From: an uncultured Gammaproteobacteria bacterium
GTDB lineage: Bacteria > Patescibacteriota > Microgenomatia > Levybacterales > UBA12049
Length of the DNA stretch: 64,000 bases
NCBI GenBank assembly: GCA_964507055.1
Contig: CAZDOJ010000001.1
Coordinates: 721,313 to 785,312 of the forward strand
Reading direction: 5' to 3'
Shown here: piece after piece, positions 1 to 64,000 of the stretch
Layout of the letters: the number at the start of each line of letters is the position of its first letter
Numbering within the stretch: position 1 is the first letter of the stretch
Position numbers and translations under genes: made by a program
The notes under the pieces: generated by a model
Database searches by the model: none
What the model saw: only the letters and a program-made list of their open reading frames with translations
What the model was told of the DNA's origin: nothing

Positions 1-631
1 TAATTCCTGCATTGGATAAATGATAAGTTCCATACTTATCAGTTTCGATTAGCTTTTTAATACCTTCTACCAGATCCAAGGAATATGTAGGCGTACTTAC
101 CTCATCTTTAACCAATTCAATTTTTTTATCTTTTATCGCTTTGTTTAAGACTGCATGGATAAAATTAGAATTCCATTTGCTATAAAGCCAAGAAGTTCGC
201 ACAATAAAATGCTTCTTAACTTTTTCTTTAATAATTTTTTCTGCTTCTAATTTCGTTTTACCAACAATTGTAATGGGATTTGGTTTATCATCTTCATGAT
301 AGGGAGTTTTCTTTTTTCCATCAAATACTTCATTTGTGCTAACGAGCAAAACAGCAGCATCAATCTCTGCAGCTGCTTCCGCAACATATTTTGTACCGTT
401 CACATTTATGTCATATGCTTTATCTGGATGTAATGCACATTCATCGCCTCGTGTGAGTGATGCAAAGTGAAAAATAATATCAGGTTTGAATGCTTTAATC
501 TGTTTATCAACTATTTTTTTGTCAGTAATATCAAGATTCTCTCGGGTGCCAAAAAACAAATCTTTTTGTGGATATATTTCAGCAATTGTTTTCGCTAACT
601 GCCCATTTGCTCCTGTTATAAATATCTTCAT
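1..631 (-). CDS. rfbD: dTDP-4-dehydrorhamnose reductase (RmlD/RfbD), 3' end truncated by window edge
   Basis: Not in ORF track because it runs off the window. Manual translation from ATG (complement of 629-631): MKIFITGANGQLAKTIAEIYPQKDLFFGTRENLDITDKKIVDKQIKAFKPDIIFHFASLTRGDECALHPDKAYDINVNGTKYVAEAAAEIDAAVLLVSTNEVFDGKKKTPYHEDDKPNPITIVGKTKLEAEKIIKEKVKKHFIVRTSWLYSKWNSNFIHAVLNKAIKDKKIELVKDEVSTPTYS... N-terminal Rossmann GxxGxxG (ITGANGQLA); overall RmlD-like order of motifs. Confidence 0.7.
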   Translation of the reverse strand, partial: MKIFITGANGQLAKTIAEIYPQKDLFFGTRENLDITDKKIVDKQIKAFKPDIIFHFASLTRGDECALHPDKAYDINVNGTKYVAEAAAEIDAAVLLVSTNEVFDGKKKTPYHEDDKPNPITIVGKTKLEAEKIIKEKVKKHFIVRTSWLYSKWNSNFIHAVLNKAIKDKKIELVKDEVSTPTYSLDLVEGIKKLIETDKYGTYHLSNAGI

Positions 632-727
632 AGAAAAACTTGATTGTAACTTAATATAACAAATTAAAGCTCAAATTGATAGTAGTGCCTCATGTATGAA
701 GAGGATGAACGAATAGCAAATTTATAA

Positions 728-1420
728 TTAGGAGATCTTTCGAAACTTAAGAAAGATATTATGGAATCCATCTTTGGAATACTCCATATCTTCCTTTTTC
801 AAGAAGAATTCTTGAAAAAATGGCTTTCGTCTAAAAATCCATTTCGACACATATGTGTTCAATTGTGAAAGGACAGTCCATCCTCCAGCAGTAACAACAC
901 ATTCTTCTATTGCAAACTTATTTTTTGTAGCATAACTAAGAAAATCTTTTTCTGTATAATGCCTGTGTCCTATTAACCAGAACGCTGGATCAAGAGAAGT
1001 AGAAATGAATGAACGATAAGGTGTAGAAAGATAAAACACTCCATTCTTTTTCAAAACTCGATGAACCTCTTTAAAGAATTTGTGCTCTGTATTTTGAGGA
1101 ATATGTTCAATAACTTCCCAAGAAACAATTGTGTCAGCACTCTTATCTTTAAACGGCAGATCGATTGCACTACCTACCTTTGTCGAAAAATTCTTATTCT
1201 TAATGTTTTCATTTATTGTCTTTAAATCTTCTTCAGATATTTCTATACCTACAATACTTTTAGGTTTTTTCTTAAATGCATGCAGCTCAAACCAACCATA
1301 TCCACAACCTACATTGATTATTGATTTATTTGTAATATCTTTAACATCTACAAAAGAAAGTGTTTTTTTTAATCTTCCAGTTAATCTTTTATCTGGCTTT
1401 TCGTTTAGTATATTCTTCAT
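728..1420 (-). CDS. class I SAM-dependent methyltransferase (Methyltransf_11/25-like)
   Basis: Motif I 'IINVGCGYGWF', motif post-I acidic 'VGIEISEE', 'GVFYLSTP' motif; 230 aa. Confidence 0.65.
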   Translation of the reverse strand: MKNILNEKPDKRLTGRLKKTLSFVDVKDITNKSIINVGCGYGWFELHAFKKKPKSIVGIEISEEDLKTINENIKNKNFSTKVGSAIDLPFKDKSADTIVSWEVIEHIPQNTEHKFFKEVHRVLKKNGVFYLSTPYRSFISTSLDPAFWLIGHRHYTEKDFLSYATKNKFAIEECVVTAGGWTVLSQLNTYVSKWIFRRKPFFQEFFLKKEDMEYSKDGFHNIFLKFRKIS

Positions 1421-2259
1421 AATTTAGATACCAGTAATCCAATTCCGCCTGAGGAGAATTCAAGTCCTTTTAATACTACTGAACCGATTCCCACAGTTGG
1501 ATTTTTCAAAAATGCTGAACGATTTCGGTAGTAGCACTTAACCTCTTCCAAAAGAAGACTTTGACCAGAGACATTATGTTTTTTGAAATAACTTCCAGCG
1601 GTTTTTCCATAACTAAATTTCTTGTAAATCATTCTACCCAACTTAAGATAGCCTAAGTTGTGATAAACAACATTTTTACAGTACCCTATTTTGCTAATTG
1701 CCTTGTATCTTCTATGTGTATCAAAGTCTTCACCAGAACTTAATTTCTCATCATATCCTCCAACCTTTTTAAAGATTTGAGTTCGGACAAGTCTAGCCGA
1801 TTCAATATTGTCATTACCCCAATAACATTTTCGCTCAAATGCTTTACATTTACTCCAGTAACCATTTGTAATATCCTCCTCATGAACAATCAGTGCCCCA
1901 ATTTCTTTTTCTTGCATAAATATTTTTGCTGCTTCAGTAAGTAATCCTTTAGACAAAATCATATCGCTATCTAAATGATAAAGGATACTTCCCTTTGCTG
2001 CACTTGCACCCTTGTTACGAGATTTTGTTGGTGGAGAATAAAATTTCGGTTTTTGAAGAGTTATTAACTTTACTTTATTTTTGTGGACTATAGATGGTGT
2101 TTCATCAGTGCTCGTTTGGTCTACAACAATAACTTCAATATTTTTATACGTCTGTTTTTTAATAGAATCCAAACATGCTTGTAAATATTTCTGGCTATTG
2201 TATGTAGGAATAATTACGGATATTAGAGGAAGTTTTTCAGACATGATTATGTAAAACAA
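1417..2259 (-). CDS. glycosyltransferase family 2
   Basis: 'ISVIIPTYNSQKYLQACLDSIKKQTY' GT-A N-terminus and DxD 'DSDM'; 4-bp overlap with downstream gene. Confidence 0.75.
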   Translation of the reverse strand: MFYIIMSEKLPLISVIIPTYNSQKYLQACLDSIKKQTYKNIEVIVVDQTSTDETPSIVHKNKVKLITLQKPKFYSPPTKSRNKGASAAKGSILYHLDSDMILSKGLLTEAAKIFMQEKEIGALIVHEEDITNGYWSKCKAFERKCYWGNDNIESARLVRTQIFKKVGGYDEKLSSGEDFDTHRRYKAISKIGYCKNVVYHNLGYLKLGRMIYKKFSYGKTAGSYFKKHNVSGQSLLLEEVKCYYRNRSAFLKNPTVGIGSVVLKGLEFSSGGIGLLVSKL

Positions 2260-2321
2260 TATTTAGCCAGTTTATGATACTATTATTCATAGTTTAATAC
2301 AAGAGATAACTTCTTATTTCG

Positions 2322-4946
2322 ATGGATTTATTAATTTTTTCAGAGCTTATATCAAGTAATAATTTCTTTTTACTTTTAAGTCATTATTTTTCGTTTTTTG
2401 TTCCATTTAGTGGACTAGGTATTTATCTGCAAGGAGTACCAACTGCAAATATCTTGGATTTTTTTTGGGGAACAAATGCAGGACTAAGAACACTTCCATT
2501 GCTTTTTTTCCTATCGATACTTCAGTATGTTTTTCAGAATAATTGGAGTACTGCTTATTTGGCTATTTCAATTGTACTGCCATTTATTACATTCTTAATT
2601 GCATGTCGATTTCTGGGAAAACTTTCGCTATTTAATTTTATAGGTGCAATGTTCTATGGAGGAAATGTGTGGATTATTAATAGAATTTTTACGGGATTTT
2701 GGCAATTAAATTTGAGTTACGCATTTCTTCCTTTTCTCATTGTAATTCCATTACGATTAGTTTCTACCAAAGTTCATATAACTGAACTATTATTTCTTGT
2801 TTGTATTTATAGTATTGCAGCAAGCTTTGTGCTTATTTCTCAGCCTCATTTTCTTATTATTACTATACTTTTTGCCGTATTTCAATTTATACAATGTTGC
2901 ATTTCTAAAGATACTGACGCTCTCAAAAGATTGCTTATTTTCTATTTACCATCTGCATTTCTTTTCTTTTGCATCAATGCTTATTTTTTTATACCTGGGA
3001 TATTCTTTCCTGAAAAACTATTTACGGCACCAAATCAATACTTTTCAATAGGATCTGTCATATTCAACGGTCAAGGAAATTTAATCGAACACGTTCTTCG
3101 ATTTGAACCTTTAGGACAATCTTCTCAAAATTTTACATGGACATGGATAAACTTTATACAGTTTATACCTATTCTGTTATTTCTTATCATTTTTCTTATC
3201 AATAAAAACCGACAATATATATATTTACTGCTTGTTTTACTATTTATTTTTTTTGCAAAAGGTTTAAATGAACCTTTTGCTGATATTAGTAGATGGATTT
3301 ATCAAAACATCTTTTTTATGCATTATTTCCGCGATCCAGCAAGATTTATCGCTGGCGTTGTACTTTTTTCTTCAATGAGCATTGCAACATTTCATATAAA
3401 GAAAAAGCTTCCAAAAAAATTGCAACTACTTATAGTTGCTAGCACTATTTTACTTTTTATAACCATTAACATTAACTCGTTCTATCCACCAAAAACGGAT
3501 ATCTTTAAATCTACGAGTATCCCCAAAGAGTATCTTAACCTACAGAAATTTATTGCAAATGATCCTCGTATTGATGCACAACAGCGACTATTAATTCTTC
3601 CAAATAGACATGGATTACAGGGCTACCCTTGGTATACAAATCCTTCTCCAAATACATCCAACACCATATTCGATGCCATCCTACCATTAGAAATTTCTTT
3701 AGCAAATAGCTCAAATTACCCAGATAACTATTCGAATCAAATTAGTGCTTATATTTATGAAGAGTATACGAAAACTTATGATGAAAAGTTACTTATACCG
3801 CTCGGAGTACAATATGTTCTTATAGATGAATCGATTATTAAGCCGCAACTAGAAAAGGATATAGCTACGAGTTCTGCACAGGCATTATTAAACAATCCAG
3901 CGTATCAAAGAGTCTTTTATGAAAAGCCACTTAGTCTTTTTAAAGTGAATACTCAAGCAACTCTTTTTAGCGACCAGAAACCAGTTTTTGCCATTGGTAA
4001 TTTAGCAACAATCACTAAACAATATGTTTCTGGTATCGAAAGACCAACTATTCTCCTTAATCAACCTATTAATAGGGATTTAATAAATAATTCATATTTA
4101 AAAGACAGGGAAATTTTAATTGATGTAAAGAATCCACTTTTAACTATTACGGCAGAATCACTTGCTGAAAAGTATTTTGTGGATATATTAAAGGCTGGAT
4201 GGGATTATGACAAGATTTTTGGAAATTATGAACCATATAAGATGAAATCGGTCATAACTAATGGACAACTCTTTACCAGTGGAAGAGCCGTCGTTTCGCA
4301 ACCTAAAAATGGATTCATGCATATAAATCATGATCTAGAACCCGGAACATATAAAATCCTAATTAAAGCTCTTTCAGAATTCGATAGTGTGGGGATAGAA
4401 CTAGCAGCAGGAAACAAAAAAAACATTCAAGTGGATACAAGTAATCAGCTACTTTGGATCGATGCTGGAACAATTAAAATTGACAAAAAGCAGTCATATA
4501 TAACATTAACAAAAACAGATAGTAATCCTTTAGTAATTGATTATCTACTTTTAGTTCCTGAAACAACTTGGAATGAGTCGAAGAATTCAATGAATCAAAT
4601 TCTTCAAAATATGCGTGCTTATCATCCAATAAATACACAAAACTCAATTACTCAATTTACTATGCAAGATAGAGATATTATAGAATTGGGTAAAGCTTAT
4701 CCTTATATTACTGCTCGCATAAGTTACAGCGATTATTGGAGAAGTGACACTCCTTCAGAAAATTTTATAAGCGATGCATATGGAATAACATTCATAGCAA
4801 AAAACATAAACATAAAAAATATAGATTACTATCCAAGTAAAATCTTCAAAGCTTTATTTCTTATAACATTGACTATTGGTATTATTGTCGGTTCTTATTG
4901 TTATTATTTTATTATAAAGAGACTGAAGAACCACTTATTTAAGTAA
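2322..4946 (+). CDS. large polytopic membrane protein with ~550-aa extracytoplasmic C-terminal domain and C-terminal TM anchor (possible GT-C glycosyltransferase/polymerase)
   Basis: About 10-11 hydrophobic helices in first 320 aa, long soluble domain, final hydrophobic helix 'ALFLITLTIGIIVGSYCYYFII'; no recognisable catalytic motif. Confidence 0.45.
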   Translation: MDLLIFSELISSNNFFLLLSHYFSFFVPFSGLGIYLQGVPTANILDFFWGTNAGLRTLPLLFFLSILQYVFQNNWSTAYLAISIVLPFITFLIACRFLGKLSLFNFIGAMFYGGNVWIINRIFTGFWQLNLSYAFLPFLIVIPLRLVSTKVHITELLFLVCIYSIAASFVLISQPHFLIITILFAVFQFIQCCISKDTDALKRLLIFYLPSAFLFFCINAYFFIPGIFFPEKLFTAPNQYFSIGSVIFNGQGNLIEHVLRFEPLGQSSQNFTWTWINFIQFIPILLFLIIFLINKNRQYIYLLLVLLFIFFAKGLNEPFADISRWIYQNIFFMHYFRDPARFIAGVVLFSSMSIATFHIKKKLPKKLQLLIVASTILLFITININSFYPPKTDIFKSTSIPKEYLNLQKFIANDPRIDAQQRLLILPNRHGLQGYPWYTNPSPNTSNTIFDAILPLEISLANSSNYPDNYSNQISAYIYEEYTKTYDEKLLIPLGVQYVLIDESIIKPQLEKDIATSSAQALLNNPAYQRVFYEKPLSLFKVNTQATLFSDQKPVFAIGNLATITKQYVSGIERPTILLNQPINRDLINNSYLKDREILIDVKNPLLTITAESLAEKYFVDILKAGWDYDKIFGNYEPYKMKSVITNGQLFTSGRAVVSQPKNGFMHINHDLEPGTYKILIKALSEFDSVGIELAAGNKKNIQVDTSNQLLWIDAGTIKIDKKQSYITLTKTDSNPLVIDYLLLVPETTWNESKNSMNQILQNMRAYHPINTQNSITQFTMQDRDIIELGKAYPYITARISYSDYWRSDTPSENFISDAYGITFIAKNINIKNIDYYPSKIFKALFLITLTIGIIVGSYCYYFIIKRLKNHLFK

Positions 4947-4972
4947 TTGATTGTATTTGAAATATCTCTTTA

Positions 4973-6097
4973 TTAAAGGTAGGAAGATGTTGCCCTAATT
5001 ATAGTTTTTGAACTTGATCCATATATTCCTACCTGGGCAGCATTAGAAGTACCTGCTTGATAATTTAAGTAATAGGGTGTTTTTGAAGATACTGATAACA
5101 CTTTAGTACGATTAACAGAGTAACCTACTCCTACTGTCCCACCACCTGCAGAATAAGTAATTCCTACTGCTGTAAGATCTGCATCACTTTCGGAATTATT
5201 AGCAGTAGAGAGTGTTGCCAATGCGTGTATTAAACCCGTAGTCCCATATCCCACCACAGCAGCTTGATAACTCGTATCCCAAATACCTATTGGGATATTA
5301 ATCTGTAAAGCATTATACCATGTTCCATATGTTGGATTTGTTGTACCGATGAATGTATTATCCGTTACTTCCACTGTCCATTTGTTTGGATCAAGAGAGA
5401 ATCCAACAGGTGCTTTTTGTGCGGAGAAATAAACAGTGCTAATCGTAGAATTTGCAAGTGTATAATCAGTCCCTCCATAAAGAGTTATTGTTGTATTTGG
5501 AGATGAGTAAGATATACCTGTAATAAGAAAGTATTTTATTGTTGATGATTGAGTAAGCCTGATTCTCATACCTGGAGTGTAAACACCGGTAAGATTTCCA
5601 GATGCAGTAGCAGTGAAGGTAGGCGTATCGGCTGAGGCATACGTCCAAGTCTCGCCAACATTAGTCCAACCACCTGCAATTGCATTTTGAGGTGTATTAG
5701 TGGTTGGTAGAGGTAGAGGATAATTAAGATCCTGACTTGCAAGCCCACTCATCCTTATCTTGACTGTTGTAACTCCATTGTCAGATGCATAGGGGCCTAC
5801 CATAGCAAAACAATGTGAAGATGTACACTCACCCGGGTTATTCGCAAGAGGCTGCCAATAATACACACTATTCGTCGGATCTTTTATTTGAGTAGAGGCT
5901 ATACTAGTCGTAAGATTTGCTCCAGTATAATCCCATTCCAGGCGACCTGTTGTTGGATCAAAAGTTACATTTGTTGCTGTAAAATCACTCGATGCAAATA
6001 CACGTGGCACAAAAGTAAAAATGCTGATGCTTAAAAAACCGAATAGAAGCAAAAGAGAAAAGATTCGAAGATATTTTTGAATCCGAAATTTCTTCAT
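4973..6097 (-). CDS. secreted Ser/Thr/Gly/Tyr/Asn-rich cell-surface protein (hypothetical)
   Basis: N-terminal signal peptide 'RIFSLLLLFGFLSISIFTFVPRVFASS'; mature part is low-complexity S/T/G/Y/N rich with no enzyme motifs. Confidence 0.5.
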   Translation of the reverse strand: MKKFRIQKYLRIFSLLLLFGFLSISIFTFVPRVFASSDFTATNVTFDPTTGRLEWDYTGANLTTSIASTQIKDPTNSVYYWQPLANNPGECTSSHCFAMVGPYASDNGVTTVKIRMSGLASQDLNYPLPLPTTNTPQNAIAGGWTNVGETWTYASADTPTFTATASGNLTGVYTPGMRIRLTQSSTIKYFLITGISYSSPNTTITLYGGTDYTLANSTISTVYFSAQKAPVGFSLDPNKWTVEVTDNTFIGTTNPTYGTWYNALQINIPIGIWDTSYQAAVVGYGTTGLIHALATLSTANNSESDADLTAVGITYSAGGGTVGVGYSVNRTKVLSVSSKTPYYLNYQAGTSNAAQVGIYGSSSKTIIRATSSYL

Positions 6098-6161
6098 TAT
6101 AATTTTATATTGAAGAGTTTAAATTCTTTTGTCAATAGTGCAAACTCTATAAATAATTTAA

Positions 6162-7262
6162 CTATAATTTAATAAGTTTCTGCATAAAGCGTACACTAAC
6201 ATCTGCTGTTTTATCCCATGAATATTGGAGAGAATCTTTATAAACTTCTTTTTGCATACTTATATATTCTTTCTTATTATGTAATATTTTAATTACTTTA
6301 TTCGCAAGTTCCTCAGGTGTTTTATTGACTAAAATACCTGTCCGATTCTGTTTTACAATATCTCGAAACCCTTCAATGTTATAAACCACAGCAGGAGTTT
6401 TTACCAATCCTGCTTCAGGAATAGTTAATCCCCAACCCTCCTGCGTAGATGCACTTACAAGAAGATGCGATTTAGATAGGAGTAGGAACTTTTCTTTTTC
6501 ATTGACAAATCCCAATAATTTCACGGATTCTTGTAAATGTAGTTTAGTAATTTTTTCTTTTAATTGATCTACAAATTGTTCTTCTCCTGAACCAACAAGC
6601 CAAAGTTTTACTGTTGGTAATTTCTTATGCATTAACGCCAACGCTTCTATAAGGTCCTGTGTTCCTTTTTGTTTATTTAAACGCCCTACAGAAATAAGCG
6701 TTAAATCCTTTTCTTTTTTCTCAATTTTTATATGCTTCGGAATCGTAATTCCCATTGGAAGTACCTCAATATTTTTTTGGTTGTACCCCACCGCAATAAG
6801 ATCAATTTTCGTTGAAAGTGATATAACCATTGTCGGAACATTTTTATAAAGATATAAATACATTTTCTCGATGAATAAGAAAACCAGAGCAATAGGATAA
6901 GGGAAAATCTTAAAAAAAAGTTTACTAGCTACTTCACAAGTTAAGGCAACAGTTTTTTTCGGAGCATAGAGGGCAGAAAAAAAAGGAAACCAATGTACTT
7001 CGTCAACAATTACGTCATACTTATTTTTATTATTCATATAAAACAAAAATGCATGTATATGAACAGTCCACCACTTCCCTCGACGTTTAAAAAGGACATT
7101 ATCTATCTTTTCTTCAGCCTTACTTTCCAAAAACGCAGATGAAAATTGCGTTACTTTATGGCCTGATTTTACCCATCTTTTTGCCATTTCGTGTGTCAGG
7201 ATTTCTGCTCCTCCGCCTGCAGGATTCTTGATATCACGCCAATTTAATATAAGTATTCTCAT
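6162..7262 (-). CDS. glycosyltransferase family 4 (GT-B)
   Basis: C-terminal 'SASTQEGWGLTIPEAGLVKTPAVVYN' E-x7-E motif; 366 aa. Confidence 0.75.
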   Translation of the reverse strand: MRILILNWRDIKNPAGGGAEILTHEMAKRWVKSGHKVTQFSSAFLESKAEEKIDNVLFKRRGKWWTVHIHAFLFYMNNKNKYDVIVDEVHWFPFFSALYAPKKTVALTCEVASKLFFKIFPYPIALVFLFIEKMYLYLYKNVPTMVISLSTKIDLIAVGYNQKNIEVLPMGITIPKHIKIEKKEKDLTLISVGRLNKQKGTQDLIEALALMHKKLPTVKLWLVGSGEEQFVDQLKEKITKLHLQESVKLLGFVNEKEKFLLLSKSHLLVSASTQEGWGLTIPEAGLVKTPAVVYNIEGFRDIVKQNRTGILVNKTPEELANKVIKILHNKKEYISMQKEVYKDSLQYSWDKTADVSVRFMQKLIKL

Positions 7263-8086
7263 GAGGATTTTGCAGTTTGGACACTCTCAACATTAAAGTT
7301 CTTTTTATTATTATAGTATTTAAGTATTCTCAATCGATAAAATACCGCGGCTGTGTCCCAAAGCATGAGGAAAATGATTCGCCACATACTGCCCGATGTT
7401 ATACTACCACTTTTAAAGTTTATTTCAACTGGTGCCTCATAAATTCTTTTGTATCCTAATGCATATGACACTGCAAGCATCTCTATATCGAAAGCGTATC
7501 TTTTTACTATTAATCTTGGGAGAACATCTTGCACAACTTTTCTCTTAAAAAATTTGATACCCACTTGTGTATCTCGAACTTTAAATCCAAAGAGTATTCG
7601 GGTAAAAAGACGATACCCCCAGGATAATACTTTTCTAAAAAAAGGATAATTAACTTTTGATGCAGAATGGAGCTTTGATCCAACAATAACGTCAGCGTTA
7701 TACCAAATCATATGATTAAGTAACATAGAAAAACCGACAGTATTTATATCCATCCCGGCATCAATAAATCCAATTACATCGCCTTTTGCTAACAACATCC
7801 CATATCGTATTGCATAACCTTTTCCTTGATTCTGTTTGTATGCAACAGTTTTTACTTTATTTGATTTAATTTTCTTTGTATTTTCAAATGTCTTATCAAC
7901 CAATCCATCCACTACAATTATAATTTCATATTTAAACCCAACGGCATCCAATGTATCTGTAATATTTTTAATATCCCGAACAATAGTTTTTTCCTGTTTG
8001 TAAGCTGGGATTACAACTGAAAGTAAATTAATGGAGAAACTGTCGCGGTTATTCATAGAGGTAGTATAGCAAAAGATTTTTCTCAA
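7259..8086 (-). CDS. glycosyltransferase family 2 (polyprenol-phosphate sugar synthase-like)
   Basis: 'LSVVIPAYKQEKTIVRDI', 'IIIVVDGLVDKT', DxD 'DAGMD'; C-terminal hydrophobic segment. Confidence 0.7.
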   Translation of the reverse strand: MRKIFCYTTSMNNRDSFSINLLSVVIPAYKQEKTIVRDIKNITDTLDAVGFKYEIIIVVDGLVDKTFENTKKIKSNKVKTVAYKQNQGKGYAIRYGMLLAKGDVIGFIDAGMDINTVGFSMLLNHMIWYNADVIVGSKLHSASKVNYPFFRKVLSWGYRLFTRILFGFKVRDTQVGIKFFKRKVVQDVLPRLIVKRYAFDIEMLAVSYALGYKRIYEAPVEINFKSGSITSGSMWRIIFLMLWDTAAVFYRLRILKYYNNKKNFNVESVQTAKSS

Positions 8087-8095
8087 ACAAAGCTT

Positions 8096-9355
8096 TTAAT
8101 GTTTCCTAATAACAAAAAGATAATAAAGCGATAGTCCTGCTACAAGTATACTTGTTACAACAATTGATGTCCCTACAATCTGAATAAATGTGTCGTGATA
8201 CATATAAATTAAAATAATTTGTGCAAGTGCACCTAACAAAACAGGAATAAACACTTTTACTTGCTTTATAGAAAGATAAAAATTAACAATTATGAATAAT
8301 AGTGTATAAAGAGACATGAATACACCAAACAAAACAAGCAGAGGCCCAAATGCTAAATTCTCTACTTTCTTAGTAAAGAACATTATTGTCGGTTCGGGGA
8401 AGAAATAATAAAATAGTGTTAAAAGAACGGACGGTGTAAGGACAAGCAGTATGGAAAGCTTAAATGTATTTGAGAAACTCTCTTTATTACTATACTTCTG
8501 CACAATAATAGGAAACATGACCGAACTTATGGGTGAAGAGATATAATAAATAACCTTTCCGATTAACGCTAAGCCAGCATATATACCAGCATCGGTCGGA
8601 TTAAAGAAATGTTTTACAAGAATAATATCTATAGAAATTAGTGAGGTTAAACCTATCCAAGTTAAAGTCGATGGAATGCCGTATCGAAACAACTCTTTTG
8701 TGTCAATTGATGGCACATGAAGTTTTTTTGTGAAGACGAACTTTAATGGCCAAAAGCTCGCAACATATGCAAAAAGTGCTGATAAAAATATTGCACCAAC
8801 TGCACCATTAACACTAAAGCCTAGAAGAACAGCAGAGACACCCACAACTAATTTAGCAATAGCACCAACCATGTTCACCATTACTTGAGCAGTAAAAGCA
8901 AGCTTCGCTTGAATAAATGCCATGTTTATAACACTTATAATCCCTAGAAAAATTATAAAACTCGTTAATATAAGCAAAGAGACATCTTTAATATGTAAAA
9001 ATGCACCTATCTGAGGAATAAATATAAGAAAACCAATGAAGAAAACACAGCCAAGAATAAAGAAGAATTTCATTATTTTATAATAAAATCCTCGTGCCTT
9101 GTCGTATTCTTTTTTTGCAAAGTAGCTACCTGCAAATTGTATAACTAATGGAACTGATGCTGAAGCGATGAGTGCGGGAAATGATATTACGGAAATAATA
9201 CTTGCAAGAACTCCGTAGTCCGCATTTGATAAATTCCGAGTCATGTAGACATTAAAAAGGAAATTAAAAAAGTTGGCTGATACATTACCGATAACAACAA
9301 TTGCACTCCCATAAATTAGCGGATGTTTAATAAGTTTTACAGCTTTTTCTCTCAT
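8096..9355 (-). CDS. oligosaccharide flippase (Wzx/MOP superfamily)
   Basis: ~12 TM helices, 'polysaccharide biosynthesis protein' architecture. Start moved from ORF-track 9481 to internal Met (MREKAVKLIKHPL...) to remove the 125-bp overlap with the upstream GT4 gene. Confidence 0.6.
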   Translation of the reverse strand: MREKAVKLIKHPLIYGSAIVVIGNVSANFFNFLFNVYMTRNLSNADYGVLASIISVISFPALIASASVPLVIQFAGSYFAKKEYDKARGFYYKIMKFFFILGCVFFIGFLIFIPQIGAFLHIKDVSLLILTSFIIFLGIISVINMAFIQAKLAFTAQVMVNMVGAIAKLVVGVSAVLLGFSVNGAVGAIFLSALFAYVASFWPLKFVFTKKLHVPSIDTKELFRYGIPSTLTWIGLTSLISIDIILVKHFFNPTDAGIYAGLALIGKVIYYISSPISSVMFPIIVQKYSNKESFSNTFKLSILLVLTPSVLLTLFYYFFPEPTIMFFTKKVENLAFGPLLVLFGVFMSLYTLLFIIVNFYLSIKQVKVFIPVLLGALAQIILIYMYHDTFIQIVGTSIVVTSILVAGLSLYYLFVIRKH

Positions 9356-9356
9356 A

Positions 9357-10412
9357 TTATTTTCTTTGCATAACTTTCTGGTAGACAAGTACTGTTTGCT
9401 CAGCAGTCTTTTCCCATTTAAATTCCTTTGCACGTTCAAGTCCTTTGCGTGATAGCTCTTTTTGTAAAGCTGGATTATCAAATACCTTTTTTATTCCACT
9501 CGCGATACTTTCAATACTATGACTATCGACATAATAACAAGCATCCCCGCCAACCTCAGGAAGTGAGCCTTCTTTTGTGGTTATAACTGCACATCCGGAT
9601 TGCATTGCTTCAATAACAGGCAAACCGAAACCTTCATAATAGGAAGGCATAATAAAAACTGTTGCTATATTATAGAGTATGGTCAAATCTTCGGTAGGGA
9701 CAAAACCTAAAGTAATAACCTTGTCATTACTACGAATCATATCCTGAACTTTCACCAAATCACTATTCCATGGGTTTTCTCTATCAAAATCTGTTTGGAC
9801 AAGACTTTTCCCAACCAAAACAATTGGCAGACCTGTTTTTTTAACTGCTTGAAGTAAATTCGGAAGATTTTTATTCCATGTGACATCACCGACATATAAT
9901 ATAAACTTCTCAGGAAGATTGTACTTGCTTCGTATAACCTTTTTCACTGAACTAGTCTTGTCTAGCTTTTTAAACTCTTCTCCTGCTGCTAAATAGGATA
10001 TAAAGACTTTATCCTCTGGAACACCAATTATTTCTACGATATCATCTTTCGATGATTGTGAATCCGTAATGATGGCATCGACTTTTCGAAGATTCATCTT
10101 TTGTATTTGCCAACGAATAGTACCCTTTACACCCACTGGAAAGTATTTGTGAAATTTAATTGGAGTAAGATCGTGAACAGTAACAATCGTTTTATGTTTT
10201 TTAACTAATGGTAATGTCAAGAAAAATGGATCAAAGTATGGATAGTGAACAATATCAGTATTAGATGGTATTTCGCTCGTTTTTGTAAAAAAGTTATATT
10301 TATTTTTGGGAAAATAAGAAAGAAGTGATCGCTTTAAATAGGTTAAATAAAACCCAACTCCTCGGATCTTATGACCAGTTTGTAATGGGGAGACATCGAT
10401 GGCGATATTCAT
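9357..10412 (-). CDS. glycosyltransferase family 4 (GT-B)
   Basis: 'PSYYEGFGLPVIEAMQSGCAVITTKEGSLPEV' E-x7-E region. Confidence 0.75.
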   Translation of the reverse strand: MNIAIDVSPLQTGHKIRGVGFYLTYLKRSLLSYFPKNKYNFFTKTSEIPSNTDIVHYPYFDPFFLTLPLVKKHKTIVTVHDLTPIKFHKYFPVGVKGTIRWQIQKMNLRKVDAIITDSQSSKDDIVEIIGVPEDKVFISYLAAGEEFKKLDKTSSVKKVIRSKYNLPEKFILYVGDVTWNKNLPNLLQAVKKTGLPIVLVGKSLVQTDFDRENPWNSDLVKVQDMIRSNDKVITLGFVPTEDLTILYNIATVFIMPSYYEGFGLPVIEAMQSGCAVITTKEGSLPEVGGDACYYVDSHSIESIASGIKKVFDNPALQKELSRKGLERAKEFKWEKTAEQTVLVYQKVMQRK

Positions 10413-10427
10413 TATTAAAAATATTTC

Positions 10428-11396
10428 TCATTTAGCACTTTTTTTATGCCATTCCCACGCAGTCTTTATAATCGTTTCTAAGTCTGAGTACTTTGGATTA
10501 AATCCTAATTTTTCTTTTGCTTTCGTATTGTCTGCATATATTATTGCCGGATCACCAACTCTTCGTGGTCCCTCTTCAATTGGAAAATCTACACCACTTA
10601 CTTTCTTTATCATTTCAAGAACTTCTCTATTTGAATAGCCATTTCCCGTACCCAAATTTATTGAATCACTCTGTTTTGTTTCATCAATTAACTTAAGTGC
10701 ATCAATATGTGCTTGTGCAAGATCCAAGACATGAATGTAATCACGTATACAAGAACCATCTGGAGTATCGTAGTCAGTACCTAAGAGTTTAAAGGCTTTA
10801 TTTTGTCCAAGTGCTGTTTTGATAGCGATTGGGATAATATGAGTTTCAGGATCGTGATCTTCACCAAGCGAACCATCTAATAAGGCTCCGGCTGCATTGA
10901 AATAACGCAAATTAATATATTTGATGTTATGCACTTTTTCATACCAAGATAGGATCGTCTCAAACATAAGTTTGGATTCACCATAAACACTTTCAGGTTT
11001 TTTTGATTCATCTTCTGTGACTGGAAGTGACGAGGGATAGCCATAAATTGAGCAACTTGATGAAAAAATTATATTTGGAATTTTTCTTTCATGCATGAAT
11101 TCCAGAAGATTTAGTCCACCTTGAAGATTGCTTTGGAAATATTTATAGGGATTCTGCATTGATTCTCCCGCAAGAGCATACGCAGCAAAATGGATAACTG
11201 CATCAAAAGTACCAGTTACATTTTCTCTTAGATGATCGAGATCCGTAAGATCTCCAATAATGAGTGGGGCTGTGATTGATTCTTTGTGGCCATAAACGAC
11301 ATTGTCATAGACGACAACTTCATGCCCCTCTTTTAACAATTCCGCAACTGTTACGCTTCCAATATAACCTGTACCACCTGTAACTAATACTCTCAT
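10428..11396 (-). CDS. galE: UDP-glucose 4-epimerase
   Basis: 'MRVLVTGGTGYIGS' NAD-binding, 'YGESKLMFE' YxxxK catalytic dyad, 'DGSCIRDYIHVLDLAQAH', 322 aa. Confidence 0.85.
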   Translation of the reverse strand: MRVLVTGGTGYIGSVTVAELLKEGHEVVVYDNVVYGHKESITAPLIIGDLTDLDHLRENVTGTFDAVIHFAAYALAGESMQNPYKYFQSNLQGGLNLLEFMHERKIPNIIFSSSCSIYGYPSSLPVTEDESKKPESVYGESKLMFETILSWYEKVHNIKYINLRYFNAAGALLDGSLGEDHDPETHIIPIAIKTALGQNKAFKLLGTDYDTPDGSCIRDYIHVLDLAQAHIDALKLIDETKQSDSINLGTGNGYSNREVLEMIKKVSGVDFPIEEGPRRVGDPAIIYADNTKAKEKLGFNPKYSDLETIIKTAWEWHKKSAK

Positions 11397-11465
11397 GTGC
11401 AGATCTTATTGTAGCAGAATTTCATGACTATTCAAATGCTGGGGTATAGAAAGAAATTGAGATAT

Positions 11466-12434
11466 TTATTTGCGAGTGTGCCAATCCCATGCAGTTTTTA
11501 CAATTGTTTCCAAATCAGAATATTTTGGCTTAAAACCTAATTCAGCCTGGATCTTACTAGAATCGGCAATGAGTTGATCAGGATCTCCAGGCCTTTTTTC
11601 TACAATCTCTATAGGGATAGCAATTCCACTCACTTTCTTTACAGTTTCAACAATCTGCTTATTAGAATAGCCACTACCAGTGCCCACATTGTAGAAAGAT
11701 GCCCCTCCTGATTTCCAAAGCTTCTCAAGAGCCAGGATATGTGCTTCACAAAGATCTAAGACATGGATATAATCCCGCACACACGTACCATCTGAAGTAT
11801 TATAGGTATCTCCAAATAATTTGAAACTACGCTTTTCTAAAGCTGCTAATATGACATTCGGAATAATATGCGTTTCAGGTTCATGCCTCTCACCTATACT
11901 TGCATCCAAAGAAGCACCTGAAGCATTAAAATAACGAAGAACAACGAAATTTAAATCATATGTTTTGTGATACCACTGCAATATTTTTTCAACCATAAGC
12001 TTACTTTCTCCATAAGGACTTTCTGGATTTTTGGGATGCTCTTCATCTATTGGCAACTTCGTTGGAGTACCATAGACAGCGGCGGTTGAAGAAAAAATAA
12101 AATTATTTACATTTTTCTTTTTCATTTCTTCAAGGACGTTCATTGCACCATCAATATTATTTTCAAAATATTTATTTGGAACTTGCATGGATTCACCAAC
12201 TGCAATGTAAGCTGCAAAATGGATCACACCGTCAAATGTATTCTCAGAGAAAATTTTGGATACGAAGACTTTATCGAGGAGATCACCTTGATAAAATACT
12301 GCATTAGAGGCTACTGCATCGCTAAAACCCTTTTCGAGACTATCCGCAACCACAACTTCATGTCTTCGGGCGAGAAGAGCTTGAACCATATGACTTCCAA
12401 TATAGCCAGCACCACCAGTTACAAGTATTTTCAT
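11466..12434 (-). CDS. UDP-sugar 4-epimerase (GalE paralog)
   Basis: 'MKILVTGGAGYIGS', 'YGESKLMVE', 'DGTCVRDYIHVLDLCEAH'; tandem paralog of the upstream galE. Confidence 0.8.
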   Translation of the reverse strand: MKILVTGGAGYIGSHMVQALLARRHEVVVADSLEKGFSDAVASNAVFYQGDLLDKVFVSKIFSENTFDGVIHFAAYIAVGESMQVPNKYFENNIDGAMNVLEEMKKKNVNNFIFSSTAAVYGTPTKLPIDEEHPKNPESPYGESKLMVEKILQWYHKTYDLNFVVLRYFNASGASLDASIGERHEPETHIIPNVILAALEKRSFKLFGDTYNTSDGTCVRDYIHVLDLCEAHILALEKLWKSGGASFYNVGTGSGYSNKQIVETVKKVSGIAIPIEIVEKRPGDPDQLIADSSKIQAELGFKPKYSDLETIVKTAWDWHTRK

Positions 12435-12479
12435 AGCATATGTATTCTAGCAAAAATTATATAATCATGATAAAGAATT

Positions 12480-14015
12480 TTAATTTCGCTTTTCTTTCTT
12501 TATTACGAGTGTTTGATCAGGATAGATAGTAGTTTTAAGAGTTTTATATTTTGTATCTGCACCTCTAAAATTAATAAAATCTTCTTTATTTTTTACATCC
12601 TTAGGAATCACAAGATACATTACTTTTGTTTGATCTTTAATAAGACCTGGATCGTAAGGAACATCTTTTCCTGCATGAATACGGAATAAATAAGAATAAT
12701 CATAAGTATAAATTGCATCGTTTGCAGCATATATCGTGTAGTCATTACTGCCAGCATCCTTTCTTATACCCTCCACTACATTCTCTTTTGCAGCCAATGT
12801 ACCAAAATTCTTTGTAAGATCTTTATTTATGTTTGTTATATATTTAAATCCATTATTTGCAATTAATAGAAAGACAACAAACATAATAATAACCTTAATC
12901 CACTTAAGTTTATTGATAATAATTCCCACAGCGAGCAAGAAGATAATTTCGATTCCAATGAAATGATAATCCCACACTGGATTATTTGCAGTAAGATAAA
13001 TAAAGAGAATTCCTGTAGTTATACTCAGAACCAATATTGATAGTTTTAACTCATTCGGTGTTTGTTTACCTCTGTTTTTGATAAAATAGTAAACGAGCCC
13101 TGCTGCAAAAATAAAAGCAAAAATAGACAATGACATTTGGAATAAATCTGCACCTCTCTCAAAAAATCTACTTATTATTTGTTCACGACTAAGGCCTGGA
13201 AGATCTACGACTCCACCGTAACTAAATAACGCATTGAGTAAGGCTTGTGTTTGTTGAAATTGATGTCGTAATTCGAATAGTAAAAAAGGAGAGAATGAAA
13301 CTATTAATCCTAAACCAAAAAGTATGTTCTTCAGCATAAATTCTTTTAGAGAATGTATTTTATTTTTTTCTTTTAAGAATTCATTTATACCTTCATAGAC
13401 CATATAAATAATAATTCCAAGCATCATTCCTATACCAAATGATAAGTGAAAGTTTAGAACCAATCCTGCACTAAAACCACCTGCAAAAAGGATAAACAGA
13501 TTTTTAAAATGAAAACTGCTCGTTCTAATTAACAGTAAATATATTGTTACAAGAAAAAAGAGCGGAGCTAAATGCGGATTCCATAAATTCGTAAAGTAGC
13601 TTGAATAACTCGTTAGAAATAGTAACCACAAAATTGATATGGTACCTAATGTGAATACTTTTCGCATTTTAAAAAGTATAAAAGGAAAAACGAGAAGATA
13701 AGGCAATGTTTCGACAACAAATGTCACGACCTTTGGATCAGGTGAAAATAATTGTCCAACGCTTAAGAACCATATCCAATATGGTCCATAAAACACACCA
13801 GGAATTCCTGAAGTTGGACCGATTAATGTTGGCTTACTAAGATTTGAGAGTCCAGCAAGCATATCACGGGCAGGATCATACCAAAATGAGAAGTTTCCAG
13901 TAAAAACATTTGTCAAAATAATAGTAATGGGTATAAGAGATACCAAAAAGACTAGTGCAAAAAGAATTTTATTATTTCGATACAATAATTTTTGTGGTTT
14001 TAGTTTATTTTTCAT
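12480..14015 (-). CDS. polytopic membrane protein, GT-C-like (paralog of 38461..40047)
   Basis: Multi-TM N-terminal ~400 aa plus C-terminal soluble domain. N-terminal motif 'YDPARDMLAGL...LIGPTSGIPGVFYGPYWIW' shared with 38461..40047. Start set to Met28 to limit overlap with the upstream gene. Confidence 0.45.
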   Translation of the reverse strand: MKNKLKPQKLLYRNNKILFALVFLVSLIPITIILTNVFTGNFSFWYDPARDMLAGLSNLSKPTLIGPTSGIPGVFYGPYWIWFLSVGQLFSPDPKVVTFVVETLPYLLVFPFILFKMRKVFTLGTISILWLLFLTSYSSYFTNLWNPHLAPLFFLVTIYLLLIRTSSFHFKNLFILFAGGFSAGLVLNFHLSFGIGMMLGIIIYMVYEGINEFLKEKNKIHSLKEFMLKNILFGLGLIVSFSPFLLFELRHQFQQTQALLNALFSYGGVVDLPGLSREQIISRFFERGADLFQMSLSIFAFIFAAGLVYYFIKNRGKQTPNELKLSILVLSITTGILFIYLTANNPVWDYHFIGIEIIFLLAVGIIINKLKWIKVIIMFVVFLLIANNGFKYITNINKDLTKNFGTLAAKENVVEGIRKDAGSNDYTIYAANDAIYTYDYSYLFRIHAGKDVPYDPGLIKDQTKVMYLVIPKDVKNKEDFINFRGADTKYKTLKTTIYPDQTLVIKKEKRN

Positions 14016-14880
14016 TCTTTCTTTTCTTATATCGTATATATGCTCGAGGGAATCGCAATGCGGAAAAAAGAGAGAAAACAAATCCTTGGTATCCATCTAA
14101 GATACCTTTATGTCTCAGGTATGTTAAAAGGAACCAGCTTGCTGGCTTGAATAACATATAATTTGTTTGAACCTTAAAGGTGTCGCTATCTTTTTTCTCT
14201 GTTAATTCAGAGCTTATTAGATTTATATAACGACTATTTCGTTGAAGGTAACGTGCAAAATTTGGTGAGTCGATATGATAAAGATCATTTTGTAACCATC
14301 CTACTCTGCCATCAACTTCCATTTGTTCATGAACGTCTTTACAAGGCAAATATGCTTTCCCCTTGCGAATCAAACGAATAACACCATCAGGATAGACTCC
14401 TCCATATCGTAGATACTTCCCCAAAAAATAATTTAATCGTGGGATAAAAAACGCAGAATATTCTCCTGATTTTTTGCCAATCCTCCCATCCCTTTGTTCC
14501 AATAATTCTTGATGTTTTAGAAACAGATTTCTATTTGGTAAATTCTCTTGATATTTTTCAATTTCATGATCGGACATTTCTGTCATTTTGACAATCTCTG
14601 CTGCAAGTGCTGGACTTACTCTTTCATCTGCATCTAATTGAAGTATCCATTCAAACTGTGCCATGTCAATTCCCTTTTGCTTATTTATGTGGAATATTGG
14701 GGGATTATCTGTCACAACAATTTTTGCATTATATTTTTTCGAAATCTCTACAGTTTTATCAGTAGAAGAACCATCAATAATAATAATTTCATCAGCAATT
14801 TCTTTTACAGAGTCTAAACAATCTCCAATATTTTTCTCTTCATTAAATGTTGCTAATACTACTGATAACTTCTTATTCAT
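14005..14880 (-). CDS. glycosyltransferase family 2
   Basis: 'LSVVLATFNEEKNIGDCLDSVKEIADEIIIIDGSSTDKT', 'QLDADE' DxD. Start at Met13 (14880) abuts stop of upstream gene (14873-14875). Confidence 0.75.
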   Translation of the reverse strand: MNKKLSVVLATFNEEKNIGDCLDSVKEIADEIIIIDGSSTDKTVEISKKYNAKIVVTDNPPIFHINKQKGIDMAQFEWILQLDADERVSPALAAEIVKMTEMSDHEIEKYQENLPNRNLFLKHQELLEQRDGRIGKKSGEYSAFFIPRLNYFLGKYLRYGGVYPDGVIRLIRKGKAYLPCKDVHEQMEVDGRVGWLQNDLYHIDSPNFARYLQRNSRYINLISSELTEKKDSDTFKVQTNYMLFKPASWFLLTYLRHKGILDGYQGFVFSLFSALRFPRAYIRYKKRKNEK

Positions 14881-16504
14881 ATTCATAAATTGTTGTTGCT
14901 GGATTACCATCAGCATAGTTAAATTGTTTTACTTTCTTTCCTTTAAATGCTTCCTCACCAAGTGTCACAAAAAGATCGCCAGTCTTAAGCTGATTTCTAC
15001 ATTCTCCAAAATACGAATTACTTATAGCATAACAGTTCTTCGTTATTTGCCTTAATCCGCCTTCCTGTATATATTTATTTGGATCGTATTGGGTATAGAA
15101 GAGATAGAAAATATACGGTTGTTCAAAATTATTGGTAAAGATAATATTGTGGTCTGTATTTGATGTATATTGAATTGCTTCCTTATATCCATACTGCCAA
15201 TCCTTTTGTACTTCTGTATTTGTATGGACAAAGTATTGATGAAGATAGTAAATAACATTAAAGATTAAGAATAATAAAGGTAAAAGAAGAATCATACGTG
15301 TTCGTACATTTTTAAGAGAAGAAAATGCATACCACCAGCCAAATGCTTCAAATATATGCCATGTTGGAAGGAAGATTAAACTTCTTGATGCATTTGGAGC
15401 ATCAGTAGCTAAAGCCGAAGCCCCAGGGGCAAGTAATAACCATACAAATAATATCCAAGCGGTACGGAATTTATATTTTGTAAGATAAAATATTCCTAAT
15501 AAAATAAATGCTATATTTGTAACATACAAGATCCCCATACCAGGCGTATGATGACGAGGATTATCGCCTTTCATGAAAAGCCAAACTGGATTAAAGTGTT
15601 CTAAGTAATTAGTAATATATTGCTGTAGGTAAACAACTCGCCGGTTATGTACTATTGTTCTTATCGGATCGCCATTTACTTGATCATAGTTCATTTGCTG
15701 GAGTGGCTTTTGCAACAATTGGGTTTGACTACCAGTAAATAATACACCCCTTCCACGTGCAGTTGTACGGCTGTCTACCACCCAAAAAATATTACTAAGA
15801 GCAAAGACAACAAGTAAGCTAATTATAAGCACTTTTTTGCTAAAGAAATATTTCCATCCATATAAAATAAGAACAATAAATAAGGCAGGAGCAAATAATT
15901 TGTCACTGTGATACGTATAAGCACTTAATGCAAGTGCAATTGCTCCCATAAACAAGTACTTATTTCTTTTGGCATTCAATCCCTTAATAAAGAGCCAACT
16001 TCCTAAAATAATAAAGAATAAACCTACATTGGCTTCATACGCAACTCTACTAAATTGAATCGACCATGGAGATATTGCAAAGAAAAGCATTGAGAAAAGT
16101 GCAACTGTCTTTGCATATTTCTCTTTTCTAAAAAGTTCAAATGTAAAAAGATATACAAATAGAATAGTAAGTGTGCCGAAAAAGGCTGAGGGCAAACGAG
16201 TGGAAAACTCATTAAATCCAAATAAAGCAATACCCGGGACTGATGCATAAATATATAATGGTTGTTTATAATCTCCAAATGCCTTAAAAGAAAGAGGAAG
16301 TATATTACCGTGTTCATCTTTACCTGTTTGCAAAATGGAGTATGCACTATAACCCCAAGATACTTCATCCCAATTTAAACTATTAGGAATATTTCCTAAC
16401 TGATAAAATCGCAAAAAGCCGCCAATAAATAAGATTATGAGAAATAAAAGTAAAAACAGTTTTCTATTTAGTTTCATAAATCCAGAAAATCTCTTCCTTT
16501 CCAA
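14873..16504 (-). CDS. GT39/GT83-family glycosyltransferase (PMT/ArnT-like, polyprenol-phosphate-sugar dependent)
   Basis: N-terminus 'LRFYQLGNIPNSLNWDEVSWGYSAYSILQTGKDEHGNILPLSFKAFGDYKQPLYIYASVP' with first-loop DE motif typical of PMT_2; 11+ TM helices. Alternative start Met10 at 16477. Confidence 0.7.
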   Translation of the reverse strand: MERKRFSGFMKLNRKLFLLLFLIILFIGGFLRFYQLGNIPNSLNWDEVSWGYSAYSILQTGKDEHGNILPLSFKAFGDYKQPLYIYASVPGIALFGFNEFSTRLPSAFFGTLTILFVYLFTFELFRKEKYAKTVALFSMLFFAISPWSIQFSRVAYEANVGLFFIILGSWLFIKGLNAKRNKYLFMGAIALALSAYTYHSDKLFAPALFIVLILYGWKYFFSKKVLIISLLVVFALSNIFWVVDSRTTARGRGVLFTGSQTQLLQKPLQQMNYDQVNGDPIRTIVHNRRVVYLQQYITNYLEHFNPVWLFMKGDNPRHHTPGMGILYVTNIAFILLGIFYLTKYKFRTAWILFVWLLLAPGASALATDAPNASRSLIFLPTWHIFEAFGWWYAFSSLKNVRTRMILLLPLLFLIFNVIYYLHQYFVHTNTEVQKDWQYGYKEAIQYTSNTDHNIIFTNNFEQPYIFYLFYTQYDPNKYIQEGGLRQITKNCYAISNSYFGECRNQLKTGDLFVTLGEEAFKGKKVKQFNYADGNPATTIYEYE

Positions 16505-18122
16505 TTATAATCTTTTTTAACTTATTTGTATCGATATCTTTACCTTGAAAATCATCAGGGTATCCAATGATAGAGACATTCTTTTCTTTATAAGCATTAC
16601 TAGGAATACTAAATTGAAGCTTATCTAGTTTCTCTACTTGACCGAACCCATACTCATCCACTGCACTGAGCGATGCTTTCTTTTGATATTGTTCAGGTGG
16701 GTACTTAAGATAGAAAAGCATAAAGATGTAAGGCTCACCATTTTTCTGAGTAATATAAAACTTTTTTAAATTAGAGTAATTATCCTTAACATACCCAGAT
16801 AGGTCCGAATATCCACACTGCCAAGCACGTATTGAAGTCGCTCTTTGAGGATAATGATTTAAATAAAAATCCCATGAATAGAAAAGAGCGATGCTCTCGA
16901 GAGCAACTATTGTAATTAAAATTGGGATAAATTTCTTTCTTTTTCTCGCAAACATCAGGATATTGTAGACTCCATATGCAATCACACATATAAGCGGAAT
17001 AAGCAAGAAGAGCGTTCGTGTTAGTGAATCTCCATTCCATGCAAAAGCAGCAGCTAACGGGGAAATTATAATCAAGGCGAGCAGAAAAAATCTCCATCGC
17101 TGACTGTTTTTAAATAGGTAAAATAGACCTATGAAGATGAACATATATTCAATAACTGTCATCGGAGACATAGAGTTATATCCAAAACGGGGATTGCTAT
17201 CTCCATTGGTTGCAAGAAACTGCGGAGAAAAATAAGTAAGCTCATTAGAAATAACATCCCGCGTGCCCACAGTAAATTTGTTATACAGTGAATGTATACC
17301 ACCTTCGTCTCTCAATTCGACTACCTTGAGCTTGAATCCACTGTTGTTAAATAGAAATAGATTTTCAACTCTTGCAGGTTTATATATAACGTCTGCGATT
17401 GCAGACACACTGATAGCTAGTAAGAAAATGCATATAAACAGCATGTTTTTCTTGAGCTTTTTCTTATAAATAAAATAACCAAGAGCATAACAAAAGAAGA
17501 AGAGAGCAAAAAGTCGACTTGATTGATACGAGAAAAGAGCCAAAAAAAGAGTAGCTATAAAAAATATTCCCAGATTCAGTTTTGTATTCTTTAAAAACTT
17601 TATAAAAAAGTATGTTGATAAGGATATAAGGAAAGCAGCAAGGAGTGCTTCATGTGCATGGCGTGCGATAATTCCTTTTCCTAGTGAAACACTCGTTACA
17701 AGAGCCCCTATTACAGCAATCTCATCTTTTTCAAAAAGCTCTTTTATCAAGAGATATATAACCAAAGGAAACAACAAAGCAATAACAATATTTAATGCAC
17801 GGACGCCTGATTCATTTAAGCCAATCGTGGCGACAAAGGGAACCGAAAGGTAAGAATATAAAGGCATTTTATAATCGCCAAACGATTTAAGGCGAACAGG
17901 CAACGTATTCCCATATTCATCAGCACCAGTTTTGAGTAATGAATAGGCATTATACCCAAATGCTGCTTCATCAGCATTCATACAAGGTGGAGTTTCATTA
18001 AACTTAAATAAAGAAAAAAATAAGGAGAAGCAAATCGAAACTATTAATAAGAAAAGGATAGACTTTTTTGAAGATATAAAGTCTATCCTTGAGCCCGGTT
18101 TTTTAGGCGTCTTTTTTTTCAT
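16464..18122 (-). CDS. GT39/GT83-family glycosyltransferase (PMT/ArnT-like), tandem paralog
   Basis: 'KFNETPPCMNADEAAFGYNAYSLLKTGADEYGNTLPVRLKSFGDYKMPLYSYLSVP' is collinear with the preceding gene's N-terminus. Confidence 0.7.
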   Translation of the reverse strand: MKKKTPKKPGSRIDFISSKKSILFLLIVSICFSLFFSLFKFNETPPCMNADEAAFGYNAYSLLKTGADEYGNTLPVRLKSFGDYKMPLYSYLSVPFVATIGLNESGVRALNIVIALLFPLVIYLLIKELFEKDEIAVIGALVTSVSLGKGIIARHAHEALLAAFLISLSTYFFIKFLKNTKLNLGIFFIATLFLALFSYQSSRLFALFFFCYALGYFIYKKKLKKNMLFICIFLLAISVSAIADVIYKPARVENLFLFNNSGFKLKVVELRDEGGIHSLYNKFTVGTRDVISNELTYFSPQFLATNGDSNPRFGYNSMSPMTVIEYMFIFIGLFYLFKNSQRWRFFLLALIIISPLAAAFAWNGDSLTRTLFLLIPLICVIAYGVYNILMFARKRKKFIPILITIVALESIALFYSWDFYLNHYPQRATSIRAWQCGYSDLSGYVKDNYSNLKKFYITQKNGEPYIFMLFYLKYPPEQYQKKASLSAVDEYGFGQVEKLDKLQFSIPSNAYKEKNVSIIGYPDDFQGKDIDTNKLKKIIIGKEEIFWIYETK

Positions 18123-18140
18123 TAATTATTTATATCAATA

Positions 18141-18866
18141 TTAGTTGATAAAGCGATATTTTACTAGCGTCCAAATAGCCTTTATTCCATCTCTAACGGT
18201 ATTTAATTTCTTGCCTTCTTCATAACTTCTTGGATTCGTCGAAATTGGAACTTCTCTAATTTTGTGGCCTTGCTTGAGTAGCTTTGCTGTAATTTCAGGC
18301 TCTAATTCAAATCCCCTAGCATGTAGCGTAATATCTTTTAAAGCATCCTTTGGAAAAAGCTTGTAACAGCATTCCATATCAGTCAACCAATTGCCAAAGA
18401 ATACACTTGTTATTAAACTTAATGTCTTATTACCAACGTAGTGAATGAAAAACCGTGGCGTTCGTTCATCTTTTGCAAAGTCTGGCATTCTATTTAAGCG
18501 CGTCCCATAAATAACTTTTGCCTCGCCCAGAATGACAAGCTCTAAAAGTTTTTTAATATCTTGTGGATCATATTCTAAGTCTGCATCTTGGATAATTATA
18601 TAATTACCTTTCGCACGCTTGATACCAGTTCTTACAGCGGCCCCTTTACCCATATTTCGTTTATGATGAATAATCTTAAAATTAGCTTTTGTACTTTTTA
18701 TCTTTGTTAAAAATTTTGCGGTGTTATCAGTTGAACCATCATTAACAATGATAATTTCTTTACTTACTACAGGAAGTTTTACTGCAAAAACTTTCTTTAT
18801 TACTTGGGTTATTGTTTTTTCTTCATTGTAGACAGGAACAATAATAGATAGTTTTATTGAATTCAT
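18141..18866 (-). CDS. GT2 polyprenol-phosphate mannose/glucose synthase-like (Ppm1/DPM1-like)
   Basis: 'LSIIVPVYNEEKTITQVIKKV', 'IIIVNDGSTDNT', 'IIIQDADLEYDPQDI' (DAD motif of Dpm1 family). Confidence 0.75.
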   Translation of the reverse strand: MNSIKLSIIVPVYNEEKTITQVIKKVFAVKLPVVSKEIIIVNDGSTDNTAKFLTKIKSTKANFKIIHHKRNMGKGAAVRTGIKRAKGNYIIIQDADLEYDPQDIKKLLELVILGEAKVIYGTRLNRMPDFAKDERTPRFFIHYVGNKTLSLITSVFFGNWLTDMECCYKLFPKDALKDITLHARGFELEPEITAKLLKQGHKIREVPISTNPRSYEEGKKLNTVRDGIKAIWTLVKYRFIN

Positions 18867-18873
18867 TGAAATA

Positions 18874-20886
18874 TCAGTCTTTTATCTCAAGTATTATAAC
18901 ATTTCTGTTTTCAAATCTTTTTACAAAATACTTGGAATTAAACTTAAAGGGTAGTTTTTGATCCTGAACCTTTTGTAAATAAAGATATTTAATATTTTTA
19001 GCTTTTGCGTTTTTAGCAAACGACTCAACATTTTTTGTTGCAAATAATTCAGAAAGAGCATATTCTAATTTTTTAATATTTTGGCCATGTGACTCTATCA
19101 TAGTAATACCAGAAATATAAGAATTTCTATCGGAAAAATATGCGACATATGTTGTGCTATGATCATGTGCATTTCTAGGATGAGATTGTACAAGAGCATC
19201 CCTTGAACTATGCAGACGAAGATAAGTAAGTGCCTCAATCTCTTCAGCAGGGATAATTGCTCCAGTATTTGTGATAATAACTGATGCTGCTGTTGCAGTT
19301 TCATAAAATGCCCTGGGAACAGTTAGGACAATCACAACAATAACTACTATGGTCGCCCATATTTTTTTCTTACGCATAAGCGTATATATTAAATACGCAG
19401 TGAAAAGAGCCATAACAGTAGTTGAGACAACAAAAAAATTAAATACATTAAAGCTCCCTGCTTTCTGCAGTGTTAAGAGGCCAAGGAGTTGGAAAAGAAG
19501 TATCCCAGGCAAAAAGAATAACATATGTTGCCATCCAAGCAGCTTGAATAAATCTTTATGGGGGATAATTCCCAGTAAACGAGTTCCATGGATACAGATC
19601 AAACCCACCAACGCTGCAAAGATATTATAGATAATTATATTTCTAGTATTGTCTGCTGCCTCATAAACTTGCATTCGGAGCCACCATTCTTGCATGTTTA
19701 AATTTTGATATCCCAAAAAGACTTTAGGCCATTCTAAGGGATAATATGCTAAACCACCGGAACTTGCGTTGGGAGGGAAATAAACTATCGATGCAATTGT
19801 TCCAAATAATATGAGTAAAAGAATAGTTCTATACTCCTTTACGAAAAGCTTTTTACAACTTTTGCCAAATGAATATTTTCTTACTAAATGAATAAGTGAC
19901 ACGATTATCCGTCCACAAACAATTAAGGCAAAACCAAGAGCTGTAAATATCCCGAAATAAACTTTAAACCCAACTAATGGAGCAAAGAAAAGTACCGAAA
20001 GGAATCCCCACTTATTTTGGTTTGATTGAATCCAATTATATAAAGGAATCAAGCCACTTATAAATATCATTTTTGCCGCAGCATGTGGCATGTTATAAAA
20101 TTGCGTTATTCCATTATCAATTGCTGGTGTATAAAATCCAAACTTATGCTGTAAAATGAGCATGAAAATATATGCTGCATCTCCACCAAAGTAGAGAAAA
20201 AATAGTGCACATGCACTTGCCATTTTGGATTTTGTCCATAGACGCATTAACAAAAAGGTTGCCATACTGGTTATAACCGCTAAAAATAAGGGGATAAAAT
20301 GAAAGAAAATATGATGGGCAGGAATGAACCAAACTCTGGAGAGCTCAGCAATATTAAGATCCATCCAATAATGATAATTTATAAGTTCTAAGGTAGCAGC
20401 TCCTGGTTCCCTTGGTGGGAAGGTAGTCATCATTTCTTGTATATAAGCCATATGCATTAAACCATCCACGCTATTGGGCCCCAGAAAGCGCATACCTTCA
20501 CTAGTCATCCACCCTGAGCCAAGCATAACGAGTGATTGAAGAATTACCCCAACAAAAATAAATACACTAATAGATTTGTTTTGTCGTATTCTTCCAGTAA
20601 CATAAATAAATATTTTTTTAAGTTCATTTCTATGTGGAATTGCGAGAATGGCTACGAGTAGTAGAAAAATGTAACTTACCCAGCGAAGCTGTAAATATCC
20701 TAAAATATATGCTTGCAATGTCCATAAAATATACCCCAAACATAGGGCAAGAACAAAGTTTGTGATACTCATTTTAGAGTCTATTTTCCGTATGAGCAGG
20801 AAACCTGGAAGATAAAACGAAATAAATACAGCAACGAAGAAGCCTATGAGTGATAACCAAAATTGATAATCAAGAATCGAATACAT
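18874..20886 (-). CDS. polytopic membrane protein (GT-C-like, unknown)
   Basis: 670 aa, >12 predicted TM helices, soluble C-terminal ~130 aa. Confidence 0.4.
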   Translation of the reverse strand: MYSILDYQFWLSLIGFFVAVFISFYLPGFLLIRKIDSKMSITNFVLALCLGYILWTLQAYILGYLQLRWVSYIFLLLVAILAIPHRNELKKIFIYVTGRIRQNKSISVFIFVGVILQSLVMLGSGWMTSEGMRFLGPNSVDGLMHMAYIQEMMTTFPPREPGAATLELINYHYWMDLNIAELSRVWFIPAHHIFFHFIPLFLAVITSMATFLLMRLWTKSKMASACALFFLYFGGDAAYIFMLILQHKFGFYTPAIDNGITQFYNMPHAAAKMIFISGLIPLYNWIQSNQNKWGFLSVLFFAPLVGFKVYFGIFTALGFALIVCGRIIVSLIHLVRKYSFGKSCKKLFVKEYRTILLLILFGTIASIVYFPPNASSGGLAYYPLEWPKVFLGYQNLNMQEWWLRMQVYEAADNTRNIIIYNIFAALVGLICIHGTRLLGIIPHKDLFKLLGWQHMLFFLPGILLFQLLGLLTLQKAGSFNVFNFFVVSTTVMALFTAYLIYTLMRKKKIWATIVVIVVIVLTVPRAFYETATAASVIITNTGAIIPAEEIEALTYLRLHSSRDALVQSHPRNAHDHSTTYVAYFSDRNSYISGITMIESHGQNIKKLEYALSELFATKNVESFAKNAKAKNIKYLYLQKVQDQKLPFKFNSKYFVKRFENRNVIILEIKD

Positions 20887-20934
20887 CAGTTATTAAAGTA
20901 TATCAAGCTTTTCTTAGCAAGAATATATGTAAAG

Positions 20935-22005
20935 CTAGCTCGTGATTATCTCTTCAATTTTATGATTAAAAACCGCTTCGCTAAAATCCTTAGCTCTTTT
21001 CTCTGCATGTACTGAAAGGTACTTAAGTAATGTAGCGTTATGTACTAATTTTAATGTTTGCTGTATAAACTCTTCTTTTGTACTCCAAACTAATCCATTC
21101 ACTTCATGAGAAACGATTTCTTTTTGTCCTCCGGCATTGATTACAACCGGAACGGTGCCACATCCCATCGCTTCAACAGTGGAAATACCGAAATGTTCTG
21201 CCAATTCAGGTCTTTCTTCTAAATTTTCTCCGAAACCTGAGGCATGCCAATAAATTTTTGCTTTGTTGTAGTACTGGAAAAGTTTTGTATTTGAAACATT
21301 TGTATAGAATTCAACTGGATACCCTTTCGCAGCTTCTCTCAATTTAGTAAATTCTGTTTCATCTTTTTGCAGTAATCCAGCAGCAATAATAAACTTCCAA
21401 TCTTTTAATCCAGCGTCAACCATTTCCTTAAATGCTTCGATCATAAAAGACTGTTTTTTGTAATCGTCTTCACGTCCGCTAATTTTTCGATACCGTCCAA
21501 CATGCAAAATAATGTTTTCTTTTGCGACTGGTTCGTCATGAATTTCGACTGGAGGATATAAGATATCATCATGTATATTGGGAAAATACTTTTTATTAAA
21601 TTGTCGAGTGAAAGAGGAATTATAAAAGATACCTGTAATACGTGTCGTTTTGAATTGCGAAAGTAAACCACTTTCTACTGTAGATAATGGCTGTTGGATA
21701 TGCAGAAATAGTTTCCTAGACAAGGTCAGAGGGATACTTCCGTCACTTAATACGATAATTAAATCATAAGATTGAGTCGCTGAAAGTCGTTGTAATAGAT
21801 TTGTATTGGAAGAAAAAATGTTTGGTTGTAAGTTTACCTTGCGTAAATCAATTGAGAAACGATCTGCTACAGCATCTAAGTCTTTTTTGTTATTCCAAAA
21901 TATAGAGACATCGTGATGTGACGAGAGGCATGATGCAATCGTCATCATATACTTCTCTCCCCCACCTAAGTCATCTAAGTATGGATCATATATTCCAATT
22001 CTCAC
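20935..22005 (-). CDS. glycosyltransferase family 4 (GT-B)
   Basis: 'LAEHFGISTVEAMGCGTVPVVINAGGQKEIV' E-x7-E region. Confidence 0.7.
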   Translation of the reverse strand: MRIGIYDPYLDDLGGGEKYMMTIASCLSSHHDVSIFWNNKKDLDAVADRFSIDLRKVNLQPNIFSSNTNLLQRLSATQSYDLIIVLSDGSIPLTLSRKLFLHIQQPLSTVESGLLSQFKTTRITGIFYNSSFTRQFNKKYFPNIHDDILYPPVEIHDEPVAKENIILHVGRYRKISGREDDYKKQSFMIEAFKEMVDAGLKDWKFIIAAGLLQKDETEFTKLREAAKGYPVEFYTNVSNTKLFQYYNKAKIYWHASGFGENLEERPELAEHFGISTVEAMGCGTVPVVINAGGQKEIVSHEVNGLVWSTKEEFIQQTLKLVHNATLLKYLSVHAEKRAKDFSEAVFNHKIEEIITS

Positions 22006-22074
22006 TTCTAAATTGTATCAATTTTTACATCTCTTGCATACAGAGATCACTCGTGTTAGGATATTTTTACCACT

Positions 22075-22332
22075 ATGGATCCTAACTTGCAAAACGCTCT
22101 CATTTATTTCCTCTATGTATGGTCACTAATTTGGAAAGGCATTGCTTTATGGAGAGCAGCTCATTATAAACAACGAAATTGGTTTGTAGTCATGCTTGTA
22201 GTTAATACTGTTGGACTATTGGAGATACTTTATTTACTGCGTTTCTCGAAAAAAAGATTAACATTAGATGAAGTCAAACATTGGAAAAATAACTTTGTAA
22301 AGAGAAGCCCTGAAGAAAAGACAAGAGATTAA
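22075..22332 (+). CDS. small 2-TM membrane protein (DUF5652-like)
   Basis: 85 aa, two hydrophobic helices 'YFLYVWSLIWKGIALW' and 'WFVVMLVVNTVGLLEILYLL'; the only plus-strand gene inside the minus-strand locus. Confidence 0.45.
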   Translation: MDPNLQNALIYFLYVWSLIWKGIALWRAAHYKQRNWFVVMLVVNTVGLLEILYLLRFSKKRLTLDEVKHWKNNFVKRSPEEKTRD

Positions 22333-23091
22333 TTATCTTTGTTTCAAATCTTTCTGTTGTCTTTCCCATAATCTCGCATACGTAATAAACATACTGTACG
22401 ACTGAAAAATACTCTCAATTAATCCCGCAGTACCAATTCTGTATCCTTTCTGCTTTATATATGAATCATAAAATGCGGTAATCATAACTCTGAAAAAACG
22501 CCATGATACCATTTTTGGATGAGCGGCTTTATAACGCAGCTCCGCTTCGATTTTGGACCAGTGAATTGTTTTGTTTAGCATACTGGTCAGATCTTGGTGC
22601 GTGTAATGCTTTATAACTCCTATCGTGATTTCACCAATAGGTCCATCAACTCGTGCTGATTCGTGTACATCTCCATACCACTCAATTAATTTAGATTTTT
22701 TAAATAATCGTTCGAGGAATTCAACATTGGGCCAAGGATTGTTACCTAAATAATAGTTTTGTCGTTGCAATCGATATGCAGAATTTAAATCCCGTTTGCT
22801 ATCTGTGACTTGCTTGATCTCTTCAATCAAACTAGGAGACAACCGCTCATCGACATCCAGATATAAAACCCACTTTCCTTTTGCTTTCTTGAGACCAAGA
22901 TTACGTTTCTTTGCAAAACTCTCTGAAACATAGGGGAAAACAGATGCTCCCATATGCTTTGCAATTTCTGGAGTCCTATCAGAAGAATTATCATCGATTA
23001 CGATAATTTCATCACAAAACGAAACAGAATCAAGACAATCGGCTATAAGATTCTCTGCATTTTTCGCTAGTATAATTGCTGATAATTTCAT
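22333..23091 (-). CDS. glycosyltransferase family 2
   Basis: 'LSAIILAKNAENLIADCLDSVSFCDEIIVIDDNSSDRT', 'YLDVDE' DxD. Confidence 0.75.
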   Translation of the reverse strand: MKLSAIILAKNAENLIADCLDSVSFCDEIIVIDDNSSDRTPEIAKHMGASVFPYVSESFAKKRNLGLKKAKGKWVLYLDVDERLSPSLIEEIKQVTDSKRDLNSAYRLQRQNYYLGNNPWPNVEFLERLFKKSKLIEWYGDVHESARVDGPIGEITIGVIKHYTHQDLTSMLNKTIHWSKIEAELRYKAAHPKMVSWRFFRVMITAFYDSYIKQKGYRIGTAGLIESIFQSYSMFITYARLWERQQKDLKQR

Positions 23092-23155
23092 AAGTATTCT
23101 AAATGGGTTTTCTTTATATCACAATCTGTGTATTTATTCTAATTTACTGAACTAT

Positions 23156-24070
23156 CTAAACCCGAAGTTTTCTTTTTGTTCGTAAGATATTCTTTTTCAA
23201 TTTGCTTGAAGTTTCTTCAATTTTCTTATTATAGATCCAATATTCTAATTGCTTTTGTGATTTATAAATATTCCCTAAGCTCTTTGTTACTTCTTTCTCA
23301 TCAACCTCTGTAAAGCCTTCTTTTTCCCACATTTTAAGATAAATTGTAAATTCATAAAAAGCCATAAGTATAGACAAAACTAAACCATGCAATCCGTCTT
23401 TATAACCCTTTCTTGCAAAATACCTGCTAAGGAATTCTTGAAACGGTGCGGAAAAAAGCTTGTGCCAAGAAAAAGATTCTTTTGCGATAATACGTTCATT
23501 CGCAGTAACAGAGGTATATCTATCTAATTTTTGGAGGAATTGAGAAACAGATACATAGTTCTGGTGAATTATTGCATATTCTTCTTGCGGCCCGAGATCA
23601 AGAATAGGTCCACTTATCTTTGGCTGACTGTGAATCACATTTGACCATACAACTGAACCTTTCTTGAAGAAACGGATATTATAATCTGGCCACCAACCAG
23701 TATTCTGAATCCACTTCTTAAATATCATATTCTTTCGAGGAATTCTGACACACGATGAGATAGCACCATTAACAACATGATCCTGTAGCTTTGAAGCTAA
23801 TGTCGAGGGAACTTGCTCATCGGCATCAAGTATTAAGATCCAATCATTTGAAGCTTTTTCGATCGCAAAATTCCGACTTGGCTCAACAAAGCCCTGACTC
23901 TTATGAGGGAATATTTTATCTGTGTATTTTTTTGCAATCGTGAGAGTATTATCAGTTGATCCATCATCAACAACCACTATTTCATCGGCCCACTTTACTG
24001 ATTCCAGACAAGATGTAATAGTATTTTCACCATTGAGCACGGTAATAATAACGGATATTTTATTTTTCAT
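23156..24070 (-). CDS. glycosyltransferase family 2
   Basis: 'ISVIITVLNGENTITSCLESVKWADEIVVVDDGSTDNT', 'ILDADE'; paralog of 14005..14880 and 22333..23091. Confidence 0.75.
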   Translation of the reverse strand: MKNKISVIITVLNGENTITSCLESVKWADEIVVVDDGSTDNTLTIAKKYTDKIFPHKSQGFVEPSRNFAIEKASNDWILILDADEQVPSTLASKLQDHVVNGAISSCVRIPRKNMIFKKWIQNTGWWPDYNIRFFKKGSVVWSNVIHSQPKISGPILDLGPQEEYAIIHQNYVSVSQFLQKLDRYTSVTANERIIAKESFSWHKLFSAPFQEFLSRYFARKGYKDGLHGLVLSILMAFYEFTIYLKMWEKEGFTEVDEKEVTKSLGNIYKSQKQLEYWIYNKKIEETSSKLKKNILRTKRKLRV

Positions 24071-25509
24071 TTCTTTAGTAAAAATCTTTTTATTTCAAAA
24101 AGTTCTTTTTTTGCAAAAAAGTAAAAAGTTGCTGTATAACTTATTGCACCGAGTAGAATAATTACTCCAAGCGTAATAAAGTCAGTAACAAAAAGTTTTG
24201 CACCTACGAAAACAATTATACCCATTACCAAAGAACAAAGAAATGGTTTATAGACATTCTTTATAAACTCAAAAGTAATCTTTCTTTTAACGAGATAAAC
24301 TGTGTAGAGAATAGTTAAAGATATGAAAAATGAAGCAGCCGCCACACCATTATATCCATAATAATAAATGAGAATTGGTGTAAGAATCCATGTTCCAATT
24401 GTCCATATGACCATAAGTGATAACGTAGTTTTTACTCTACCTGTTGCATCTAATACATTAATTAAAATTCCTGATAGTGAAGATATTGCGGCATTAAGAC
24501 AGAAAAAGATCAAACTAATAATCGCTGGCTCCCATTTATGCCATTGTGGAATAAACTTTATAAAATATGGACCAGTTACAATAATGCCGACTAATACTGG
24601 AAACATCAGACTTGATACAAAAAACAAAGATTTTTCAATCGCTTTACGCATAATATCTGTATTCTCTTGAATACGAGAATATGTAGAAAATGTGACTTTA
24701 GTTACACTATCGACAATATATCTATATGCAAGAAAAGCAATCCTTTGTGCAAATCCTATGTATCCAATTTCAGTAAACGTAAGAAATTTTGTTAAAATAA
24801 CTGTTAAAAGGTCATCTTTAATTGTAGCCAGAATATTCTTAGCTTGAAATTGAGCACCGAACTTTAGATGGCCTAATGATTCTCTATCTATTCCCAATCC
24901 AATCTTCCACGGTGAAATGTAATAGTAAAGTGGTACGGTAGCAATACTTGAGACTAAGAAAGCATACGTATAACTTTCCAAGCGATACCCCTGCAAAATC
25001 AATACAATTAACAACACATTAAAAATAAGTGACTCTGCGATTTGAGGAATAACGAGTTTTTGAAATTGGATTTTTCTCTCAAGGAGAATTGAAGGAATGG
25101 TTTTGAAGGAGGAAATAAATATTGTAGCAACAAGAGCAACGAGCAAGCCTTCACCTGCTTCACCAATTTTGAAATATACACTTATTTGATCTTTTAGAGC
25201 AAAAATTACTAGGAATATCACAAAAGTGATACTTGCTTGCAAGGTGAAACTTGTTTTTAAATCTTCGGGGGTTAACGCTTCTTTCTTCTGAACCAATGCC
25301 GCACCTAATCCAAAATCAGTAAAGAAACTAATAATTCTTTGAATTGCAATAACTGCGACATAAATACCTACATCTGCTGGGACAAGAATACTTAAGATAA
25401 TTAATGAAGCTGCTGTCTGAATTATCTGAAGAATGAACGTGCGAGAAGCTAGAGCGATAATTGAACGCATTGATGCTCGCCCAAGTTGTTTGAGATTAAG
25501 CTCTTCCAT
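24067..25509 (-). CDS. oligosaccharide flippase (Wzx/MOP superfamily)
   Basis: 480 aa, ~12-14 TM helices, polysaccharide-biosynthesis-protein architecture; 4-bp overlap with the downstream GT2 gene. Confidence 0.6.
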   Translation of the reverse strand: MEELNLKQLGRASMRSIIALASRTFILQIIQTAASLIILSILVPADVGIYVAVIAIQRIISFFTDFGLGAALVQKKEALTPEDLKTSFTLQASITFVIFLVIFALKDQISVYFKIGEAGEGLLVALVATIFISSFKTIPSILLERKIQFQKLVIPQIAESLIFNVLLIVLILQGYRLESYTYAFLVSSIATVPLYYYISPWKIGLGIDRESLGHLKFGAQFQAKNILATIKDDLLTVILTKFLTFTEIGYIGFAQRIAFLAYRYIVDSVTKVTFSTYSRIQENTDIMRKAIEKSLFFVSSLMFPVLVGIIVTGPYFIKFIPQWHKWEPAIISLIFFCLNAAISSLSGILINVLDATGRVKTTLSLMVIWTIGTWILTPILIYYYGYNGVAAASFFISLTILYTVYLVKRKITFEFIKNVYKPFLCSLVMGIIVFVGAKLFVTDFITLGVIILLGAISYTATFYFFAKKELFEIKRFLLKK

Positions 25510-26227
25510 ATCGAAGATCGTACCATAAAGTAAAACTTTCTATAATTGCCCGAATAATAACTCGTACATTCCCACCACTTTGATCTCCATGCTTTCTTGG
25601 ATAATGTGTCACTTTTACTTGAGCAATTTTCAAATTTTCTTTCTTTGCTTTTGCAAGAATCTCTGTTGTTAACATGGCCCCTTCTGATTTCAATGGGGAG
25701 ATTGCTGCAATAGCTTCTTTTCTAAATAACTTAAATCCGCAATCAATATCTCTAAAATAAAATCTAAAGAAAATAAAATCCCAAACTTTTAGTAAATTCA
25801 TAAGCACATGTCTGAATGGATGATCAATTCTACGATTACGATATCCAATTACGATATCATTATCTTCAATTTTTTCTATAAAGTTTTCAATTTCTGCGAA
25901 ATCAAATTGACCATCACCGTCATTAAATACAACATATTTATATTTTGCATTTTTAAATCCTTCTCGCAATGCAGTCCCATAACCTCTGTTTGGTTGATGA
26001 GAGACAACTCGTAAGCGTTTATCCTTTTCTGCTAATTTTTTGGCAACTTGTAAAGTATTATCTGTCGAACCGTCGTCGACCATAATTATTTCCCATTTCT
26101 CTGCGACTTTTTCTGCAACTGGAATAGCATTTTTTACTACCTGTTTTACATTCGCTTCTTCATTCCAGAAAGGGAAAAATATTGTTAAAGAAGAAAGTTT
26201 ATTTATTTTTTTCTTTTCTTTTTTCAT
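25496..26227 (-). CDS. GT2 polyprenol-phosphate sugar synthase-like (GtrB/DPM1-like)
   Basis: 'LTIFFPFWNEEANVKQVV', 'IIMVDDGSTDNT', 'VVFNDGDGQFD'. Confidence 0.7.
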   Translation of the reverse strand: MKKEKKKINKLSSLTIFFPFWNEEANVKQVVKNAIPVAEKVAEKWEIIMVDDGSTDNTLQVAKKLAEKDKRLRVVSHQPNRGYGTALREGFKNAKYKYVVFNDGDGQFDFAEIENFIEKIEDNDIVIGYRNRRIDHPFRHVLMNLLKVWDFIFFRFYFRDIDCGFKLFRKEAIAAISPLKSEGAMLTTEILAKAKKENLKIAQVKVTHYPRKHGDQSGGNVRVIIRAIIESFTLWYDLRYGRA

Positions 26228-27938
26228 GTAAATGAGTAACCTTTCTACTTGAGATTATACCAGCTACCAATACTATAACTCCAGTAAGAGTTATCATATT
26301 TGCGGCTTTTTCTATGGGAGTTTGTACATATGTTGCAATAACTGTATGCTTACCTTTTGGAAGTGACAGTTGTAATCCTGTAGAAGTATTTTTATATACA
26401 GTATTCTTGCCATCTACAGATATTTGCCAAGCAGGAAAGTATGCAATATTAAGCTTCACTACGCCATCTTTTATCATTAAAATTTCAGCTTTTGCTTGTT
26501 TCGATGTTACAGATTCAGATCGTATACTACCAATACTTTTTTCAACCTCGAATTTTTTAGTTGCAACATGTCGCTTATCTTTAGGCTTCTGGAAACCTGG
26601 AGGCATATATTCATCAGATATTTTTGAAGTATCCCACCGAATAAACGATGTATCTATGTACTGCTGTGAGGATTTAGGGACAATACTTGATGGAGCAAAT
26701 ACATCAATATTTACATAGATAATTGCTACAACGAGGAGTAAACAAAGTATAACTCTTTTCAAACCTGTCAAAGAAAGTACAAAAACACCTCCAAGAAATG
26801 AGATGAAAAAGCTTACTAAGATTAAAAATCTCCATGGGAATTGGAAGAACGACATGAGAGAGAATGTATCCCAAATAAACTTAGAATAGTCGACAGTTAA
26901 TAGTAATGATAATCCTAGTCCACCAATACTTAATAGGATAGGTAAGGTTACCTTCTTATTTTTTCTCAGCAAAATAAGTGGAAGAAGAGATAATACTGCT
27001 AAGAGAAGATGGATTTTACCAACTTTGAATGATAGTCCATCCGTACATCCAGGTACGGATCCACCATATGCCCAAGGACTATCCAATAGTTGTGGAATAC
27101 AGACAAAATGATCATGATAATCAGATCCGCCCCCGACTACAGAAAGTACATTTGTATATTTCATCTCAACTGGCACAGGCAACCAATAAAACGCAGACAG
27201 CATTATTCCAAGTATCAGACTAAATAACAAATATGAACCTGTGGTAAATTTATTTATTTTTGATCTAGCAATAAGAATCACTGTATAAGCAAAAATGAAC
27301 GGAGAAACCATCATCGCTGTCAAGTTATGTGAAAGAATTATGACAGCGAAAGCAATTGAAGCTGTACTGATCCAAACCCATCGTTTGCGTTTTAAAAGTA
27401 ATTTGGTTTCTTTTCCCTTTTCTTGTAACAAAAGTTGATGATTTTGAAACACTTTATAAAGTCCAAAGAAGACTAGGGGAATAAAAGCATATGCCCATAA
27501 TTCAGCTATTGCCCCACGAACATATAAATTGAGAGCATGGTACGGAGCATATACATAAAGCATTGCAGACACAAATCCACCTAATCTTCCCCAAAATTCT
27601 TTTGCTAACAAATACATAAATACCCCAGCAAGAAGTGTTCCCAATCCGATCATAATTTTTGTAGCAATTAAGCTATCAAATCCTAAGATATTAAAAAAGC
27701 CTCCGATGTAATATGAAAAAGGTGCATAAAAATTAAAAATAGGATAACCGTAGCCGTAGCCTAAATTTTCGACCCATCGTACAGGGAAAATACCATCTGA
27801 AAGTGCATCTTTCATTTCCGAAACACGTGCTACTTGAGTATCATCATGCATTGGGAAAAACCCTTGAGAAAATAATGGAAAGATTGCGGGAATACTGAGA
27901 AAGAGCAATATAATTATTAAAAGTATATTCTTTTTCAT
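26199..27938 (-). CDS. polytopic membrane protein (GT-C-like, unknown)
   Basis: 579 aa; N-terminal 'FPMHDDTQVARVSEMKDALSDGIFPVRWVENLGYGYGYPIFNFYAP' loop followed by many TM helices, soluble C-terminal domain and terminal TM. Confidence 0.4.
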   Translation of the reverse strand: MKKNILLIIILLFLSIPAIFPLFSQGFFPMHDDTQVARVSEMKDALSDGIFPVRWVENLGYGYGYPIFNFYAPFSYYIGGFFNILGFDSLIATKIMIGLGTLLAGVFMYLLAKEFWGRLGGFVSAMLYVYAPYHALNLYVRGAIAELWAYAFIPLVFFGLYKVFQNHQLLLQEKGKETKLLLKRKRWVWISTASIAFAVIILSHNLTAMMVSPFIFAYTVILIARSKINKFTTGSYLLFSLILGIMLSAFYWLPVPVEMKYTNVLSVVGGGSDYHDHFVCIPQLLDSPWAYGGSVPGCTDGLSFKVGKIHLLLAVLSLLPLILLRKNKKVTLPILLSIGGLGLSLLLTVDYSKFIWDTFSLMSFFQFPWRFLILVSFFISFLGGVFVLSLTGLKRVILCLLLVVAIIYVNIDVFAPSSIVPKSSQQYIDTSFIRWDTSKISDEYMPPGFQKPKDKRHVATKKFEVEKSIGSIRSESVTSKQAKAEILMIKDGVVKLNIAYFPAWQISVDGKNTVYKNTSTGLQLSLPKGKHTVIATYVQTPIEKAANMITLTGVIVLVAGIISSRKVTHLHEKRKEKNK

Positions 27939-27939
27939 T

Positions 27940-29454
27940 TTATTGCTTTAGTTCATACAGTGTGTAATAAGATTCTTTATCTTCTTTTTGAATTTGCAGA
28001 ACCTTTGTGAGTGTCCATGTATCTGGAGCTAAGCCAATCCCTTCGCAAGGAGGACATGGTTGATAAAAGACAACATAAGTTGGCATTGTTTTGCTTGCAT
28101 CGAGTATTTCTTGCGGAGGGGTATCATTTATTGGCCAGTAACCTTGAACTTTTATATTTGGATTCGTGCCAAGATATATATCGAGTGCATATGGCATGAG
28201 GCCAAATGTACCTTGCGTTGCTACATAAATTTTCTCATTTTTTGCTTTCGCTTCGAGAAACTTTACTGTTTCCTTCACGCCATTTCCGGCAGGCCAATCA
28301 GTAACGAATTGTTCTCTATCGCCTTGCGGAATTGCTGCTTTAGAAAAATTAGTCATGATATGAAAATCAGTAACGATCCACATGCCCGTAAATACAACTG
28401 CAATAAGCACTTTTAACCAGCCTGTTTTTACATATGTGAGTAATGTATACAACGAAAATGCACCCAATAAAATAAGCGGCATAGTCATAAAAAGAATAAA
28501 TCGTGGATAGATAACTTTTCCAAAAAACGCCAAAGCCATAAAAGGAACAATAAACCATACAAGTAATAAAAGTTTTTCTCTTGTGTATTTCTTACTGACG
28601 AAGAATGAAGCAAGGACAAGAATAAGGAACGGAAGTGTCATATAACCAATCAACCAACCACTCAAACCTTGTAGGTTGCCAAATACATAAGCAAACGGAT
28701 TCTGGAACCAGTCACTGAATGAATAAATGAACGTAAGATTTTTCTCGCCAATAATATGATAAAAAGGCGACAGTCGTAGAATTGCATAGATTGCCTGAGC
28801 CAATACAAATGCAACTACTGCAAATCCAAACCACTTAAAAAGTTTCTTCCTATCTAACTTTTCTTTGAATGGAAAAAGAAGCAAAGAAAACGGAAGCAAA
28901 ATAAATCCAAAATTTGCACTTGTCTTCGTCAACATTCCTCCTCCAACAATCATCCCCAATAATAATGCTAAGTCTAATCGCACATATCTTGCAAGCAAAA
29001 CGGAGAAATATAATGACCATATGATGAATAAGGCAACCATTGAATCATACAGAGCCATGCGATCATAGACCAAGGCAAACGGGTACAGGACATATAAGAT
29101 GCTCGCTGTTAAACCAATAAACTTATTCTTAAATAGCTCTCTCCCAAGAAGGAACATACCTACCATTGAAGCAAAACCAGTAAAAACAGAGACAAGTCTT
29201 CCTGCAACTAAAGGATCTTTTACAAATTCGATAAGGATCATTGCTGCCCAAATAAATGACGGCTGCTTTCCATCGGTAAGAGAGATAAATCTCCATGTGG
29301 CATCATTATTTGCAATTTGAGCCCAACGGATATAGATGGCCTCATCAGTAAAGATAGGTAGCCCGGTGAGGTTATATAAGCGAGTAAAGAAGTATAATCC
29401 CGCTAACAAAACGAAGAATGTACTGAGATAGAGATGTTTTCTAATATAACGCAT
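27940..29454 (-). CDS. GT39/GT83-family glycosyltransferase (PMT/ArnT-like)
   Basis: 'FTRLYNLTGLPIFTDEAIYIRWAQI' first-loop DE motif, ~11 TM helices plus C-terminal periplasmic domain. Confidence 0.6.
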   Translation of the reverse strand: MRYIRKHLYLSTFFVLLAGLYFFTRLYNLTGLPIFTDEAIYIRWAQIANNDATWRFISLTDGKQPSFIWAAMILIEFVKDPLVAGRLVSVFTGFASMVGMFLLGRELFKNKFIGLTASILYVLYPFALVYDRMALYDSMVALFIIWSLYFSVLLARYVRLDLALLLGMIVGGGMLTKTSANFGFILLPFSLLLFPFKEKLDRKKLFKWFGFAVVAFVLAQAIYAILRLSPFYHIIGEKNLTFIYSFSDWFQNPFAYVFGNLQGLSGWLIGYMTLPFLILVLASFFVSKKYTREKLLLLVWFIVPFMALAFFGKVIYPRFILFMTMPLILLGAFSLYTLLTYVKTGWLKVLIAVVFTGMWIVTDFHIMTNFSKAAIPQGDREQFVTDWPAGNGVKETVKFLEAKAKNEKIYVATQGTFGLMPYALDIYLGTNPNIKVQGYWPINDTPPQEILDASKTMPTYVVFYQPCPPCEGIGLAPDTWTLTKVLQIQKEDKESYYTLYELKQ

Positions 29455-29474
29455 TATGGATATTATACTTAATA

Positions 29475-30929
29475 CTATACCTTTTCAGCAATCAGGTGAT
29501 TCAACCTAACTTTACTAAGAATTACTTCAAGGTCTTTTTTCCTGAACATGTACAATACGTTTAATGTGATCGGAGGAATAAAAATAAGTATATAAGTAAT
29601 GATTGGCCAAATTACTGATTGTGTATTAATCCGATAAATAACCCACAGCAATGGATATGCAAATAAAGATGTAATTGAAAGACCTACTGTAGTTAAGAGC
29701 AACTTTTTATCAAGAACAAGTGGAATTAAAGGCAATATCCAAAGGACATACCAATTCCAATATGCTGTACTAATAAATAATAAATATACTAAGAGTACAA
29801 CGATGTATGCATAGACAGGTTCTATATCATGCTTCCAAACCTGCCACGTAAAATAGAGTAACCATAACAGGAATAAGACAAAAACTACTTGTATTAATTG
29901 CGGCTGGAACAATAGAAGAACTGTAGGTAGCGATTGCCAGTAAACACCACCATTGTATGCAACTCGTTGCAAAAACTCTATAAGATTTACTTGCATAAAC
30001 GAAAATAGTAATGTGTTTATGCTAACGAATCCTGCAACAAAAGAGAGCAATCCAAGATATTTTTTCTTTTTTACTAATGAAAGTAGACAAAAGAAGAATA
30101 AGACAATTGGAATTAATTTTACTTGCACTGCTAGGGCTAAAATTATGCCTGCAAAAAACCATAGCTTCTTACGGAAGAAATAATAACTGAGCAGTGTAAA
30201 GAAAATCATCATACTGTCGTTATGTCCCGAGCCGAATATTTCAAGTATAAAAATTGGATTCCAGAAAACGAATATTAATGCCCAATTTAGATAATTTTTC
30301 TTTTGCTCTTTTAGTACTAAATACAACACATAAAATATCCCAGCTGCAAATAATGCAGGGACCAATTTATAGAGAATAACAAGAGTGACCAAATCATTCT
30401 GTCCAATATACGATGGGAGCAAATATAACAAAAAGTGTATTCCACCATACACACTCGTTGTATCTTTCCAATCTGCTAATACACCAAATTGGTCATCTGG
30501 AAATGTAGCTGGCTTAACTTGCCAAATATTTTCACCATGTACTGTTGCTACACGTTCAGAAAAAATATAAGAGAAAATATCTGTGGATAATATCGGGAAT
30601 GATACAAATGTTACTATTTGGAAAAGTACCGTAAACAGTATTATTTGTTTGAGCGTAAACTTTACCTTGAGAGCAATCAGATATAAAATTACCGCAGCTA
30701 CAGAAACGGCTGCAAATATGATTGTGGGAATAGAATTTAACCCATATCCAGATAATATTGTTTGCATCGAAAAAAGAAAATCTTTTGCTGCTGGATAAAG
30801 ATTTCCAATTCCAATAATTGCTCGAGGGTCTCGAAATAGTAAAACCCATGAGAGGATCAAATATGTAAAAAAACAAAGACTAAGCAAACTAGCAATTATG
30901 ATTGGTAATTGGGATTTATGTAACTTCAT
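29475..30929 (-). CDS. polytopic membrane protein (GT-C-like; possibly DUF2029/GT87-like)
   Basis: 484 aa, entirely hydrophobic multi-pass; no soluble domain. Confidence 0.35.
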   Translation of the reverse strand: MKLHKSQLPIIIASLLSLCFFTYLILSWVLLFRDPRAIIGIGNLYPAAKDFLFSMQTILSGYGLNSIPTIIFAAVSVAAVILYLIALKVKFTLKQIILFTVLFQIVTFVSFPILSTDIFSYIFSERVATVHGENIWQVKPATFPDDQFGVLADWKDTTSVYGGIHFLLYLLPSYIGQNDLVTLVILYKLVPALFAAGIFYVLYLVLKEQKKNYLNWALIFVFWNPIFILEIFGSGHNDSMMIFFTLLSYYFFRKKLWFFAGIILALAVQVKLIPIVLFFFCLLSLVKKKKYLGLLSFVAGFVSINTLLFSFMQVNLIEFLQRVAYNGGVYWQSLPTVLLLFQPQLIQVVFVLFLLWLLYFTWQVWKHDIEPVYAYIVVLLVYLLFISTAYWNWYVLWILPLIPLVLDKKLLLTTVGLSITSLFAYPLLWVIYRINTQSVIWPIITYILIFIPPITLNVLYMFRKKDLEVILSKVRLNHLIAEKV

Positions 30930-32100
30930 GTTTTTTAATTTTATACAAAATTAGCCAGACTGTTAAAGTATACATAAATGGAATAATTAGAAGGAAGTAT
31001 CGTGACCAAACAGGAATAAATGAAAGAAATAGGAGATAGATGATAATCCATATACATGGGAATACTATCATCGATTTGCGATATTTTCTAAAAACAAAAA
31101 CTATAGTTATTGCTGAAATTACGGTAAGTAAAATCCATCCAAAATGCCATTCATCCACAACAGATATTTGCCCCCACCAATTAGCATATTTACCGGTAAA
31201 TATAATTTCCCATGGAGCTGAGAAAGACCCTTTCGCACCTCCGGCATAAAAATTGATAATCCATTTTTGAACGCCTAGAAAATCCATAAATGAATTGCCT
31301 AACAAAAAGTATTGGATATAAGTAGCAACAAACACTATACCTGCAATCGGCAGTGTCATAATATACTTTTTAACTAGTTTGAGTTGCTTCGTGACAACTA
31401 AATAAAGCACAATTGCCCCTATAACGAGAGGAAATGTAGATGCTGTAGATTTAGTTGCAGCCATGAGACCAAGAACAACAGCAGAAGCAAAATACTTTTT
31501 TTTCAGGAAGAAGTAGCAGATCATGAAGAATAGTCCAATATATAAAAGATCTAACAAAGATATTTGAAGTTGTGTAAAAAATAACGGTTCAAAAGAAAGT
31601 AATAAGACTGGAATAAAGGCTGCTAATTTACTCTTAAAGAATAATGTATTAACGAGATAAAAAGCATATAAAGCAAACAGTCCACTTAATAATGCAAAGA
31701 TATTCTGATTCTTAAAAATAAGCTCAGATAAACCAATAAGATACTTTCCAAGGGGTGGAATTTCTGCATTTAAAAGGGTCGGGTCTTTGCCATGAATGTA
31801 TTCCCATCCTGCATATGTATATACACCATCATCGCCTATGGCATTTTTTTTGAGATCAGCTGCTGCTGCATTATTCTTATTCTGTTCAAACCATTGATCG
31901 TCCCAAATACATGTGTAGGGATTTACATGCGGATCCAAATTTTCACATGCAGGTTTGGTGCTCCATTGAGAATTCTCATACTTTAGCTTCCAATAATCTG
32001 CATTAAAAGGGGTAAGATAATCAGTTCTATATTCATATATTCTGAATGCAATATGTACCGCAAAAAGAATCAGTAAACCAATAAATACTTTCTTTCTCAT
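30916..32100 (-). CDS. membrane protein with Cys-containing N-terminal extracytoplasmic segment (unknown)
   Basis: Signal-anchor followed by 'PACENLDPHVNPYTCIWDDQW' segment and ~9 TM helices. Confidence 0.35.
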   Translation of the reverse strand: MRKKVFIGLLILFAVHIAFRIYEYRTDYLTPFNADYWKLKYENSQWSTKPACENLDPHVNPYTCIWDDQWFEQNKNNAAAADLKKNAIGDDGVYTYAGWEYIHGKDPTLLNAEIPPLGKYLIGLSELIFKNQNIFALLSGLFALYAFYLVNTLFFKSKLAAFIPVLLLSFEPLFFTQLQISLLDLLYIGLFFMICYFFLKKKYFASAVVLGLMAATKSTASTFPLVIGAIVLYLVVTKQLKLVKKYIMTLPIAGIVFVATYIQYFLLGNSFMDFLGVQKWIINFYAGGAKGSFSAPWEIIFTGKYANWWGQISVVDEWHFGWILLTVISAITIVFVFRKYRKSMIVFPCIWIIIYLLFLSFIPVWSRYFLLIIPFMYTLTVWLILYKIKKHEVT

Positions 32101-33329
32101 TTCTTTTTCTTTCGTTTAACTTGACGTGCAAAAAGTATTTGCTTGTAAAAAAAGTAGGCGGTAATAATAAGAAATGCTAAAGTATAACTCAAGAAATTCA
32201 TATCTAAAAGAATTTGAGGTATTGGCTTATCCCAGTTACCCGTAAAAAGGAATGGTACATAATTCATCAAGGAGAAAAATGACACAATGACAGCTGGAAT
32301 TAGCACATAATATCGATAGGAAATGAGTGCAGCAAAAGCTAAAACATCAATAAGATACCACGGCTGAAATGTACCTCTATATGATTGTGCCGCCGCTCCC
32401 CCAATAAGAAGTATTACTGCTATGCCAATAATAAAACCCCATTTTCGATGAATCTTCTCGGCCTTCATTCGGTGGATAACGACAAATAGTGGTAATAAAA
32501 CAGCTGTGACAAATTTTATTGCAATGGAAAGAAATAGTAGCCCATACGCTTTACCATGTTTTTCTATAATCATAAAATAGAATGCCCAAAGGGCAAAAAA
32601 CATCATGACAATGTCAATGTGAGGACTTACAACACTTTCTATAAGCATCAGTGGATTTAATCCAAAGAAAATAAGCCCCATTACTTCTCGTTCCGGAGCA
32701 ATCGTCTTTAATATTTTTCCAATAAAGAATACTGAACCGATGAAACAAGCTATCATTAACAATTTAAAAAGGAAAAATGTTGGCAAAAAGAATTGCAAAC
32801 CTATGAAAGAAAGAGGTACTGTAATCACCAACCAGAACGGACCATATGGATATTCTCGATGGGTCCAACGCATAAATGAAAGCATCGGATCCTCAGGATA
32901 ATCTAGAGCTTTTTGTACATAAGGATTGTCTCCATAATGAGTTATAATCTTTGCATCAAATATATAATTAAAAATATCATAGGAAAAAGCGTTGTAGGAA
33001 AAGGTAAGAATAATTGTGGCTGCACCAATCAAAATCCACGTAAACTTTTTTTGAATCTTCTTTTTGGTAGCTAGTCTTAAAAAGATTACATAAAAGACAA
33101 AAAGGATCACAACAAGTGAAACAAAAAGGGTTGCAGAAAGAGGCCTGTCAAAATATCCAATCTGTTGAAAAGAGCGTACAATTTCCTGAAGTGCTTCATT
33201 TCGAGAGAGAGCCAAACTTAAATCAATTTGTGTAAAACTGTAGAAGAATAATCCAACAAGCGGGACACAATAAAAGAAAAGGATTAAATATTCTTTTAAT
33301 GATAAATTTTTAAATAGTGTTTTCACCAT
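32097..33329 (-). CDS. polytopic membrane protein (GT-C-like; possibly DUF2029/GT87-like)
   Basis: 410 aa multi-pass; 4-bp overlap with downstream gene; ends with KKKK tail. Confidence 0.35.
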   Translation of the reverse strand: MVKTLFKNLSLKEYLILFFYCVPLVGLFFYSFTQIDLSLALSRNEALQEIVRSFQQIGYFDRPLSATLFVSLVVILFVFYVIFLRLATKKKIQKKFTWILIGAATIILTFSYNAFSYDIFNYIFDAKIITHYGDNPYVQKALDYPEDPMLSFMRWTHREYPYGPFWLVITVPLSFIGLQFFLPTFFLFKLLMIACFIGSVFFIGKILKTIAPEREVMGLIFFGLNPLMLIESVVSPHIDIVMMFFALWAFYFMIIEKHGKAYGLLFLSIAIKFVTAVLLPLFVVIHRMKAEKIHRKWGFIIGIAVILLIGGAAAQSYRGTFQPWYLIDVLAFAALISYRYYVLIPAVIVSFFSLMNYVPFLFTGNWDKPIPQILLDMNFLSYTLAFLIITAYFFYKQILFARQVKRKKKK

Positions 33330-34087
33330 TAATTATATCTTCCTGCAAGTACATTTCTTTTAATTTTTACAAGATCTTTTACTCCCTGAATCGCATCGCG
33401 TACAGGATTAACTCTTCTCGTCTCTACATGAAGCCAATTTACATGAACTTCTTTTATTTTATAGCCATGATTTCTTGCAATGTAGAGAATCTCAATATCT
33501 GATCCAAAAGTAATTGCTGTCCCCTTAACTTTCTCAAAACCATTTTTTAGAACTTTTAATTTATTAAATACATCGTCCGCTGCTTTTGCAGTAAACAATT
33601 TAAATCCACATTGTGTGTCTGTTATATCATTAATGCCTATTATCATTTTTCTCATAATGATTGCACTTCGAGAAATAAATAAACGTATCTCCGGAGCACC
33701 TTTTCGCTGCGTACTTCTCGAACCAATGGCGATATCATAGTCTCCACTTTCAAGATATGGTAGTAAATTATTAACTTCTTCAATAGGAGTAGCCTGATCC
33801 ATATCAGTAAAAAGACGGTACTCACCTTGTGCTTTCAACATGCCGGTAGTAACAGCACCAGCTTTTCCATAGTGAGGGTTTTTAATTAAGATAAAATGAG
33901 GATTTTCTTTTATAAATTTTTCGATAAACTCGACGCTACCGTCTCTCGATCCATCATCAGCGATGATTACTTCGTAGGAAATCTTTTTCTTTTCAAGAAA
34001 ATGCTGTACTTTTTCAAGCACACCTTTCTGGAGATTAGCCATCTCATCATAGCAAGGAATAACAACAGAAAGAAATATTTTCTTCAC
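33329..34087 (-). CDS. GT2 dolichyl/polyprenyl-phosphate beta-glucosyltransferase-like (ALG5/DPM1 family)
   Basis: 'LSVVIPCYDEMANLQKGV', 'VIIADDGSRDGS', 'RLFTDMDQATPIEEV'. Confidence 0.75.
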   Translation of the reverse strand: MKKIFLSVVIPCYDEMANLQKGVLEKVQHFLEKKKISYEVIIADDGSRDGSVEFIEKFIKENPHFILIKNPHYGKAGAVTTGMLKAQGEYRLFTDMDQATPIEEVNNLLPYLESGDYDIAIGSRSTQRKGAPEIRLFISRSAIIMRKMIIGINDITDTQCGFKLFTAKAADDVFNKLKVLKNGFEKVKGTAITFGSDIEILYIARNHGYKIKEVHVNWLHVETRRVNPVRDAIQGVKDLVKIKRNVLAGRYN

Positions 34088-34195
34088 TCTAGAATTATAC
34101 CACTCTCTTCACTAATACTAAATATTAAACTTTATTAAATAAAATCAAATATTTCAATTTTTAATATAAAAATATAATTATTTAATTTTAATATA

Positions 34196-34224
34196 TTGAC
34201 AACAATATTATTATTTCATATATT
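34196..34224 (+). promoter_or_regulatory. sigma-70-type promoter TTGACA-17-TATATT for the glutamine synthetase gene
   Basis: TTGACA at 34196-34201, 17-nt spacer, TATATT at 34219-34224, ATG at 34238. The ORF-track start at 34196 is a TTG lying inside the -35 box. Confidence 0.5.
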
Positions 34225-34237
34225 TAACTTAATAAGC

Positions 34238-35677
34238 ATGAATCCTACTCTTTCTTCACTTAAAACTTTTCTCGAACTCCCCTATGATCAACTTGAAGAG
34301 ATGAACCTTACAATCAAAGAAAAAGGCGACACTTTATCCGCAAAGGAATTTGAAAAAGAATACATAGCATATTTATTAAAAGAAAAGCGTATCAAAGCAA
34401 TCACTGTATGCTTCAGTGATATTGAAGGACGCTTTCACATGCTCGATTATGATAAAAAATTCCTCTTAGAATCTTTGGAGAATCTTACCTTTGATGGATC
34501 TTCTATTCGTGGATTCTCAGCCCAACATGAATCAGATCTCAGGCTTGATATTGATTGGCCGTCTATTCGATTTCTCCCAGCAGATGTTTTTGGGCTAGGT
34601 AAAGTTGTAGTCTTTGCATCAGTCCTCAACAGAGATCGTACCCCATATATTTCAGACTTTCGTGGGCAATTAAAGCTATATACTGAAGTGTTAAAAAAGA
34701 AACATGGGATCACTGCATATGGTGCACCTGAAATTGAAGGTTTTCTTGTGGACGGCATCCATGCAGAACAAGAATATGCTGCAAATGATGGATTTAAACT
34801 TATTTCAACAGGAGGATATTTCCACTCACTTCCACTTGATAAGCTTCGCCAATTCATCGATATGGCAGCTGAAGCACAGCGTGCAATGGGCTTCAGAAAT
34901 GAGAAAGACCATCCAGAAGTTGCACCATCACAATTTGAAATGAATTTTTCCTATACTGAAGTTTTACGTGCGGCCGATCAGATACAATTGTACAAACTTG
35001 TCTGTCGCCAAGTTGCAAGAAATCTTGGATTGACTGCAACATTCTTACCAAAACCTGTGATTGGAATTAATGGTTCAGGAATGCATACTAATTTTTCTCT
35101 TTCGAAAAATGGTAAAAATATTTTTTATGACGCAAAAGGACAAGATGGACTATCAACAATAGCATGGGATTATATCACCAGACTGTTAAATCATGCACCT
35201 GAAATTTGCCTAACACTAAACTCATCAGTAAATGCATATCGTCGACTTGATCCCCACTTCGAAGCACCGAATCAAATTAAAGTTTCCTCTTTAGATCGAG
35301 GGTCGATGATTCGAATACCTGTAGCAAATGAAAAAACTGCACGAATTGAAGTGAGATCTGTAGCACCTGATGCAAATCCGTACCTTGTTTTCTACACAAT
35401 CCTAAAGACAGGACAAGAAGGTACACCATTAAAAAAGAATGCAGTTCGTCGCGAACGAATGCGTTTCCTTCCTGATAATGTAAATGATGCGATCCGTATC
35501 TTTAAAGCAAGTAAGTTCATAACGAAAATTCTTGTAGAACAAAATCAGGATAAGTATGCAGCATTTAAGCAAGCAGCAGCAGACAGAAGTCCAAAAGCAT
35601 TAGGTACAATTGTGAAAGAATCAGAAGTAATTTATCACCATGAGGTAACCAATCAAGTCCTCTGGAATAATTTTTAA
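34238..35677 (+). CDS. glnA: glutamine synthetase family protein (GlnA-like)
   Basis: Beta-grasp motif 'FDGSSIRGF'; catalytic-domain stretches 'NGSGMHTNFSL', 'RIPVANEKTARIEVRSVAPDANPYL'. Start moved to ATG 34238 downstream of the promoter. Confidence 0.7.
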   Translation: MNPTLSSLKTFLELPYDQLEEMNLTIKEKGDTLSAKEFEKEYIAYLLKEKRIKAITVCFSDIEGRFHMLDYDKKFLLESLENLTFDGSSIRGFSAQHESDLRLDIDWPSIRFLPADVFGLGKVVVFASVLNRDRTPYISDFRGQLKLYTEVLKKKHGITAYGAPEIEGFLVDGIHAEQEYAANDGFKLISTGGYFHSLPLDKLRQFIDMAAEAQRAMGFRNEKDHPEVAPSQFEMNFSYTEVLRAADQIQLYKLVCRQVARNLGLTATFLPKPVIGINGSGMHTNFSLSKNGKNIFYDAKGQDGLSTIAWDYITRLLNHAPEICLTLNSSVNAYRRLDPHFEAPNQIKVSSLDRGSMIRIPVANEKTARIEVRSVAPDANPYLVFYTILKTGQEGTPLKKNAVRRERMRFLPDNVNDAIRIFKASKFITKILVEQNQDKYAAFKQAAADRSPKALGTIVKESEVIYHHEVTNQVLWNNF

Positions 35678-35720
35678 TCCTCAATAATCATACAAGGCTA
35701 ATAAGGTATAATGTTTTTGC

Positions 35721-36125
35721 ATGAAGAAAAACTATATTGATAAACTTGCTTATATCCTTGTTAGAAACCGCCGAGTGCTTGCGACCTTAAGCCGCGGAAA
35801 AGATACTTGGTTTTTACCTGGTGGGAAAAGGGAAGGAAATGAAACAGATATCCAAGCTTTAACGCGTGAAGTAAAAGAAGAACTTACAGTGGATATAATT
35901 GAAGATACTATCAAACCATATGGCGTTTTTGAAGCACAAGCACATGGCAAACCAGAAGGCACTATTGTCCGCATGACCTGTTATACAGCGAATTGTAGTG
36001 GGTTATTGCGTGCAAGTGCGGAGATTGAAAGAATAGATTTCCACTCCTATGCTGAAAGAGATATTTGCTCCACTGCAAGTAAACTCATTTATGATGATCT
36101 TAAAAAGAAAGATTTGATCGATTAA
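35721..36125 (+). CDS. NUDIX hydrolase
   Basis: Nudix box 'GGKREGNETDIQALTREVKEELTV' (G-x5-E-x7-REVxEEL). Confidence 0.8.
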   Translation: MKKNYIDKLAYILVRNRRVLATLSRGKDTWFLPGGKREGNETDIQALTREVKEELTVDIIEDTIKPYGVFEAQAHGKPEGTIVRMTCYTANCSGLLRASAEIERIDFHSYAERDICSTASKLIYDDLKKKDLID

Positions 36126-36126
36126 T

Positions 36127-37152
36127 ATGACACAACCATTTGCGAATCTCCCAAAACCAATTGAGGAAGCGATTGTCCAAACGCTCAATGAACATAAAGA
36201 TACAGAATTTGATAGTAAGGCACAGGATCTCCATGCGAGATATATTGCTCAAGATAAAGGTAATCATAAAAGTTATTTTCAGGATTTTGCGAGTACTCTT
36301 GCATATCTTGCTCTCAGATCTCCTGCCACCTATGCACAAATTTATGCGACACTTGCAAATGCAAAAGAACTCCTTCCATCTTGGAAACCACGGACAATGC
36401 TCGATTTGGGAAGTGGTCCCGGTACAACAATTTGGGCTGCACATGAGGTGTGGGATACGATAACAGAGGCACGTGCAATTGACCAACAAAATTCTATCAT
36501 TTCACTTGGTAAACAAATTGCTGATACTGCGATATTGCCAATCACAATAAATTGGAATCGACAAGATATCCGTGAAGGGATAGTAGAAGATGAAAAAACT
36601 TATGATGTCGTTGTTATCGCCAATGTATTAAATGAACTCAATCCAACCACTGCTGAAAAGGTCATAGGACAAGCGTTTAATAAAACATCTGGTGTTCTTG
36701 TAATTATTGAACCCGGTACACCAACTGGAAGTGCAATTGTACAGAATGCTGCAAAGATATTGAGTAAAGCTGGAACTCTTATTGCACCTTATATTGAATC
36801 TTTTGTTGTGCAGCAAAATGATTTTTATGTCCATTTCTCACAGAAGTTTACTCGTCCTGAATTCCAAAGAAGAATTAGACAACAGATGCGTGAAAGTTCA
36901 TTAATGGCATCGGACTGGGAGGATGCAAAATATTCATATACTATTATTAGTAAGCTTCCAGCAGAGATAACACTGTGGGGCAGATGTGTGGGACCCGCAC
37001 AGATACAAAAAGGTTTTCTGGAGATACCAATTCTTACGAAAACCTCTCTTGAGAAACTAAAAGTAATGAAGCGCAATAAACTACAATATAACTTCGCAAA
37101 GGATTTAAAATGGGGTGATTTAATAAAAAATAGAAGTGATATAATTGCATAG
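36127..37152 (+). CDS. class I SAM-dependent methyltransferase, Rsm22-like
   Basis: 'MLDLGSGPGTTIWAA' motif I and overall Rsm22/Methyltransf_28-like layout. Confidence 0.55.
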   Translation: MTQPFANLPKPIEEAIVQTLNEHKDTEFDSKAQDLHARYIAQDKGNHKSYFQDFASTLAYLALRSPATYAQIYATLANAKELLPSWKPRTMLDLGSGPGTTIWAAHEVWDTITEARAIDQQNSIISLGKQIADTAILPITINWNRQDIREGIVEDEKTYDVVVIANVLNELNPTTAEKVIGQAFNKTSGVLVIIEPGTPTGSAIVQNAAKILSKAGTLIAPYIESFVVQQNDFYVHFSQKFTRPEFQRRIRQQMRESSLMASDWEDAKYSYTIISKLPAEITLWGRCVGPAQIQKGFLEIPILTKTSLEKLKVMKRNKLQYNFAKDLKWGDLIKNRSDIIA

Positions 37153-37170
37153 CCTATCACTTCATAAAAT

Positions 37171-37851
37171 ATGGAAAAGAAAACTAAACACATCGTTATT
37201 GTAGGTGCTTCTAGTGGATTAGGTAAAGCATTAGCTACTGCTTTAGCTCAAGAGAATAATCATTTATATCTCCTCTCCAGAAAAATTGAATCAACACAAA
37301 CGAATTTTGATGCTATAAAGATTAACTGTGACATCAGAAGTGGTGAAAGTATCAGTGAAGCTTTCACTAAGATTGATAAACACACACAACAAATTGATGT
37401 CCTCATCAATTGTGCTGGGATAGGTTTGGTAAAAAGCATTGAAGATACAACACAAAATGAAATAGAAGACATTATTCAAACAAATCTTATTGGCTCAATA
37501 ATTTCTTCACAGGAAGCATATAAAAGAATGCTTCTTCACAAATCAGGATATATTATCAATGTAACTTCCACTTCTAGTATAAAAGCTCGCCCAGAAGAAA
37601 CAATTTATTGTGCAAGTAAAGCTGGATTACGACTTTTTACAGAGAGTCTCAGACTTGCAGCAGTTAAGAATAAGGTTCGAGTAACTGCAGTGGCACCTGG
37701 AGGGATGAATACAGCCTTCTGGAAAGAAGGCCACTCTCAAAACATACATGCATTTATGGATGCATCCGAGATTGCAGACCAAATTATTAATCTTATTAAA
37801 ACTCCAACTTCAATTTCTCCAGCTGAGCTCATTATTGAACGAGGTGTGTAA
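37171..37851 (+). CDS. short-chain dehydrogenase/reductase (SDR)
   Basis: 'IVIVGASSGLGKALA' TGxxxGxG variant, 'NCAG', catalytic 'YCASKAG' (YxxxK). Confidence 0.8.
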   Translation: MEKKTKHIVIVGASSGLGKALATALAQENNHLYLLSRKIESTQTNFDAIKINCDIRSGESISEAFTKIDKHTQQIDVLINCAGIGLVKSIEDTTQNEIEDIIQTNLIGSIISSQEAYKRMLLHKSGYIINVTSTSSIKARPEETIYCASKAGLRLFTESLRLAAVKNKVRVTAVAPGGMNTAFWKEGHSQNIHAFMDASEIADQIINLIKTPTSISPAELIIERGV

Positions 37852-37904
37852 CCCCTTCACATTGCTATACGAGCCTCGATAAGGTAAAATAGAGCCTAGT
37901 AAAC

Positions 37905-37976
37905 GGCCCGTTCGTATATCGGTTAGTACACCAGGTTCTCATCCTGGGAAGAGGGTTTCGACTACCCTACGGGTCA
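37905..37976 (+). tRNA. tRNA-Glu (anticodon CUC), CCA not encoded
   Basis: Hand-folded. Acceptor GGCCCGT/ACGGGTC (one G-U); U8; D-stem GTAT/GTAC (one G-U) with loop ATCGGTTA containing GG; anticodon stem CCAGG/CCTGG; loop TTCTCAT (U33, anticodon CTC, A37); variable GAAG; T-stem AGGGT/ACCCT; T-loop TTCGACT; discriminator A. GC-richer than flanks. Confidence 0.75.
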
Positions 37977-38013
37977 CATTTCTTCAACGCTTCAAATTTG
38001 CTATAGTGGATAT

Positions 38014-38460
38014 ATGGTAAAGAAACATCTCAAAGATCACGGTAAGCATATCGATAAACGCCTCCGATTCCGTATCCGCATATATTTACTTATTTCCCTT
38101 ATACTGCTTGGCGTCCTGCTCTTTAATGTGATCCGAGGAGCATTGAGAATTGATTATGGTTTGCTGGGACTAATGGGAGGAACAGGCGTGGGTATTATTG
38201 CTTCACGAATGTTTCACACTTCATGGGATAGTAATGCAAAGAAAGTTATCAGTCGTATCGATACATTTGGTGTAGGAATCCTTTTGCTTTATATTGTTTT
38301 TGAAATTCTGCGTGAAGATATCGTAAAGATATTTACCGGTGACGTTCAAGTAGCGACGACTGGTTTTGCTGTTCTTGCAGGATTGATGCTTGGACAAGTG
38401 ATAGGTATGCGAGGGAAAATTATAGAGATATTAAAAGAACAAAAAGTTTTTGGTAGATAA
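38014..38460 (+). CDS. small integral membrane protein (hypothetical)
   Basis: 148 aa, basic N-terminus, 3-4 hydrophobic helices. Confidence 0.45.
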   Translation: MVKKHLKDHGKHIDKRLRFRIRIYLLISLILLGVLLFNVIRGALRIDYGLLGLMGGTGVGIIASRMFHTSWDSNAKKVISRIDTFGVGILLLYIVFEILREDIVKIFTGDVQVATTGFAVLAGLMLGQVIGMRGKIIEILKEQKVFGR

Positions 38461-40047
38461 CTATTCTTGAGGTGCTTGATCCGGTGCACGCAGTTCACGC
38501 TTTTGTACGATAAAGTTACCAAACTTTTTCTCTTCAATCATAGTTGAAACAAGATTCTCTTCCTCAACACTGTGTTGAATCCAGTATTCATCAATTCCTT
38601 CTGGTGGTTCTATAATTAAATAACGCACTTTTGTTGTTTCAAGAGATTTTTGCATTGGCAGAAAGCTCAAATATCCAGCTTGATCTTTTCCCCAATAACT
38701 AGGAACATAATCATATTTTGGTTTTCCATATGTTTCAAAAAGATACGACCATGTTGTATTGATATAAAGAGGATTCGTAACTGTTGCTATAGCAAATGGC
38801 TCTTTCGCAGCACTTTGATAAACATATTCAAGAACCTGTCGTTCATAATATGTTGTCATTCCTTTTTGAATAGATAAGGGAGAATTCTGGTTACTCATCA
38901 GTGAATGAACAGAAAGAAACTGTATCGTACTTATAATGAGTAGCACTGCTGCAAGCACCCTCACATCTTTAATTAATTTTGTGAGAAAAATAGCAAAGAG
39001 TATTGCTAAAGGATAAAGGAACGGTGCATAGAAAAATAATATTAATAAATTACCTTTATTAAAGATAAATATAAATAGTATGCCTGTTAACCATATCAAC
39101 GAAAGCTTTGTAAGTTCATCAGTTTTTGTAAAAAGTGTTTTTCTGAAAACAATAAGTACAGATAAAACGATGAAAAAGCCAAGTAGTGCAGGCAATGGCA
39201 AATAGGTCAGCGATAGTAACTTCATCCCATGATCAATGAGAGAAACGACAGTCTGTCCCACTTGAATTTCATGAGCTCCCTTACCAAAAACAAAATCTGC
39301 GATAATCGCTATTACATTGGTTTTAAATTTAATGTACGTAACAAAGAACGGCAACAAGCCGATAATCAATCCACCAATGAGGGCGAGAGTATTTTTAAGA
39401 ATAAATGTTTGTTTAAATGCAAAATGATAAATAGGCAAAATAAATAATATGACAATGAATCCAAAATCTGATTGTATGAGTAACCCAAAGAAAAATCCTA
39501 TTAAAGCTGCTGTCAGTAGTGATTTCTTATGAATATATTTCCATAAAAAGTAAAAGAGCGGAGGTGTGATAAATAATGCTAAAACTGGATTTGATAGCCA
39601 TAATGCAAAGGAAATATAAAGAGGTGCCATTGCATACAATGCTGTTGAGACTGCTGCAACAGTGGTGCTTTGTGACATCTTTTTTGTCAGATACCACAAT
39701 AATGGTATAAAGGCATATAATCCTACAAGTAAAATCGTCAATGCATTTTCAGGTATTCCCTGCCCCAAAGCATAAATAACTGCTAAAAAGTAGTACCACA
39801 GTACTCCATGATTAATCCCAGGAATATCTGATGAAGGTCCTAAAATTTTAATATTATGATCGTGCCAAATTGAATATGCTTCATATGCATCTCGAGCTTG
39901 ATCATAGTAGAAAACTGTGTGAGTAGGAATGAGAGAGAAAGCGTAAAAGAACGAAATGAGGATTAAGAGTATAGCTAAGGCCGAAAGCATAAAGCCTTTC
40001 TTTTTGAACATATCACTTATTATAGTAGGGCAATTACGTAATAGCAA
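38461..40047 (-). CDS. polytopic membrane protein, GT-C-like (paralog of 12480..14015)
   Basis: 'YYDQARDAYEAYSIW...ILGPSSDIPGINHGVLWYYFLAVIYAL' is collinear with 'YDPARDMLAGL...LIGPTSGIPGVFYGPYWIW' of the other paralog; C-terminal soluble domain. Alternative start Met13 at 40011. Confidence 0.45.
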   Translation of the reverse strand: MLLRNCPTIISDMFKKKGFMLSALAILLILISFFYAFSLIPTHTVFYYDQARDAYEAYSIWHDHNIKILGPSSDIPGINHGVLWYYFLAVIYALGQGIPENALTILLVGLYAFIPLLWYLTKKMSQSTTVAAVSTALYAMAPLYISFALWLSNPVLALFITPPLFYFLWKYIHKKSLLTAALIGFFFGLLIQSDFGFIVILFILPIYHFAFKQTFILKNTLALIGGLIIGLLPFFVTYIKFKTNVIAIIADFVFGKGAHEIQVGQTVVSLIDHGMKLLSLTYLPLPALLGFFIVLSVLIVFRKTLFTKTDELTKLSLIWLTGILFIFIFNKGNLLILFFYAPFLYPLAILFAIFLTKLIKDVRVLAAVLLIISTIQFLSVHSLMSNQNSPLSIQKGMTTYYERQVLEYVYQSAAKEPFAIATVTNPLYINTTWSYLFETYGKPKYDYVPSYWGKDQAGYLSFLPMQKSLETTKVRYLIIEPPEGIDEYWIQHSVEEENLVSTMIEEKKFGNFIVQKRELRAPDQAPQE

Positions 40048-40060
40048 TTAGAATTACATC

Positions 40061-40648
40061 ATGGATTGTCTGGCAATAATCTTATATTTCATGCATAATA
40101 GGTTTATGGCTGAGACAGAACATCAAAGAGTACATACACATAAAACAGCTTCGTATCACAAACGTCTTCACAGTCGGAGACATATCATCAAAAGCTTTAA
40201 AGCTGAAGCAAACGCGAAGAGAACCTTTTCAGAAAAGATAGCAGATACATTAACAGCAAGGCTTGGGACGATGGTCTTTCTTATCGTTAATGCTTTGTTC
40301 TTTATTACTTGGATCGCACTTCATATGGGGATTTTTCCTTACTCTGCACAGTTCGATCCTTATCCATTTAACTTCCTCACATTTGTGGTTTCGTTAGAGG
40401 CAATTTTTCTCGCAATTATTGTTTTGATCTCACAAAACCGATCAGCAAAGATTGATGAAATACGTGAAGAGACAGCACTGCAAATCAATACAATTGCTGA
40501 AGAAGAAATTTCTAAATTACTGGAACTACAGATTAAAATTTTGCAGAAACAAGGAGTTGATCTTTCAAAAGATCCTGAAATTCGAGAGATGCTAGAACCG
40601 ACGTCACCTGAAGAAATAGAAAAAGCTCTCGAAAAAGAAAATCAATAA
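40061..40648 (+). CDS. DUF1003 family membrane protein
   Basis: 'FDPYPFNFLTFVVSLEAIFLAIIVLISQNRSAKIDE' matches the DUF1003 core; alternative starts at 40091/40106. Confidence 0.55.
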   Translation: MDCLAIILYFMHNRFMAETEHQRVHTHKTASYHKRLHSRRHIIKSFKAEANAKRTFSEKIADTLTARLGTMVFLIVNALFFITWIALHMGIFPYSAQFDPYPFNFLTFVVSLEAIFLAIIVLISQNRSAKIDEIREETALQINTIAEEEISKLLELQIKILQKQGVDLSKDPEIREMLEPTSPEEIEKALEKENQ

Positions 40649-40649
40649 A

Positions 40650-41108
40650 TTAACGACTTTCTACTTGAAGTAAATATTCTTTACACTGGATTCCAGCAAC
40701 ATATCCCCCAAATGCTCCATTACTCGCTAAAACCCTATGACATGGAACGATGATACAAATCGGATTTCGACCAACCGCTGATCCAACGGCTCTGACTGCT
40801 TTTGGCTTACCGATCTTTTCTGCCAAATCCGTATAAGAAACTGTTTTCCCAGAAGGAATTTCCTGCAATGCTTTCCAGACAGATTCTTGGAATGGTGTTC
40901 CCGTAAACTTTATTGAGAAATCAAACTTTTTTCTCTTACCTTCAAAATACTCTCGTAACTCTTTCTGTGCTTTTTTTAAAACTGAATTCTCAGAATCCCA
41001 CTTCCAATCTGAAGGGATTTGTGTAAAATATCGATCACCTTCGATATGCAAATGCGTTATGGCCTCTCCATCTGTAGCCAAGGTAATCTCTCCAACTGGT
41101 GAAGTCAT
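40650..41108 (-). CDS. ogt: methylated-DNA--protein-cysteine methyltransferase (Ogt/MGMT)
   Basis: Active-site 'IIVPCHRVLASNGAFGGY' (PCHRV) and HTH 'VSYTDLAEKIGKPKAVRAVGSAVGRNP'. Start moved to Met17 (41108), so it abuts the upstream gene's stop at 41113. Confidence 0.8.
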   Translation of the reverse strand: MTSPVGEITLATDGEAITHLHIEGDRYFTQIPSDWKWDSENSVLKKAQKELREYFEGKRKKFDFSIKFTGTPFQESVWKALQEIPSGKTVSYTDLAEKIGKPKAVRAVGSAVGRNPICIIVPCHRVLASNGAFGGYVAGIQCKEYLLQVESR

Positions 41109-41112
41109 CGTA

Positions 41113-43062
41113 CTATAAATCATTTCTTTTGAACTTTCTTTTAATTGTAGTTGCACTACTGATGATTATAATAGACACAACAGCAAAAACAAAGCCAGGA
41201 TCTGTAACGACATATATAATTCTATTTAAAAGTAATATATATGGTTTTTGAAGTAATTCTAACTTTGGTTGAGAATACACTGTAACCAAACTTGTTGATG
41301 AAGTATCAACAAAAAGTTCTTCTGAATTATTCACTCTCTTTGACGAAAGTTCTAAGACATAGTCTTTCCCTTTTGCATCAACAATAACTGGAATCCCAAA
41401 CCCAAAGAAGGGAGATCCTTCAGCAGTATTCGCATCGCGAGTGTATGTTGCAATTTCTTTATTTTTACCATCCAACAACCTAATAGTAAATTTAGACAAA
41501 CTACCACGTTCTAGATTCTCTGAAGGATGTTCCTGGGCATAACGCAAACGAATATATATAGCACTGAGATCTTGATCTTTTGCTTTAAAGGGTATCCGTA
41601 AAGCTTTTTCACTTACCTGTAATTCTGATGTTTGAGCGGTGATTGGATGTCGTGATAGTAGTAAAGTGGGAGAAAAACTACCAGAATACAAATAAAATAT
41701 AATGGCAATACTACAAAAAGCAGTAACTACAACTCTACGTGTTGAAAATGATTGTGAAGCTTTTCTGACTTTTTCTTTTGAAGAAGCGAGTGTCGTTTCA
41801 AGTAAGTCTCTCTTGCTTTTGAAATATAATCGCTCGATGAAATAAAATAAGTAACTTGCTACTGCTACTCCCAAAATGATCATCAGGAAAAATACAAATG
41901 TATCGTTAAGATTTGGGAAACTCATTGTTGCTTTATTTACCCATTCAATAATATGAGTATGAGAAAGATACAAAGAATAACTAATTAACCCAAGAAATAC
42001 TAACATTTTAGTACTAAAAATTTTATAAGAAAGCGTTTTAGGAACAATTGCCGAAGCAATGAGTAAAGCAATAATCCAACTTGAGACAAGATAGTAATAG
42101 TTCATGAATACGATACTTTGTCCATGACGAATATGTGTATCTCCCCATTGAAGTCCTACAAATAAGAGTAATATAAAAATTACAGAGAAAGGATTACTAA
42201 CAAATGGTAAAAGCTTTTGCCAAATTTTTCCATTGCTTTGATAAATAGTACCAAGAACAACCCCCGCAACAAACCCACTTGCTCGTGCAATATTCATACT
42301 TTGCAGACCCGCAAATGGAACTATCGCGTAATCTAAATTAAAAAGAATTATTGTAACTGCAGCAATGCACAGAACCGAGAAAAATATTCCAAGCTTTTTA
42401 CAAACATAAATCAAAGGAATAACAATAAAAGGATAGACTACATAAAATAAAACTTCAGGAGCCAAACTCCAAACCACACCACTCAACCGTAGAATATCTT
42501 TTGCAAAAGGCGTCGTCAATGTAAGATTTGAAAGTAAAGTTAGTATGTTTGTAATATCAGTTGCTCCTGGGTTCGCAAAGAAGCGAGGAGTAATGAAGAT
42601 ATTGAGAAAGACCAGTATTATCTGCAAACTAACAAATCCAAAAAAAAGTACCTTCCCAATATATCTTGAAACCATAGATGCTTTGAACAATTTCCACAGA
42701 AAAAATACACCTAAGGCAGTTCCTAAGAATATAAGTGCTTGCAAATAATATGGACTTCCTTTGATTTGTGAAATAAGCCAAAGAGAAGTAATTACAACAC
42801 CTAAAATTGGAAAAATACGTGCATAGCGTTTTTGAATATACTTCCATGTAACGGGTATCGACGGGTACAAAAAAGCCATAAGAAAACCTGACAAAACGAA
42901 AAGTATTTGGACAGAATTTGGCCCTACAGCAAGGGTTTGATAAGCGGTGATAATAATAGGATTCGGTATAAATAATGAGGGAGAATAACCAGTATGAGAA
43001 AGTAGTACGGCGAATGCAGCAAATCCTCGCAATCCATCAAGTGCAGGCAATCTTGTTTTCAC
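41113..43062 (-). CDS. acyltransferase family 3 (OafA/YrhL-like) membrane O-acyltransferase with ~270-aa C-terminal extracytoplasmic extension
   Basis: 'LPALDGLRGFAAFAVLLSHTG' AT3 signature, ~10 TM helices, then soluble C-terminal domain and a terminal TM. Confidence 0.7.
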   Translation of the reverse strand: MKTRLPALDGLRGFAAFAVLLSHTGYSPSLFIPNPIIITAYQTLAVGPNSVQILFVLSGFLMAFLYPSIPVTWKYIQKRYARIFPILGVVITSLWLISQIKGSPYYLQALIFLGTALGVFFLWKLFKASMVSRYIGKVLFFGFVSLQIILVFLNIFITPRFFANPGATDITNILTLLSNLTLTTPFAKDILRLSGVVWSLAPEVLFYVVYPFIVIPLIYVCKKLGIFFSVLCIAAVTIILFNLDYAIVPFAGLQSMNIARASGFVAGVVLGTIYQSNGKIWQKLLPFVSNPFSVIFILLLFVGLQWGDTHIRHGQSIVFMNYYYLVSSWIIALLIASAIVPKTLSYKIFSTKMLVFLGLISYSLYLSHTHIIEWVNKATMSFPNLNDTFVFFLMIILGVAVASYLFYFIERLYFKSKRDLLETTLASSKEKVRKASQSFSTRRVVVTAFCSIAIIFYLYSGSFSPTLLLSRHPITAQTSELQVSEKALRIPFKAKDQDLSAIYIRLRYAQEHPSENLERGSLSKFTIRLLDGKNKEIATYTRDANTAEGSPFFGFGIPVIVDAKGKDYVLELSSKRVNNSEELFVDTSSTSLVTVYSQPKLELLQKPYILLLNRIIYVVTDPGFVFAVVSIIIISSATTIKRKFKRNDL

Positions 43063-43079
43063 AACTCTATTATACAGAT

Positions 43080-43544
43080 TTAATGGGAAGAATGAATCAC
43101 TGCATGACCTTTTCCTCTAGATATCAACCAGAAATTCACAGGATAGGCAAAGACAAAAGCTATAGCTAAAGCAAAAACTAAACTTCCCCAGAATAGTATT
43201 GATGTGAGATGTGCATCCATTGCCCCAGGTATGAAAAACATAATTGCATTATCAACAATCTCCATAATAGTTATCGACAGTGTATCTGAAGCAAAAGCAA
43301 GTGGTAATGCTTTTTTGATTTGCATACCGGATCGCAATAGAGGCAATAATGTTAGCGAATAACCAAAAAAGAAAGCCAAAAGAATTGAAACAATAATCGT
43401 TTCTATATTTGGCCAATGAAAAATTGTCCCCAAAGTCATACCAAGTACTTCACCAATTGCACATCCGGTCAGACAATGCAGCGTTGCCATAAATGAAATA
43501 TTTTTAAGACTTATTTGTTTGTGATTGTAATGTTCGTGATTCAT
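43080..43544 (-). CDS. DUF4396 family membrane protein (putative metal-binding, CxxxC)
   Basis: 'MATLHCLTGCAIGEVLGMTLGT' signature; 4 TM helices. Confidence 0.6.
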   Translation of the reverse strand: MNHEHYNHKQISLKNISFMATLHCLTGCAIGEVLGMTLGTIFHWPNIETIIVSILLAFFFGYSLTLLPLLRSGMQIKKALPLAFASDTLSITIMEIVDNAIMFFIPGAMDAHLTSILFWGSLVFALAIAFVFAYPVNFWLISRGKGHAVIHSSH

Positions 43545-43546
43545 AA

Positions 43547-44128
43547 TTAAGGTTTTTTAAGAAGACTTTGCATTAATGTAATTTCTTCATTCTGCGTTGA
43601 AACGATATCATTACTTAATGTCTTTAGTTCAGTTCTTTTTGTAATTGGTTGGATAGCTTTTGCCATTGATACAGCCGCTTGATGATGGATTATCATGTCG
43701 TTCAGATATGATTGCTCAGCTTCTTCTGTACTTTTTCCAGCAAGTGATTTCATCATTGGTTTGTATATTCCATCATTTTTATATTCTGTACTAAACCATT
43801 CCTTGTACCACATCTTCATTTGTGTAATTTCTTTTTCCTGTGCTGTGATAATATTTTGTGCAAGTTCTTTAACTTCTGGTGTCTGAGCATTTTGTAGTAC
43901 CTGCTGAGAAGAAGTCACCGCCTCTTCATGATGTGGGATCATCTCTTCGATAAAAGTTTTATCGTCTTTGACAGTCATCGCATGTTGGTCATGCCCTACA
44001 AGAGAATGCATATCTTGAGACATTTTTACCATGCCTTGATTGAGAGCATCATTATGGTCTTTTTTTTGCAAAAACCAACCACCAATACCAATGATGATCA
44101 GTATGAGAATAATTACCAAATATTTCAT
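43547..44128 (-). CDS. DUF305 family protein (CopM-like periplasmic metal-binding four-helix protein)
   Basis: N-terminal signal anchor; duplicated 'IPHHEEAV' / 'MIIHHQAAV' HH motifs typical of DUF305. Confidence 0.65.
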   Translation of the reverse strand: MKYLVIILILIIIGIGGWFLQKKDHNDALNQGMVKMSQDMHSLVGHDQHAMTVKDDKTFIEEMIPHHEEAVTSSQQVLQNAQTPEVKELAQNIITAQEKEITQMKMWYKEWFSTEYKNDGIYKPMMKSLAGKSTEEAEQSYLNDMIIHHQAAVSMAKAIQPITKRTELKTLSNDIVSTQNEEITLMQSLLKKP

Positions 44129-44397
44129 TTGCTGTTACGTTTAAAAAGTTTTACCAGCTCTTCAGTCGCTTTTTCCGGTTCGTTTTTGAATTGCTCTTTA
44201 ATATGTGTCGTTAAATGTCGTTCAAAAAGTACTGTGTCTAAACTTCGGAGCGAACTTTGTATAGCAAGACTTTGATTAAGCAGATCCATACAATATTCAT
44301 CATTATCAATCATTTTCTGCAAACCATCGAGTTGGCCCTTGATAATATTAATCCGCTTTTGTGCATGAACTTTGACATCTTCGTAATGTGATTTCAT
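44125..44397 (-). CDS. csoR: metal-sensing transcriptional repressor, CsoR/RcnR/FrmR family
   Basis: 90 aa, 'KRINIIKGQLDGLQKMIDNDEYCMDLLNQSLAIQSSLRSLDTVLFERHL' with the family's Cys...His pattern; ATGA overlap with the downstream DUF305 gene. Confidence 0.7.
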   Translation of the reverse strand: MKSHYEDVKVHAQKRINIIKGQLDGLQKMIDNDEYCMDLLNQSLAIQSSLRSLDTVLFERHLTTHIKEQFKNEPEKATEELVKLFKRNSK

Positions 44398-44406
44398 AAA
44401 TTTATG

Positions 44407-44427
44407 ATATACCCCTAGGGGGTATAT
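44407..44427. promoter_or_regulatory. GC-rich inverted repeat ATATACCCCTAGGGGGTATAT, candidate CsoR operator
   Basis: Near-perfect palindrome (4C/5G arms) 10 bp upstream of the csoR start, in the divergent intergenic region; matches the C/G-tract palindromes bound by CsoR-family repressors. Confidence 0.55.
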
Positions 44428-44460
44428 GTCAAGAGAACACTAGGAGTATAATAGTAAAAA

Positions 44461-45537
44461 ATGACTACTGAAGATATCCTCAGACACAGACTCTACAATG
44501 AACAACTCGTAACGCATCAATTCAAAACGGTAGCAGAACTTGTCAAATATCTAGGAGCTGTCCAATCACAGGACTATGCTGGAGCGAAATGGGCTTTAGC
44601 ACAAAGACTCTCAAATATATCGGAGACAGAACTTGATAGAGCATATGACAATGGTGAAATATTGCGAACTCATGCACTTCGTCCGACGTGGCATTTTGTC
44701 CATCCTGAAGATATTTTGTGGATTCTTAGTTTGAATGCTCCTGGATTTAAAAGGATTTTAAAATACTATTACACACAACTAGACCTTAATGAAAAAGTCA
44801 TGAAACAGTCCCAAGAGATTATGCAGGAAGCACTTCATGGAGGAAAAGCTTTGACACGAACGGAGATTGGAGAACTTTTATTGAGAGCAAAAATCCCTGG
44901 AAAAGGACAAGCACTTGGCCATATTATGGGCGAAGCTGAAATTGATGGAATTATTTGTAGTGGACCCCGAAAAGGCAAACAATTTACTTATATGCTCATT
45001 TCTGAACGAGCCCCACAAGCCAAAACATTGCAATGGGATGAAGCATTAAAAGAACTGACGAAACGATACTTCACAAGTCATGGACCTGCACAAATGAAAG
45101 ATTTCGCATGGTGGACTGGTCTACCAATTGCAGAAGTGAAAAAAGGCTTGGAGCTAAATAGAGACAATTTGGTAAAGGAATCGATTTATGGAAATGACTA
45201 TTGGCATTCTGAGAAGTCCAAAATCGAGAAGACTGTGCCAAAAAATGTGTATTTGTTACCTAACTACGATGAATATGCAATTGCGTATAAAGATCGCTCA
45301 GCTTTTTATGATCCTGCAAACACTGAAACATTTGATCAAAGAAATAATGTAATCTTTGGACATATGATCTTTATTGAGGGGAAAATTGTCGGAATGTGGA
45401 GAAGAACTATTCAAAAAAAGACAGTCGAAATCGAAACCCTCCTCTATCGTAAGCTCACAAACGATGAAGGAGAACGATTACACAAAGCCGCTAAAGACTA
45501 TGGAAACTTCCTCAGCCTCGATGCCATCATAAAATAG
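44461..45537 (+). CDS. winged-helix DNA glycosylase, AlkZ/YcaQ-like (HTH_42/DUF1006)
   Basis: N-terminal 'LVKYLGAVQSQDYAGAKWALAQRL' with a Q-hydrophobic-Q catalytic-type motif; overall ~360-aa YcaQ-like length. Confidence 0.5.
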   Translation: MTTEDILRHRLYNEQLVTHQFKTVAELVKYLGAVQSQDYAGAKWALAQRLSNISETELDRAYDNGEILRTHALRPTWHFVHPEDILWILSLNAPGFKRILKYYYTQLDLNEKVMKQSQEIMQEALHGGKALTRTEIGELLLRAKIPGKGQALGHIMGEAEIDGIICSGPRKGKQFTYMLISERAPQAKTLQWDEALKELTKRYFTSHGPAQMKDFAWWTGLPIAEVKKGLELNRDNLVKESIYGNDYWHSEKSKIEKTVPKNVYLLPNYDEYAIAYKDRSAFYDPANTETFDQRNNVIFGHMIFIEGKIVGMWRRTIQKKTVEIETLLYRKLTNDEGERLHKAAKDYGNFLSLDAIIK

Positions 45538-45613
45538 CTTTAGATATTATTTGACATATTAAGTATTGCATCATTCCGTATATTATTATATAAATAGATA
45601 ACAAGCTTTATAT

Positions 45614-46867
45614 ATGTCTGCCCCATATAAAAAGAATTATAAGAAATTGTTTTCTGCTGTATTTATCATATTCAGCCTACTTGGTGCATTTCAAGCCACC
45701 ATTGATCATCAAACACCTACTCACACTACGGTGTTAGGTGCCGAGCGAAAAATTACGCCGACTCCAAAACCTTTGAAGGTAAAAGCAACACCAACTCCAG
45801 TTAATAAACCGCAAAAATCTACACCAGAAGTGAGTCTCTCGGGACTTAAAGTACAAGGTAATATTTTGGTAAATAATCAGGGCAAAACCGTTATTTTACG
45901 AGGAGCAAATAGAAGTGGGACAGAATATATGTGTGTTGGCGGAAATTTCTCTGAAGGCCCAACTGATGTAAATTCACTCCAAGCTATGAAGAAATGGAAA
46001 CTCAATACAGTTCGAGTTCCACTGAATGAATCCTGTTGGCTTGGAATTAATGGCGTGAAATATGGTGGAGCTGCATACCAAAAATCTATACAAAATTATA
46101 TCAATACAATTACCGCAAATAATATGGTCGCAATTTTGGACCTCCACTGGAATGCACCAGGAAATATAAAAGCTGAAGGACAGAACCCTATGCCAGATGC
46201 AGACCATTCACCAACATTTTGGAAGGAAGTTGCAACAACATTCAAAGCAAATGATAAAGTAGTTTTCGATATATTCAACGAACCAGATCCAATTCCTTAT
46301 CGAGATAATTATCCAGGAGGATTTTCAAAATGGCAGCAAGATGATTTCAATTGTCTATTAAATGGATGTGAAGTAACAACGAAAAAAGATAATGTAAAAT
46401 ACCAAGCCGTTGGTACTCAAAAGCTTGTCGATACAGTACGTGCAACCGGTGCAAAGAACGTAATCATGGTGGCTGGTATACAATCAGCTCAAACAATTAC
46501 GCAATACAAAGGCAACAAAAGTTCAAACCCAAGTGGTTATATGCCAATCGATCCCCAAAAGAATCTTGCAGTAGCAATGCATCAATATAATAAAGCCGCC
46601 TGTTCTGACGTAAAGTGTTGGGAAGATACAGTCGCACCAGTCGCAAAAGTCTATCCAATTATTACTGGAGAATTTGGTGATACTGATTGCTCCGATACTT
46701 ATACCAAACAATTACTTCCATGGCTTGATAAAAATAAAATTAGCTATGTTGGATGGACATGGGATGTTTGGGCAAATAGTTGTGAGACCCTTATCAAAGA
46801 TTATAATGGCACGCCTACACAACCATACGGACAAGCGTATTATAATCATCTCCAAAAAGTTAACTAA
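45614..46867 (+). CDS. secreted glycoside hydrolase family 5 (endoglucanase-like)
   Basis: Signal peptide; catalytic acid/base 'DIFNEPD' (NEP) and nucleophile 'ITGEFGDTD' (GEFG). Confidence 0.75.
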   Translation: MSAPYKKNYKKLFSAVFIIFSLLGAFQATIDHQTPTHTTVLGAERKITPTPKPLKVKATPTPVNKPQKSTPEVSLSGLKVQGNILVNNQGKTVILRGANRSGTEYMCVGGNFSEGPTDVNSLQAMKKWKLNTVRVPLNESCWLGINGVKYGGAAYQKSIQNYINTITANNMVAILDLHWNAPGNIKAEGQNPMPDADHSPTFWKEVATTFKANDKVVFDIFNEPDPIPYRDNYPGGFSKWQQDDFNCLLNGCEVTTKKDNVKYQAVGTQKLVDTVRATGAKNVIMVAGIQSAQTITQYKGNKSSNPSGYMPIDPQKNLAVAMHQYNKAACSDVKCWEDTVAPVAKVYPIITGEFGDTDCSDTYTKQLLPWLDKNKISYVGWTWDVWANSCETLIKDYNGTPTQPYGQAYYNHLQKVN

Positions 46868-46895
46868 TCAAACTCTTCAAATGATATAATTATGT

Positions 46896-47495
46896 ATGAC
46901 CTTTTCATATCCTCTTAAACTAAACTTCAAGCTTATGGCGTTAGCTCCCCGAATATCAGTAATTGACGCAAATAATCAGGAAATATTTTATATTGAACAA
47001 AAAGTACTTGCACTGAAAGAAGCTATAAAAGTGTTTGATAACCAGAAAGACAAAAACCTACTTTATACTATGCAAGCAAACCAAATCATTGATTTTGGGG
47101 CAACCTATATTTTTAAAGATGCAAAAAACCATCGTGATATTGGATCCATTCAACAAGAAGGTATGCGGTCATTGTTTCAGGCAAGCTATGCTATCACTGA
47201 TAAAAATGGGGTAGATTCATATACTATTAAGCAAACAAATCCTATGATAGCTATATTGGATTCATTAATAAACATTATTCCATTCGCCGAGCTTGTAAGT
47301 GGATTTATACTCAATCCGACATATGCAGTGACAAAAAATGATGATCAACAAGTCATGATCACAATGAAAAAGAAACCAAGCTTTTTCGAATCAAACTTTG
47401 AGCTTGTGAAAGATCAATCAATACCCGAGAAAGACGAACTATTGTTACTCTTATCCATAGCAATGCTTGTTCAATTGGAACGAAATCGTGGCTAA
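46896..47495 (+). CDS. hypothetical protein (possibly LURP-one-related/DUF567-like)
   Basis: 199 aa soluble; weak resemblance only. Confidence 0.3.
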   Translation: MTFSYPLKLNFKLMALAPRISVIDANNQEIFYIEQKVLALKEAIKVFDNQKDKNLLYTMQANQIIDFGATYIFKDAKNHRDIGSIQQEGMRSLFQASYAITDKNGVDSYTIKQTNPMIAILDSLINIIPFAELVSGFILNPTYAVTKNDDQQVMITMKKKPSFFESNFELVKDQSIPEKDELLLLLSIAMLVQLERNRG

Positions 47496-48443
47496 TTATT
47501 TGTAAAACTCGAAGATCACAAAAAGCACATACACCACGAGTAACGCTATTCCATTACGCCGCGAAATAAACTTTTTAGTCGTGAAGAAAACATAAAATAG
47601 AAGTAATGCTGTAGCAATAAAAATAAACGTGACAAAGAAGTTATCGACAGTTATGATTTCTCCACTATGCAAAAGCGTGAACACGCCAAAAAGAATTGTA
47701 TTTACTGCTGCTGAACCCAAATAGTCACCCATTGCAACCTCTTTCTTCCCTGAGACAACAGATCGAATCGCAATAGAAAGTTCAGGTAAGTTGGTCCCTA
47801 AAGAAATAACTATCAAACCAATATAAAACGTCGAGATATTAAAAACATCAGCGAAATAAACTGTTTTATCAACAATAATATTACTTGAGAGAAAGACCAA
47901 ACCAATACCGATAAGCATGGTAAGAATGTCTTTCAATGAATATGCTTTCGAATTAAAAAGTTCTTTGTTTTCGCGATTGAGTATCCCATCTTTCCGTTCC
48001 ACAAGATAAAGCAATGCGACATACATGACTACAAGCAACGCACCTTCTAAATTTGTTATTCTTTTATCTAGAACTAATAAAGAAGGGGCTGATATGACAG
48101 CCAGAGTTGCAACAAGTGTCTTCTTATCAAGTTCATGTTTTAAACTTATACCCTTGCCAAAGACCGCAAGGATCGGAATAATAAAAAGAAACATGACGAC
48201 AATCCCCCCGAGTAAATTCCCAACGAAAATCTCAGCATCATGATCTGCAACTGCTTGAATTCCTACAGAAAATTCTGGGATAGAAGTAAGAAGTCCAAGG
48301 AAAATGAAAGAGAAAGCAAAAGCTGAAAGTCGAAGTCTACTTGAAAATTTTGTTGCTGCTGCGACAATGAGCCCTGAACCATACCAAATAAGAACAAAGG
48401 CAGCAATGTAAAGAAGAGTATTGATCGTATTATCAAGAAGCAT
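47496..48443 (-). CDS. Na+/Ca2+ exchanger family (CaCA, YrbG-like) membrane protein
   Basis: Duplicated alpha-repeats 'GNLLGGIVVMFLFIIP' and 'GTNLPELSIAIRSVVSG...GDYLGSAAVNTILFGV'. Confidence 0.75.
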   Translation of the reverse strand: MLLDNTINTLLYIAAFVLIWYGSGLIVAAATKFSSRLRLSAFAFSFIFLGLLTSIPEFSVGIQAVADHDAEIFVGNLLGGIVVMFLFIIPILAVFGKGISLKHELDKKTLVATLAVISAPSLLVLDKRITNLEGALLVVMYVALLYLVERKDGILNRENKELFNSKAYSLKDILTMLIGIGLVFLSSNIIVDKTVYFADVFNISTFYIGLIVISLGTNLPELSIAIRSVVSGKKEVAMGDYLGSAAVNTILFGVFTLLHSGEIITVDNFFVTFIFIATALLLFYVFFTTKKFISRRNGIALLVVYVLFVIFEFYK

Positions 48444-48490
48444 GCATTTTAAGTATATAAAGAAACGGCCGAGCAGACAAGTTACACAGC

Positions 48491-48910
48491 TTAATCAAGT
48501 TGATTAGATACTCTACTGAGGAGTTCATCCATAGAGAAAGGTTTTTCCATAAAGTCATTTGCTCCGGCTTTCATTGCAGACCAACCTATATCACGGCTCG
48601 CAGAGAATAGAATAATTGGGATATCTTTTGTTTGTGAGTTCTTTTTTAGATAGCGACAAATCTCTCTACCATCTTCATTATCCATCCAAACATCCATAAG
48701 GATAAGATCGACATCATTTGATTCGAGATCATAGAGCTTACTTGTATCCCGGATTATATGTACTGTATAACCTTCATCAGTCAAAATGAGTTTTATTGCT
48801 TCACAGATAGACTGATCGTCGTCCACAACAAGTATCTTTTTTCTTAAACCAATCGTACTCTTTTGAGACCTTGCTGAGGCATATAAAGTTTGCTTTTGAT
48901 AGAATTCCAT
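48491..48910 (-). CDS. single-domain response regulator (CheY-like receiver)
   Basis: 'KILVVDDDQSI', 'LILMDVWM', 'IPIILFSA', 'KPFSMDELL' — D-D-T/S-K receiver residues. Confidence 0.75.
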   Translation of the reverse strand: MEFYQKQTLYASARSQKSTIGLRKKILVVDDDQSICEAIKLILTDEGYTVHIIRDTSKLYDLESNDVDLILMDVWMDNEDGREICRYLKKNSQTKDIPIILFSASRDIGWSAMKAGANDFMEKPFSMDELLSRVSNQLD

Positions 48911-49010
48911 ACAATTATATTGTATGGACGGAGTATGGGGATATCGTAAGAGATATGACGGAAATGTGTTTTATTTTCTTAAAAATCTTGTAAGCATACT
49001 CTACCGAGTT

Positions 49011-49517
49011 CTATTTAGCGAACCTTTTCCGCTTATCAGCTGGAATTTCAGAAGAATCTTTTGATATTGTCATAGATGTACTATCAACATCATATGTTTG
49101 TCCCCGCTCCATTGAAACAGGGCGTTTGCCAAATCTTTCAGGATAAAGCTTTACTGCGTGTGCTTCAAAAATACCTATAGCTGCACGTCGTACTGAAAAA
49201 ATTCGAGCAGCTTCCGCAGGGTTCATTTCGTCCGAAGGTTTACTCCTATTATTTCCTAAGGGGTCTGAAAGAACTTCTAAGCGTTCAGTAGACATTCCTC
49301 CAATTACTCGTGCTATAGAGTCCTTAAATTGAATTCCTTTCGCTTCAGATCCATCATTTTTTAAATAACTTGCAACTTCTTCATGATATGCGATGGCAGC
49401 ATCCACCACAGCATTCTTATTTGTTAGTGACTCTGGATCAACAATAGGTTCTGGAAGACGTAAAGCACGTTTTTCAGTTTCTTGAGTATGCGAAATACCG
49501 GATTCTAGTAAACTCAT
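49011..49517 (-). CDS. hypothetical protein
   Basis: 168 aa, soluble, no recognisable motif. Confidence 0.35.
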   Translation of the reverse strand: MSLLESGISHTQETEKRALRLPEPIVDPESLTNKNAVVDAAIAYHEEVASYLKNDGSEAKGIQFKDSIARVIGGMSTERLEVLSDPLGNNRSKPSDEMNPAEAARIFSVRRAAIGIFEAHAVKLYPERFGKRPVSMERGQTYDVDSTSMTISKDSSEIPADKRKRFAK

Positions 49518-49598
49518 CCGTATAGTTTATATCATACTATAAGATATAACTTGACGATGATCTGACTTGAACCTGACAAAACTGAAGAGCTTTTTGCC

Positions 49599-51968
49599 TT
49601 AAATTGCTTGATGTGCGGTAACTATTGGTTCTTCATCAACTGCTTTATCAGCTACTTTTGCCTTTGGAAGAGGCTTGGTCAAAGCAATTTTCAGTACTTC
49701 ATCCATTTGGCTAACAAACTTGAAATGTAAATCCTTAACTACTTCTTGTGGAATATCTTCAAGATCTTTCTTATTATCTTTTGGTAAGATAATTGTCTTC
49801 AATCCTGCTCTATGTGCAGCAATAACCTTCTCTTTTACTCCACCGATTTCAAGTGCTCGACCTCTTAGTGTAACTTCACCAGTCATAGCAACCTTACGAT
49901 TAACAGGAATCTTAGTCAAAGCTGAAACAATAGCTGTTGAGATAGCTAGCCCCGCTGATGGGCCGTCCTTTGGTACTGCGCCTTCAGGTACGTGGACATG
50001 AATATCAGTTTTTTGGAATAACTTATCAGAGATTCCCATTGTGTGAGCCCGTGATCTGATATAGGAAAGTGCCGCTTGTGCTGATTCTTTCATCACATCT
50101 CCCAATTGTCCAGTCAAGGTAAGAACACCTTTTCCAGGCATCAATGCAACTTCTATAAAGAGGATATCGCCACCAGCCTCAGTCCATGCCAAACCTGTTG
50201 TTTGTCCTATTTCGTCTTTCTTTTCCATCATTGTACCGTGATACTTCATCGGTCCGAGGTACTTTGGTATATCGATCGCTTTCACAGTAATCTTTGATTT
50301 TTCGCCCTCTGCAACCTTCTTTGCAACCTTTCGGAGTACTGTTGCAATTCTTCGTTCTAGATTACGCACACCAGCTTCACGTGTGTAGTGATGAATAATG
50401 TATTGCAATGCTTCGTCAGTCAATTCAACCTGCTTATCTTTCAAACCATGATTTTCAAGCTGTTTTCCGATTAAGAAATCGTGTGAGATCTTGAATTTTT
50501 CATCATGTGTATATCCAGCAAAATGAATAATTTCAAGTCTGTCTCGAAGTGCTGGTGGAATTGTGTCCAAAACATTTGCTGTAGTAATGAACATAACATT
50601 GGAAAGATCAAAAGGAACTTCAAGATAGTGATCAGAGAAAGTACCATTCTGTTCTGGATCTAATGCTTCGAGTAATGCACTTGATGGATCTCCTCGGAAA
50701 TCTGAACCTACTTTATCAATTTCATCGAGCATGAAGACTGGATTTTTTGTACCTGAGTCTTTAATGCCCTGAATGATACGACCTGGAAGTGCTCCAACAT
50801 ATGTTCGACGATGTCCTCGGATTTCAGCTTCATCACGGATACCACCAAGTGATACACGGACGAACTTTCGGCCTAATGCACGAGCAATAGATTTACCGAT
50901 AGAAGTCTTACCAACACCTGGAGGTCCTGCAAAACAAAGGATAGGGCCCTTCATCTTTCCTGAAAGCTTATGAACTGCGAGATATTCAATAATACGCTCT
51001 TTTGCTTTTGATAAACCATAGTGATCCTCATCCAAAATCTTCTCAGCTGTTTTAATATTTGAACTATCTTTACTCTCTTGACTCCAAGGAAGTGCGACCA
51101 TCAAATCAAGATAATTACGGATGTATCCAGCTTCAGGATTGAATTGATTCATATTTTGAAGCTTATTTAATTCCTTACGTGCTTTTTCTTCAACTTCTTG
51201 TGGCATCTTTGCCTCTTTTATTTTGTTAAGAAGGACTCGGATCTCAGAATTTTCTTCCTTATCACCCAATTCTTCTTCAATTGTTCGAAGTCTTTCGCGA
51301 AGCATTGCTTCACGAGCACCTTTTTCAAATCTTTCTTGCGTCTTAGAAGCAATTCGGCGTTCTAATTCGAGGATCTTTATTTCCTTTGCAAGAAGTTCTG
51401 TCAATTTTTGCAAACGTGCTTTTACATCGGTCATTTCAAGCAAATCTTGTCGTTCTTGTGGTTTAAGATCGAGTGCTGATGCAATAAGATCAGAAAGTTC
51501 TGCAGGTGAAGTTTCGGACATGATATTCATGAAAAGCAAAAAATCTGCTGACTTTCCAAAGTTCATAGCTTTACGGAATTCATTTGTAAGGTGATTGCAG
51601 AGTGCTTTAATCTCTTCATTCTTTTCAACTTCTTCTGGGAGCTCGACAACTCGTGCCATGAAATAAGATTCATGTTTTTCATATCCAAGGATTTTTACAC
51701 GGGATAGACCACGAACCTGTGCATTTATTTCGCCATCAGTTCGGATCATACGTTCGATTCGAGATAAAGTACCGATCTCATAAAGGTCATCAGAACTTGG
51801 ATCATTTAACCGAGCATTTTTCTGAAGGACGAAACAAACAACTCGTTCTTTTTGAAAAGCAGATTCAAGAGCTGCAAGACTTTTTGGACGTCCAAACGTA
51901 AGGACTGAATCTGTACTTGGGAAGATTATTCCATCTCTTATTGGAATTATTGGGACAACTTTTTCCAT
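49599..51968 (-). CDS. lon: ATP-dependent Lon protease
   Basis: N-terminal LON domain, Walker A 'GPPGVGKTS', catalytic Ser 'PKDGPSAGLAISTAIVSALT', Lys 'EKVIAAHRAG'. Confidence 0.9.
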   Translation of the reverse strand: MEKVVPIIPIRDGIIFPSTDSVLTFGRPKSLAALESAFQKERVVCFVLQKNARLNDPSSDDLYEIGTLSRIERMIRTDGEINAQVRGLSRVKILGYEKHESYFMARVVELPEEVEKNEEIKALCNHLTNEFRKAMNFGKSADFLLFMNIMSETSPAELSDLIASALDLKPQERQDLLEMTDVKARLQKLTELLAKEIKILELERRIASKTQERFEKGAREAMLRERLRTIEEELGDKEENSEIRVLLNKIKEAKMPQEVEEKARKELNKLQNMNQFNPEAGYIRNYLDLMVALPWSQESKDSSNIKTAEKILDEDHYGLSKAKERIIEYLAVHKLSGKMKGPILCFAGPPGVGKTSIGKSIARALGRKFVRVSLGGIRDEAEIRGHRRTYVGALPGRIIQGIKDSGTKNPVFMLDEIDKVGSDFRGDPSSALLEALDPEQNGTFSDHYLEVPFDLSNVMFITTANVLDTIPPALRDRLEIIHFAGYTHDEKFKISHDFLIGKQLENHGLKDKQVELTDEALQYIIHHYTREAGVRNLERRIATVLRKVAKKVAEGEKSKITVKAIDIPKYLGPMKYHGTMMEKKDEIGQTTGLAWTEAGGDILFIEVALMPGKGVLTLTGQLGDVMKESAQAALSYIRSRAHTMGISDKLFQKTDIHVHVPEGAVPKDGPSAGLAISTAIVSALTKIPVNRKVAMTGEVTLRGRALEIGGVKEKVIAAHRAGLKTIILPKDNKKDLEDIPQEVVKDLHFKFVSQMDEVLKIALTKPLPKAKVADKAVDEEPIVTAHQAI

Positions 51969-52159
51969 AATATTTTTTTTGATTTACCGACTTTTTGTGG
52001 TTGTCTGCAAATCGTATTAGCAATCTATCATAGATTCTGCTAATTGTCAATGACTCAGACTAGATCATATATTTTATCTATTTAAGACTGAGCCAATTGT
52101 GGATTACAATGTATCAACTTAACCTTCTACTGTCAACCCTACATTACTTTGTTGATAAG

Positions 52160-52525
52160 CTATTTAGCCTTGGTGTGCTTTTTAACCATAGAGAGAAGAT
52201 CATCTATATTAAATGGTTTAAGGAGAAAATCATCTGCTCCCGATTCTTTCGTGATCTTTTCTGTCTCATTATTTGCAGACATCATGACAAGCGGTATATG
52301 TTTGGTATGGGGTTTTGATTTTATATTCTTTGCTATCTGCCCACCATCTTCTCCAAAAAGCCAAATATCCAAGAGGATCATATCAGGTGCATGCTTGTCG
52401 ACTGTTTTATAGACATGCTCACCTTGATCAGCAGTTAAGACATCATAGCCCTCGTTTTCTAGAATAATCTTAACTACTTCTATGATTGCTTTATCGTCTT
52501 CAGCGACGAGGATCTTTTTCTTCAT
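52160..52525 (-). CDS. single-domain response regulator (CheY-like receiver), paralog of 48491..48910
   Basis: 'KILVAEDDKAI', 'MILLDIWL', 'IPLVMMSA', 'KPFNIDDLL'. Confidence 0.75.
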   Translation of the reverse strand: MKKKILVAEDDKAIIEVVKIILENEGYDVLTADQGEHVYKTVDKHAPDMILLDIWLFGEDGGQIAKNIKSKPHTKHIPLVMMSANNETEKITKESGADDFLLKPFNIDDLLSMVKKHTKAK

Positions 52526-53134
52526 CTATTTTTCAACTAGTTTCGAATATATTACATGTCGATCTGAATATCCACTTTCCTTATTCCAATCACCATCGCA
52601 TGTAATGAGGTTAAGCATCGGTGTTGAAGCATTTCCAAAAACCTCAGCTATTGGAAAATCTTTATTGGGATATTTCTTTGAATCGGTAACTTCAAAAGTC
52701 CATTCCTTTCCTTTATCGTCAGTCACTACAATTTCGTCTCCGGCTTCAAGCTTATTTAAATCCCAAAAGACTGCCGCTGAACCATCTTTTCTATCATAGT
52801 GTCCTGCAAGTACCGCATTTCCATTCATACCAGGTCGGAAACCAGGATTATACCATGCGGTGTTATCATCATTACTGGGAGTGTCCATTCTACCTTCTGA
52901 ATCATTAGCGACAGATTCTACTGAAGCATCAACATTTATTTTTGGGATTCGAACATGCTTAGGAACTCCAGGTAAAGGAGCCTGAGTTACTTTCGCTAGT
53001 TCTTCTTCTGATTGTTTTGACTGGGTTGAAAGGACTTGTTTGTCATTATCATTTTTGACGAAGTGTGAGGCAGAGGTCCCAATTATTATCCCAGAAACAA
53101 TAATGACTACTATTGTTACGAGTGCTTTTAACAT
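52526..53134 (-). CDS. sortase (class E/F-like)
   Basis: N-terminal TM anchor, 'AVLAGHYD' His, 'LNLITCDGDW' TLxTC Cys, downstream Arg. Confidence 0.7.
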   Translation of the reverse strand: MLKALVTIVVIIVSGIIIGTSASHFVKNDNDKQVLSTQSKQSEEELAKVTQAPLPGVPKHVRIPKINVDASVESVANDSEGRMDTPSNDDNTAWYNPGFRPGMNGNAVLAGHYDRKDGSAAVFWDLNKLEAGDEIVVTDDKGKEWTFEVTDSKKYPNKDFPIAEVFGNASTPMLNLITCDGDWNKESGYSDRHVIYSKLVEK

Positions 53135-53158
53135 AATAAAAAATTAATTATTTTCAAC

Positions 53159-53206
53159 GGAGCAAGATGTATCAACAATGGTCAACACATCTTGCTCCAT
53201 ATTTTT
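53159..53206. terminator. 12-bp perfect hairpin GGAGCAAGATGT-(16 nt)-ACATCTTGCTCC followed by ATATTTTT
   Basis: Seen directly. Lies between the small secreted-peptide gene and the sortase start, 25 nt upstream of the sortase ATG on the minus strand. T-run is on the plus side, so it could be a bidirectional terminator or attenuator. Confidence 0.45.
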
Positions 53207-53237
53207 AAACGACATATTAGTTTAACTAATATAAAGC

Positions 53238-53420
53238 TTAGTAAGCTCTGTTACCAGTTGCTGGTGCTTCACTTGGCATAGCTGCACTAGTTGTTGGTGT
53301 TACAGTTGTCGTGTTGTTTGTTGTGTTTGTAGGTGTTGCTGTTTGTGCAAATGTCATTGTTGCCGCTGCCATTGCTGAAACTGCGAATACACCTGTTGCG
53401 ATTACTGCTTTTTTGATCAT
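53238..53420 (-). CDS. 60-aa secreted Thr-rich peptide
   Basis: Signal peptide 'MIKKAVIATGVFAVSAMAAATMTFAQ', then 'TATPTNTTNNTTTVTPTTSAAMPSEAPATGNRAY'. No membrane anchor. Confidence 0.4.
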   Translation of the reverse strand: MIKKAVIATGVFAVSAMAAATMTFAQTATPTNTTNNTTTVTPTTSAAMPSEAPATGNRAY

Positions 53421-53824
53421 ATACTCACCTCCCTTCGTGCAATTGAATTACTCTTTATATTTTAAAGCTCATTGAGTAGAAGCTTTATCGACCCATCAAT
53501 AAACTGATGAGGAACGATTAATTCATCCTAACATACTTTTTATTTTGCCGTCAACCGCATAGCTATTTTCTTACATCTAAAAGTACCTGACTCTTTAAAT
53601 ATTCATACATTAAGATAAGCTTTTTACATAAAATCGACTAATATTTTGAGCTCTGTCATCTTGATAATTACATAAAGTTAAGAAAAAGTAGCTCAACATT
53701 TCTTTCTGATTCCTTACAAGATTTTGGTTAATCTCTTATTGTTAAGCATTATCCTAACTGGTGTATACAGAAAAAACTTTAGAACACATTTTAAATAGTT
53801 TTTAGGAAAGGAGGTGAATACACA

Positions 53825-54010
53825 ATGGCTAAAACAATGAAAAAAGGAAAAGGCAGAGGTTTTGCTTCAATGAGCAAAGATAAACAGCGCGAAATCGCAA
53901 GTAAAGGTGGTCGTGCTGCGCATATCAAAGGCACTGCCCACAAATGGACAAGTGAGGAAGCTCGAAAAGCCGGTCAACTCGGTGGTCGTGCTCGCCAAAA
54001 GAAGTCCTAA
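53825..54010 (+). CDS. KGG-repeat general stress protein (YciG/Con-10-like)
   Basis: 'SKGGRAAHIKG', 'GQLGGRARQKK' KGG motifs; strong SD AGGAAAGGAGGTGA 8 nt upstream. Confidence 0.75.
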   Translation: MAKTMKKGKGRGFASMSKDKQREIASKGGRAAHIKGTAHKWTSEEARKAGQLGGRARQKKS

Positions 54011-54101
54011 TGGAATTCGGATTCTCGACCGTTATAGACGAGAAGCGAACTAGGTTCGCAAACTTACTGCCCAATGCAGAGGAAGGAGGTGAAAAGTTTT
54101 T

Positions 54102-54353
54102 ATGAATATTTTATCTTGGTTAATCTTTGGAACTATTGTAGGTATTGTCGCTAATGCTATTGACCCTGCACCTAATAGAGGCGGAATATTTGGTTCAATT
54201 TTATTAGGAATTGTTGGAGCACTCGTTGGCGGATTCCTAGCAAATCTCATATTCGGAATAACGGTGACCGGATTTAACGTAACATCATTCTTAGTCGCAA
54301 TTGCTGGATCATTGCTATTACTCTTTGTCGGCAAAGCAATGCGAAGAGCCTAG
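54102..54353 (+). CDS. GlsB/YeaQ/YmgE-family stress membrane protein (transglycosylase-associated)
   Basis: 'MNILSWLIFGTIVGIVANAI...GGIFGSILLGIVGALVGGFLANLIFG'; SD GGAAGGAGGTGA. Confidence 0.8.
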   Translation: MNILSWLIFGTIVGIVANAIDPAPNRGGIFGSILLGIVGALVGGFLANLIFGITVTGFNVTSFLVAIAGSLLLLFVGKAMRRA

Positions 54354-54384
54354 GATATGATACGAAATATATACGGGAGTATGA

Positions 54385-54424
54385 GCAATCCCAAAATTTA
54401 TAGATAAAAGAATATTGGGATTGC
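54385..54424 (+). terminator. 10-bp perfect hairpin GCAATCCCAA-(20 nt)-TTGGGATTGC followed by TTCTCT
   Basis: Seen directly, 30 nt after the YeaQ-like stop; the loop is long for a canonical intrinsic terminator. Confidence 0.35.
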
Positions 54425-54483
54425 TTCTCTCGTAAATTAAGGATAAAAATAATTAATTTATTTTTGAAAGGAGGTGAAAAAAC

Positions 54484-54795
54484 ATGCAACTTATGCAAAA
54501 TCAACAAAAGAAAAATAATAAACCAATAAGCCCTATTGCTGCCGGTATTACAGGCGTAGTTATCGGGGCAGCGGGAGCAGCTGCAATTGCTTTATCAGAT
54601 AAAGAAACTCGTAAAAAAGCGACTGGTAAAGCGATGAAAGTAAAAGAAGATCTTCATAAATGGAGTTCTAAAACTATTAAAGATATGCAAACTCACGGAG
54701 AAAAAGTCAAAGCGAGTTCTAAAGACGCAATCGATAATAATAAAGAAACAGTCTCAAAACAATTAAAAGATAAAATTGATGAGACATTTAAATAA
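54484..54795 (+). CDS. YtxH-like general stress protein (N-terminal TM + coiled-coil)
   Basis: 'ISPIAAGITGVVIGAAGAAAIALS' glycine-zipper TM, then K/E-rich helical region; SD AAAGGAGGTGA. Confidence 0.55.
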   Translation: MQLMQNQQKKNNKPISPIAAGITGVVIGAAGAAAIALSDKETRKKATGKAMKVKEDLHKWSSKTIKDMQTHGEKVKASSKDAIDNNKETVSKQLKDKIDETFK

Positions 54796-54851
54796 ATGCA
54801 GCGATATTTAATAAAAGGAAAGGAGGAGAATTCATTCTTCTCCTTTTACTT

Positions 54852-55541
54852 TTATATTGCGTCTCTTAAAGAGGAATCATTTTGAGAATATAATGCCACC
54901 TCTTCTTCAAACCGTTTTATATTTCTTATAGTAATTAATCTTCCTGCTTTTCCAAGAAATCCTTTTTTTTCTAATTTTTTCATTTCAACAGAAGTCGTCT
55001 CACGCGTAATGCCAACGAGAGCGGCAACATCTCTATGTGTTAAAGGAACTTCTATGATAACTTCATTATCACCACTTGGCTTCCCAAAACGCTTTGCACA
55101 GACAAGGAGCGTAGTAGCTACTTTGATGTATGCGTTACTTAAGATAAGATACTCCATCCTACTAAATACTCCATCGACCCTACCCATAGCTTGAGTGGCT
55201 AAGTCATATAAGACATCAGGTTTTGTAGTAATAAACTTTATAAATTCTTCTTGTGGAGCACTCCATAATTCAAGCGGCGTAATTGCTTCAAGATAATACC
55301 CATTTACGCTTTTATTGAATCCATAGGTAAAAGGGAAAAAGTCTTTGGGTTTGAGAATCATAAGTGTTAGCTCTTCCCCATCTTCAGTTATTTTATAGAC
55401 ACGAACATATCCGTTCTTTATATAAAAAACATTTTTGGAGGCATCATTTGGTTGGAGGATCATAACTCGCTTTTTATAATAATGGAGTGGATTAGGTTCA
55501 AAAAATTCATCAAGTTGATCTGCTATAGACTTTTTTATCAT
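54852..55541 (-). CDS. Crp/Fnr-family transcriptional regulator
   Basis: cNMP-binding beta-roll plus C-terminal HTH 'HRDVAALVGITRETTSVEMKKLEKKGFL'. Confidence 0.75.
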   Translation of the reverse strand: MIKKSIADQLDEFFEPNPLHYYKKRVMILQPNDASKNVFYIKNGYVRVYKITEDGEELTLMILKPKDFFPFTYGFNKSVNGYYLEAITPLELWSAPQEEFIKFITTKPDVLYDLATQAMGRVDGVFSRMEYLILSNAYIKVATTLLVCAKRFGKPSGDNEVIIEVPLTHRDVAALVGITRETTSVEMKKLEKKGFLGKAGRLITIRNIKRFEEEVALYSQNDSSLRDAI

Positions 55542-55670
55542 AATCTTAGAATAATATATATAATAGCCATATGCTTTGATAGAAAAATGTGTATCATGTA
55601 AGAATATATTAAGAAACGGCTATAGACTCTTTGTGAATCCCTCATAATTTGGTAAGATTACCTGTATAAA

Positions 55671-56843
55671 ATGAAAAATGATATTTTGGAGCAGATTTAT
55701 CTGACTTCTCTGGATCTTCTTAACGCTAATTCAGCAAAGAAACTAGAATCGACAATCGTAGAATCATCAAAAAAATTGAGCGGAGCGGCTTATGCTCAGC
55801 TTTACTTCAACCAAAAAGACCGATTAAAGAAAATCTATAGCTCTGATGCCGAGATCAAAAAAAGTACGATGGTGAAAATGCCTGGATTTAAGAAATATGC
55901 TCTTAAACATAGTATCGCTACAGTTCCACAAGATGTTCTTAAAACGTGGAATATTGACCATATGCCACCGAATATTCATGCGATTACTGTGATCCCACTG
56001 CTACACAAAGATAATCCTCTGGGATTTCTTGTCCTATTTTTTATTGAGAAAACAGACCTAAGCGAAGAAACGAAAAAAGCCCTTCTTACACTAAGCCAAA
56101 CAGCAGTTCTTGCGATAACAAAATCACGAATTCAGGAGGAATCCAAAAAAGCATTGGAAATACGAGATAGATTTATTTCGCTTGCTTCACATGAACTACG
56201 AACACCTTTGACTTCTTTACATGGATACATCCAATTGCTCCATGCAAGAATGTCAGGAAAAGAATCTGTTGAAGCACGGTGGATAAACGAATTACATATT
56301 GAGAGCATACGATTAACAACTTTAGTAAAAGAATTGCTCGATGTTAATAGAATCAAACAAGGTCAGTTTGCTTTCGTCTTTAGTGAGGTCCCTATGCAAG
56401 AGGTTGTTGAGAAAGCAATTGAACACTATCGATTAACTAGTGCAGATCATCCTATTACTTTCCAGAATAAACTGGAAGATGATGGCAAAGTCGTAGGAGA
56501 TTTCGATAAGCTGGTTGAAATGGTTTCAGGTCTATTAGGAAACGCGATAAAATTTTCAAAGCCACAAGAAAAGATAGCCATTCTACTGAAAAGTACTCAG
56601 GGAATGCTTTCATTAACGGTAAAAGATACTGGAAAAGGTATAAGTAAGAAGGACCTTGCAGCTGTCTTTGATGGGTTTTATAAAAGTTCTCACGCAAGCC
56701 ACCTAGAAGGTATGGGCGTCGGATTACTTTTAGCAAAGCATATCGTTGAGAATCATAGAGGGAAAATCAAAATCACTTCAAAAGAAAATAAGGGAACAAA
56801 AGTGGAAATTACATTACCGACGATTAAGGCTACTCCCCTTTAA
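55671..56843 (+). CDS. cytoplasmic sensor histidine kinase (GAF-like N-domain + HisKA + HATPase_c)
   Basis: H-box 'LASHELRTPLTSLHGYIQLL', N-box 'LLGNAIKFS', G1 'VKDTGKGIS', G2 'GMGVGLLLAK'; no TM. Confidence 0.8.
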   Translation: MKNDILEQIYLTSLDLLNANSAKKLESTIVESSKKLSGAAYAQLYFNQKDRLKKIYSSDAEIKKSTMVKMPGFKKYALKHSIATVPQDVLKTWNIDHMPPNIHAITVIPLLHKDNPLGFLVLFFIEKTDLSEETKKALLTLSQTAVLAITKSRIQEESKKALEIRDRFISLASHELRTPLTSLHGYIQLLHARMSGKESVEARWINELHIESIRLTTLVKELLDVNRIKQGQFAFVFSEVPMQEVVEKAIEHYRLTSADHPITFQNKLEDDGKVVGDFDKLVEMVSGLLGNAIKFSKPQEKIAILLKSTQGMLSLTVKDTGKGISKKDLAAVFDGFYKSSHASHLEGMGVGLLLAKHIVENHRGKIKITSKENKGTKVEITLPTIKATPL

Positions 56844-58433
56844 AACGCATGCTTCATAGGGACCTAATGTGATTTGTGTTTCGTTATCAGCGATTGTATG
56901 ATCCGCATTTGTAGATACAACTACCTGCATATCAGAAAACGGTAAGGTCCCAATTTGGTCCTGATCAGTAAAATTCAACAGAATAACTCGCATATCATTA
57001 TCAATCGATCGAGTGAATGCAAAAATCTCATTGTTTTTAACGTCTAGACTATCATATGCACCATTAATAATAACCGCATCCTCCTGACGCATTTTTAGAA
57101 GCTTCCTGTAAAGTGAAAGCATTGAATGCACATCCTTACTTTCATTGGAAACATTTCGTTCCTCCCAAGCATTTTCCAAAGGCAACCACGGTGTTCCTTT
57201 CGTAAATCCAGCATTTTTTGAAGCATCCCATTGCATTGGAGTTCGGACTGGATCACGTCCAAATCCTGGCGACGTATATTCTTTCGTGTCATGAATCATT
57301 TCTCGCGGGATATGCACATCTTCCATACCAAGTTCCTCCCCATAATAAATAACAGGCATACCTGGAAGTGTCAAAAGTAATACTGCTGCAATCTTTGATT
57401 GCCCACGACCAAATCGTGTAGATATACGTGGCTTATCATGATTCCCAAAAACAAATGTTGGAAGCTCTGTTGGAGTTAAGGATTTGATATAAGCCGTAAC
57501 AAATTGTCTGTATGAATCCGCACTCCAAGGAATACGTTGGAGTTCAAAGTTGAAGGGGATGACATTCCCACTGGAGATATTCTCGTAATATTTTTTGTAA
57601 ATCGGGATTGCATCAGTTCCTTTTTTATTGAGATACGATTCAGTAATAAGAAATCCGTCACCATGTTCTTTAATGAATGAACCGAGTTCATCGATAATTT
57701 CAAATACTTTCTCTTGATCACGCATATATATATGCAACTTTTTATAAAACGGTTGTATCGCACCTTCAACATAGGTTAGATCATCAGGTTCATCAAGAAA
57801 TCGTGGATCTTTCCAAAGGTAATTTGCAGCATCCAACCGAAATCCATCGACATCTTTATCAATCCAAAACTTGATAACCTTTTTTACTGCTTGCATCACT
57901 TCGGGATTTGCCCAATTGAGATCAGGCTGCTCAGTAAGAAATGAATGGAAATAATATTGTCCCGTTGATTCATCCCAAGCCCACGGTGTCGGCTCAAAAA
58001 CACTCATCCAGTTATTTGGCTCTTTGCCGTCGACTTTGTCTTTCCAAATATACCAATCTCTTTTGGGATTATCACGGCTGGATCGAGATTCTTGAAACCA
58101 TGGATGCTGATCTGAGGTATGATTTACAACAAGATCGATTACCACTTTAATCCCTCGGGCATGTGCTTGTTCAATAAACTTTTCAAAATCTTTCAGAGTT
58201 CCAAACTCTGGGGAGACATCACAATAATTCTCAATATCATAGCCTCCATCCTTCATCGGAGATGGATAAAATGGAGTAATCCAGATGGCATTAATACCTA
58301 ATTCTTTGAGGTAATCGAGTCGAAAAATGATGCCATTGAGATCACCATAGCCATCACCATTGGAATCTTGGAAACTTCGAGGATATATTTCGTATAGAAC
58401 GAGATTATTCTTTGATGACATAACCAAAGCCAC
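56814..58433 (-). CDS. GH13 alpha-glucosidase / oligo-1,6-glucosidase-like
   Basis: 'LYEIYPRSFQDSNGDGYGDLNGI', 'DLVVNHTSDQHPWF', catalytic 'GFRLDAANYL', 'EELGME'. Confidence 0.8.
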   Translation of the reverse strand: MALVMSSKNNLVLYEIYPRSFQDSNGDGYGDLNGIIFRLDYLKELGINAIWITPFYPSPMKDGGYDIENYCDVSPEFGTLKDFEKFIEQAHARGIKVVIDLVVNHTSDQHPWFQESRSSRDNPKRDWYIWKDKVDGKEPNNWMSVFEPTPWAWDESTGQYYFHSFLTEQPDLNWANPEVMQAVKKVIKFWIDKDVDGFRLDAANYLWKDPRFLDEPDDLTYVEGAIQPFYKKLHIYMRDQEKVFEIIDELGSFIKEHGDGFLITESYLNKKGTDAIPIYKKYYENISSGNVIPFNFELQRIPWSADSYRQFVTAYIKSLTPTELPTFVFGNHDKPRISTRFGRGQSKIAAVLLLTLPGMPVIYYGEELGMEDVHIPREMIHDTKEYTSPGFGRDPVRTPMQWDASKNAGFTKGTPWLPLENAWEERNVSNESKDVHSMLSLYRKLLKMRQEDAVIINGAYDSLDVKNNEIFAFTRSIDNDMRVILLNFTDQDQIGTLPFSDMQVVVSTNADHTIADNETQITLGPYEACVLKGSSLNRR

Positions 58434-59115
58434 GAACAGAGTGCAGTAGCTTTTTCTCAGAATCTGAATCTACTTTCTTTCGGAGATATCCCATGTAGAC
58501 ATCGACGACACGGGTTTCAACATCACTTGAGTATAACCAGATTCGGGAAAGAATCATTTCTCGAGTAAGGATACGACCTTTGTTACTCATTAAATATTGC
58601 AATAATTTAAATTCCTGTGGAGTTAATTGGATTTGCTTGCCACTTCTTTTTACTTCCATTGTCTTTGAATCTAGTTCTAAATCTGCAACTTTCAAAACAG
58701 CTTCATTACTAACTTGTTTTCTGAGTCGGGCTTTAATACGAGCGAGAAATTCATCAGCGACAAATGGCTTTGTCATATAATCATCTGCACCAAGGTTTAA
58801 TCCTTCAACAATATCGTTAATTGAGTCTTTTGCTGTAAGAATGATTATTGGGAGGTCTTTATACTTCTTACGAATTTCGCGAGTAACTGCTTCACCTGAC
58901 ATAACTGGAAGTCCAAGATCCATAACTACTAAATCAGGTTCAGTTTTTTTGAAGTAATCTAAGGCTGCGATACCATCAGAAACAGTATGCACGGAGTATC
59001 CGTTATCAAGAAGTAATTCTTTAAGATATTTTTGCAATCCACGGTCGTCTTCGACCACTAATATTGTTTGCATCATAACTCGTGCCATTATAGCAACAAA
59101 TGTAAGAACGCACAA
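58405..59115 (-). CDS. OmpR-family response regulator (REC + winged helix)
   Basis: 'ILVVEDDRGLQ', 'LVVMDLGLP', 'PIIILTAKD', winged helix 'LTPQEFKLLQYLMSNKGRILTREMI...MGYLRKK'. Likely start at Met14/15 (~59073). Confidence 0.8.
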   Translation of the reverse strand: MCVLTFVAIMARVMMQTILVVEDDRGLQKYLKELLLDNGYSVHTVSDGIAALDYFKKTEPDLVVMDLGLPVMSGEAVTREIRKKYKDLPIIILTAKDSINDIVEGLNLGADDYMTKPFVADEFLARIKARLRKQVSNEAVLKVADLELDSKTMEVKRSGKQIQLTPQEFKLLQYLMSNKGRILTREMILSRIWLYSSDVETRVVDVYMGYLRKKVDSDSEKKLLHSVRGFGYVIKE

Positions 59116-59147
59116 CTCATAAAATAGCGTATGTAAAAAATTTCAAG

Positions 59148-60377
59148 TTAGAGAGATTTTCGTGGCCCATCTTCCGGCCCATCTTCTTCACCTGACCAAT
59201 CAACTTCTCCTCCCAATGAATCAAGGGGAGAGTCGTCTGAATCCAATGGAGGCATAGAAGGTGGCGGCGTTTTAGGAGCTTCATGTGTAATCCACACACC
59301 CATTGGATCAAAGCCAGTTACCTCAGCAGTTCGTTGATCAATAGTTAATGGATCTCGGAGATCTGCAATATAGTATTCGACTCCCAATAGACTTGGATCT
59401 GTTACTTTATATCCTAAAATTTCACTTACTTGGTCAACAACTTTTTGGGTTGCTGTAGCCCGAGCTTCCACAATCTCTTCGGCAGTTGGATCCTCTTTGC
59501 CAGCTAGGGCATCAGTTGTGAAAGCATCAATTTCCAGCTGCCAACGAGACTGTGCAGCTGCTATATTTTCTTTGACTGGTTGTGCATACATTTCCAATTC
59601 TTGAGCATTGGCACGCAATCCTTTTGTTTTGTCTATATATTCTCGAATTGCTTCACGCTCCAAATCTTGTCCTACAGTAGCTTCTCGCATTATTCGTGCA
59701 GCTTGTACACTATCGAATGCTTCTGCATACTTTCCACGTTCGAAATCGCCAAAAAATGTATCCATTCGCTCTCTAAGTCCTTCTGGATCAGTCATCCCTA
59801 CTCTATAAAAAATGGGACCGAGATTTCCATTACTATGGATCTTTTCCCCTGTAATAATACTGACTCTTTTTAGGACTTCTTCTTGTGCTCTTGAGTTGGC
59901 CTCAAATGGTGGATGATATTGCGAGTACCTATTAACAAGAGTTGTATGTTCTTCCTCAAACAGAAACTGAACAGCCTCAATATGACTTACGACCCCATAT
60001 CTAAAATCGGAATATTCGTTTACTTCATGTATACCGTCACTCGTGTGAGAGGGATCTCTGTGGTATCTTTCCCGAAATAATTGTAGGGTTATTTCATCCC
60101 GATGTTGGGTGAATGATTTTTCATCACGACCCTCTGAATAAGTATTTGGATGTTTCGAAGGTCTCTGATGTATATCATGGGTAAAAAGTTGTATCCCGGG
60201 ATCCCTAGGATCTATCATTCCTTTATCCAGCCATTCTTCCTGGGCAATTTCTTGGGCACGACGTGCGTATCTGCCACGGAATGTGAACCGTGAGGTTGCT
60301 TTAAAAGTTTCCCATCGTTCGCGGAAACCTTGTTTGGGTTGATCTGGTCTACCTGGTTGTGATTCTGGGTTTTTCAT
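59148..60377 (-). CDS. acidic cytoplasmic protein of unknown function sharing N- and C-terminal motifs with the adjacent sigma-like protein
   Basis: 409 aa, D/E/R-rich, no TM. N-terminus 'NPESQPGRPDQPKQGFRERWE'. C-terminal 34 aa 'PPLDSDDSPLDSLGGEVDWSGEEDGPEDGPRKSL' aligns without gaps to the tail of 60438..63239. Confidence 0.5.
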   Translation of the reverse strand: MKNPESQPGRPDQPKQGFRERWETFKATSRFTFRGRYARRAQEIAQEEWLDKGMIDPRDPGIQLFTHDIHQRPSKHPNTYSEGRDEKSFTQHRDEITLQLFRERYHRDPSHTSDGIHEVNEYSDFRYGVVSHIEAVQFLFEEEHTTLVNRYSQYHPPFEANSRAQEEVLKRVSIITGEKIHSNGNLGPIFYRVGMTDPEGLRERMDTFFGDFERGKYAEAFDSVQAARIMREATVGQDLEREAIREYIDKTKGLRANAQELEMYAQPVKENIAAAQSRWQLEIDAFTTDALAGKEDPTAEEIVEARATATQKVVDQVSEILGYKVTDPSLLGVEYYIADLRDPLTIDQRTAEVTGFDPMGVWITHEAPKTPPPSMPPLDSDDSPLDSLGGEVDWSGEEDGPEDGPRKSL

Positions 60378-60437
60378 AAAGAGTCATTATAATCGAAAGA
60401 TTAGGCACAAGCAAGTCTACAGTAAATATCTTATAGA

Positions 60438-63239
60438 TTACAGTGTCTTTTGCTGATCTGTTTCTGGACCATCATTGTCGCCAGACCAGTCCACACCAGA
60501 ATTTAACTCCTCCAATGAGATATCATCTTCAGAGAATTGCGGACGATCTTCACCTGATTGACCAGCGTGAGGAGTAGAACCTGGAAGTTTCTTTTCAAGA
60601 AGACCTTCTTTTTGCAGTGATCGGACAATCTTCCTTGTTTCATTAAATGTAAGCCCGGTAATTGTTGCTATTTCGTCCAATGTAGCATGAGGTCGTAACT
60701 GTATAATCTGATCTCGTTGTCGTTGTTGTGCTTCAAGAACTTCCTCTGTTGGAGAAGTATCTATTCCTTTCTTATCGAGAATAGCTTTTGCATCGTATAA
60801 GGATTCCAATGGATAATTGGTCTCTTCATGTATCTGTTTAATTGACTTACCAGCACGTAAACCGATAATCAGTGCTTCACGACGATCATTTCTCACAACA
60901 TCACTTGTATCTTGCCAGTTCACAACATACCCATAATCACCTGCCTCGGTCAACCTTCGAGCAATATTTTCTTCACTAAGATAGACCGTTCTTGAAATAT
61001 CTTTTATTCGGCTTCCTTCGTTATAAAGAGTAATAACCTCATCGTATCGATCACGTATTTCCTCAGCGGTTCGACCCTGAAGATCTGTAGGAATTTGAGA
61101 TAGTACTGTATCTACCATTGGCTTTATAAGTTCCCATGAAACCCTATCTTGCACTTTACTTGCATAGGTACTCCATGCATGACGCATAGATCTTGCATCG
61201 CTTTCTTGATCATCCATATGCGGTGCAAAAATCTCAGCAACTCTTGCTAAGGAGTATGGACTGCCGAAAGGATCTTCATTACCTGCTTGTGATTCAACTG
61301 TTGTAAAGTATGTTTGCTTGAGAGTGGAGAGATCAGTTCTTGAAAGATCCATTCGGCTGAGTAATTCTTCGGCAGCATCTCTTCGGTCAACAGACCAAGC
61401 AGCGTCATTTCCAATTCCCCGAATTAACCGAGCAGCAAGATCTGTGGATTGGTCTGGAGTTAGTTCATTCATAGCAGCCATTGCTTCTGCTCTTACAGTG
61501 GTCCATTCAGCAGGATCACTGTGATAAAACTTCCACAGGTGGTTATCACCTAAATATTTTTCTATTATTTGCACTTGAGGATCAAGTTCATCAGGCCGGA
61601 GTAGTTTTATTTCACCCTTCGCGAGTGCACGTATCGATTCAAGATCACCCTCCACCTTTAAAGCATCTGCGTGGATCAGATGTTCCATCAGATCATCGAC
61701 ACGTCCCATACTTTTATCCCAAGTAGTTGATCCCATACTATTCAAATTAACAGCTCTTACCCATGTATCTCTGATATCCCAAAGCCCTTGGGTATCTGTT
61801 TGCAATACTTCAGCAAGGATAGTTCCTGACTGCAATAGAAGATTTGGATCGGAGGTATTACTCTGATTTTCTACTGCCCATAAATACCGCTCGGTCAATA
61901 CATTAGAATCTAAGCCTTCAAGATCTACCCCTCTTAAAAGCTGTAAAGCAACGTATTTTGCATTCCCCTCTCTCCCCATTTTGCTAATGAGAGCTCTAGT
62001 AAACCACGTTCTTTCTTTTGTGTTTAATCTATTTATATCGTGCACTGCACCTTTGTATTCGTCACTTGCAGTTCGGCGATCAAGAAATCTCTTATACTGA
62101 CTGGCAAACAATCTATATTCCAAAGTTGCGGCATTAAACTCAGTCCTTTTTTCTTCAGCTTCGTTCGTTTCTGGTACTTCAGGGACTTCACCACCTTGTT
62201 GTACCCAATAATCCAGTATATGTTCATCTGTACTTAACTTTTGTAAAGTATTTTTATACACACGTCTAACAGTCATCGAAGAGATACCCATTCTTTCCGC
62301 TATTATCTCTTGTGTTACACCATCTTTGAAAACCGCTTCAAGAATATCCCGCTCTCGTTCTGTTAAACTCTCAGTCACAGTATCAAATACGTTATGAACA
62401 TCAACTGGTGTAGCCATAGACCTAGTAAGATATTCCTCTACTGTATCCTCTGGTACTACTCCTATTTCCTTAAAAATCATTCCAATGGCGGTTTGTATAT
62501 GTAAATCAATTGGCTGAGAATCCATCGTACTGAGATGTTCAGCAATAGCTTGTCTTGTAGGCATTTCTCCGTGTTGCTCGAAATAATTATTAGCAAATGA
62601 ATAGCCCTCCAGATAAACTAACTGAGCAATTCTGGGAATTCTAATCTCATCATCTTGTTGAACTCGTGCCTCAAAAATTGCACTTCTTACTCTTCTTGTA
62701 GCATATTGATAATAATCTACGCCTGAATCAGGATCATAGTCATCGAGTACATTGGTAAGCTCTGCTAGTCCTTCTTGAAACCTATCTTCAATTGTCATAT
62801 GCTTTGTGGTATGCCTTCGGGCAGGTCCAAGGATAATACCGAGACTACAGTTTAAAAGAAGTTGTGATACAGAATTACTCTCTGTAATTACTGCCTCGAA
62901 TTCCTGTTGAAATTTATTACTATTTTCTGGTGTATTGGTTCCAAAGGCTTCATTCGTTTGAATATCTGACAGTAACTCTGTACGCTGCGTATGCATTTGC
63001 TTTCGTGCTGAGGGTGTAGGATTCTCATTATAGTTATTGACTATAGATTTTTCTTGTGTGTATGCTCGAAACAAAACTGACCATTGACGCTGTGACAATT
63101 TCTGAGGATACCGAATAATTTTATTCCAGTAATCTGCATGCAAAGAAATGCTCCCAGCACCTTCTTCACGGGCTCTGTCAGCATATTCTTCTTCCCTAAA
63201 TCGGCGAGCAACCGCACCAGGTCTATTTCTCTCTGTCAT
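60438..63239 (-). CDS. atypical sigma-70-family protein with ~125-aa N-terminal and ~600-aa C-terminal extensions (extra HTH repeats)
   Basis: Region 2-like 'DRFQEGLAELTNVLDDYDPDSGVDYYQYATRRVRSAIFEARVQQDDEIRIPRIAQ' (compare canonical '..DLIQEGNIGLMKAV.KFD..RG.KFSTYATWWIRQAI......IRIP'). Region 4 'LTERERDILEAVFKDGVTQEIIAERMGISSMTVRRVYKNTLQKL'. Extra HTH-like units near the C-terminus. Tail 'PQFSEDDISLEELNSGVDWSGDNDGPETDQQKTL'. Confidence 0.6.
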   Translation of the reverse strand: MTERNRPGAVARRFREEEYADRAREEGAGSISLHADYWNKIIRYPQKLSQRQWSVLFRAYTQEKSIVNNYNENPTPSARKQMHTQRTELLSDIQTNEAFGTNTPENSNKFQQEFEAVITESNSVSQLLLNCSLGIILGPARRHTTKHMTIEDRFQEGLAELTNVLDDYDPDSGVDYYQYATRRVRSAIFEARVQQDDEIRIPRIAQLVYLEGYSFANNYFEQHGEMPTRQAIAEHLSTMDSQPIDLHIQTAIGMIFKEIGVVPEDTVEEYLTRSMATPVDVHNVFDTVTESLTERERDILEAVFKDGVTQEIIAERMGISSMTVRRVYKNTLQKLSTDEHILDYWVQQGGEVPEVPETNEAEEKRTEFNAATLEYRLFASQYKRFLDRRTASDEYKGAVHDINRLNTKERTWFTRALISKMGREGNAKYVALQLLRGVDLEGLDSNVLTERYLWAVENQSNTSDPNLLLQSGTILAEVLQTDTQGLWDIRDTWVRAVNLNSMGSTTWDKSMGRVDDLMEHLIHADALKVEGDLESIRALAKGEIKLLRPDELDPQVQIIEKYLGDNHLWKFYHSDPAEWTTVRAEAMAAMNELTPDQSTDLAARLIRGIGNDAAWSVDRRDAAEELLSRMDLSRTDLSTLKQTYFTTVESQAGNEDPFGSPYSLARVAEIFAPHMDDQESDARSMRHAWSTYASKVQDRVSWELIKPMVDTVLSQIPTDLQGRTAEEIRDRYDEVITLYNEGSRIKDISRTVYLSEENIARRLTEAGDYGYVVNWQDTSDVVRNDRREALIIGLRAGKSIKQIHEETNYPLESLYDAKAILDKKGIDTSPTEEVLEAQQRQRDQIIQLRPHATLDEIATITGLTFNETRKIVRSLQKEGLLEKKLPGSTPHAGQSGEDRPQFSEDDISLEELNSGVDWSGDNDGPETDQQKTL

Positions 63240-63526
63240 AATCGAATGATTATACTCCTGTTCTTCATCAAACTCAACCTATAGTGAGTTGACTCCAAAG
63301 AATAATTTATATTTAATAAAAAAGTTATGGGACATATAAATTATTTTACTATTCAACAATGATGAGCTTGACGAATTATTTTTTAATTGCTATAAATTTT
63401 ACACACCTTAATATTTTTTCAAATACTCTTCTGTATCTAAAATCTCATCATTTTATTAATTCCTTACAAAATATTTAATCATTTACACTTTTCTTACCAC
63501 TTTATGATTGAAAATTTATATGGGTC

Positions 63527-63555
63527 TTGACATAATAAAAGGTTGTTCATATACT
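63527..63555 (+). promoter_or_regulatory. consensus sigma-70 promoter TTGACA-17-TATACT
   Basis: TTGACA 63527-63532, 17-nt spacer, TATACT 63550-63555, ATG at 63572; sits at the 3' end of a ~330-bp >75% AT intergenic region. Confidence 0.5.
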
Positions 63556-63571
63556 GACTCACATAGCTCCT

Positions 63572-64000
63572 ATGAACAACTGCCCAGCCCAAAATCAACA
63601 GAAAGGAAGAACAGAAGTCAGTATTTTAGCCACGAATAATCCCACTCCAAAAGCTTCAAAGAAAGGAATCCTTTTTGCATTTGTAAATTGCTTCCTTATT
63701 ATCGTCTGCCTTTTACTCGCAGTCACCTCTGATCAATATAATTTGAATAAGATTTCAGAACTCGTTTCTCCTATGGCAGCGGCATCTGACACCAAACCAT
63801 CACTTACACCATTAAAAGAAACAAAAAAGGGATACCAAGTATATGGTTATGCTCCACATTGGACCTTTAACAAACTCGATGATGTTGATTTCGATGTCCT
63901 CACTACATTTGCTTATTTTGGAGTTCCGATGCAATCAGATGGAAGTTTAGATAGACAAGATAAAGGATATGAAGTATTCAAAAGTGACAAAGCAACACAA
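63572..64000 (+). CDS. membrane-anchored GH18-like glycoside hydrolase (chitinase-like), 3' end truncated by window edge
   Basis: Manual translation: MNNCPAQNQQKGRTEVSILATNNPTPKASKKGILFAFVNCFLIIVCLLLAVTS...KGYQVYGYAPHWTFNKLDDVDFDVLTTFAYFGVPMQSDGSL — signal-anchor then GH18-style 'GYQVYGYAPHW...TTFAYFG' strand motifs. Not in ORF track (runs off window). Confidence 0.45.
   Translation, partial: MNNCPAQNQQKGRTEVSILATNNPTPKASKKGILFAFVNCFLIIVCLLLAVTSDQYNLNKISELVSPMAAASDTKPSLTPLKETKKGYQVYGYAPHWTFNKLDDVDFDVLTTFAYFGVPMQSDGSLDRQDKGYEVFKSDKATQ

What the first reader, a model, noticed from the sequence alone, without database searches (positions are those of the whole stretch)
1..34087. 34-kb unidirectional glycosylation mega-locus dominated by GT-C membrane enzymes paired with polyprenol-phosphate-sugar synthases
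- Twenty-eight of 29 genes are on the minus strand with many 4-bp/14-bp overlaps.
- Content: rmlD, two galE, 9 GT2 (at least 4 clearly DPM1/ALG5/GtrB-like lipid-monosaccharide synthases), 4 GT4, 2 Wzx flippases, and at least 11 polytopic GT-C-like proteins including 3 clear GT39 PMT/ArnT-like paralogs.
- This composition points to extracytoplasmic glycosylation that uses lipid-linked monosaccharide donors. It is a protein O-mannosylation-like or S-layer/cell-wall glycan decoration system rather than a classical Wzy O-antigen cluster.
- The number of distinct GT-C paralogs in one operon-like array is unusual, and most of them have no recognisable family.
Basis: partly seen in the sequence, partly recalled or inferred. 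Interest (0 to 1): 0.6.

Follow-up and report, generated by a model that had tools for sequence, protein, structure and literature searches.

The report
Giant surface-sugar assembly gene cluster
An uncultured small-genome bacterium (Patescibacteria/CPR, Microgenomates group) carries a nearly one-directional gene array of more than 34 kb that most likely builds cell-surface sugars outside the membrane, using at least ten GT-C membrane enzymes and four lipid-sugar synthases; the chemistry is known, the scale is unusual, and three of the enzyme families match no Pfam or NCBIfam family.

Summary
Window 1-34087 has 29 genes, 27 on the minus strand. They are a partial RmlD, two GalE-like epimerases, a SAM methyltransferase, 8 GT2, 3 GT4, 2 Wzx/MOP flippases, 10 polytopic GT-C-type proteins, one secreted Thr/Ser-rich protein and one DUF5652 gene.

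Four GT2 match DPMS, GtrB and ArnC over their full length. Six polytopic proteins hit GT-C Pfam families (one GT87 hit is below cut-off). The other four (A-D) were tested here:
- C folds like STT3, DPY19, AglB and PglB (pLDDT 94.8).
- A folds like AftD.
- D is a divergent PMT.
- B links to the others only by profile comparison.

The locus is larger than reported. A B paralogue lies at 38461-40047, and the source contig continues at least 10 kb past the window start with two more GT-C-like genes.

Sub-modules recur in 32 Patescibacteria species genomes, so this is a lineage trait. No priming phosphoglycosyltransferase, Wzy or WaaL, or GtrA was found.

Best reading: two Wzx-dependent oligosaccharide modules plus extracytoplasmic elaboration from polyprenol-phosphate sugars. 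The acceptor (wall polymer or lipoglycan versus protein) is unresolved. It is a new variant of a known kind.

The parts
2..631 (-). RmlD (dTDP-4-dehydrorhamnose reductase), N-terminal 210 aa; the gene runs off the window start
   Evidence: Pfam RmlD_sub_bind E 3.4e-60. The full 277-aa gene is on the source contig, L040.
728..1420 (-). SAM-dependent methyltransferase
   Evidence: Pfam Methyltransf_11 E 8e-20. Homologues sit next to GT2a in related loci.
1417..2259 (-). GT2 (GT2a), not of the lipid-sugar-synthase type
   Evidence: Pfam Glycos_transf_2 E 8.5e-26. The PDB profile groups it with GmaR, TarS and SunS-type GT-A enzymes.
2322..4946 (+). Protein A: GT-C with AftD-like architecture (N-terminal polytopic domain, large outer domain with a CBM-like beta-sandwich, C-terminal TM helix)
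   Evidence: No Pfam or PDB sequence hit. AF2 pLDDT 74.9. Foldseek: AftD 6w98_A E 1.7e-10, then STT3 and ArnT; the C-terminal part resembles CBM6/35/61. Only 11 homologues found. Same position and opposite strand in L037 and L038.
4973..6097 (-). Secreted or anchored 374-aa Thr/Ser/Gly-rich protein (T 15%, S 10%, 7 N-x-S/T sequons); not a conserved member of the locus
   Evidence: Translation and composition. No Pfam hit. Absent beside A homologues in L037 and L038 and absent from all 32 related loci.
6162..7262 (-). GT4 glycosyltransferase (module I)
   Evidence: Pfam Glycos_transf_1 E 3.7e-35. Syntenic in L008, L009, L010 and L011.
7259..8086 (-). GT2b: polyprenol-phosphate sugar synthase-like GT2 (module I)
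   Evidence: Pfam GT2. Profile of the four short GT2 hits DPMS 5mlz 6e-29, GtrB 5ekp 1e-27 and ArnC 4e-25 over the full length. NCBIfam AglJ, PpgS and DolP-hexose transferase, all below cut-off.
8096..9355 (-). Wzx/MOP-type flippase (module I); start refined to Met43 (419 aa)
   Evidence: Pfam Polysacc_synt_3 E 5.6e-18 and Polysacc_synt E 1e-14. The 419-aa gene call on L040. Start codons listed.
9357..10412 (-). GT4 glycosyltransferase (module I)
   Evidence: Pfam Glycos_transf_1 E 1.5e-29. Syntenic in more than 15 related loci.
10428..11396 (-). GalE-like UDP-sugar 4-epimerase
   Evidence: Pfam Epimerase E 6.6e-53.
11466..12434 (-). GalE-like UDP-sugar 4-epimerase (second copy)
   Evidence: Pfam Epimerase E 2e-64.
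12480..14015 (-). Protein B: probable GT-C of a family with no Pfam match (511 aa; invariant W45, D47, R50, D51 just after TM1)
   Evidence: More than 276 homologues, none with a precomputed Pfam domain and no Pfam hit in the 52 members scanned. hhalign to C 77% and to D 80%. Paralogue x522 links to PTPS at 93.6% and to D at 88.5%. No structure was predicted.
14005..14916 (-). GT2c glycosyltransferase (cytoplasmic GT-A type)
   Evidence: Pfam GT2 E 5e-19. Profile hit to GmaR 3e-23. Syntenic next to C in many loci.
14873..16504 (-). PMT_2-family GT-C with a DE motif after TM1
   Evidence: Pfam PMT_2 E 5.5e-11. NCBIfam TIGR03663 (Agl23) E 1.4e-13, below cut-off. Sequence.
16464..18122 (-). PMT_2-family GT-C, paralogue of the previous gene (30% identity)
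   Evidence: Pfam PMT_2 E 3.4e-8. BLASTP E 7e-52 to 14873-16504.
18141..18866 (-). GT2d: polyprenol-phosphate sugar synthase-like GT2
   Evidence: Pfam GT2 E 3.7e-36. PDB profile hits DPMS, GtrB and ArnC. Best NCBIfam hit is AglJ at E 7e-37, 127 bits against a cut-off of 325.
18874..20886 (-). Protein C: GT-C of a family with no Pfam gathering-level match (670 aa; invariant D141)
   Evidence: No Pfam or PDB sequence hit. AF2 pLDDT 94.8. Foldseek hits: STT3 1.2e-8, DPY19 3e-7, AglB, PglB, AftA, ArnT. 84 homologues. Found in 32 species genomes.
20935..22005 (-). GT4 glycosyltransferase (module II)
   Evidence: Pfam Glycos_transf_1 E 1.2e-20. Synteny.
22075..22332 (+). DUF5652 small two-helix membrane protein; it interrupts the minus-strand array
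   Evidence: ORF listing. Pfam DUF5652 E 4.4e-25.
22333..23091 (-). GT2e glycosyltransferase (module II)
   Evidence: Pfam GT2 E 1.6e-17. Synteny.
23156..24070 (-). GT2f glycosyltransferase (module II)
   Evidence: Pfam GT2 E 9.6e-24. Synteny.
24067..25509 (-). Wzx/MOP-type flippase (module II)
   Evidence: Pfam Polysacc_synt_3 E 4e-44. NCBIfam MOP flippase family E 5e-33, below cut-off.
25496..26227 (-). GT2g: polyprenol-phosphate sugar synthase-like GT2
   Evidence: Pfam GT2 E 1.8e-29. PDB profile. NCBIfam AglJ, ArnC and PpgS, below cut-off.
26199..27938 (-). PTPS_related-family GT-C (HDD motif after TM1)
   Evidence: Pfam PF10131 E 3.8e-7, 29.4 bits against a cut-off of 26.4. hhalign to a PMT_2 profile at 96.9%, E 1.8e-10.
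27940..29454 (-). PMT_2/PMT-family GT-C with a DE motif
   Evidence: Pfam PMT_2 E 3.7e-9. Pfam PMT 24.2 bits against a cut-off of 22.7.
29475..30929 (-). GT87/MptA-B-like GT-C
   Evidence: Pfam GT87 E 2.8e-7, 31 bits against a cut-off of 25. Precomputed PF26314 MptA_B_family. TIGR03459 E 7e-12, below cut-off.
30916..32100 (-). Protein D: short, divergent PMT-like GT-C (invariant D90; PPLGK motif)
   Evidence: No Pfam hit itself. 24 of 61 family members hit PMT_2 and 15 hit PMT. The family profile hits yeast Pmt2 6p25_B at E 1e-3. hhalign to a PMT_2 profile at 96.6%.
32097..33329 (-). GT87-like GT-C (weaker)
   Evidence: Pfam GT87 22.1 bits, below the cut-off of 25. TIGR03459 E 1e-12. 28% identity, E 4e-14, to 29475-30929.
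33329..34087 (-). GT2h: polyprenol-phosphate sugar synthase-like GT2; first gene of the array
   Evidence: Pfam GT2 E 1.4e-25. PDB profile. NCBIfam.
38461..40047 (-). B2: second B-family polytopic protein, outside the reported interval (motif YYDQARD...GPSSDIPG)
   Evidence: BLASTP to B: 24% identity over about 490 aa, E 2e-14. No Pfam hit.

Best explanation
This is a lineage-conserved cell-envelope glycan assembly supercluster of a Microgenomates (Patescibacteria/CPR) bacterium.

**Proposed mechanism**
1. Nucleotide sugars are supplied or converted by RmlD and two GalE-like epimerases. A methyltransferase modifies sugars.
2. Four soluble DPMS/GtrB/ArnC-like GT2 enzymes charge polyprenol phosphate with single sugars on the cytoplasmic face.
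3. Seven cytoplasmic GT-A and GT-B enzymes (4 GT2, 3 GT4) build lipid-linked oligosaccharides. They fall in two conserved modules, each with its own Wzx/MOP flippase.
4. The lipid-linked sugars are flipped to the outer face.
5. Outside, at least ten GT-C enzymes extend and branch a polymer, using the polyprenol-phosphate sugars as donors. These are 3 PMT_2, 1 short PMT-like, 2 GT87/Mpt-like, 1 PTPS_related, 1 AftD-like with a CBM-like domain, and the families B and C.

The product is a wall-associated polysaccharide or lipoglycan. The logic is that of mycobacterial lipomannan, LAM and arabinogalactan assembly.

**Shown:** fold and family identity of the parts, their order and packing, and their conservation in relatives.

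**Inferred:** donors, flipping substrates, order of action, and that the acceptor is a glycopolymer rather than protein.
For: **GT-C identity**
- Pfam PMT_2, PMT, GT87 and PTPS_related hits.
- AF2 plus Foldseek for C: the top 16 hits are all GT-C enzymes, with STT3 at 1.2e-8.
- AF2 plus Foldseek for A: AftD at 1.7e-10, plus a CBM-like beta-sandwich.
- D and PTPS match a PMT_2 profile at 96.6% and 96.9%.
- B links to C, D and PTPS at 77-94%.
- Conserved acidic residues lie just after a TM helix: D141 in C, D47/D51 in B, D90 in D. The PMT_2 paralogues carry a DE motif.

**Donor synthases**
- Full-length profile matches to DPMS 6e-29, GtrB 1e-27 and ArnC 4e-25.
- NCBIfam hits to AglJ, PpgS and DolP-hexose transferase.

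**Polysaccharide leaning**
- GT87/MptA_B-type enzymes.
- The AftD-like enzyme with a carbohydrate-binding-like domain.
- An LCP (LytR-CpsA-Psr)-like ORF beside the PTPS gene in 3 related loci. I judged this by eye from the sequence only.
- Ten transferases against four donor synthases matches the many-enzymes-per-donor pattern of mycobacteria described in PMC11127046.

**Conservation**
- Modules I and II recur in 32 Patescibacteria species genomes.
- A homologues keep the same position in L037 and L038.

**Packing**
- 4-bp and 14-bp overlaps indicate co-transcription and co-translation.
Against: - No acceptor evidence of any kind.
- No LCP ligase, priming phosphoglycosyltransferase or polymer exporter in the window.
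- The modules occur apart in relatives, so they may serve different products.
- All named-family matches (AglJ, MptA, Agl23) are far below curated cut-offs, so sugar and linkage specificity are unknown.
- B's fold rests on profile comparisons only.
- A's model is of moderate quality (pLDDT 74.9, with the N-terminal 56 residues low).
- C resembles oligosaccharyltransferases most, which fits a protein acceptor equally well.
Confidence: 0.45

Rival explanations
1. This is a protein glycosylation system for S-layer, pilin or other surface proteins, working like the archaeal Agl pathway. An AglJ-like GT2 primes polyprenol monophosphate and soluble GTs extend it. An AglR-like MOP flippase flips it. 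Protein C, which has an STT3/AglB-like fold, transfers the glycan to protein. PMT_2-type GT-Cs add final sugars from polyprenol-P-sugars (AglS-like), or they O-glycosylate Ser/Thr directly (Pmt-like).
For: - The composition mirrors the Haloferax Agl cluster as described in PMC3871713: AglJ/AglD-type GT2, soluble GTs, an AglR-type flippase, the AglS GT-C, the AglP methyltransferase and the AglB OST.
- The best NCBIfam hit of GT2d is AglJ at E 7e-37.
- PMT_14873 hits the Agl23 family at E 1.4e-13.
- C's best structural matches are STT3, AglB and PglB, including the AglB C-terminal globular domain.
- No priming phosphoglycosyltransferase is present in the window or recurrent in related loci. This fits monophosphate priming.
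- A Thr/Ser-rich secreted protein with 7 sequons lies inside the locus.
Against: - C lacks the WWDYG motif that defines STT3, AglB and PglB (sequence, consensus).
- TM-scores are only 0.40-0.47, and C matches DPY19, AftA and ArnT nearly as well.
- All Agl-family scores are far below cut-off.
- The secreted protein is not conserved with the locus.
- No PMT_4TMC domain is present.
- Ten or more GT-Cs is far more than any known protein-glycosylation pathway uses.
Confidence: 0.25
2. This is a glyco-island: a mosaic of several independent Ppgt + GT-C decoration systems and two separate Wzx-dependent oligosaccharide pathways. They sit side by side but act on different targets, giving surface variability, for example for phage or host interaction. 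There is no single pathway.
For: - Modules I and II lie in different places or orders in relatives. C sits in module I in some genomes and in module II in others.
- A has only 11 homologues, and the secreted protein is lineage-specific.
- The array is broken by two plus-strand genes, so there are at least three transcription units.
- Each of the four donor synthases sits next to a different set of GT-Cs.
Against: - Tight overlaps link genes of different types across long stretches.
- The same gene orders persist across genera.
- Only two flippases serve all components.
Confidence: 0.2
3. This is a classical Wzx/Wzy-dependent capsule or O-antigen-like cluster. On this view the unassigned polytopic proteins are Wzy polymerases or WaaL-type ligases, not GT-C transferases.
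For: - Two Wzx-type flippases, GT4 and GT2 enzymes, and rmlD and galE genes are typical of such clusters.
Against: - No Wzy_C or O-antigen ligase Pfam hit in any protein.
- The A and C models match GT-C enzymes, and no Wzy, WaaL or SEDS structure is among the top 50 hits.
- D and PTPS are homologous to PMT_2.
- There is no priming phosphoglycosyltransferase and no chain-length regulator.
Confidence: 0.05

Closest known systems
Mycobacterial and corynebacterial arabinogalactan, lipomannan and LAM machinery (EmbA/B/C, AftA-D, PimE, MptA/MptB, fed by polyprenol-P-mannose and decaprenyl-P-arabinose)
   Same: - Many different GT-C enzymes, partly clustered, build a polysaccharide outside the membrane from a few polyprenol-phosphate sugar donors (PMC11127046).
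- Protein A's best structural match is AftD, and A also has a CBM-like domain.
- Two proteins hit GT87/MptA_B and TIGR03459.
   Different: - Similarity is at fold or family level only, and scores are far below the equivalog cut-offs.
- No UbiA-type DPPR synthase or DprE genes were seen.
- Here the GT-Cs are interleaved with two Wzx modules.
- The host is a Patescibacteria genome of about 1.3 Mb (the longest contig that carries these genes is 1,318,932 bp).
Three-component extracytoplasmic glycosylation systems (GtrA/GtrB/Gtr*, ArnC/ArnEF/ArnT, CsbB/GtcA/YfhO, Citrobacter ORF15/ORF14/ORF12)
   Same: - A GT2 polyprenol-phosphate sugar synthase is paired with a GT-C transferase, and a flippase is encoded in the locus (definition in PMC11127046).
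- The four short GT2 match GtrB and ArnC over their full length.
   Different: - No GtrA or SMR-type small flippase is present. Gene packing leaves no room for one.
- The only flippase candidates are two MOP/Wzx proteins.
- There are 10 or more GT-Cs for 4 synthases, rather than 1 to 1.
- The synthases lack the C-terminal TM helices of GtrB and ArnC (they are 241-275 aa; sequences).
Haloferax volcanii Agl N-glycosylation cluster (AglJ/G/I/E/D, AglR, AglS, AglB, AglP)
   Same: - It has the same parts list: DPM1-like GT2, soluble GTs, a MOP-type flippase, a PMT_2-like GT-C, an STT3-fold enzyme, a methyltransferase and sugar-nucleotide enzymes.
- No pyrophosphate-forming priming enzyme is needed (PMC3871713).
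- The best named NCBIfam hits are AglJ and Agl23.
   Different: - Protein C lacks WWDYG and is not an AglB/STT3 family member by sequence.
- All Agl-family scores are below cut-off.
- The host is a bacterium, and it has many more GT-Cs.
Actinobacterial Ppm1/Pmt protein O-mannosylation (GT39)
   Same: - PMT_2/PMT Pfam hits with the DE motif after TM1.
- Adjacent DPM1-like GT2 genes.
   Different: - There is no PMT_4TMC domain.
- Only 27940-29454 reaches the PMT model, and barely (24.2 bits against a cut-off of 22.7).
- There are four paralogues rather than one.
- The CAZy family (GT39 versus GT83) could not be assigned with these tools.

Membership tests
GT-C glycosyltransferase superfamily (fold level) | Polytopic membrane domain of about 7-13 TM helices | tested here: met
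   - Hydropathy segments for all ten proteins.
- Helix maps of the AF2 models of C and A.
GT-C glycosyltransferase superfamily (fold level) | Structural or profile similarity to solved or curated GT-C enzymes | tested here: met
   - C matches STT3, DPY19, AglB, PglB, AftA and ArnT.
- A matches AftD, STT3 and ArnT.
- Six proteins have Pfam hits to PMT_2, PMT, GT87 or PTPS_related; five are above cut-off and the GT87 hit of 32097-33329 is below it.
- D and PTPS match a PMT_2 profile at 96.6% and 96.9%.
- B is linked only by hhalign at 77-94%. For B alone this is inconclusive.
GT-C glycosyltransferase superfamily (fold level) | Conserved acidic residue(s) in the extracytoplasmic loop after an early TM helix | tested here: met
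   - Invariant D141 in C, D47/D51 in B and D90 in D.
- DE in the three PMT_2 proteins, HDD in PTPS, and D in the GT87-like 'TDIFSY' and 'YDIFNY' motifs.
- The outside location is inferred from positively charged N-termini. No topology predictor was run.
GT-C glycosyltransferase superfamily (fold level) | Use of polyprenol-phosphate-linked sugar donors | not testable with these tools
   This needs enzyme assays. Only the co-located DPMS/GtrB/ArnC-like GT2 genes support it.
Protein O-mannosyltransferase Pmt (GT39, strict sense) | PMT domain (PF02366) above cut-off plus the C-terminal PMT_4TMC domain | tested here: not met
   - Only 27940-29454 hits PMT, at 24.2 bits against a cut-off of 22.7. 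The other two hit PMT_2 only.
- PMT_4TMC was not reported for any protein.
Oligosaccharyltransferase STT3/AglB/PglB (for protein C) | WWDYG motif in the C-terminal outer domain | tested here: not met
   No WWDYG in C or in the family consensus; the nearest string is 'EWWLRMQVYE'.
Oligosaccharyltransferase STT3/AglB/PglB (for protein C) | Overall fold similarity, including the C-terminal globular domain | tested here: met
   - The top Foldseek hit is yeast STT3 at E 1.2e-8, TM 0.44-0.47.
- The AglB C-terminal domain 3vu0 matches at probability 1.00, E 0.05.
- Similarity to DPY19 and AftA is nearly as high.
Gtr-type three-component glycosylation system | GT2 polyprenol-phosphate sugar synthase | tested here: met
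   Four GT2 match DPMS, GtrB and ArnC over their full length.
Gtr-type three-component glycosylation system | Small GtrA or SMR-type flippase | tested here: not met
   - No such Pfam hit.
- Intergenic gaps leave no room except the 327-bp gap, which holds the DUF5652 gene.
- Two MOP/Wzx proteins are present instead.
Wzx/Wzy-dependent O-antigen or capsule cluster | Wzy polymerase or WaaL-type ligase, and a priming phosphoglycosyltransferase | tested here: not met
   - No Wzy_C, WecA/MraY-type or WbaP/PglC-type hit in any window gene scanned.
- None was recurrent in related loci, judged by eye from cluster representatives.
GT87 (PimE/MptA/MptB-type mannosyltransferases) | Pfam GT87 hit above the gathering score | tested here: met
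   - 29475-30929 scores 31 bits against a cut-off of 25 and has a precomputed MptA_B_family hit.
- 32097-33329 scores only 22.1 bits, which is inconclusive. It is 28% identical to the former.
- No PDB sequence match.
AftD-type arabinofuranosyltransferase (for protein A) | Sequence-family membership | tested here: not met
   No Pfam, NCBIfam or PDB sequence match for A or its 10 homologues. The similarity is structural only.

The most novel reading that the evidence does not exclude
Microgenomates build their main surface glycoconjugate by an archaeal/eukaryote-style polyprenol-monophosphate pathway, with no pyrophosphate-forming priming enzyme. Protein C, which has an STT3/AglB-like fold but lacks WWDYG, would then be a new class of bacterial en-bloc oligosaccharyl transferase. 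Families A, B and C would be three new CAZy-level GT-C families so far seen only in Patescibacteria-labelled or unlabelled metagenome records.
Probability: 0.15. Interest if true: 0.8.

Novelty: new variant of a known kind. Interest (0 to 1): 0.6.

Why it matters
- CPR/Patescibacteria genome papers note only that these genomes carry 'many glycosyltransferases', and one states that the make-up of the cell envelope remains unclear (PMC5220378; PMC7143001).
- This locus is conserved across Levyi-, Woese-, Roizman- and Cerribacteria-type genomes. Counting the extension past the window start, it takes up roughly 4% of an approximately 1.3-Mb genome.
- It gives a concrete, testable parts list for how the surface is made: four lipid-sugar synthases, two flippases and 10-13 outside-acting transferases.
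- It defines three polytopic families (A, B, C) with no Pfam or NCBIfam match. Two of them now have models pointing to the GT-C fold.
- These families are candidates for new CAZy families, and they are targets for understanding epibiont-host or phage-surface interactions.

Tried and rejected
- **Sequence searches of the PDB.** The profiles of A, B, C and PTPS and the single sequence of GT87_29475 gave nothing useful. Only D reached yeast Pmt2, at E 1e-3.
- **Genome scan.** The full 64-sequence C alignment was too diverse for the scan. A 17-sequence subset worked.
- **Direct profile comparisons.** hhalign of A against C found nothing. B against the PMT_2 profile also found nothing. B's assignment therefore rests on indirect links.
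- **Secreted protein as a conserved partner or substrate of A.** Rejected. The protein at 4973-6097 is absent beside A homologues and absent from all related loci.
- **The 327-bp gap.** The promoter and terminator scan gave no more than chance. The gap holds a DUF5652 gene.
- **Other window-wide scans.** Rfam at gathering threshold found nothing. One tRNA was found.
- **Literature.** Four searches for a described CPR GT-C or glycosylation locus found none. The library is open-access only, so this is weak negative evidence.
- **Structure-prediction cap.** Only two models were allowed, so B, PTPS and the GT87 and PMT_2 proteins were not modelled.

Full report
**1. What is in the sequence**

Window 1-34087 is AT-rich (GC about 0.31-0.36) with a steadily negative GC skew. 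ORF listing, translation and Pfam/NCBIfam scans give 29 genes, 27 of them on the minus strand.

In transcription order, from 34087 down:
- GT2h, GT87-like, D, GT87/MptA_B-like, PMT_2/PMT, PTPS_related, GT2g, Wzx, GT2f, GT2e
- the plus-strand DUF5652 gene at 22075-22332, in the only large gap
- GT4, C, GT2d, PMT_2, PMT_2, GT2c, B, GalE, GalE, GT4, Wzx, GT2b, GT4, a secreted Thr/Ser-rich protein
- A on the plus strand at 2322-4946
- GT2a, a SAM methyltransferase, and RmlD, which is cut by the window edge

There are four 4-bp and two 14-bp overlaps plus other short overlaps. The strand bias has a two-sided binomial P of 1.6e-6.

| Item | Reader | Found here |
|---|---|---|
| Genes on the minus strand | 28 of 29 | 27 of 29 |
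| GT2 | 9 | 8 |
| GT4 | 4 | 3 |
| Polytopic GT-C-like proteins in the interval | at least 11 | 10 |

The observation itself is correct.

**2. Are the membrane proteins GT-C?**

All ten are polytopic.

Six hit GT-C Pfam families:
- PMT_2 three times, one of which also hits PMT just above its cut-off
- GT87 twice, one above and one below the cut-off
- PTPS_related once

The other four had no Pfam, NCBIfam or PDB sequence match.

*Protein C.*
- It has 84 homologues, aligned.
- Its AF2 model is excellent (pLDDT 94.8, pTM 0.94).
- Its top 16 Foldseek PDB hits are all GT-C enzymes: STT3 1.2e-8, DPY19 3e-7, AglB, PglB, AftA 8e-6 and ArnT 1e-3.

*Protein A.*
- It has only 11 homologues.
- Its model is of moderate quality (pLDDT 74.9).
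- Its best match is mycobacterial AftD (E 1.7e-10 over 917 columns), followed by STT3 and ArnT.
- Its C-terminal beta-sandwich resembles CBM6, CBM35 and CBM61 modules.

*Protein D.*
- It has 718 cluster representatives.
- It is a short, divergent PMT. Of 61 family members, 24 hit PMT_2 and 15 hit PMT.
- The family profile reaches yeast Pmt2 through the PPLGK motif.
- It matches a bona fide PMT_2 profile, built from 40 syntenic homologues, at 96.6%.

*PTPS_related.* The family matches the same PMT_2 profile at 96.9%.

*Protein B.*
- It has more than 276 homologues. None carries a precomputed Pfam domain, and none of the 52 members scanned hit a Pfam family.
- It is the weakest case. hhalign gives 77% to C and 80% to D.
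- A paralogue on the source contig links to PTPS at 93.6% and to D at 88.5%.

*Shared catalytic feature.* Conserved acidic residues lie just after an early TM helix, as expected for GT-C enzymes:
- D141 in C, D47/D51 in B and D90 in D
- DE in the PMT_2 proteins and HDD in PTPS

No Wzy, WaaL or SEDS structure appears among the top 50 hits for A or C.

**3. The cytoplasmic glycosyltransferases**

The four short GT2 are at 18141, 25496, 33329 and 7259.
- They align with each other.
- As a profile they match Pyrococcus DPMS (6e-29), Synechocystis GtrB (1e-27) and ArnC (4e-25) over essentially their full length.
- Their best NCBIfam names are AglJ, PpgS, dolichyl-phosphate hexose transferase and ArnC. 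All are far below the curated cut-offs.

They are therefore polyprenol-phosphate sugar synthase-like, with unknown sugar specificity.

The other four GT2 group with GmaR, TarS and SunS-type GT-A enzymes. There are also three GT4. The two MOP flippases hit Polysacc_synt and Polysacc_synt_3.

**4. The locus is bigger than reported**

- A second B-family gene lies at 38461-40047 (E 2e-14 to B).
- The window start truncates the cluster. On the source contig (Logan SRR14271343, 159,869 bp), the same strand continues past RmlD with several more genes:
  - a GT2, a GT4 and a hexapeptide acyltransferase
  - a 714-aa A-like protein (hhalign 96.8% to A)
  - a 353-aa membrane protein
  - a 522-aa B-family protein (99.9% to B)
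  - another GT4
- That makes about 13 GT-C-type genes in roughly 55 kb.
- The longest contig that carries these genes is 1,318,932 bp.

**5. Relatives**

C homologues were found in 32 species-representative genomes.
- Those with meaningful names are Patescibacteria: Levyibacteriota, Woesebacteria, Cerribacteria and 'Patescibacteria group'.
- Several TPA MAG records are titled 'uncultured Gammaproteobacteria' or 'uncultured Pseudomonadales' but show the same synteny. I treat those labels as unreliable.

Annotating the flanks with the window's proteins shows two recurring modules:
- **Module I:** PMT x2-3, C, GT2c, GalE, GT4, Wzx, GT2b, GT4.
- **Module II:** PTPS, Wzx, (C), GT2f, GT2e, GT4.

The window fuses both modules, with C at the junction.

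- Related loci of about 22 kb carry a median of about 4 GT-C genes, against 10 per 34 kb here. The density is a lineage trait.
- A homologues keep the same position and opposite strand in L037 and L038.
- The secreted protein at 4973-6097 is not conserved there.
- No priming phosphoglycosyltransferase appears in the window. None appears among recurrent unassigned neighbours either. Those include more polytopic proteins and, in 3 loci, an LCP-like ORF that I judged by eye.

**6. How it most likely works**

*Shown:* the fold and family identities, the gene order and the conservation.

*Inferred:*
- The four short GT2 make polyprenol-P-monosaccharides.
- The 7 other GT2 and GT4 assemble lipid-linked oligosaccharides in two modules.
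- The two MOP flippases export these, possibly also the monosaccharide carriers, as proposed for AglR (PMC3871713).
- The 10-13 GT-Cs then extend and branch a glycan outside the membrane.

I favour a wall polysaccharide or lipoglycan acceptor (0.45), for three reasons:
- the GT87/Mpt-like enzymes
- the AftD-like enzyme with a CBM-like domain
- the ratio of many transferases to few donor synthases, the pattern described for mycobacteria (PMC11127046)

Rivals:
- **An Agl-like protein glycosylation pathway with C as the transferase (0.25).** It is supported by the parts list, the AglJ and Agl23 best hits and the lack of a priming enzyme. It is weakened by the absent WWDYG motif and sub-threshold scores.
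- **A mosaic of independent decoration systems (0.2).**
- **A classical Wzy cluster (0.05).**

**7. Comparison with known systems, and novelty**

- The locus works like three-component Gtr/Arn/YfhO systems and like mycobacterial envelope assembly.
- It is not a member of any of them. There is no GtrA/SMR flippase, no PMT_4TMC domain, no WWDYG motif, and no equivalog-level score.
- CPR genome papers I could read mention only '20' or '29 glycosyltransferases', and one states that the envelope make-up is unclear.
- I found no description of this locus type. The search covers only an open-access library.
- Verdict: a new variant of a known kind, with three polytopic families that match no Pfam or NCBIfam family. 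Interest 0.6.

Noticed in passing
window 38461-40047 (-): A 528-aa polytopic protein with no Pfam hit is a paralogue of protein B (24% identity, E 2e-14; motif YYDQARD...GPSSDIPG). It is an 11th GT-C-like gene, lying outside the reported interval.
   Followed up: yes
L040 (source contig beyond window position 1), L040:10790-20693: The glycosylation array continues at least 10 kb past the window start. It holds the full RmlD, a GT2, a GT4, a hexapeptide acyltransferase, a 714-aa A-like protein, a 353-aa membrane protein, a 522-aa B-family protein and another GT4.
   Followed up: partly
window 22075-22332 (+): An 85-aa two-helix DUF5652 protein (Pfam E 4.4e-25) sits alone on the plus strand, in the only large gap of the array. 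Its function is unknown. It splits the minus-strand array into separate transcription units.
   Followed up: partly
window 41113-43062 (-): A 649-aa Acyl_transf_3 membrane O-acyltransferase with a long C-terminal extension. It might O-acylate a surface glycan or peptidoglycan.
   Followed up: no
window 4973-6097 (-): A 374-aa protein with a signal or anchor sequence is very rich in Thr (15%) and Ser (10%) and has 7 N-x-S/T sequons. It is embedded in the locus but absent from related loci. It is a possible glycoprotein, with no homology evidence.
   Followed up: partly
window 52526-53420 (-): A sortase gene (52526-53134) lies next to a 60-aa secreted Thr/Asn-rich peptide (53238-53420) that ends in ...APATGNRAY. 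This could be an unusual sortase substrate.
   Followed up: no
window 53800-54800 (+): A run of small stress-type genes, named by eye from their sequences: a KGG-repeat-like protein, a GlsB/YeaQ-like membrane protein and a YtxH-like protein. Each is preceded by a near-identical strong ribosome-binding stretch (GGAAAGGAGGTGA), which was reported as a 3-copy direct repeat.
   Followed up: no
window 60438-63239 (-): A 933-aa protein has only a sigma-70 region 4 / LuxR-type HTH near residue 300 and an HTH_40 near residue 770. This is an unusually large regulator-like protein. The neighbouring 409-aa acidic protein (59148-60377) has no Pfam hit.
   Followed up: no
window 1-64000: GC skew is negative in nearly every 2-kb bin (cumulative -1.70), including the 34-64 kb part where gene strands are mixed. 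A paper on a complete Microgenomates genome reports unusual strand composition disparity (PMC7143001). This was not analysed here.
   Followed up: no
L005-L036 record titles: Many MAG records that carry this Patescibacteria-type synteny are titled 'uncultured Gammaproteobacteria' or 'uncultured Pseudomonadales'. These are probably wrong taxonomic labels in the deposited records.
   Followed up: no
window 45614-46867 (+) and 56814-58433 (-): A GH5 cellulase-family protein and an alpha-amylase-family protein lie downstream of the locus. Another paper notes that Microgenomates carry relatively many glycoside hydrolases (PMC7143001).
   Followed up: no

Follow-up and report, generated by a model that had tools for sequence, protein, structure and literature searches.

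Two adjacent genes in the window (the whole 64-kb stretch of DNA analysed here) encode proteins with unrelated cores and closely similar C-termini. Gene A (60438..63239, minus strand) encodes a 933-residue giant sigma-70-family protein and gene B (59148..60377, minus strand) a 409-residue helical protein; the two open reading frames share a frame and are separated by 60 nt. Their GC3 of 0.27 equals the genome mean, which marks them as native genes and not as recent imports, and neither a transmembrane segment nor a signal peptide was found in either product. An earlier sequence-only reading took the pair for a likely operon. The absence of a terminator-like site between the genes agrees with that proposal, but B has a TATAAT box (60386..60391, minus strand) 8 nt upstream of its ATG and probably, judged by this site, a leaderless promoter of its own. 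Upstream of A lies a promoter-like TTGAGT-17-TATAAT site (63249..63277, minus strand); the lack of a Shine-Dalgarno sequence and the distance of only 9 nt from the end of the -10 box to the ATG imply a leaderless or near-leaderless mRNA. The layout of TATAAT before ATG also precedes many genes of the window and almost all genes in the tagged runs described below.

The gene pair and its shared tail

A begins with an N-terminal region, followed by sigma regions 2-4, a pair of helical "X" domains, three HTH/winged-helix modules and a disordered tail. The label "sigma-like" given to it earlier was borne out by matches to Pfam Sigma70_r4 (51.2 bits) and TIGR02937 (69.5 bits), by the alignment of residues 102-336 (62232..62936, minus strand; regions about 1.2 to 4.2) with SigA/RpoD chains in the PDB (phmmer; SigA/HrdB residues 257-503) and by an NCBIfam SigB/F/G-type alignment spanning residues 126-336; by these alignments, A is a genuine sigma-70-family protein. 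Its 600-residue C-terminal extension, in which Pfam matches are limited to generic HTH models, is an alpha-solenoid (generic matches only). The first X domain (residues about 370-520; 61680..62132, minus strand) is all-alpha with no assigned function, was modelled by AF2 with pLDDT >90, and has a counterpart stretch in the homologues P0004, P0007, P0008 and P0009; the second (residues 553-736; 61032..61583, minus strand) carries the conserved motifs W.VDRRDGA..LL and DP.GS.YSL.EAG. The three tandem HTH/winged-helix modules (residues about 724-885; 60585..61070, minus strand) are recognised by weak Pfam matches (HTH_40, HTH_7, HTH_Crp_2, HTH_IclR) and by alignment A3 of the sigma family, are modelled as helical with pLDDT 80-95, and stop at a conserved KKLPG core boundary. 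From residue 888 (construct residue 551) the pLDDT is about 40, compared with a mean of 84 for the remaining extension, and the tail (residues 888-933; 60441..60578, minus strand) is predicted to be disordered, beginning directly after the last winged helix. In an exhaustive HMMER search full-length homologues of A were rare (P0003, P0005 and P0006).

For B, no family was found in Pfam, NCBIfam or PHROG and no relative in PADLOC or the PDB, and its AF2 single-sequence model is helical at low confidence throughout, tail included (pLDDT 42.8). Residues 223-344 (59346..59711, minus strand) are nevertheless homologous to the tagged-run family L017_14320 / L018_10628 / L017_3312 (BLASTP E = 1.2e-8), and an HMM from which B and all tails had been left out recovered this region among 168 ORFs with E = 7e-18 (58 bits). 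This homology places B, as a short member, in a helical family of the tagged gene runs.

The last 34 residues of A (60441..60542, minus strand; ..DDISLEEL..VDWSG..DGPE....KTL-stop) and of B (59151..59252, minus strand; ..DDSPLDSL..VDWSG..DGPE....KSL-stop) align without gaps and are identical at 16/34 positions (PQFSEDDISLEELNSGVDWSGDNDGPETDQQKTL versus PPLDSDDSPLDSLGGEVDWSGEEDGPEDGPRKSL; pairwise BLASTP 38.5 bits, E = 6e-7), confirming the tail that the sequence-only reading had reported. Pairwise BLASTP of the cores gave no further significant high-scoring pair, as expected from their earlier description as unrelated. A six-frame search of the window revealed no further copy of the motif, and exact VDWSG..DGPE was absent elsewhere in 185,579 species genomes, JGI metagenomes and IMG/VR. 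The motif is unique to this genome and the homologues bear other tails, so that the idea of VDWSG..DGPE as a general signal was not upheld.

Such a resemblance might also be a functionless artefact or neutral relic of 3'-end duplication or gene conversion, or a chance likeness of acidic low-complexity ends; the acidic, Gly- and Pro-rich composition of both tails raises chance similarity, and only two copies occur in the accessible part of the genome (two tagged genes, counted within the 64-kb window). Chance is opposed by a phmmer search of the A tail against 183 real C-termini taken from the window and from control loci, in which the B tail was retrieved with E = 8.9e-8 and the next match with 0.46. 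Comparison of the DNA of the two 3' ends, proposed earlier as a check for duplication, showed 52/102 identical nucleotides (51%) between 60441-60542 and 59151-59252, distributed as 23/34 and 22/34 at codon positions 1 and 2 (65-68%) and 7/34, a random level, at position 3. Synonymous sites have been randomised while the peptide was kept, which excludes an artefact of recent duplication. Taken alone, conservation between two sequences of one genome leaves function and slow decay inseparable, and the argument accordingly depends on the larger gene runs.

Tagged gene runs and solitary homologues

The homologues P0003, P0004, P0005 and P0006 of A sit in co-directional gene runs of four other uncultured lineages, known from sequence alone as single metagenomic contigs from few sequencing runs. 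The runs comprise 3, 10, 12 and 13 genes, and in each of them a run-specific, stop-anchored, multi-motif tail is found on different cores (11/12 products in L022, 13/13 in L017, 10/10 in L018 and 3/3 in L019). With leave-one-out HMMs, the left-out tail ranked first in 32/33 cases (E 1e-14 to 2e-3); the tail motifs were absent from control ORFs, and synonymous sites of the tail-coding DNA were not conserved. This recurrence of the architecture in four independent runs likewise speaks against an artefact or neutral relic, a reading that is already largely refuted and that we regard as highly improbable.

Besides extra sigma-like proteins, the runs encode winged-helix-repeat proteins and helical proteins without assigned function. 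Four core families (the sigma family of alignment A3, the winged-helix-repeat proteins, the family of B and an N-domain family) are orthologous between runs but carry different tails, which indicates concerted change of the tails lineage by lineage. L019, from another SRA project, has tails of the L017 type on cores that are only about 27% identical. Across tag types the tails measure 34-60 residues and contain two or three separately conserved motifs; those of the L022 type finish in a Lys-rich stretch and those of the window and L017 types are rich in Glu/Asp, while L017 and L019 tails terminate in E-[IV]-[ED]-E and the window tails in K-[ST]-L. The window tail type has no detectable relation to the three other types, and its link to them comes from homologous cores and a shared architecture, not from tail sequence.

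The solitary homologues P0007, P0008 and P0106 lie in ordinary chromosomal contexts and have no tail in common with their neighbours; P0007 and P0008 terminate immediately past the conserved core end K.PG. The tail is kept at the protein level, is specific to each run and tracks run membership, run homologues being tagged and solitary ones tail-less. These results support the earlier proposal of a shared docking or targeting signal in termini that are conserved although the cores are unrelated. The "two-gene module" proposed with it is too modest a description, the pair being the minimal two-gene instance of an undescribed system whose runs elsewhere are much larger.

The same data bear on the suggestion that B is an anti-sigma factor or co-factor of A, the common tail binding a surface of RNA polymerase on which the proteins compete or cooperate. 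A is truly of the sigma-70 family, the giant sigma gene is followed by a B-family gene, immediately in L018 and after one intervening gene in L017, and the acidic/aromatic tails resemble, by analogy only, activation-domain-like motifs that contact polymerase. However, B has neither an anti-sigma domain nor a relative in Pfam, NCBIfam, PADLOC or the PDB and belongs with the helical tagged-run family, the same tail is carried by 10-13 proteins in the larger runs, including families without a recognisable DNA-binding or sigma-related domain, and the complete replacement of tails from one lineage to the next contrasts with the conserved surfaces of polymerase. The tail-less solitary homologues of A's extension point the same way, although P0007, with merely a degenerate sigma-like part, and P0008, with none, are uninformative on sigma function itself. 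We consider such a docking pair improbable.

A proposed recognition tag and its putative partner

On balance, we favour with moderate confidence the view that the common C-terminal tail functions as a recognition tag for the products of a specialised gene set centred on the giant sigma-like protein. The tag would consist of 34-46 disordered residues with short acidic/aromatic motifs and a fixed terminal tripeptide (K-[ST]-L in the window), and one common putative partner would recognise all tagged proteins of a genome, reading the tag motifs and probably the free C-terminus as well, and would have evolved together with the tag in each lineage. The smallest version of the set, a sigma-like protein with one member of the helical family, would be that of the window, against 10-13 tagged genes in relatives. 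Most likely the tag brings its carriers to a common destination, which may lie outside the cell, in a particle or in a hub assembly organised, for example, on the alpha-solenoid extension of the sigma-like protein.

The tail, perhaps with a basic N-terminus, might instead be a shared degron for coordinated proteolysis by a housekeeping AAA+ protease (Lon or ClpXP, for example), with or without a lineage-specific adaptor, keeping regulators short-lived. The tag stands at the exact C-terminus, is predicted to be disordered and is carried mostly by regulators (sigma-like and winged-helix proteins), and degrons at either terminus are established in bacteria (the ssrA tag, the C-termini of MuA and of the Lon substrate SulA, and the N- and C-motif classes of ClpX). 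Lon itself is encoded within the window (49599-51968), but about 7 kb of unrelated genes separate it from the pair, and the adaptor link to Lon raised by the sequence-only reading is not supported. Moreover, the length and the two or three motifs of the tails far exceed what known degrons need, and tails wholly different between lineages contrast with highly conserved proteases that serve many substrates, so that a fast-evolving adaptor must be postulated. Simple degradation seems unlikely to us, and less likely than a common destination.

A further possibility is head-to-tail self-assembly, in which the acidic/aromatic tail of one tagged protein would attach to another, at its basic M-x-ER N-terminus or at a domain, giving a multi-protein complex or condensate in the manner of the docking or COM domains of PKS/NRPS subunits. 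Both ends are conserved in the runs: the signature ^M.{0,5}[ED]R begins 21/38 tagged-run proteins and 1/51 other window ORFs (Fisher p = 4e-9). The two ends of A and of B are of opposite net charge, a run-encoded receptor would readily explain concerted, lineage-specific change, and alpha-solenoids such as the extension of A commonly bind extended peptides. Similar Arg-rich N-termini had been described for the pair itself; A, starting MTER, fits the signature but B does not, and the resemblance of the two N-termini is not significant (BLASTP 15 bits, E = 11). Against self-assembly also stand the extreme C-terminus of the L022 type, which is basic like the N-terminus, and the X domains, which are strongly conserved between lineages whereas the tails are not. 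We judge it an improbable alternative to a recognition tag read by a common partner. The tagged gene runs point to an undescribed protein address tag whose role could be delivery, assembly or turnover.

Comparison with known systems

None of the known sorting-signal families fits the tag, and no secretion-system, shell or capsid look-alike was found in the window or the fetched loci. A itself recalls ECF41 (SnoaL-like) and ECF42 (TPR) sigma factors, whose large C-terminal extension, helical in A, may replace an anti-sigma factor; however, the alignment of A runs through region 3, as in group 1-3 sigmas and unlike the two-domain ECF type, its extension consists of two X domains and three HTH modules, and its tail and tagged-run setting have no ECF counterpart.

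Type IV secretion signals (VirB/D4 Arg-rich; Dot/Icm "E-block") likewise occupy the unstructured extreme C-terminus of many unrelated soluble non-Sec proteins, large ones included, and are dominated by charged residues. They are weakly conserved and compositional, whereas the tags are sharp and multi-motif, and their substrates are not encoded in single co-directional runs as the tagged genes are. The window and the fetched loci showed no T4SS gene, and sigma factors are not known as T4SS substrates. Encapsulin cargo-loading peptides are similar in being short conserved C-terminal peptides that follow a disordered Pro/Gly-rich linker, are common to unrelated cargo and are encoded near their common partner. 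No HK97-fold shell gene was found in any locus examined, the encapsulin motif GSLxIGSLK is unlike the tags, and the carriers here are DNA-binding and regulatory proteins of 265-1000 residues, up to 13 per run; neither the encapsulin-like nor the SSB-like identity raised earlier is supported.

The docking and COM domains of PKS/NRPS and the cohesin-dockerin system offer short terminal peptides on successive cluster products, specific docking that co-evolves by lineage, and the use of both termini. PKS, NRPS or cellulosome domains are absent from the tagged proteins; PKS/NRPS docking is pair-specific, whereas one tail type is common to all members of a run, and dockerins are folded, whereas the tails are predicted to be disordered. 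The SSB acidic tip, the FtsZ C-terminal peptide, the Hsp70/Hsp90 EEVD read by TPR proteins and the PTS1 signal read by PEX5 share with the tagged proteins the order of core, disordered linker and conserved peptide with a free C-terminus, and the E-[IV]-[ED]-E ending of L017 and L019 resembles EEVD, although the tag sequences are unrelated to any of these motifs. In those systems the peptide belongs to a single protein family and is read by many partners, whereas here the tag is carried by many unrelated families.

The C-terminal tail shared by A and B

The open reading frames of A, the 933-aa sigma-like protein (60438-63239, minus strand), and of B, the 409-aa helical protein encoded downstream of it (59148-60377, minus strand), lie in the same frame with 60 nt between them. 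Their last 34 residues align without gaps and with 16 identities, among them VDWSG, DGPE and the terminal K[ST]L, and pairwise BLASTP scores this segment at 38.5 bits (E=6e-7) while returning no second significant segment outside the tails. With 183 real C-termini as background, the tail of A retrieved the tail of B at E=8.9e-8, the runner-up standing at 0.46, and no third copy was found in any reading frame of the window. The tail similarity noticed in the sequence-only reading is thus borne out (16/34 ungapped, E=6e-7), and the DNA-level comparison of the two tail-coding ends, proposed there as a check for a duplication artefact, gave a clear answer. A recent tandem duplication or gene conversion would need high nucleotide identity, including at synonymous sites, whereas 52 of 102 nucleotides are identical, with 23, 22 and 7 matches of 34 at codon positions 1, 2 and 3, respectively. 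Synonymous sites have been randomised while the peptide was kept, which excludes a recent duplication. The tail is a genuine peptide on which selection acts at the level of the protein.

The same reading had proposed a search of related genomes for VDWSG..DGPE at C-termini. None of the homologues of A ends in this motif, and a degenerate DNA pattern for [VIM]DW[ST]GxxDGPE gave three matches in 185,579 species genomes, three in JGI metagenomes and none in IMG/VR, none of them C-terminal. Since every match is internal and due to chance, the literal motif is private to this genome, where the visible carriers are two, A and B, both within the window. Motifs of the EF-hand/dockerin-like calcium loop, PDZ class I, beta-clamp and SSB-tip types were compared with the tail by eye and discarded, as the residues do not fit.

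Recent horizontal transfer of the pair was suspected from the GC content of window positions 58000-62000, which is 0.40-0.42 vs 0.33-0.36 elsewhere (genome GC 35%). The excess, however, falls in codon positions 1 and 2 and reflects an Asp/Glu/Gly/Arg/Pro-rich composition, and A and B have a GC3 of 0.27 (genome mean 0.269), so that the pair is native. An origin as a phage or plasmid gene set was rejected on the same GC3 value, on the lack of hallmark context and on the lack of relatives in IMG/VR, GenBank phages and PLSDB plasmids. The surroundings are ordinary chromosome, the rest of the window encoding polysaccharide synthesis, glutamine synthetase, Lon, a sortase, two-component systems and glycoside hydrolases. 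Next to the pair, the OmpR-type response-regulator ORF at 58405-59115 has a TTG start as listed and overlaps the alpha-amylase ORF at 56814-58433 by 29 nt; the gene caller gives a shorter version of 222 aa, and the listed start is probably too far upstream. ARAGORN places a tRNA-Glu(CTC) at 37905-37977, while an Rfam scan at the gathering threshold returned no family in the window, not even tRNA.

Protein A, protein B and their relatives

Protein A matches PF04545, the region 4 helix-turn-helix that recognises the -35 element, with 51.2 bits (cut-off 24.1) at aa 291-335, and TIGR02937, which covers region 2 and the sigma2-sigma3-sigma4 order, with 69.5 bits (cut-off 42.9) at aa 139-336. Residues 102-336 align continuously with SigA/RpoD chains in the PDB, and PF04542 alone falls just under its cut-off (21.9 vs 24). 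By these matches A is a genuine sigma-70-family protein. Its region 2.3 reads 'YATRRVRSAI' and lacks the conserved aromatic 'WW' dyad, a position at which the homologues vary too (alignment A3). In RpoD this region is 'YATWWIRQAI', and the dyad melts the -10 element; many alternative sigma factors also lack it, so its absence from A does not rule out sigma function. Assignment to the ECF41/42 type, a two-domain sigma factor with regions 2 and 4 and a SnoaL-like or TPR extension, was rejected, because A aligns through region 3 (SigB/F/G, RpoD) and has no SnoaL or TPR match in Pfam.

The sigma core is followed by an extension of about 600 residues, which AlphaFold2, run with a 22-sequence alignment, models as all-alpha with a mean pLDDT of 84: two copies of a helical module, the X domain, and then three helix-turn-helix/winged-helix modules. 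Past a conserved 'KKLPG', from aa 888 on, the final 46 residues are modelled as disordered (pLDDT ~40). The X domain (W.VDRRDGA..LL / DP.GS.YSL.EAG), encoded in the window at 61032-61583 and 61680-62132 and also N-terminal in many shorter proteins, is an uncharacterised domain, modelled as all-alpha. Neither A nor B has a transmembrane segment or a signal peptide; their highest 19-residue Kyte-Doolittle means are 1.16 and 0.63, respectively, and the tails are acidic.

Word-index searches with A and B returned the queries themselves only; one with a tail alignment recovered not even A and B, and its lack of matches carries no weight. Both proteins are singletons, known from one NCBI genome (a contig of 1,318,932 bp) and from about ten runs that belong to one SRA project. 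When 1.84 billion representatives were searched exhaustively with phmmer, A gave 1,726 matches, mostly ordinary sigma factors, with true relatives of the whole of A or of its extension at the top of the list: P0003 (922 aa, 319 bits), P0005 (1000 aa), P0006 (970 aa), P0004 (756 aa), P0007 (801 aa) and P0008 (516 aa). More than 15 shorter proteins have an N-terminal X domain. All relatives are single metagenomic contigs, and their sources include groundwater metagenomes. These sources, together with the small genome and its GC of 35%, would tentatively point to a Patescibacteria-like bacterium. The ten top homologues checked, among them P0003-P0008, are all singletons, nine of the ten known only from Logan assemblies; of the shorter X-domain proteins, three of ten checked also occur in JGI or ENA data. 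Solitary copies of the X domain adjoin DUF2079 and/or YkuD genes in three different lineages (loci L020, L021 and L023), which suggests that they mark a conserved chromosomal locus.

Protein B matches no family in Pfam, NCBIfam (E<=0.1) or PHROG; PADLOC gives one chance-level match (PDC-S46, E=0.05), and PDB matches are weak, to ribosomal-L9-domain proteins at E~0.011. Modelled by AF2 without an alignment (pLDDT 42.8), B is helical to about residue 331, with no regular structure beyond. It had been proposed as a cognate anti-sigma factor or a protein docking on RNA polymerase, an idea that found no direct support: Pfam and NCBIfam return no zf-HC2/RskA-type, partner-switching kinase or STAS domain. 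A profile built from three proteins of the metagenomic loci L017 and L018 (L017_14320, L018_10628 and L017_3312), with the tails removed and B left out, instead recovers the core of B at E=7e-18 among 168 ORFs, placing B, by core homology, in a helical family of the tagged gene runs described below. L018_10628 lies directly downstream of the giant sigma gene, the position that B occupies here.

Tagged gene runs

The homologues P0003, P0005, P0006 and P0004 each belong to a tagged run, that is, co-directional genes with different cores and one run-specific C-terminal tail. The P0003 run (locus L015/L022) consists of 12 consecutive same-strand genes, 11 of them tagged, with cores of 137-983 aa and the tail '..EP.[IV]G..[ST]I[AS]..E[AED]....K.K[ST]K-stop'. 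All 13 genes of the P0005 run (L017), one of which is on the opposite strand, encode '[RK]Y[LF] ... [IL][FY].[RK]YG[ILV]', with 12 of their products ending in 'E[IV][ED]E-stop'; the one deviant end (L017 16876-19593) keeps 'F.RYGL' and continues for about 50 further residues without the terminal E[IV][ED]E. The ten genes of the P0006 run (L018) share 'SGAW[TH]V ... V.[IF][VA]G..G ... R[DE]/SR-stop', and the three genes of the P0004 run (L019), from a different SRA project, have an L017-like tail.

Each motif is confined to its own run and essentially absent from control ORFs. When tail HMMs were built with one member left out and searched against about 170 C-termini, the omitted tail ranked first in 32 of 33 cases (E 1e-14 to 2e-3), and the L017 tail HMM detects the L019 tails at E~1e-5, the sigma-family cores of these two loci being only ~27% identical. 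In the tail codons of the runs, position 3 lies below positions 1 and 2, except in the last 12 codons of L015.

Which tail a protein carries depends on its tagged run and not on its protein family. Orthologues of the giant sigma are collinear up to the conserved 'K.PG' at the end of the last winged helix (alignment A3), beyond which each has the tail of its own run. Several core families have orthologues in different runs, namely the giant sigma, the tandem winged-helix-repeat, the N-domain and the helical family. The gene content therefore predates the split of the lineages, and the tails have changed in concert in each lineage, a pattern that is difficult to account for unless every member of a tagged run is constrained to have the same tail. 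The solitary homologues P0007, P0008 and P0106 stand alone in ordinary chromosomal contexts (DUF2079, YkuD, GreA, BipA and similar) and have no tail in common with their neighbours, P0007 and P0008 ending a few residues past the core; the tail is absent from solitary paralogues.

The pair noticed in the sequence-only reading is confirmed, and it is the minimal instance of a larger, undescribed tagged system around a giant sigma-like protein. The tail type of the window is tied to the other types by core homology and shared architecture, not by tail sequence. A by-eye idea that the window tail ('SLEEL', 'VDWSG') is homologous to the tails of L022 ('SIAELE') or L018 ('LDW..SGAW') found no support in the tail HMMs. 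About 50 aa before its C-terminus, P0006 (L018 7696-10608) contains 'GLDWADGSGAW', which joins a 'DW..SG' string like VDWSG to the SGAW motif of L018; the string is suggestive of motif turnover and carries no statistical support.

Nine of ten run proteins have no match in Pfam, the tenth having weak winged-helix matches only, and profile searches of the PDB with the winged-helix-repeat family and the family of B gave weak winged-helix matches or none. The tandem winged-helix family (L022 12826-15777, L022 16057-18450, L017 1674-3260 and L018 17267-19372) is weakly similar to the winged helices of Fur, ArsR, TFE and MCM and to MAGE; in its 983-aa member, a unit of ~450 aa is duplicated internally. 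An unusual density of sigma-like genes is seen in L017 (1-22783), where five genes with sigma-70 region matches lie within 22.8 kb beside winged-helix-repeat proteins, all tagged.

A second signature is found at the N-terminus. Of 38 tagged-run proteins, 21 match ^M.{0,5}[ED]R, usually with a basic, Pro-rich stretch behind it, and A is among them ('MTER'); of 51 other ORFs in the window, 1 does (Fisher p=4e-9). The N-terminal resemblance originally seen between A and B thus holds for the tagged-run family and not for the pair itself, as B lacks the pattern and the two N-termini do not match significantly (15 bits, E=11, pairwise BLASTP). As called, L022 18389-21196 begins ~60 nt inside the gene before it. 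Its start is probably mis-called, since an internal 'MIERT' 21 codons further on matches the signature.

A, B and nearly every tagged-run gene show a TATAAT-like box 5-9 nt before the ATG and lack a Shine-Dalgarno motif. B probably has its own promoter, and no terminator-like site was found between A and B. The same layout is found across the window, where many first-in-operon genes carry TATAAT 5-9 nt upstream of ATG/GTG and Shine-Dalgarno motifs are very rare (3 among the 53 ORFs that reach 120 aa), so leaderless expression is a trait of the organism and not of the module; this points to genome-wide leaderless or near-leaderless translation initiation. The M-x-ER signature might then be a by-product of leaderless translation, an explanation that does not suffice: the other genes of the window also start leaderless and without Shine-Dalgarno motifs, and they do not carry the signature.

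Possible roles of the tag and comparison with known signals

The tail lies in a region predicted to be disordered, is anchored at the free C-terminus, and is uniform within the tagged set of a genome and different between lineages. The earlier shared-signal interpretation is supported in part: the tail phenomenon itself has proved general and run-specific, and the part that cast B as an anti-sigma or RNA polymerase-docking protein has no direct support. We consider it probable that the tail serves as an address or docking tag for one common, co-evolving partner; no such reader was found in the 80 kb examined. Regarding what the tag would do, sending the tagged proteins out of the cell or loading them into a particle is a tentative possibility at best. 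That the tagged proteins assemble on a cytoplasmic hub, which might be the alpha-solenoid extension of the giant sigma or the N-termini of other tagged members, seems unlikely, and a role as a shared degron improbable. The fullest version of the delivery reading, which we hold to be doubtful, is that bacteria with small genomes and a probable dependence on hosts have an unrecognised delivery system whose cargo is the tagged proteins. Sigma-like, winged-helix-repeat and helical partners would be addressed by the co-evolving C-terminal tag together with the N-terminal M-x-ER and, after export into a partner cell or packing into a particle, would take over transcription there, with injected sigma factors as effectors.

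Should the tail indeed be such an address tag, it would constitute a new class of bacterial protein address signal and would bring with it a set of dark-matter families around giant sigma-like proteins (the X-domain, the winged-helix-repeat and the B families). Identical C-terminal peptides on neighbouring unrelated ORFs would provide a rule for finding the cargo set in any genome, and the tail peptides could be used as bait for the reader. An export or packaging machine as reader would make this the first case of sigma factors as delivered effectors, and a cytoplasmic hub would represent a new way of assembling transcription regulators. The literature searched neither describes such tags nor cites the sequencing runs.

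A and B lack the defining features of LPXTG/CTERM signals, the type IX secretion CTD, encapsulin peptides, T7SS substrates, an ECF extension and an anti-sigma factor. LPXTG/sortase, PEP-CTERM and CTERM signals need an N-terminal signal peptide and a C-terminal motif with a transmembrane helix and a basic cluster, whereas A and B have no such helix and their tails are acidic. The type IX CTD is a folded beta-sandwich of 70-100 aa accompanied by a Sec signal, in contrast to a disordered tail of 34-46 aa (pLDDT ~40), and Pfam returns no type IX CTD match in A or B. Encapsulin cargo requires a shell gene nearby and a GSL-type loading peptide; the window motif differs, and no shell-like Pfam family occurs among the window or locus genes. 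T7SS substrates are helical hairpins of ~100 aa in which WxG marks the turn and YxxxD/E follows the second helix. 'WSG' is literally a WxG, but it stands in the disordered tail of a 409- or 933-aa protein, and the window tails lack YxxxD/E, which by our own reading fits 5 of 13 L017 tails. The C-terminal signals of T4SS substrates are recognised by a VirD4-type coupling protein and have no sharp sequence definition; no such coupling protein was found in the 80 kb examined. In function, the tag most resembles T4SS-type C-terminal signals and PKS/NRPS docking domains, but membership in either cannot be claimed. Two properties set the tag apart from known signals: its carriers are DNA-binding proteins of cytoplasmic type rather than enzymes or surface proteins, and its wholesale change between lineages, combined with uniformity within a gene run, would amount to concerted co-evolution with its reader.

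Follow-up and report, generated by a model that had tools for sequence, protein, structure and literature searches.

The open reading frame considered here encodes a protein of 933 residues that reads as a sigma-70-family factor up to about residue 340 and then continues for some 600 residues. Is it one native protein, and what would a sigma factor do with such an extension? We analyzed the gene within the 64-kb stretch of DNA that carries it (the window), 10 kb beyond, and the corresponding loci of its relatives. Features are listed by window position in Table 1.

Table 1. Features of the 933-residue protein gene, its promoter region and the downstream gene
Feature	Residues	Window position	Strand	Evidence or remarks
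Promoter-like site, sigma-70-type (TTGAGT, 17 nt, TATAAT)		63249..63277	-	upstream of the 933-residue protein gene
Gene of the sigma-70-family protein with C-terminal extension	1-933	60438..63239	-	ATG start, stop codon 60438-60440, no internal stop
N-terminal region (M-T-E-R-N-R-P-G start; ~30-100 family-conserved, helical, Y-P..L...Q..(L/V)L)	1-100	62940..63239	-	pLDDT 86-96 for 30-100
Sigma region 1.2-like segment and region 2 (D-R-F-Q-E-G core-binding helix; Y-A-T-R-R-V-R-S-A-I; I-R-I-P)	101-205	62625..62939	-	profile, phmmer and structure matches
Sigma region 3 equivalent	206-280	62400..62624	-	helical, collinear with SigA; 259-278 a low-confidence linker
Sigma region 4 (HTH)	281-337	62229..62399	-	Sigma70_r4 51.2 bits, Sigma70_r4_2 37.7 bits, GerE 35.6 bits
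Predicted HEAT-like module, copy 1 (HMM match 389-495)	370-530	61650..62132	-	i-E 2.7e-13 against the module HMM; pLDDT 92-98
Predicted HEAT-like module, copy 2 (W-S-V-D-R-R-D-A-A ... E-D-P-F-G-S-P-Y-S-L)	548-717	61089..61598	-	module HMM, model
Predicted HTH unit 1	725-768	60936..61067	-	three helices in model; HTH_40, HTH_7 sub-threshold; phrog_3855 30.6 bits
Predicted HTH unit 2	780-823	60771..60902	-	three helices, pattern as in units 1 and 3; conserved in P0004; no HMM support
Predicted HTH unit 3, winged-HTH-like	832-877	60609..60746	-	HTH_Crp_2, HTH_IclR, MarR_2, TrmB sub-threshold; phrog_1123, phrog_3502; model
Disordered acidic tail, ending D-D-I-S-L-E-E-L-N-S-G-V-D-W-S-G-D-N-D-G-P-E-T-D-Q-Q-K-T-L-COOH	886-933	60441..60584	-	pLDDT ~36-40
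TATAAT hexamer before the downstream gene		60386..60391	-	8 nt before its ATG
Downstream gene, acidic 409-residue protein	1-409	59148..60377	-	no Pfam or NCBIfam family; carries the tail
Domain in the 409-residue protein	~220-358	59304..59720	-	present twice in proteins encoded beside sigma homologues elsewhere
Tail of the 409-residue protein (...G-V-W-I-T-H-E-A-P-K-T-P-P-P ... L-D-S-L-G-G-E-V-D-W-S-G-E-E-D-G-P-E-D-G-P-R-K-S-L-COOH)		59151..59285	-	sequence comparison

Integrity and setting of the gene

An earlier note, made from the sequence alone, had read the frame as uninterrupted past residue ~340, and this reading held. The opposite view, that a frameshift or a chimeric contig had fused a sigma gene to a separate downstream gene, could appeal to free-standing proteins in other organisms that have exactly the extent of the extension. 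Against it, the identical protein was called on 10 contigs, of which six were traced to as many different SRA runs, and it is also encoded in an NCBI genome (contig up to 1.32 Mb); finding the same ORF in at least six independent assemblies excludes, at the assembly level, a frameshift or chimera near residue 340. Exhaustive HMMER searches, the homologue search that the note had proposed, returned three collinear homologues (22-30% identity) from a few uncultured small-genome bacteria, all of them unbroken across the same junction. The protein thus belongs to a small conserved family and is no chimera. Codon usage is also uniform along the gene, and we give the artefact practically no credence.

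The gene is native to its genome. Its GC3 (0.27) is typical of the window (0.265 +/- 0.03), it lies in an ordinary chromosomal context over the window and 10 kb beyond, and it is preceded by an ordinary leaderless-type TATAAT promoter like those of its neighbors. With 9 nt between the end of the predicted -10 hexamer and the ATG, the mRNA would be leaderless or nearly so; no Shine-Dalgarno sequence was found upstream of the gene. This layout, with TATAAT close to the ATG, is shared by many first-in-operon genes in the window and by nearly all genes of the homologous arrays described below.

We considered and rejected a phage-encoded sigma factor or an anti-phage defence protein, since phage and plasmid databases miss the extension and the context is chromosomal. 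Neither 50,697 phage records nor 72,556 plasmid records gave a tblastn match to the extension, no relatives of its repeated module were found in IMG/VR or BFVD, and PHROGs and PADLOC matched the sigma and HTH parts only.

The sigma core and its C-terminal extension

Residues ~100-337 are a sigma-70-family core with regions 1.2, 2, 3 and 4, by homology and by fold. The note had recognized regions 2 and 4 by eye, and the profile searches it suggested supported both: Pfam Sigma70_r4 matched residues 291-335 (E 8.7e-14, GA 24.1 bits) and NCBIfam TIGR02937 scored 69.5 bits (cut-off 42.9) over residues 139-336, Sigma70_r2 alone remaining just under its GA of 24 (21.9 bits at residues 139-192). In a phmmer search, SigA/HrdB/RpoD chains aligned collinearly over residues 102-336 (E 5.6e-9). 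We then modelled the full protein with AlphaFold (mean pLDDT 83) and used the model as a Foldseek query, for which the top 50 matches were all sigma chains of RNA polymerase holoenzymes (probability 1.00, ~340 aligned columns). Pfam Sigma70_r3 did not match residues 206-280, yet both the SigA alignments and the ~340-column structural alignments span them. The candidate class of ECF factors, with domains sigma-2 and sigma-4 only, was rejected because the alignment pairs sigma-3 of SigA with the ~75 residues that separate regions 2 and 4 and takes in region 1.2 as well. The Arg-rich N-terminal extension of ~125 residues described previously must be shortened accordingly: residues ~100-125 belong to region 1.2, the SigA alignment starting at residue 102, while the remainder stands as a family-conserved helical region (residues ~30-100, conserved in P0002, P0004, P0005 and P0009).

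The extension is soluble and acidic, as had been proposed, with no TM segment (maximum Kyte-Doolittle 19-mer 1.16) and a net charge of -36 over residues 341-933 (-51 for the whole protein). Its model is all-helical and confident (mean pLDDT 84); the full-length model, with a pTM of only 0.40, does not place the extension against sigma domains 2 or 4 with any confidence. As judged from this model, residues ~370-717 are two copies of a previously undescribed HEAT-like alpha-solenoid domain of ~170 residues, with the signature W-x-V-D-R-R-D-[GA]-A ... D-P-x-G-S-x-x-S-L and 13 invariant positions; an HMM built from the module found both copies even in homologues left out of its building. This stretch, two thirds of the extension, had been left undescribed in the earlier note. 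Known proteins of the HEAT-like alpha-solenoid fold are mostly protein or peptide binders, and the HEAT/ARM proteins importin-beta, MMS19, CAND1, condensin CAP-G, TOG and VHS/ENTH served as the comparison set for the modules.

The proposal of three further sigma-4/LuxR-like HTH segments was right as to fold, all three being tri-helical in the model, but profile searches do not bear out the kinship: the matches of units 1 and 3 are generic and sub-threshold (HTH_40 23.8 bits against a threshold of 27, HTH_7 22.8 against 23.8, HTH_Crp_2 19.2 against 27), and neither GerE nor Sigma70_r4 matched units 1-3 above threshold in Pfam, both being confined to residues 290-337. No anti-sigma domain (ASD/zf-HC2/RsrA-like) was recognizable in the extension, nor did Pfam families of the SnoaL-like, TPR, WD40-like or Cys-rich/zinc-finger kinds match it at E <= 1.

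The module-module-HTH unit also occurs free-standing in related bacteria. Three proteins (P0003, P0007 and P0008) start precisely where the extension does; two of them, P0003 and P0007, have the order module-module-HTH, match the whole extension and follow upstream genes that are not sigma genes, and P0008 (224 residues) stops after module 1. P0006 is a sigma-less paralogue with three modules. A single module stands at the N-terminus of many other proteins, repeatedly followed by Sigma70_r4 or another HTH (P0012, with two r4 stretches and 62 bits, P0026, P0109 and P0015). The free-standing proteins P0003, P0006, P0007, P0012, P0026 and P0109 thus share with the extension a HEAT-like module followed by a tri-helical HTH or Sigma70_r4, but lack sigma regions 1.2-3; they have neither a name nor a Pfam family and all come from unannotated SRA assemblies.

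These relatives bear on whether the core still works as a sigma factor. It could instead be a relic that no longer binds RNA polymerase, in a large regulator or nucleoid organizer with four HTHs and protein-binding solenoids, much like the sigma-less proteins. Regions 2.3 and 2.4 are indeed divergent: R-R stands in place of W-W in region 2.3 of the 933-residue protein, the -10 recognition helix is poorly conserved, the Y-A-T motif is lost in P0002, and Sigma70_r2, sub-threshold in our protein, has no match in P0002 at E <= 0.01. Sigma-less module-HTH paralogues such as P0006 and proteins composed of a module and r4 only point the same way, as does the abundance of HTH proteins in the arrays. 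On the other hand, region 2 is no less conserved than the other parts of the family (mean pairwise identity of 29% among the four full-length homologues, against 30% for the best extension domain), domains 1.2 to 4 are collinear and confidently folded, and P0004 and P0005 reach 110-114 bits on a sigma-factor profile. The core-binding motif D-x-x-Q-E-G is intact in two of the four full-length homologues, with one substitution each in P0004 (H-E-G) and P0005 (Q-A-G), and I-R-I-P is retained in the 933-residue protein, with the variants I-R-V-P, V-R-I-A and I-R-L-P in the homologues. We consider the relic unlikely.

A proposed sigma factor with a built-in regulator

Our preferred reading, to which we assign a probability of about one half, is that the protein is an alternative sigma-70-family factor natively fused to a complete regulator-like unit. 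The sigma core would bind the RNA polymerase core and recognize the promoter, and the three HTH units might contribute sequence-specific DNA contacts beside the promoter, so that the protein would bring its own activator or tether. A fused regulator and a multi-site DNA binder, both put forward in the earlier note, are plausible roles. [quoted passage not shown]

Like group 1-3 sigma-70 factors, the protein has collinear regions 1.2-2-3-4, and its best matches are the SigA, HrdB, SigB and RpoS holoenzyme chains. It differs from them in having R-R for W-W in region 2.3, ~100 more N-terminal and ~600 more C-terminal residues, and scores far under every cut-off for the curated NCBIfam subfamilies, none of which was reached (SigBFG 63 against 234, FliA_WhiG 39.7 against 189.6, RpoD_Cterm 42.2 against 354, rpoS 31.6 against 378.7 and rpoH 26 against 323).

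The usual picture of sigma factors other than ECF is one of regulation in trans. Among ECF factors, at least 26 groups have regulatory extensions at the N- or C-terminus, which work through conformational change, protein interaction or proteolysis, with protein-binding repeat domains in ECF42 and ECF57 (PMC8999054). The likeness lies in a cytoplasmic C-terminal domain that replaces or supplements an anti-sigma factor in cis (PMC8999054). ECF factors have domains 2 and 4 only, whereas the 933-residue protein has regions 1.2, 2, 3 and 4; the extension sizes given are 120-150 residues (SnoaL-like groups), against ~600 here, and neither three HTH units nor a shared terminal peptide were found for any ECF group in PMC8999054. 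Several long metagenomic proteins (P0062, 562 residues; P0070, 689; P0078, 739; P0093, 608; P0021, 2057, with an SNF2 helicase) likewise join a sigma-70 core to several hundred unannotated residues, but they have no HEAT-like module and are collinear with the 933-residue protein over the sigma core only. The earlier statement that no sigma factor like this had been described therefore needs narrowing: extended sigma factors as such are known (PMC8999054), so the idea is not new, but the domain combination is, no described family with this architecture being present in Pfam, NCBIfam, PHROGs, PADLOC, PDB or the literature searched.

A group-1/3-like sigma factor with a fused solenoid and three DNA-binding units would extend regulator-sigma fusion to another branch of the family and would be a natural case of a sigma factor with built-in upstream DNA recognition. 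The HEAT-like module, well defined and recurring with HTH or sigma-4 outputs, has no Pfam match and no member named in any source, which makes it a candidate for a new family entry.

A terminal peptide shared with the downstream gene product

The last ~30 residues of the 933-residue protein match those of its 409-residue neighbor (E 8e-6), and the two proteins are otherwise unrelated. Six of the nine identical residues in the V-D-W-S-G..D-G-P-E core are encoded by different synonymous codons, so selection has acted on the peptide. The earlier note had missed this common tail. The gene of the 409-residue neighbor has a TATAAT hexamer just before the ATG and is therefore predicted to have its own leaderless-type promoter. 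A linear motif of ~30 residues common to both proteins would imply one common receptor, for docking, targeting, turnover or export, and may point to targeting, docking or export in common.

At four homologous loci (L007, L009, L010 and L011) we found arrays of 8-10 consecutive large ORFan genes, rich in HTH proteins and with one tail per lineage; one of these genes lies on the other strand. The array proteins lack signal peptides and TM segments, and Pfam matches are nearly absent. An N-terminal M-x(0-4)-[ED]-R motif starts 17 of the 33 array proteins, compared with 2 of 49 window ORFs.

C-terminal translocation signals are known from type IV substrates (the XVIPCD of Xanthomonas effectors, the Dot/Icm E-block and the positively charged tails of VirB/D4 substrates). 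By analogy the tails resemble them in being hydrophilic, disordered, lineage-specific and located at the extreme C-terminus of unrelated, often clustered proteins; sequence similarity is not expected. The 933-residue, 409-residue and array proteins could be substrates of one export or translocation machine, with the tail, perhaps together with the basic M-x-E-R N-terminus, as recognition signal; inside a host cell, the sigma-like, HTH-rich cargo would redirect transcription. The position of the tail behind an acidic linker, its sharing by two adjacent proteins under selection on the peptide, its repetition along the arrays and their frequent M-x(0-4)-[ED]-R starts would all fit. Small-genome, low-GC bacteria like this one are often epibionts, and the proposal takes an epibiotic lifestyle for granted. 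Patescibacteria widely carry type IV secretion systems (PMC12102498). However, no secretion-system, translocon or coupling-protein gene lies within the window or 10 kb beyond (74 kb in all), tail-bearing genes in the scanned part of this genome number two, and the cargo consists of regulators, unlike the enzymes and toxins typical of effector arsenals. We find export of this kind rather improbable. Less probable again is its boldest form, in which tail and N-terminus would be the address label of an undescribed targeting or export pathway of small-genome, probably Patescibacteria-like bacteria whose cargo comprises sigma-like, HEAT-like and multi-HTH arrays, the 933-residue sigma factor being delivered into a host to take over its RNA polymerase; no translocated sigma factor is known to us.

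A simple model of a sigma factor with a regulatory domain does not account for the shared terminal motifs or for the tail-bearing ORFan arrays. The terminal peptides common to these unannotatable array proteins give a concrete entry point to the 'dark' proteome of uncultured bacteria with small genomes. Should they be a signal for export or targeting, they would delimit a set of cargo proteins and a pathway open to direct searches.

Integrity of the gene and its sigma core

The 933-codon ORF begins with an ATG and runs without interruption, as the earlier note had claimed. The identical 933-aa product is called on 10 contigs, the six places shown being six different sequencing runs, and is present also in an NCBI genome with a longest contig of 1.32 Mb. 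Near residue 340, where the earlier note advised a check for a frameshift or chimera, we found neither: the independent assemblies are identical, and three distant full-length homologues (P0002, P0004 and P0005) read continuously through the same junction between sigma part and extension. Since a frameshift or chimeric join would not repeat identically across independent assemblies, and since the homologues span the junction, the gene is real, and the chance that the ORF is an artefact and not a genuine single gene is negligible.

We then assigned the residues N-terminal to this junction using curated models, alignment and structure. The region 4 reading was borne out by Pfam (Sigma70_r4, residues 291-335, 51.2 bits, GA 24.1). 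For region 2, Pfam Sigma70_r2 taken alone stays under threshold (residues 139-192, 21.9 bits, GA 24); the assignment is upheld by NCBIfam TIGR02937 (residues 139-336, 69.5 bits vs a cut-off of 42.9) and by a phmmer search against PDB sequences, which gave a collinear alignment of residues 102-336 with SigA/HrdB spanning regions 1.2 to 4.2 (E 5.6e-9). We modelled the full protein with AlphaFold from a 37-sequence alignment (mean pLDDT 83.0), and the top 50 Foldseek matches to this model were all RNAP holoenzyme sigma chains (probability 1.00, ~340 columns). Together, these results identify residues ~100-337 as the core of a sigma-70-family factor, with regions 1.2, 2 and 4 and a probable region 3, outside every curated subfamily; the NCBIfam models for SigB/F/G, FliA, RpoD, RpoS and RpoH all scored far under their own cut-offs. 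What had been read as an N-terminal extension is in part sigma region 1.2, and residues 30-100 are a segment confidently helical in the AlphaFold model and conserved within the family.

Modules, HTH units and relatives of the extension

We built a module profile from eleven single-domain sequences (alignment A4), which share 13 invariant positions and the HEAT-like module signatures W-x-V-D-R-R-D-[GA]-A and D-P-x-G-S-x-x-S-L. The profile matched the 933-aa protein twice (residues 389-495 and 548-717) and found two copies each in P0002, P0003, P0004 and P0005, none of which had entered it. The duplication surfaced only by this profile, a BLAST self-comparison of the protein having found no internal repeats. 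Behind the modules, the AlphaFold model contains three tri-helical units with a common helix pattern (residues 725-768, 780-823 and 832-877). The three additional sigma-4-like HTHs proposed earlier are therefore borne out as HTH units, though not in particular as copies of sigma-4, as none of them matches Sigma70_r4 or GerE; units 1 and 3 gave generic HTH matches only, below threshold.

Word-indexed protein search returned the query alone, for the full protein as for the extension alignment, and all relatives come solely from an exhaustive HMMER search of 1.84 billion representatives. This yielded 1726 matches at E <= 1e-3, mostly ordinary sigma factors, with a few high-scoring relatives; the relatives are singletons from unannotated assemblies, without names. 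Co-linear homologues, for which the earlier note had suggested a search, are among them: P0002 (922 aa, E 5e-90), P0004 (1000 aa) and P0005 (970 aa), at 22-30% identity, share the order of N-terminus, sigma part, two modules and HTHs. The extension also exists free-standing, since P0003, P0007 and P0008 start right at its boundary; P0003 and P0007 are module-module-HTH proteins and P0008 (224 aa) stops after module 1. We rejected a split gene, with a sigma half upstream of the extension-only proteins, because a sigma domain is lacking from the upstream neighbours of both P0003 and P0007. P0006 carries three modules, and a single module lies N-terminal to Sigma70_r4 in P0012 (two r4 stretches) and P0026, to several HTHs in P0109 and P0015, and to a large unknown domain in ~775-aa proteins.

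This last family (P0016, P0033, P0105 and P0111) joins the HEAT-like module to a C-terminal domain with the motif D-L-F-L-G-D-[LI]-T-G-D-C-T-[AS]-Y-H-L ... W-T-V-P-[VI]-W-L-[ST]-N-P-G-F-N-F and without a Pfam match, in ordinary chromosomal contexts on low-GC contigs, one of 594 kb. A further protein, P0009 (486 aa), has the family N-terminal region and keeps the canonical Y-A-I-W-W-I-R-Q; its C-terminus has a second region-4-like HTH by eye only, Pfam reporting a single Sigma70_r4 stretch.

The fusion partner exists alone and the module is repeatedly N-terminal to DNA-binding outputs, an input placed N-terminal to such an output being the usual order in one-component regulators. On this basis we propose, with a probability of about one half, that the 933-aa protein combines an alternative sigma factor with a complete regulator-like unit in one chain. 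Proteins or peptides are the typical ligands of HEAT-like solenoids, and DNA is that of tri-helical HTHs; judging by fold, the modules would bind a partner that gates activity, and the three HTH units would supply extra DNA contacts beside the promoter. From the folds we infer binding to RNAP, DNA and a partner. The whole extension may act in cis, in the manner described for C-terminally extended ECF41, ECF42 and ECF57 sigmas (PMC8999054). A sigma-derived regulator that has lost RNAP binding appears rather unlikely. In region 2.3, W-W is replaced by R-R; among the four full-length proteins, region 2 is conserved as strongly as module 2 (29% vs 30% identity), which speaks for selection on the sigma part.

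By curated thresholds, the protein classifies as a member of the sigma-70 family and of no curated subfamily. It differs from ECF sigmas in having region 1.2 and a probable region 3 and is therefore not one of them, and no match was found between its extension and the known types of ECF extension or anti-sigma domain. Other long metagenomic sigma-domain proteins, namely P0021 (2057 aa, sigma regions 2-4 behind an SNF2 helicase) and P0062, P0070, P0078 and P0093 (560-740 aa, C-terminal halves unannotated), are long sigmas too but lack the HEAT-like module. What is new is thus an undescribed set of fused domains and an undescribed domain family, the protein class itself being known. Both the architecture and the fact that it is conserved would surprise transcription specialists, although new multi-domain proteins are frequent in uncultured lineages.

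Genomic surroundings and promoters

The gene lies in ordinary chromosome, with GH18 and S11 peptidase genes upstream, and genes for an OmpR-type response regulator, alpha-amylase, histidine kinase, Crp, sortase and Lon downstream, followed by glutamine synthetase, MGMT, an AlkZ-like glycosylase and a long membrane glycosyltransferase cluster. The sortase and the many PMT_2/GT87 glycosyltransferases, together with the small genome and its low GC, would fit a Patescibacteria-like bacterium. Local GC is raised (0.42 vs ~0.34), and we rejected recent horizontal transfer as its cause: the gene has an ordinary GC3 for the window (0.27 vs 0.265 +/- 0.03) and the excess sits in codon positions 1 and 2, so it reflects amino-acid composition. 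An origin in phages, plasmids or defence systems was also discarded, as the extension had no match in phage records, plasmid records or BFVD, the module had none in IMG/VR, and PHROGs and PADLOC matched the sigma and HTH parts only. In JGI metagenomes, the module occurs in ordinary chromosomal contexts adjoining UvrA, UvrC and TypA-like genes (one contig of 594 kb, 35% GC).

The window is almost devoid of Shine-Dalgarno sequences, and a TATAAT or similar hexamer, ending 5-11 nt ahead of the start codon, precedes many genes, among them the 933-aa and 409-aa genes and many that are first in their operon (examples in the table), a layout repeated in loci L007, L009-L011 and L019. The two features suggest that leaderless mRNAs are used genome-wide in the lineage, and a special promoter for the 933-aa gene was ruled out because the layout is general in the window. 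A literature search on leaderless translation in Patescibacteria found nothing relevant.

Some minor features were also recorded. In the long, mostly same-strand gene run at the start of the window, in which seven ORFs were scanned, genes with weak to moderate membrane glycosyltransferase matches (PMT_2 twice, GT87, and a PTPS_related membrane protein) are interspersed with large ORFs without Pfam match. For the OmpR-type regulator, the longest ORF has TTG as its start codon and overlaps that of the alpha-amylase; the later start set by the gene callers of public assemblies (222-223 aa) is probably correct. Both the window's organism and that encoding P0007 carry a conserved surface-protein gene pair, and the two organisms are thus probably related; one protein ends in x-P-T-G-[SD] and a hydrophobic C-terminal anchor, like a sortase substrate, and the other in C-P-T-L-G-P-V-x-N-V-x-I-[ED]-C-P-N-C-P.

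Coordinates of the features in the window and in further loci (L numbers)
Feature	Locus	Position	Strand
933-aa sigma-70-family protein	window	60438-63239	-
Tail coding, 933-aa protein	window	60441-60584	-
409-aa protein	window	59148-60377	-
Tail coding, 409-aa protein	window	59151-59285	-
~135-aa domain of 409-aa protein (residues ~220-358)	window	59304-59720	-
OmpR-type response regulator, longest ORF	window	58405-59115	-
Gene run with glycosyltransferase matches	window	1-34087	
Genes with a TATAAT-like hexamer before the start codon, examples	window	10428-11396, 20935-22005, 27940-29454, 33329-34087, 41113-43062, 44461-45537, 46896-47495	
Surface-protein gene pair, upstream of window's end	L001	2514-4490	
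Surface-protein gene pair	L013	2304-4318	
~775-aa family member	L015	6289-8613	
~775-aa family member	L016	645-2972	
~775-aa family member	L017	461-2782	
~775-aa family member	L018	9842-11584	
Protein of 750-810 aa, two ~135-aa domains	L009	1312-3567	
Protein of 750-810 aa, two ~135-aa domains	L009	12320-14746	
Protein of 750-810 aa, two ~135-aa domains	L010	10628-12976	
905-aa acidic protein	L009	14876-17593	

The shared C-terminal tail and the tail-bearing arrays

The next gene, 60 nt downstream, encodes a 409-aa protein whose last 29 residues are 52% identical to those of the 933-aa protein (E 8e-6), both stretches reaching the extreme C-terminus with the common motif V-D-W-S-G-x-x-D-G-P-E-x4-K-[ST]-L; the two proteins are otherwise unrelated, and they are the only two ORFs with this tail within the 74 kb examined. 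In the V-D-W-S-G..D-G-P-E core, 6 of the 9 identical residues are encoded by differing synonymous codons in the two genes, and the similarity does not extend past the stop codon, which rules out gene conversion or a DNA repeat and places the conservation on the tail peptide. Word-indexed protein search with the tail alignment gave no candidate, the motif had one chance match in GTDB representative genomes (Bifidobacterium), and the literature searched yielded nothing of relevance on C-terminal signals in Patescibacteria. The ~135-aa unannotated domain of the 409-aa protein recurs, twice in each, in three 750-810-aa proteins beside or near P0004 and P0005, and we therefore regard the sigma gene and the 409-aa gene as a conserved pair.

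The tail may serve as a signal for targeting, docking or export, and its sharing implies that one putative receptor recognises both the sigma protein and the 409-aa protein. These shared terminal peptides are a concrete, testable oddity that the model of an alternative sigma factor with a fused regulator leaves unexplained. A translocated effector exported by its tail would be quite improbable; no secretion-system genes occur in the surroundings (74 kb examined).

Around P0002, P0004, P0005 and P0003, we found arrays of 8-10 consecutive large genes with one tail type per lineage: E-P-x-[IV]-G...S-I-A..E-A...K-[ST]-K in L007, [IL]-[FY]-x-[KR]-Y-G-[ILV]...E-[IV]-[DE]-E in L009 and L011, and S-G-A-W...T-P..V-x-[IL]-[VA]-G..G-E...R-[DE]-S-R in L010, the last of these apparently a homologue of the tails in the window. 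Each array gene has its own leaderless-type promoter, one of the tail-bearing genes is encoded on the other strand, and the proteins are almost without Pfam matches and have no signal peptide or TM segment. Sigma-like members are a 382-aa protein with r2 and proteins of 493 and 300 aa with r4. The sole array member without the shared tail is a 905-aa protein with a net charge of about -137.

At the other end, an N-terminal M-x(0-4)-[ED]-R that leads into a basic and Pro-rich segment was found in 17 of 33 array proteins vs 2 of 49 window ORFs, for example MTERNRPG (the 933-aa protein, start 63239), MSERDYPARP, MAERDRG and MVERPNG. The same start occurs in P0006-P0008, P0011-P0013, P0017 and P0026, and it looks like a peptide-level feature, since Arg codons of both CGN and AGA type are used.
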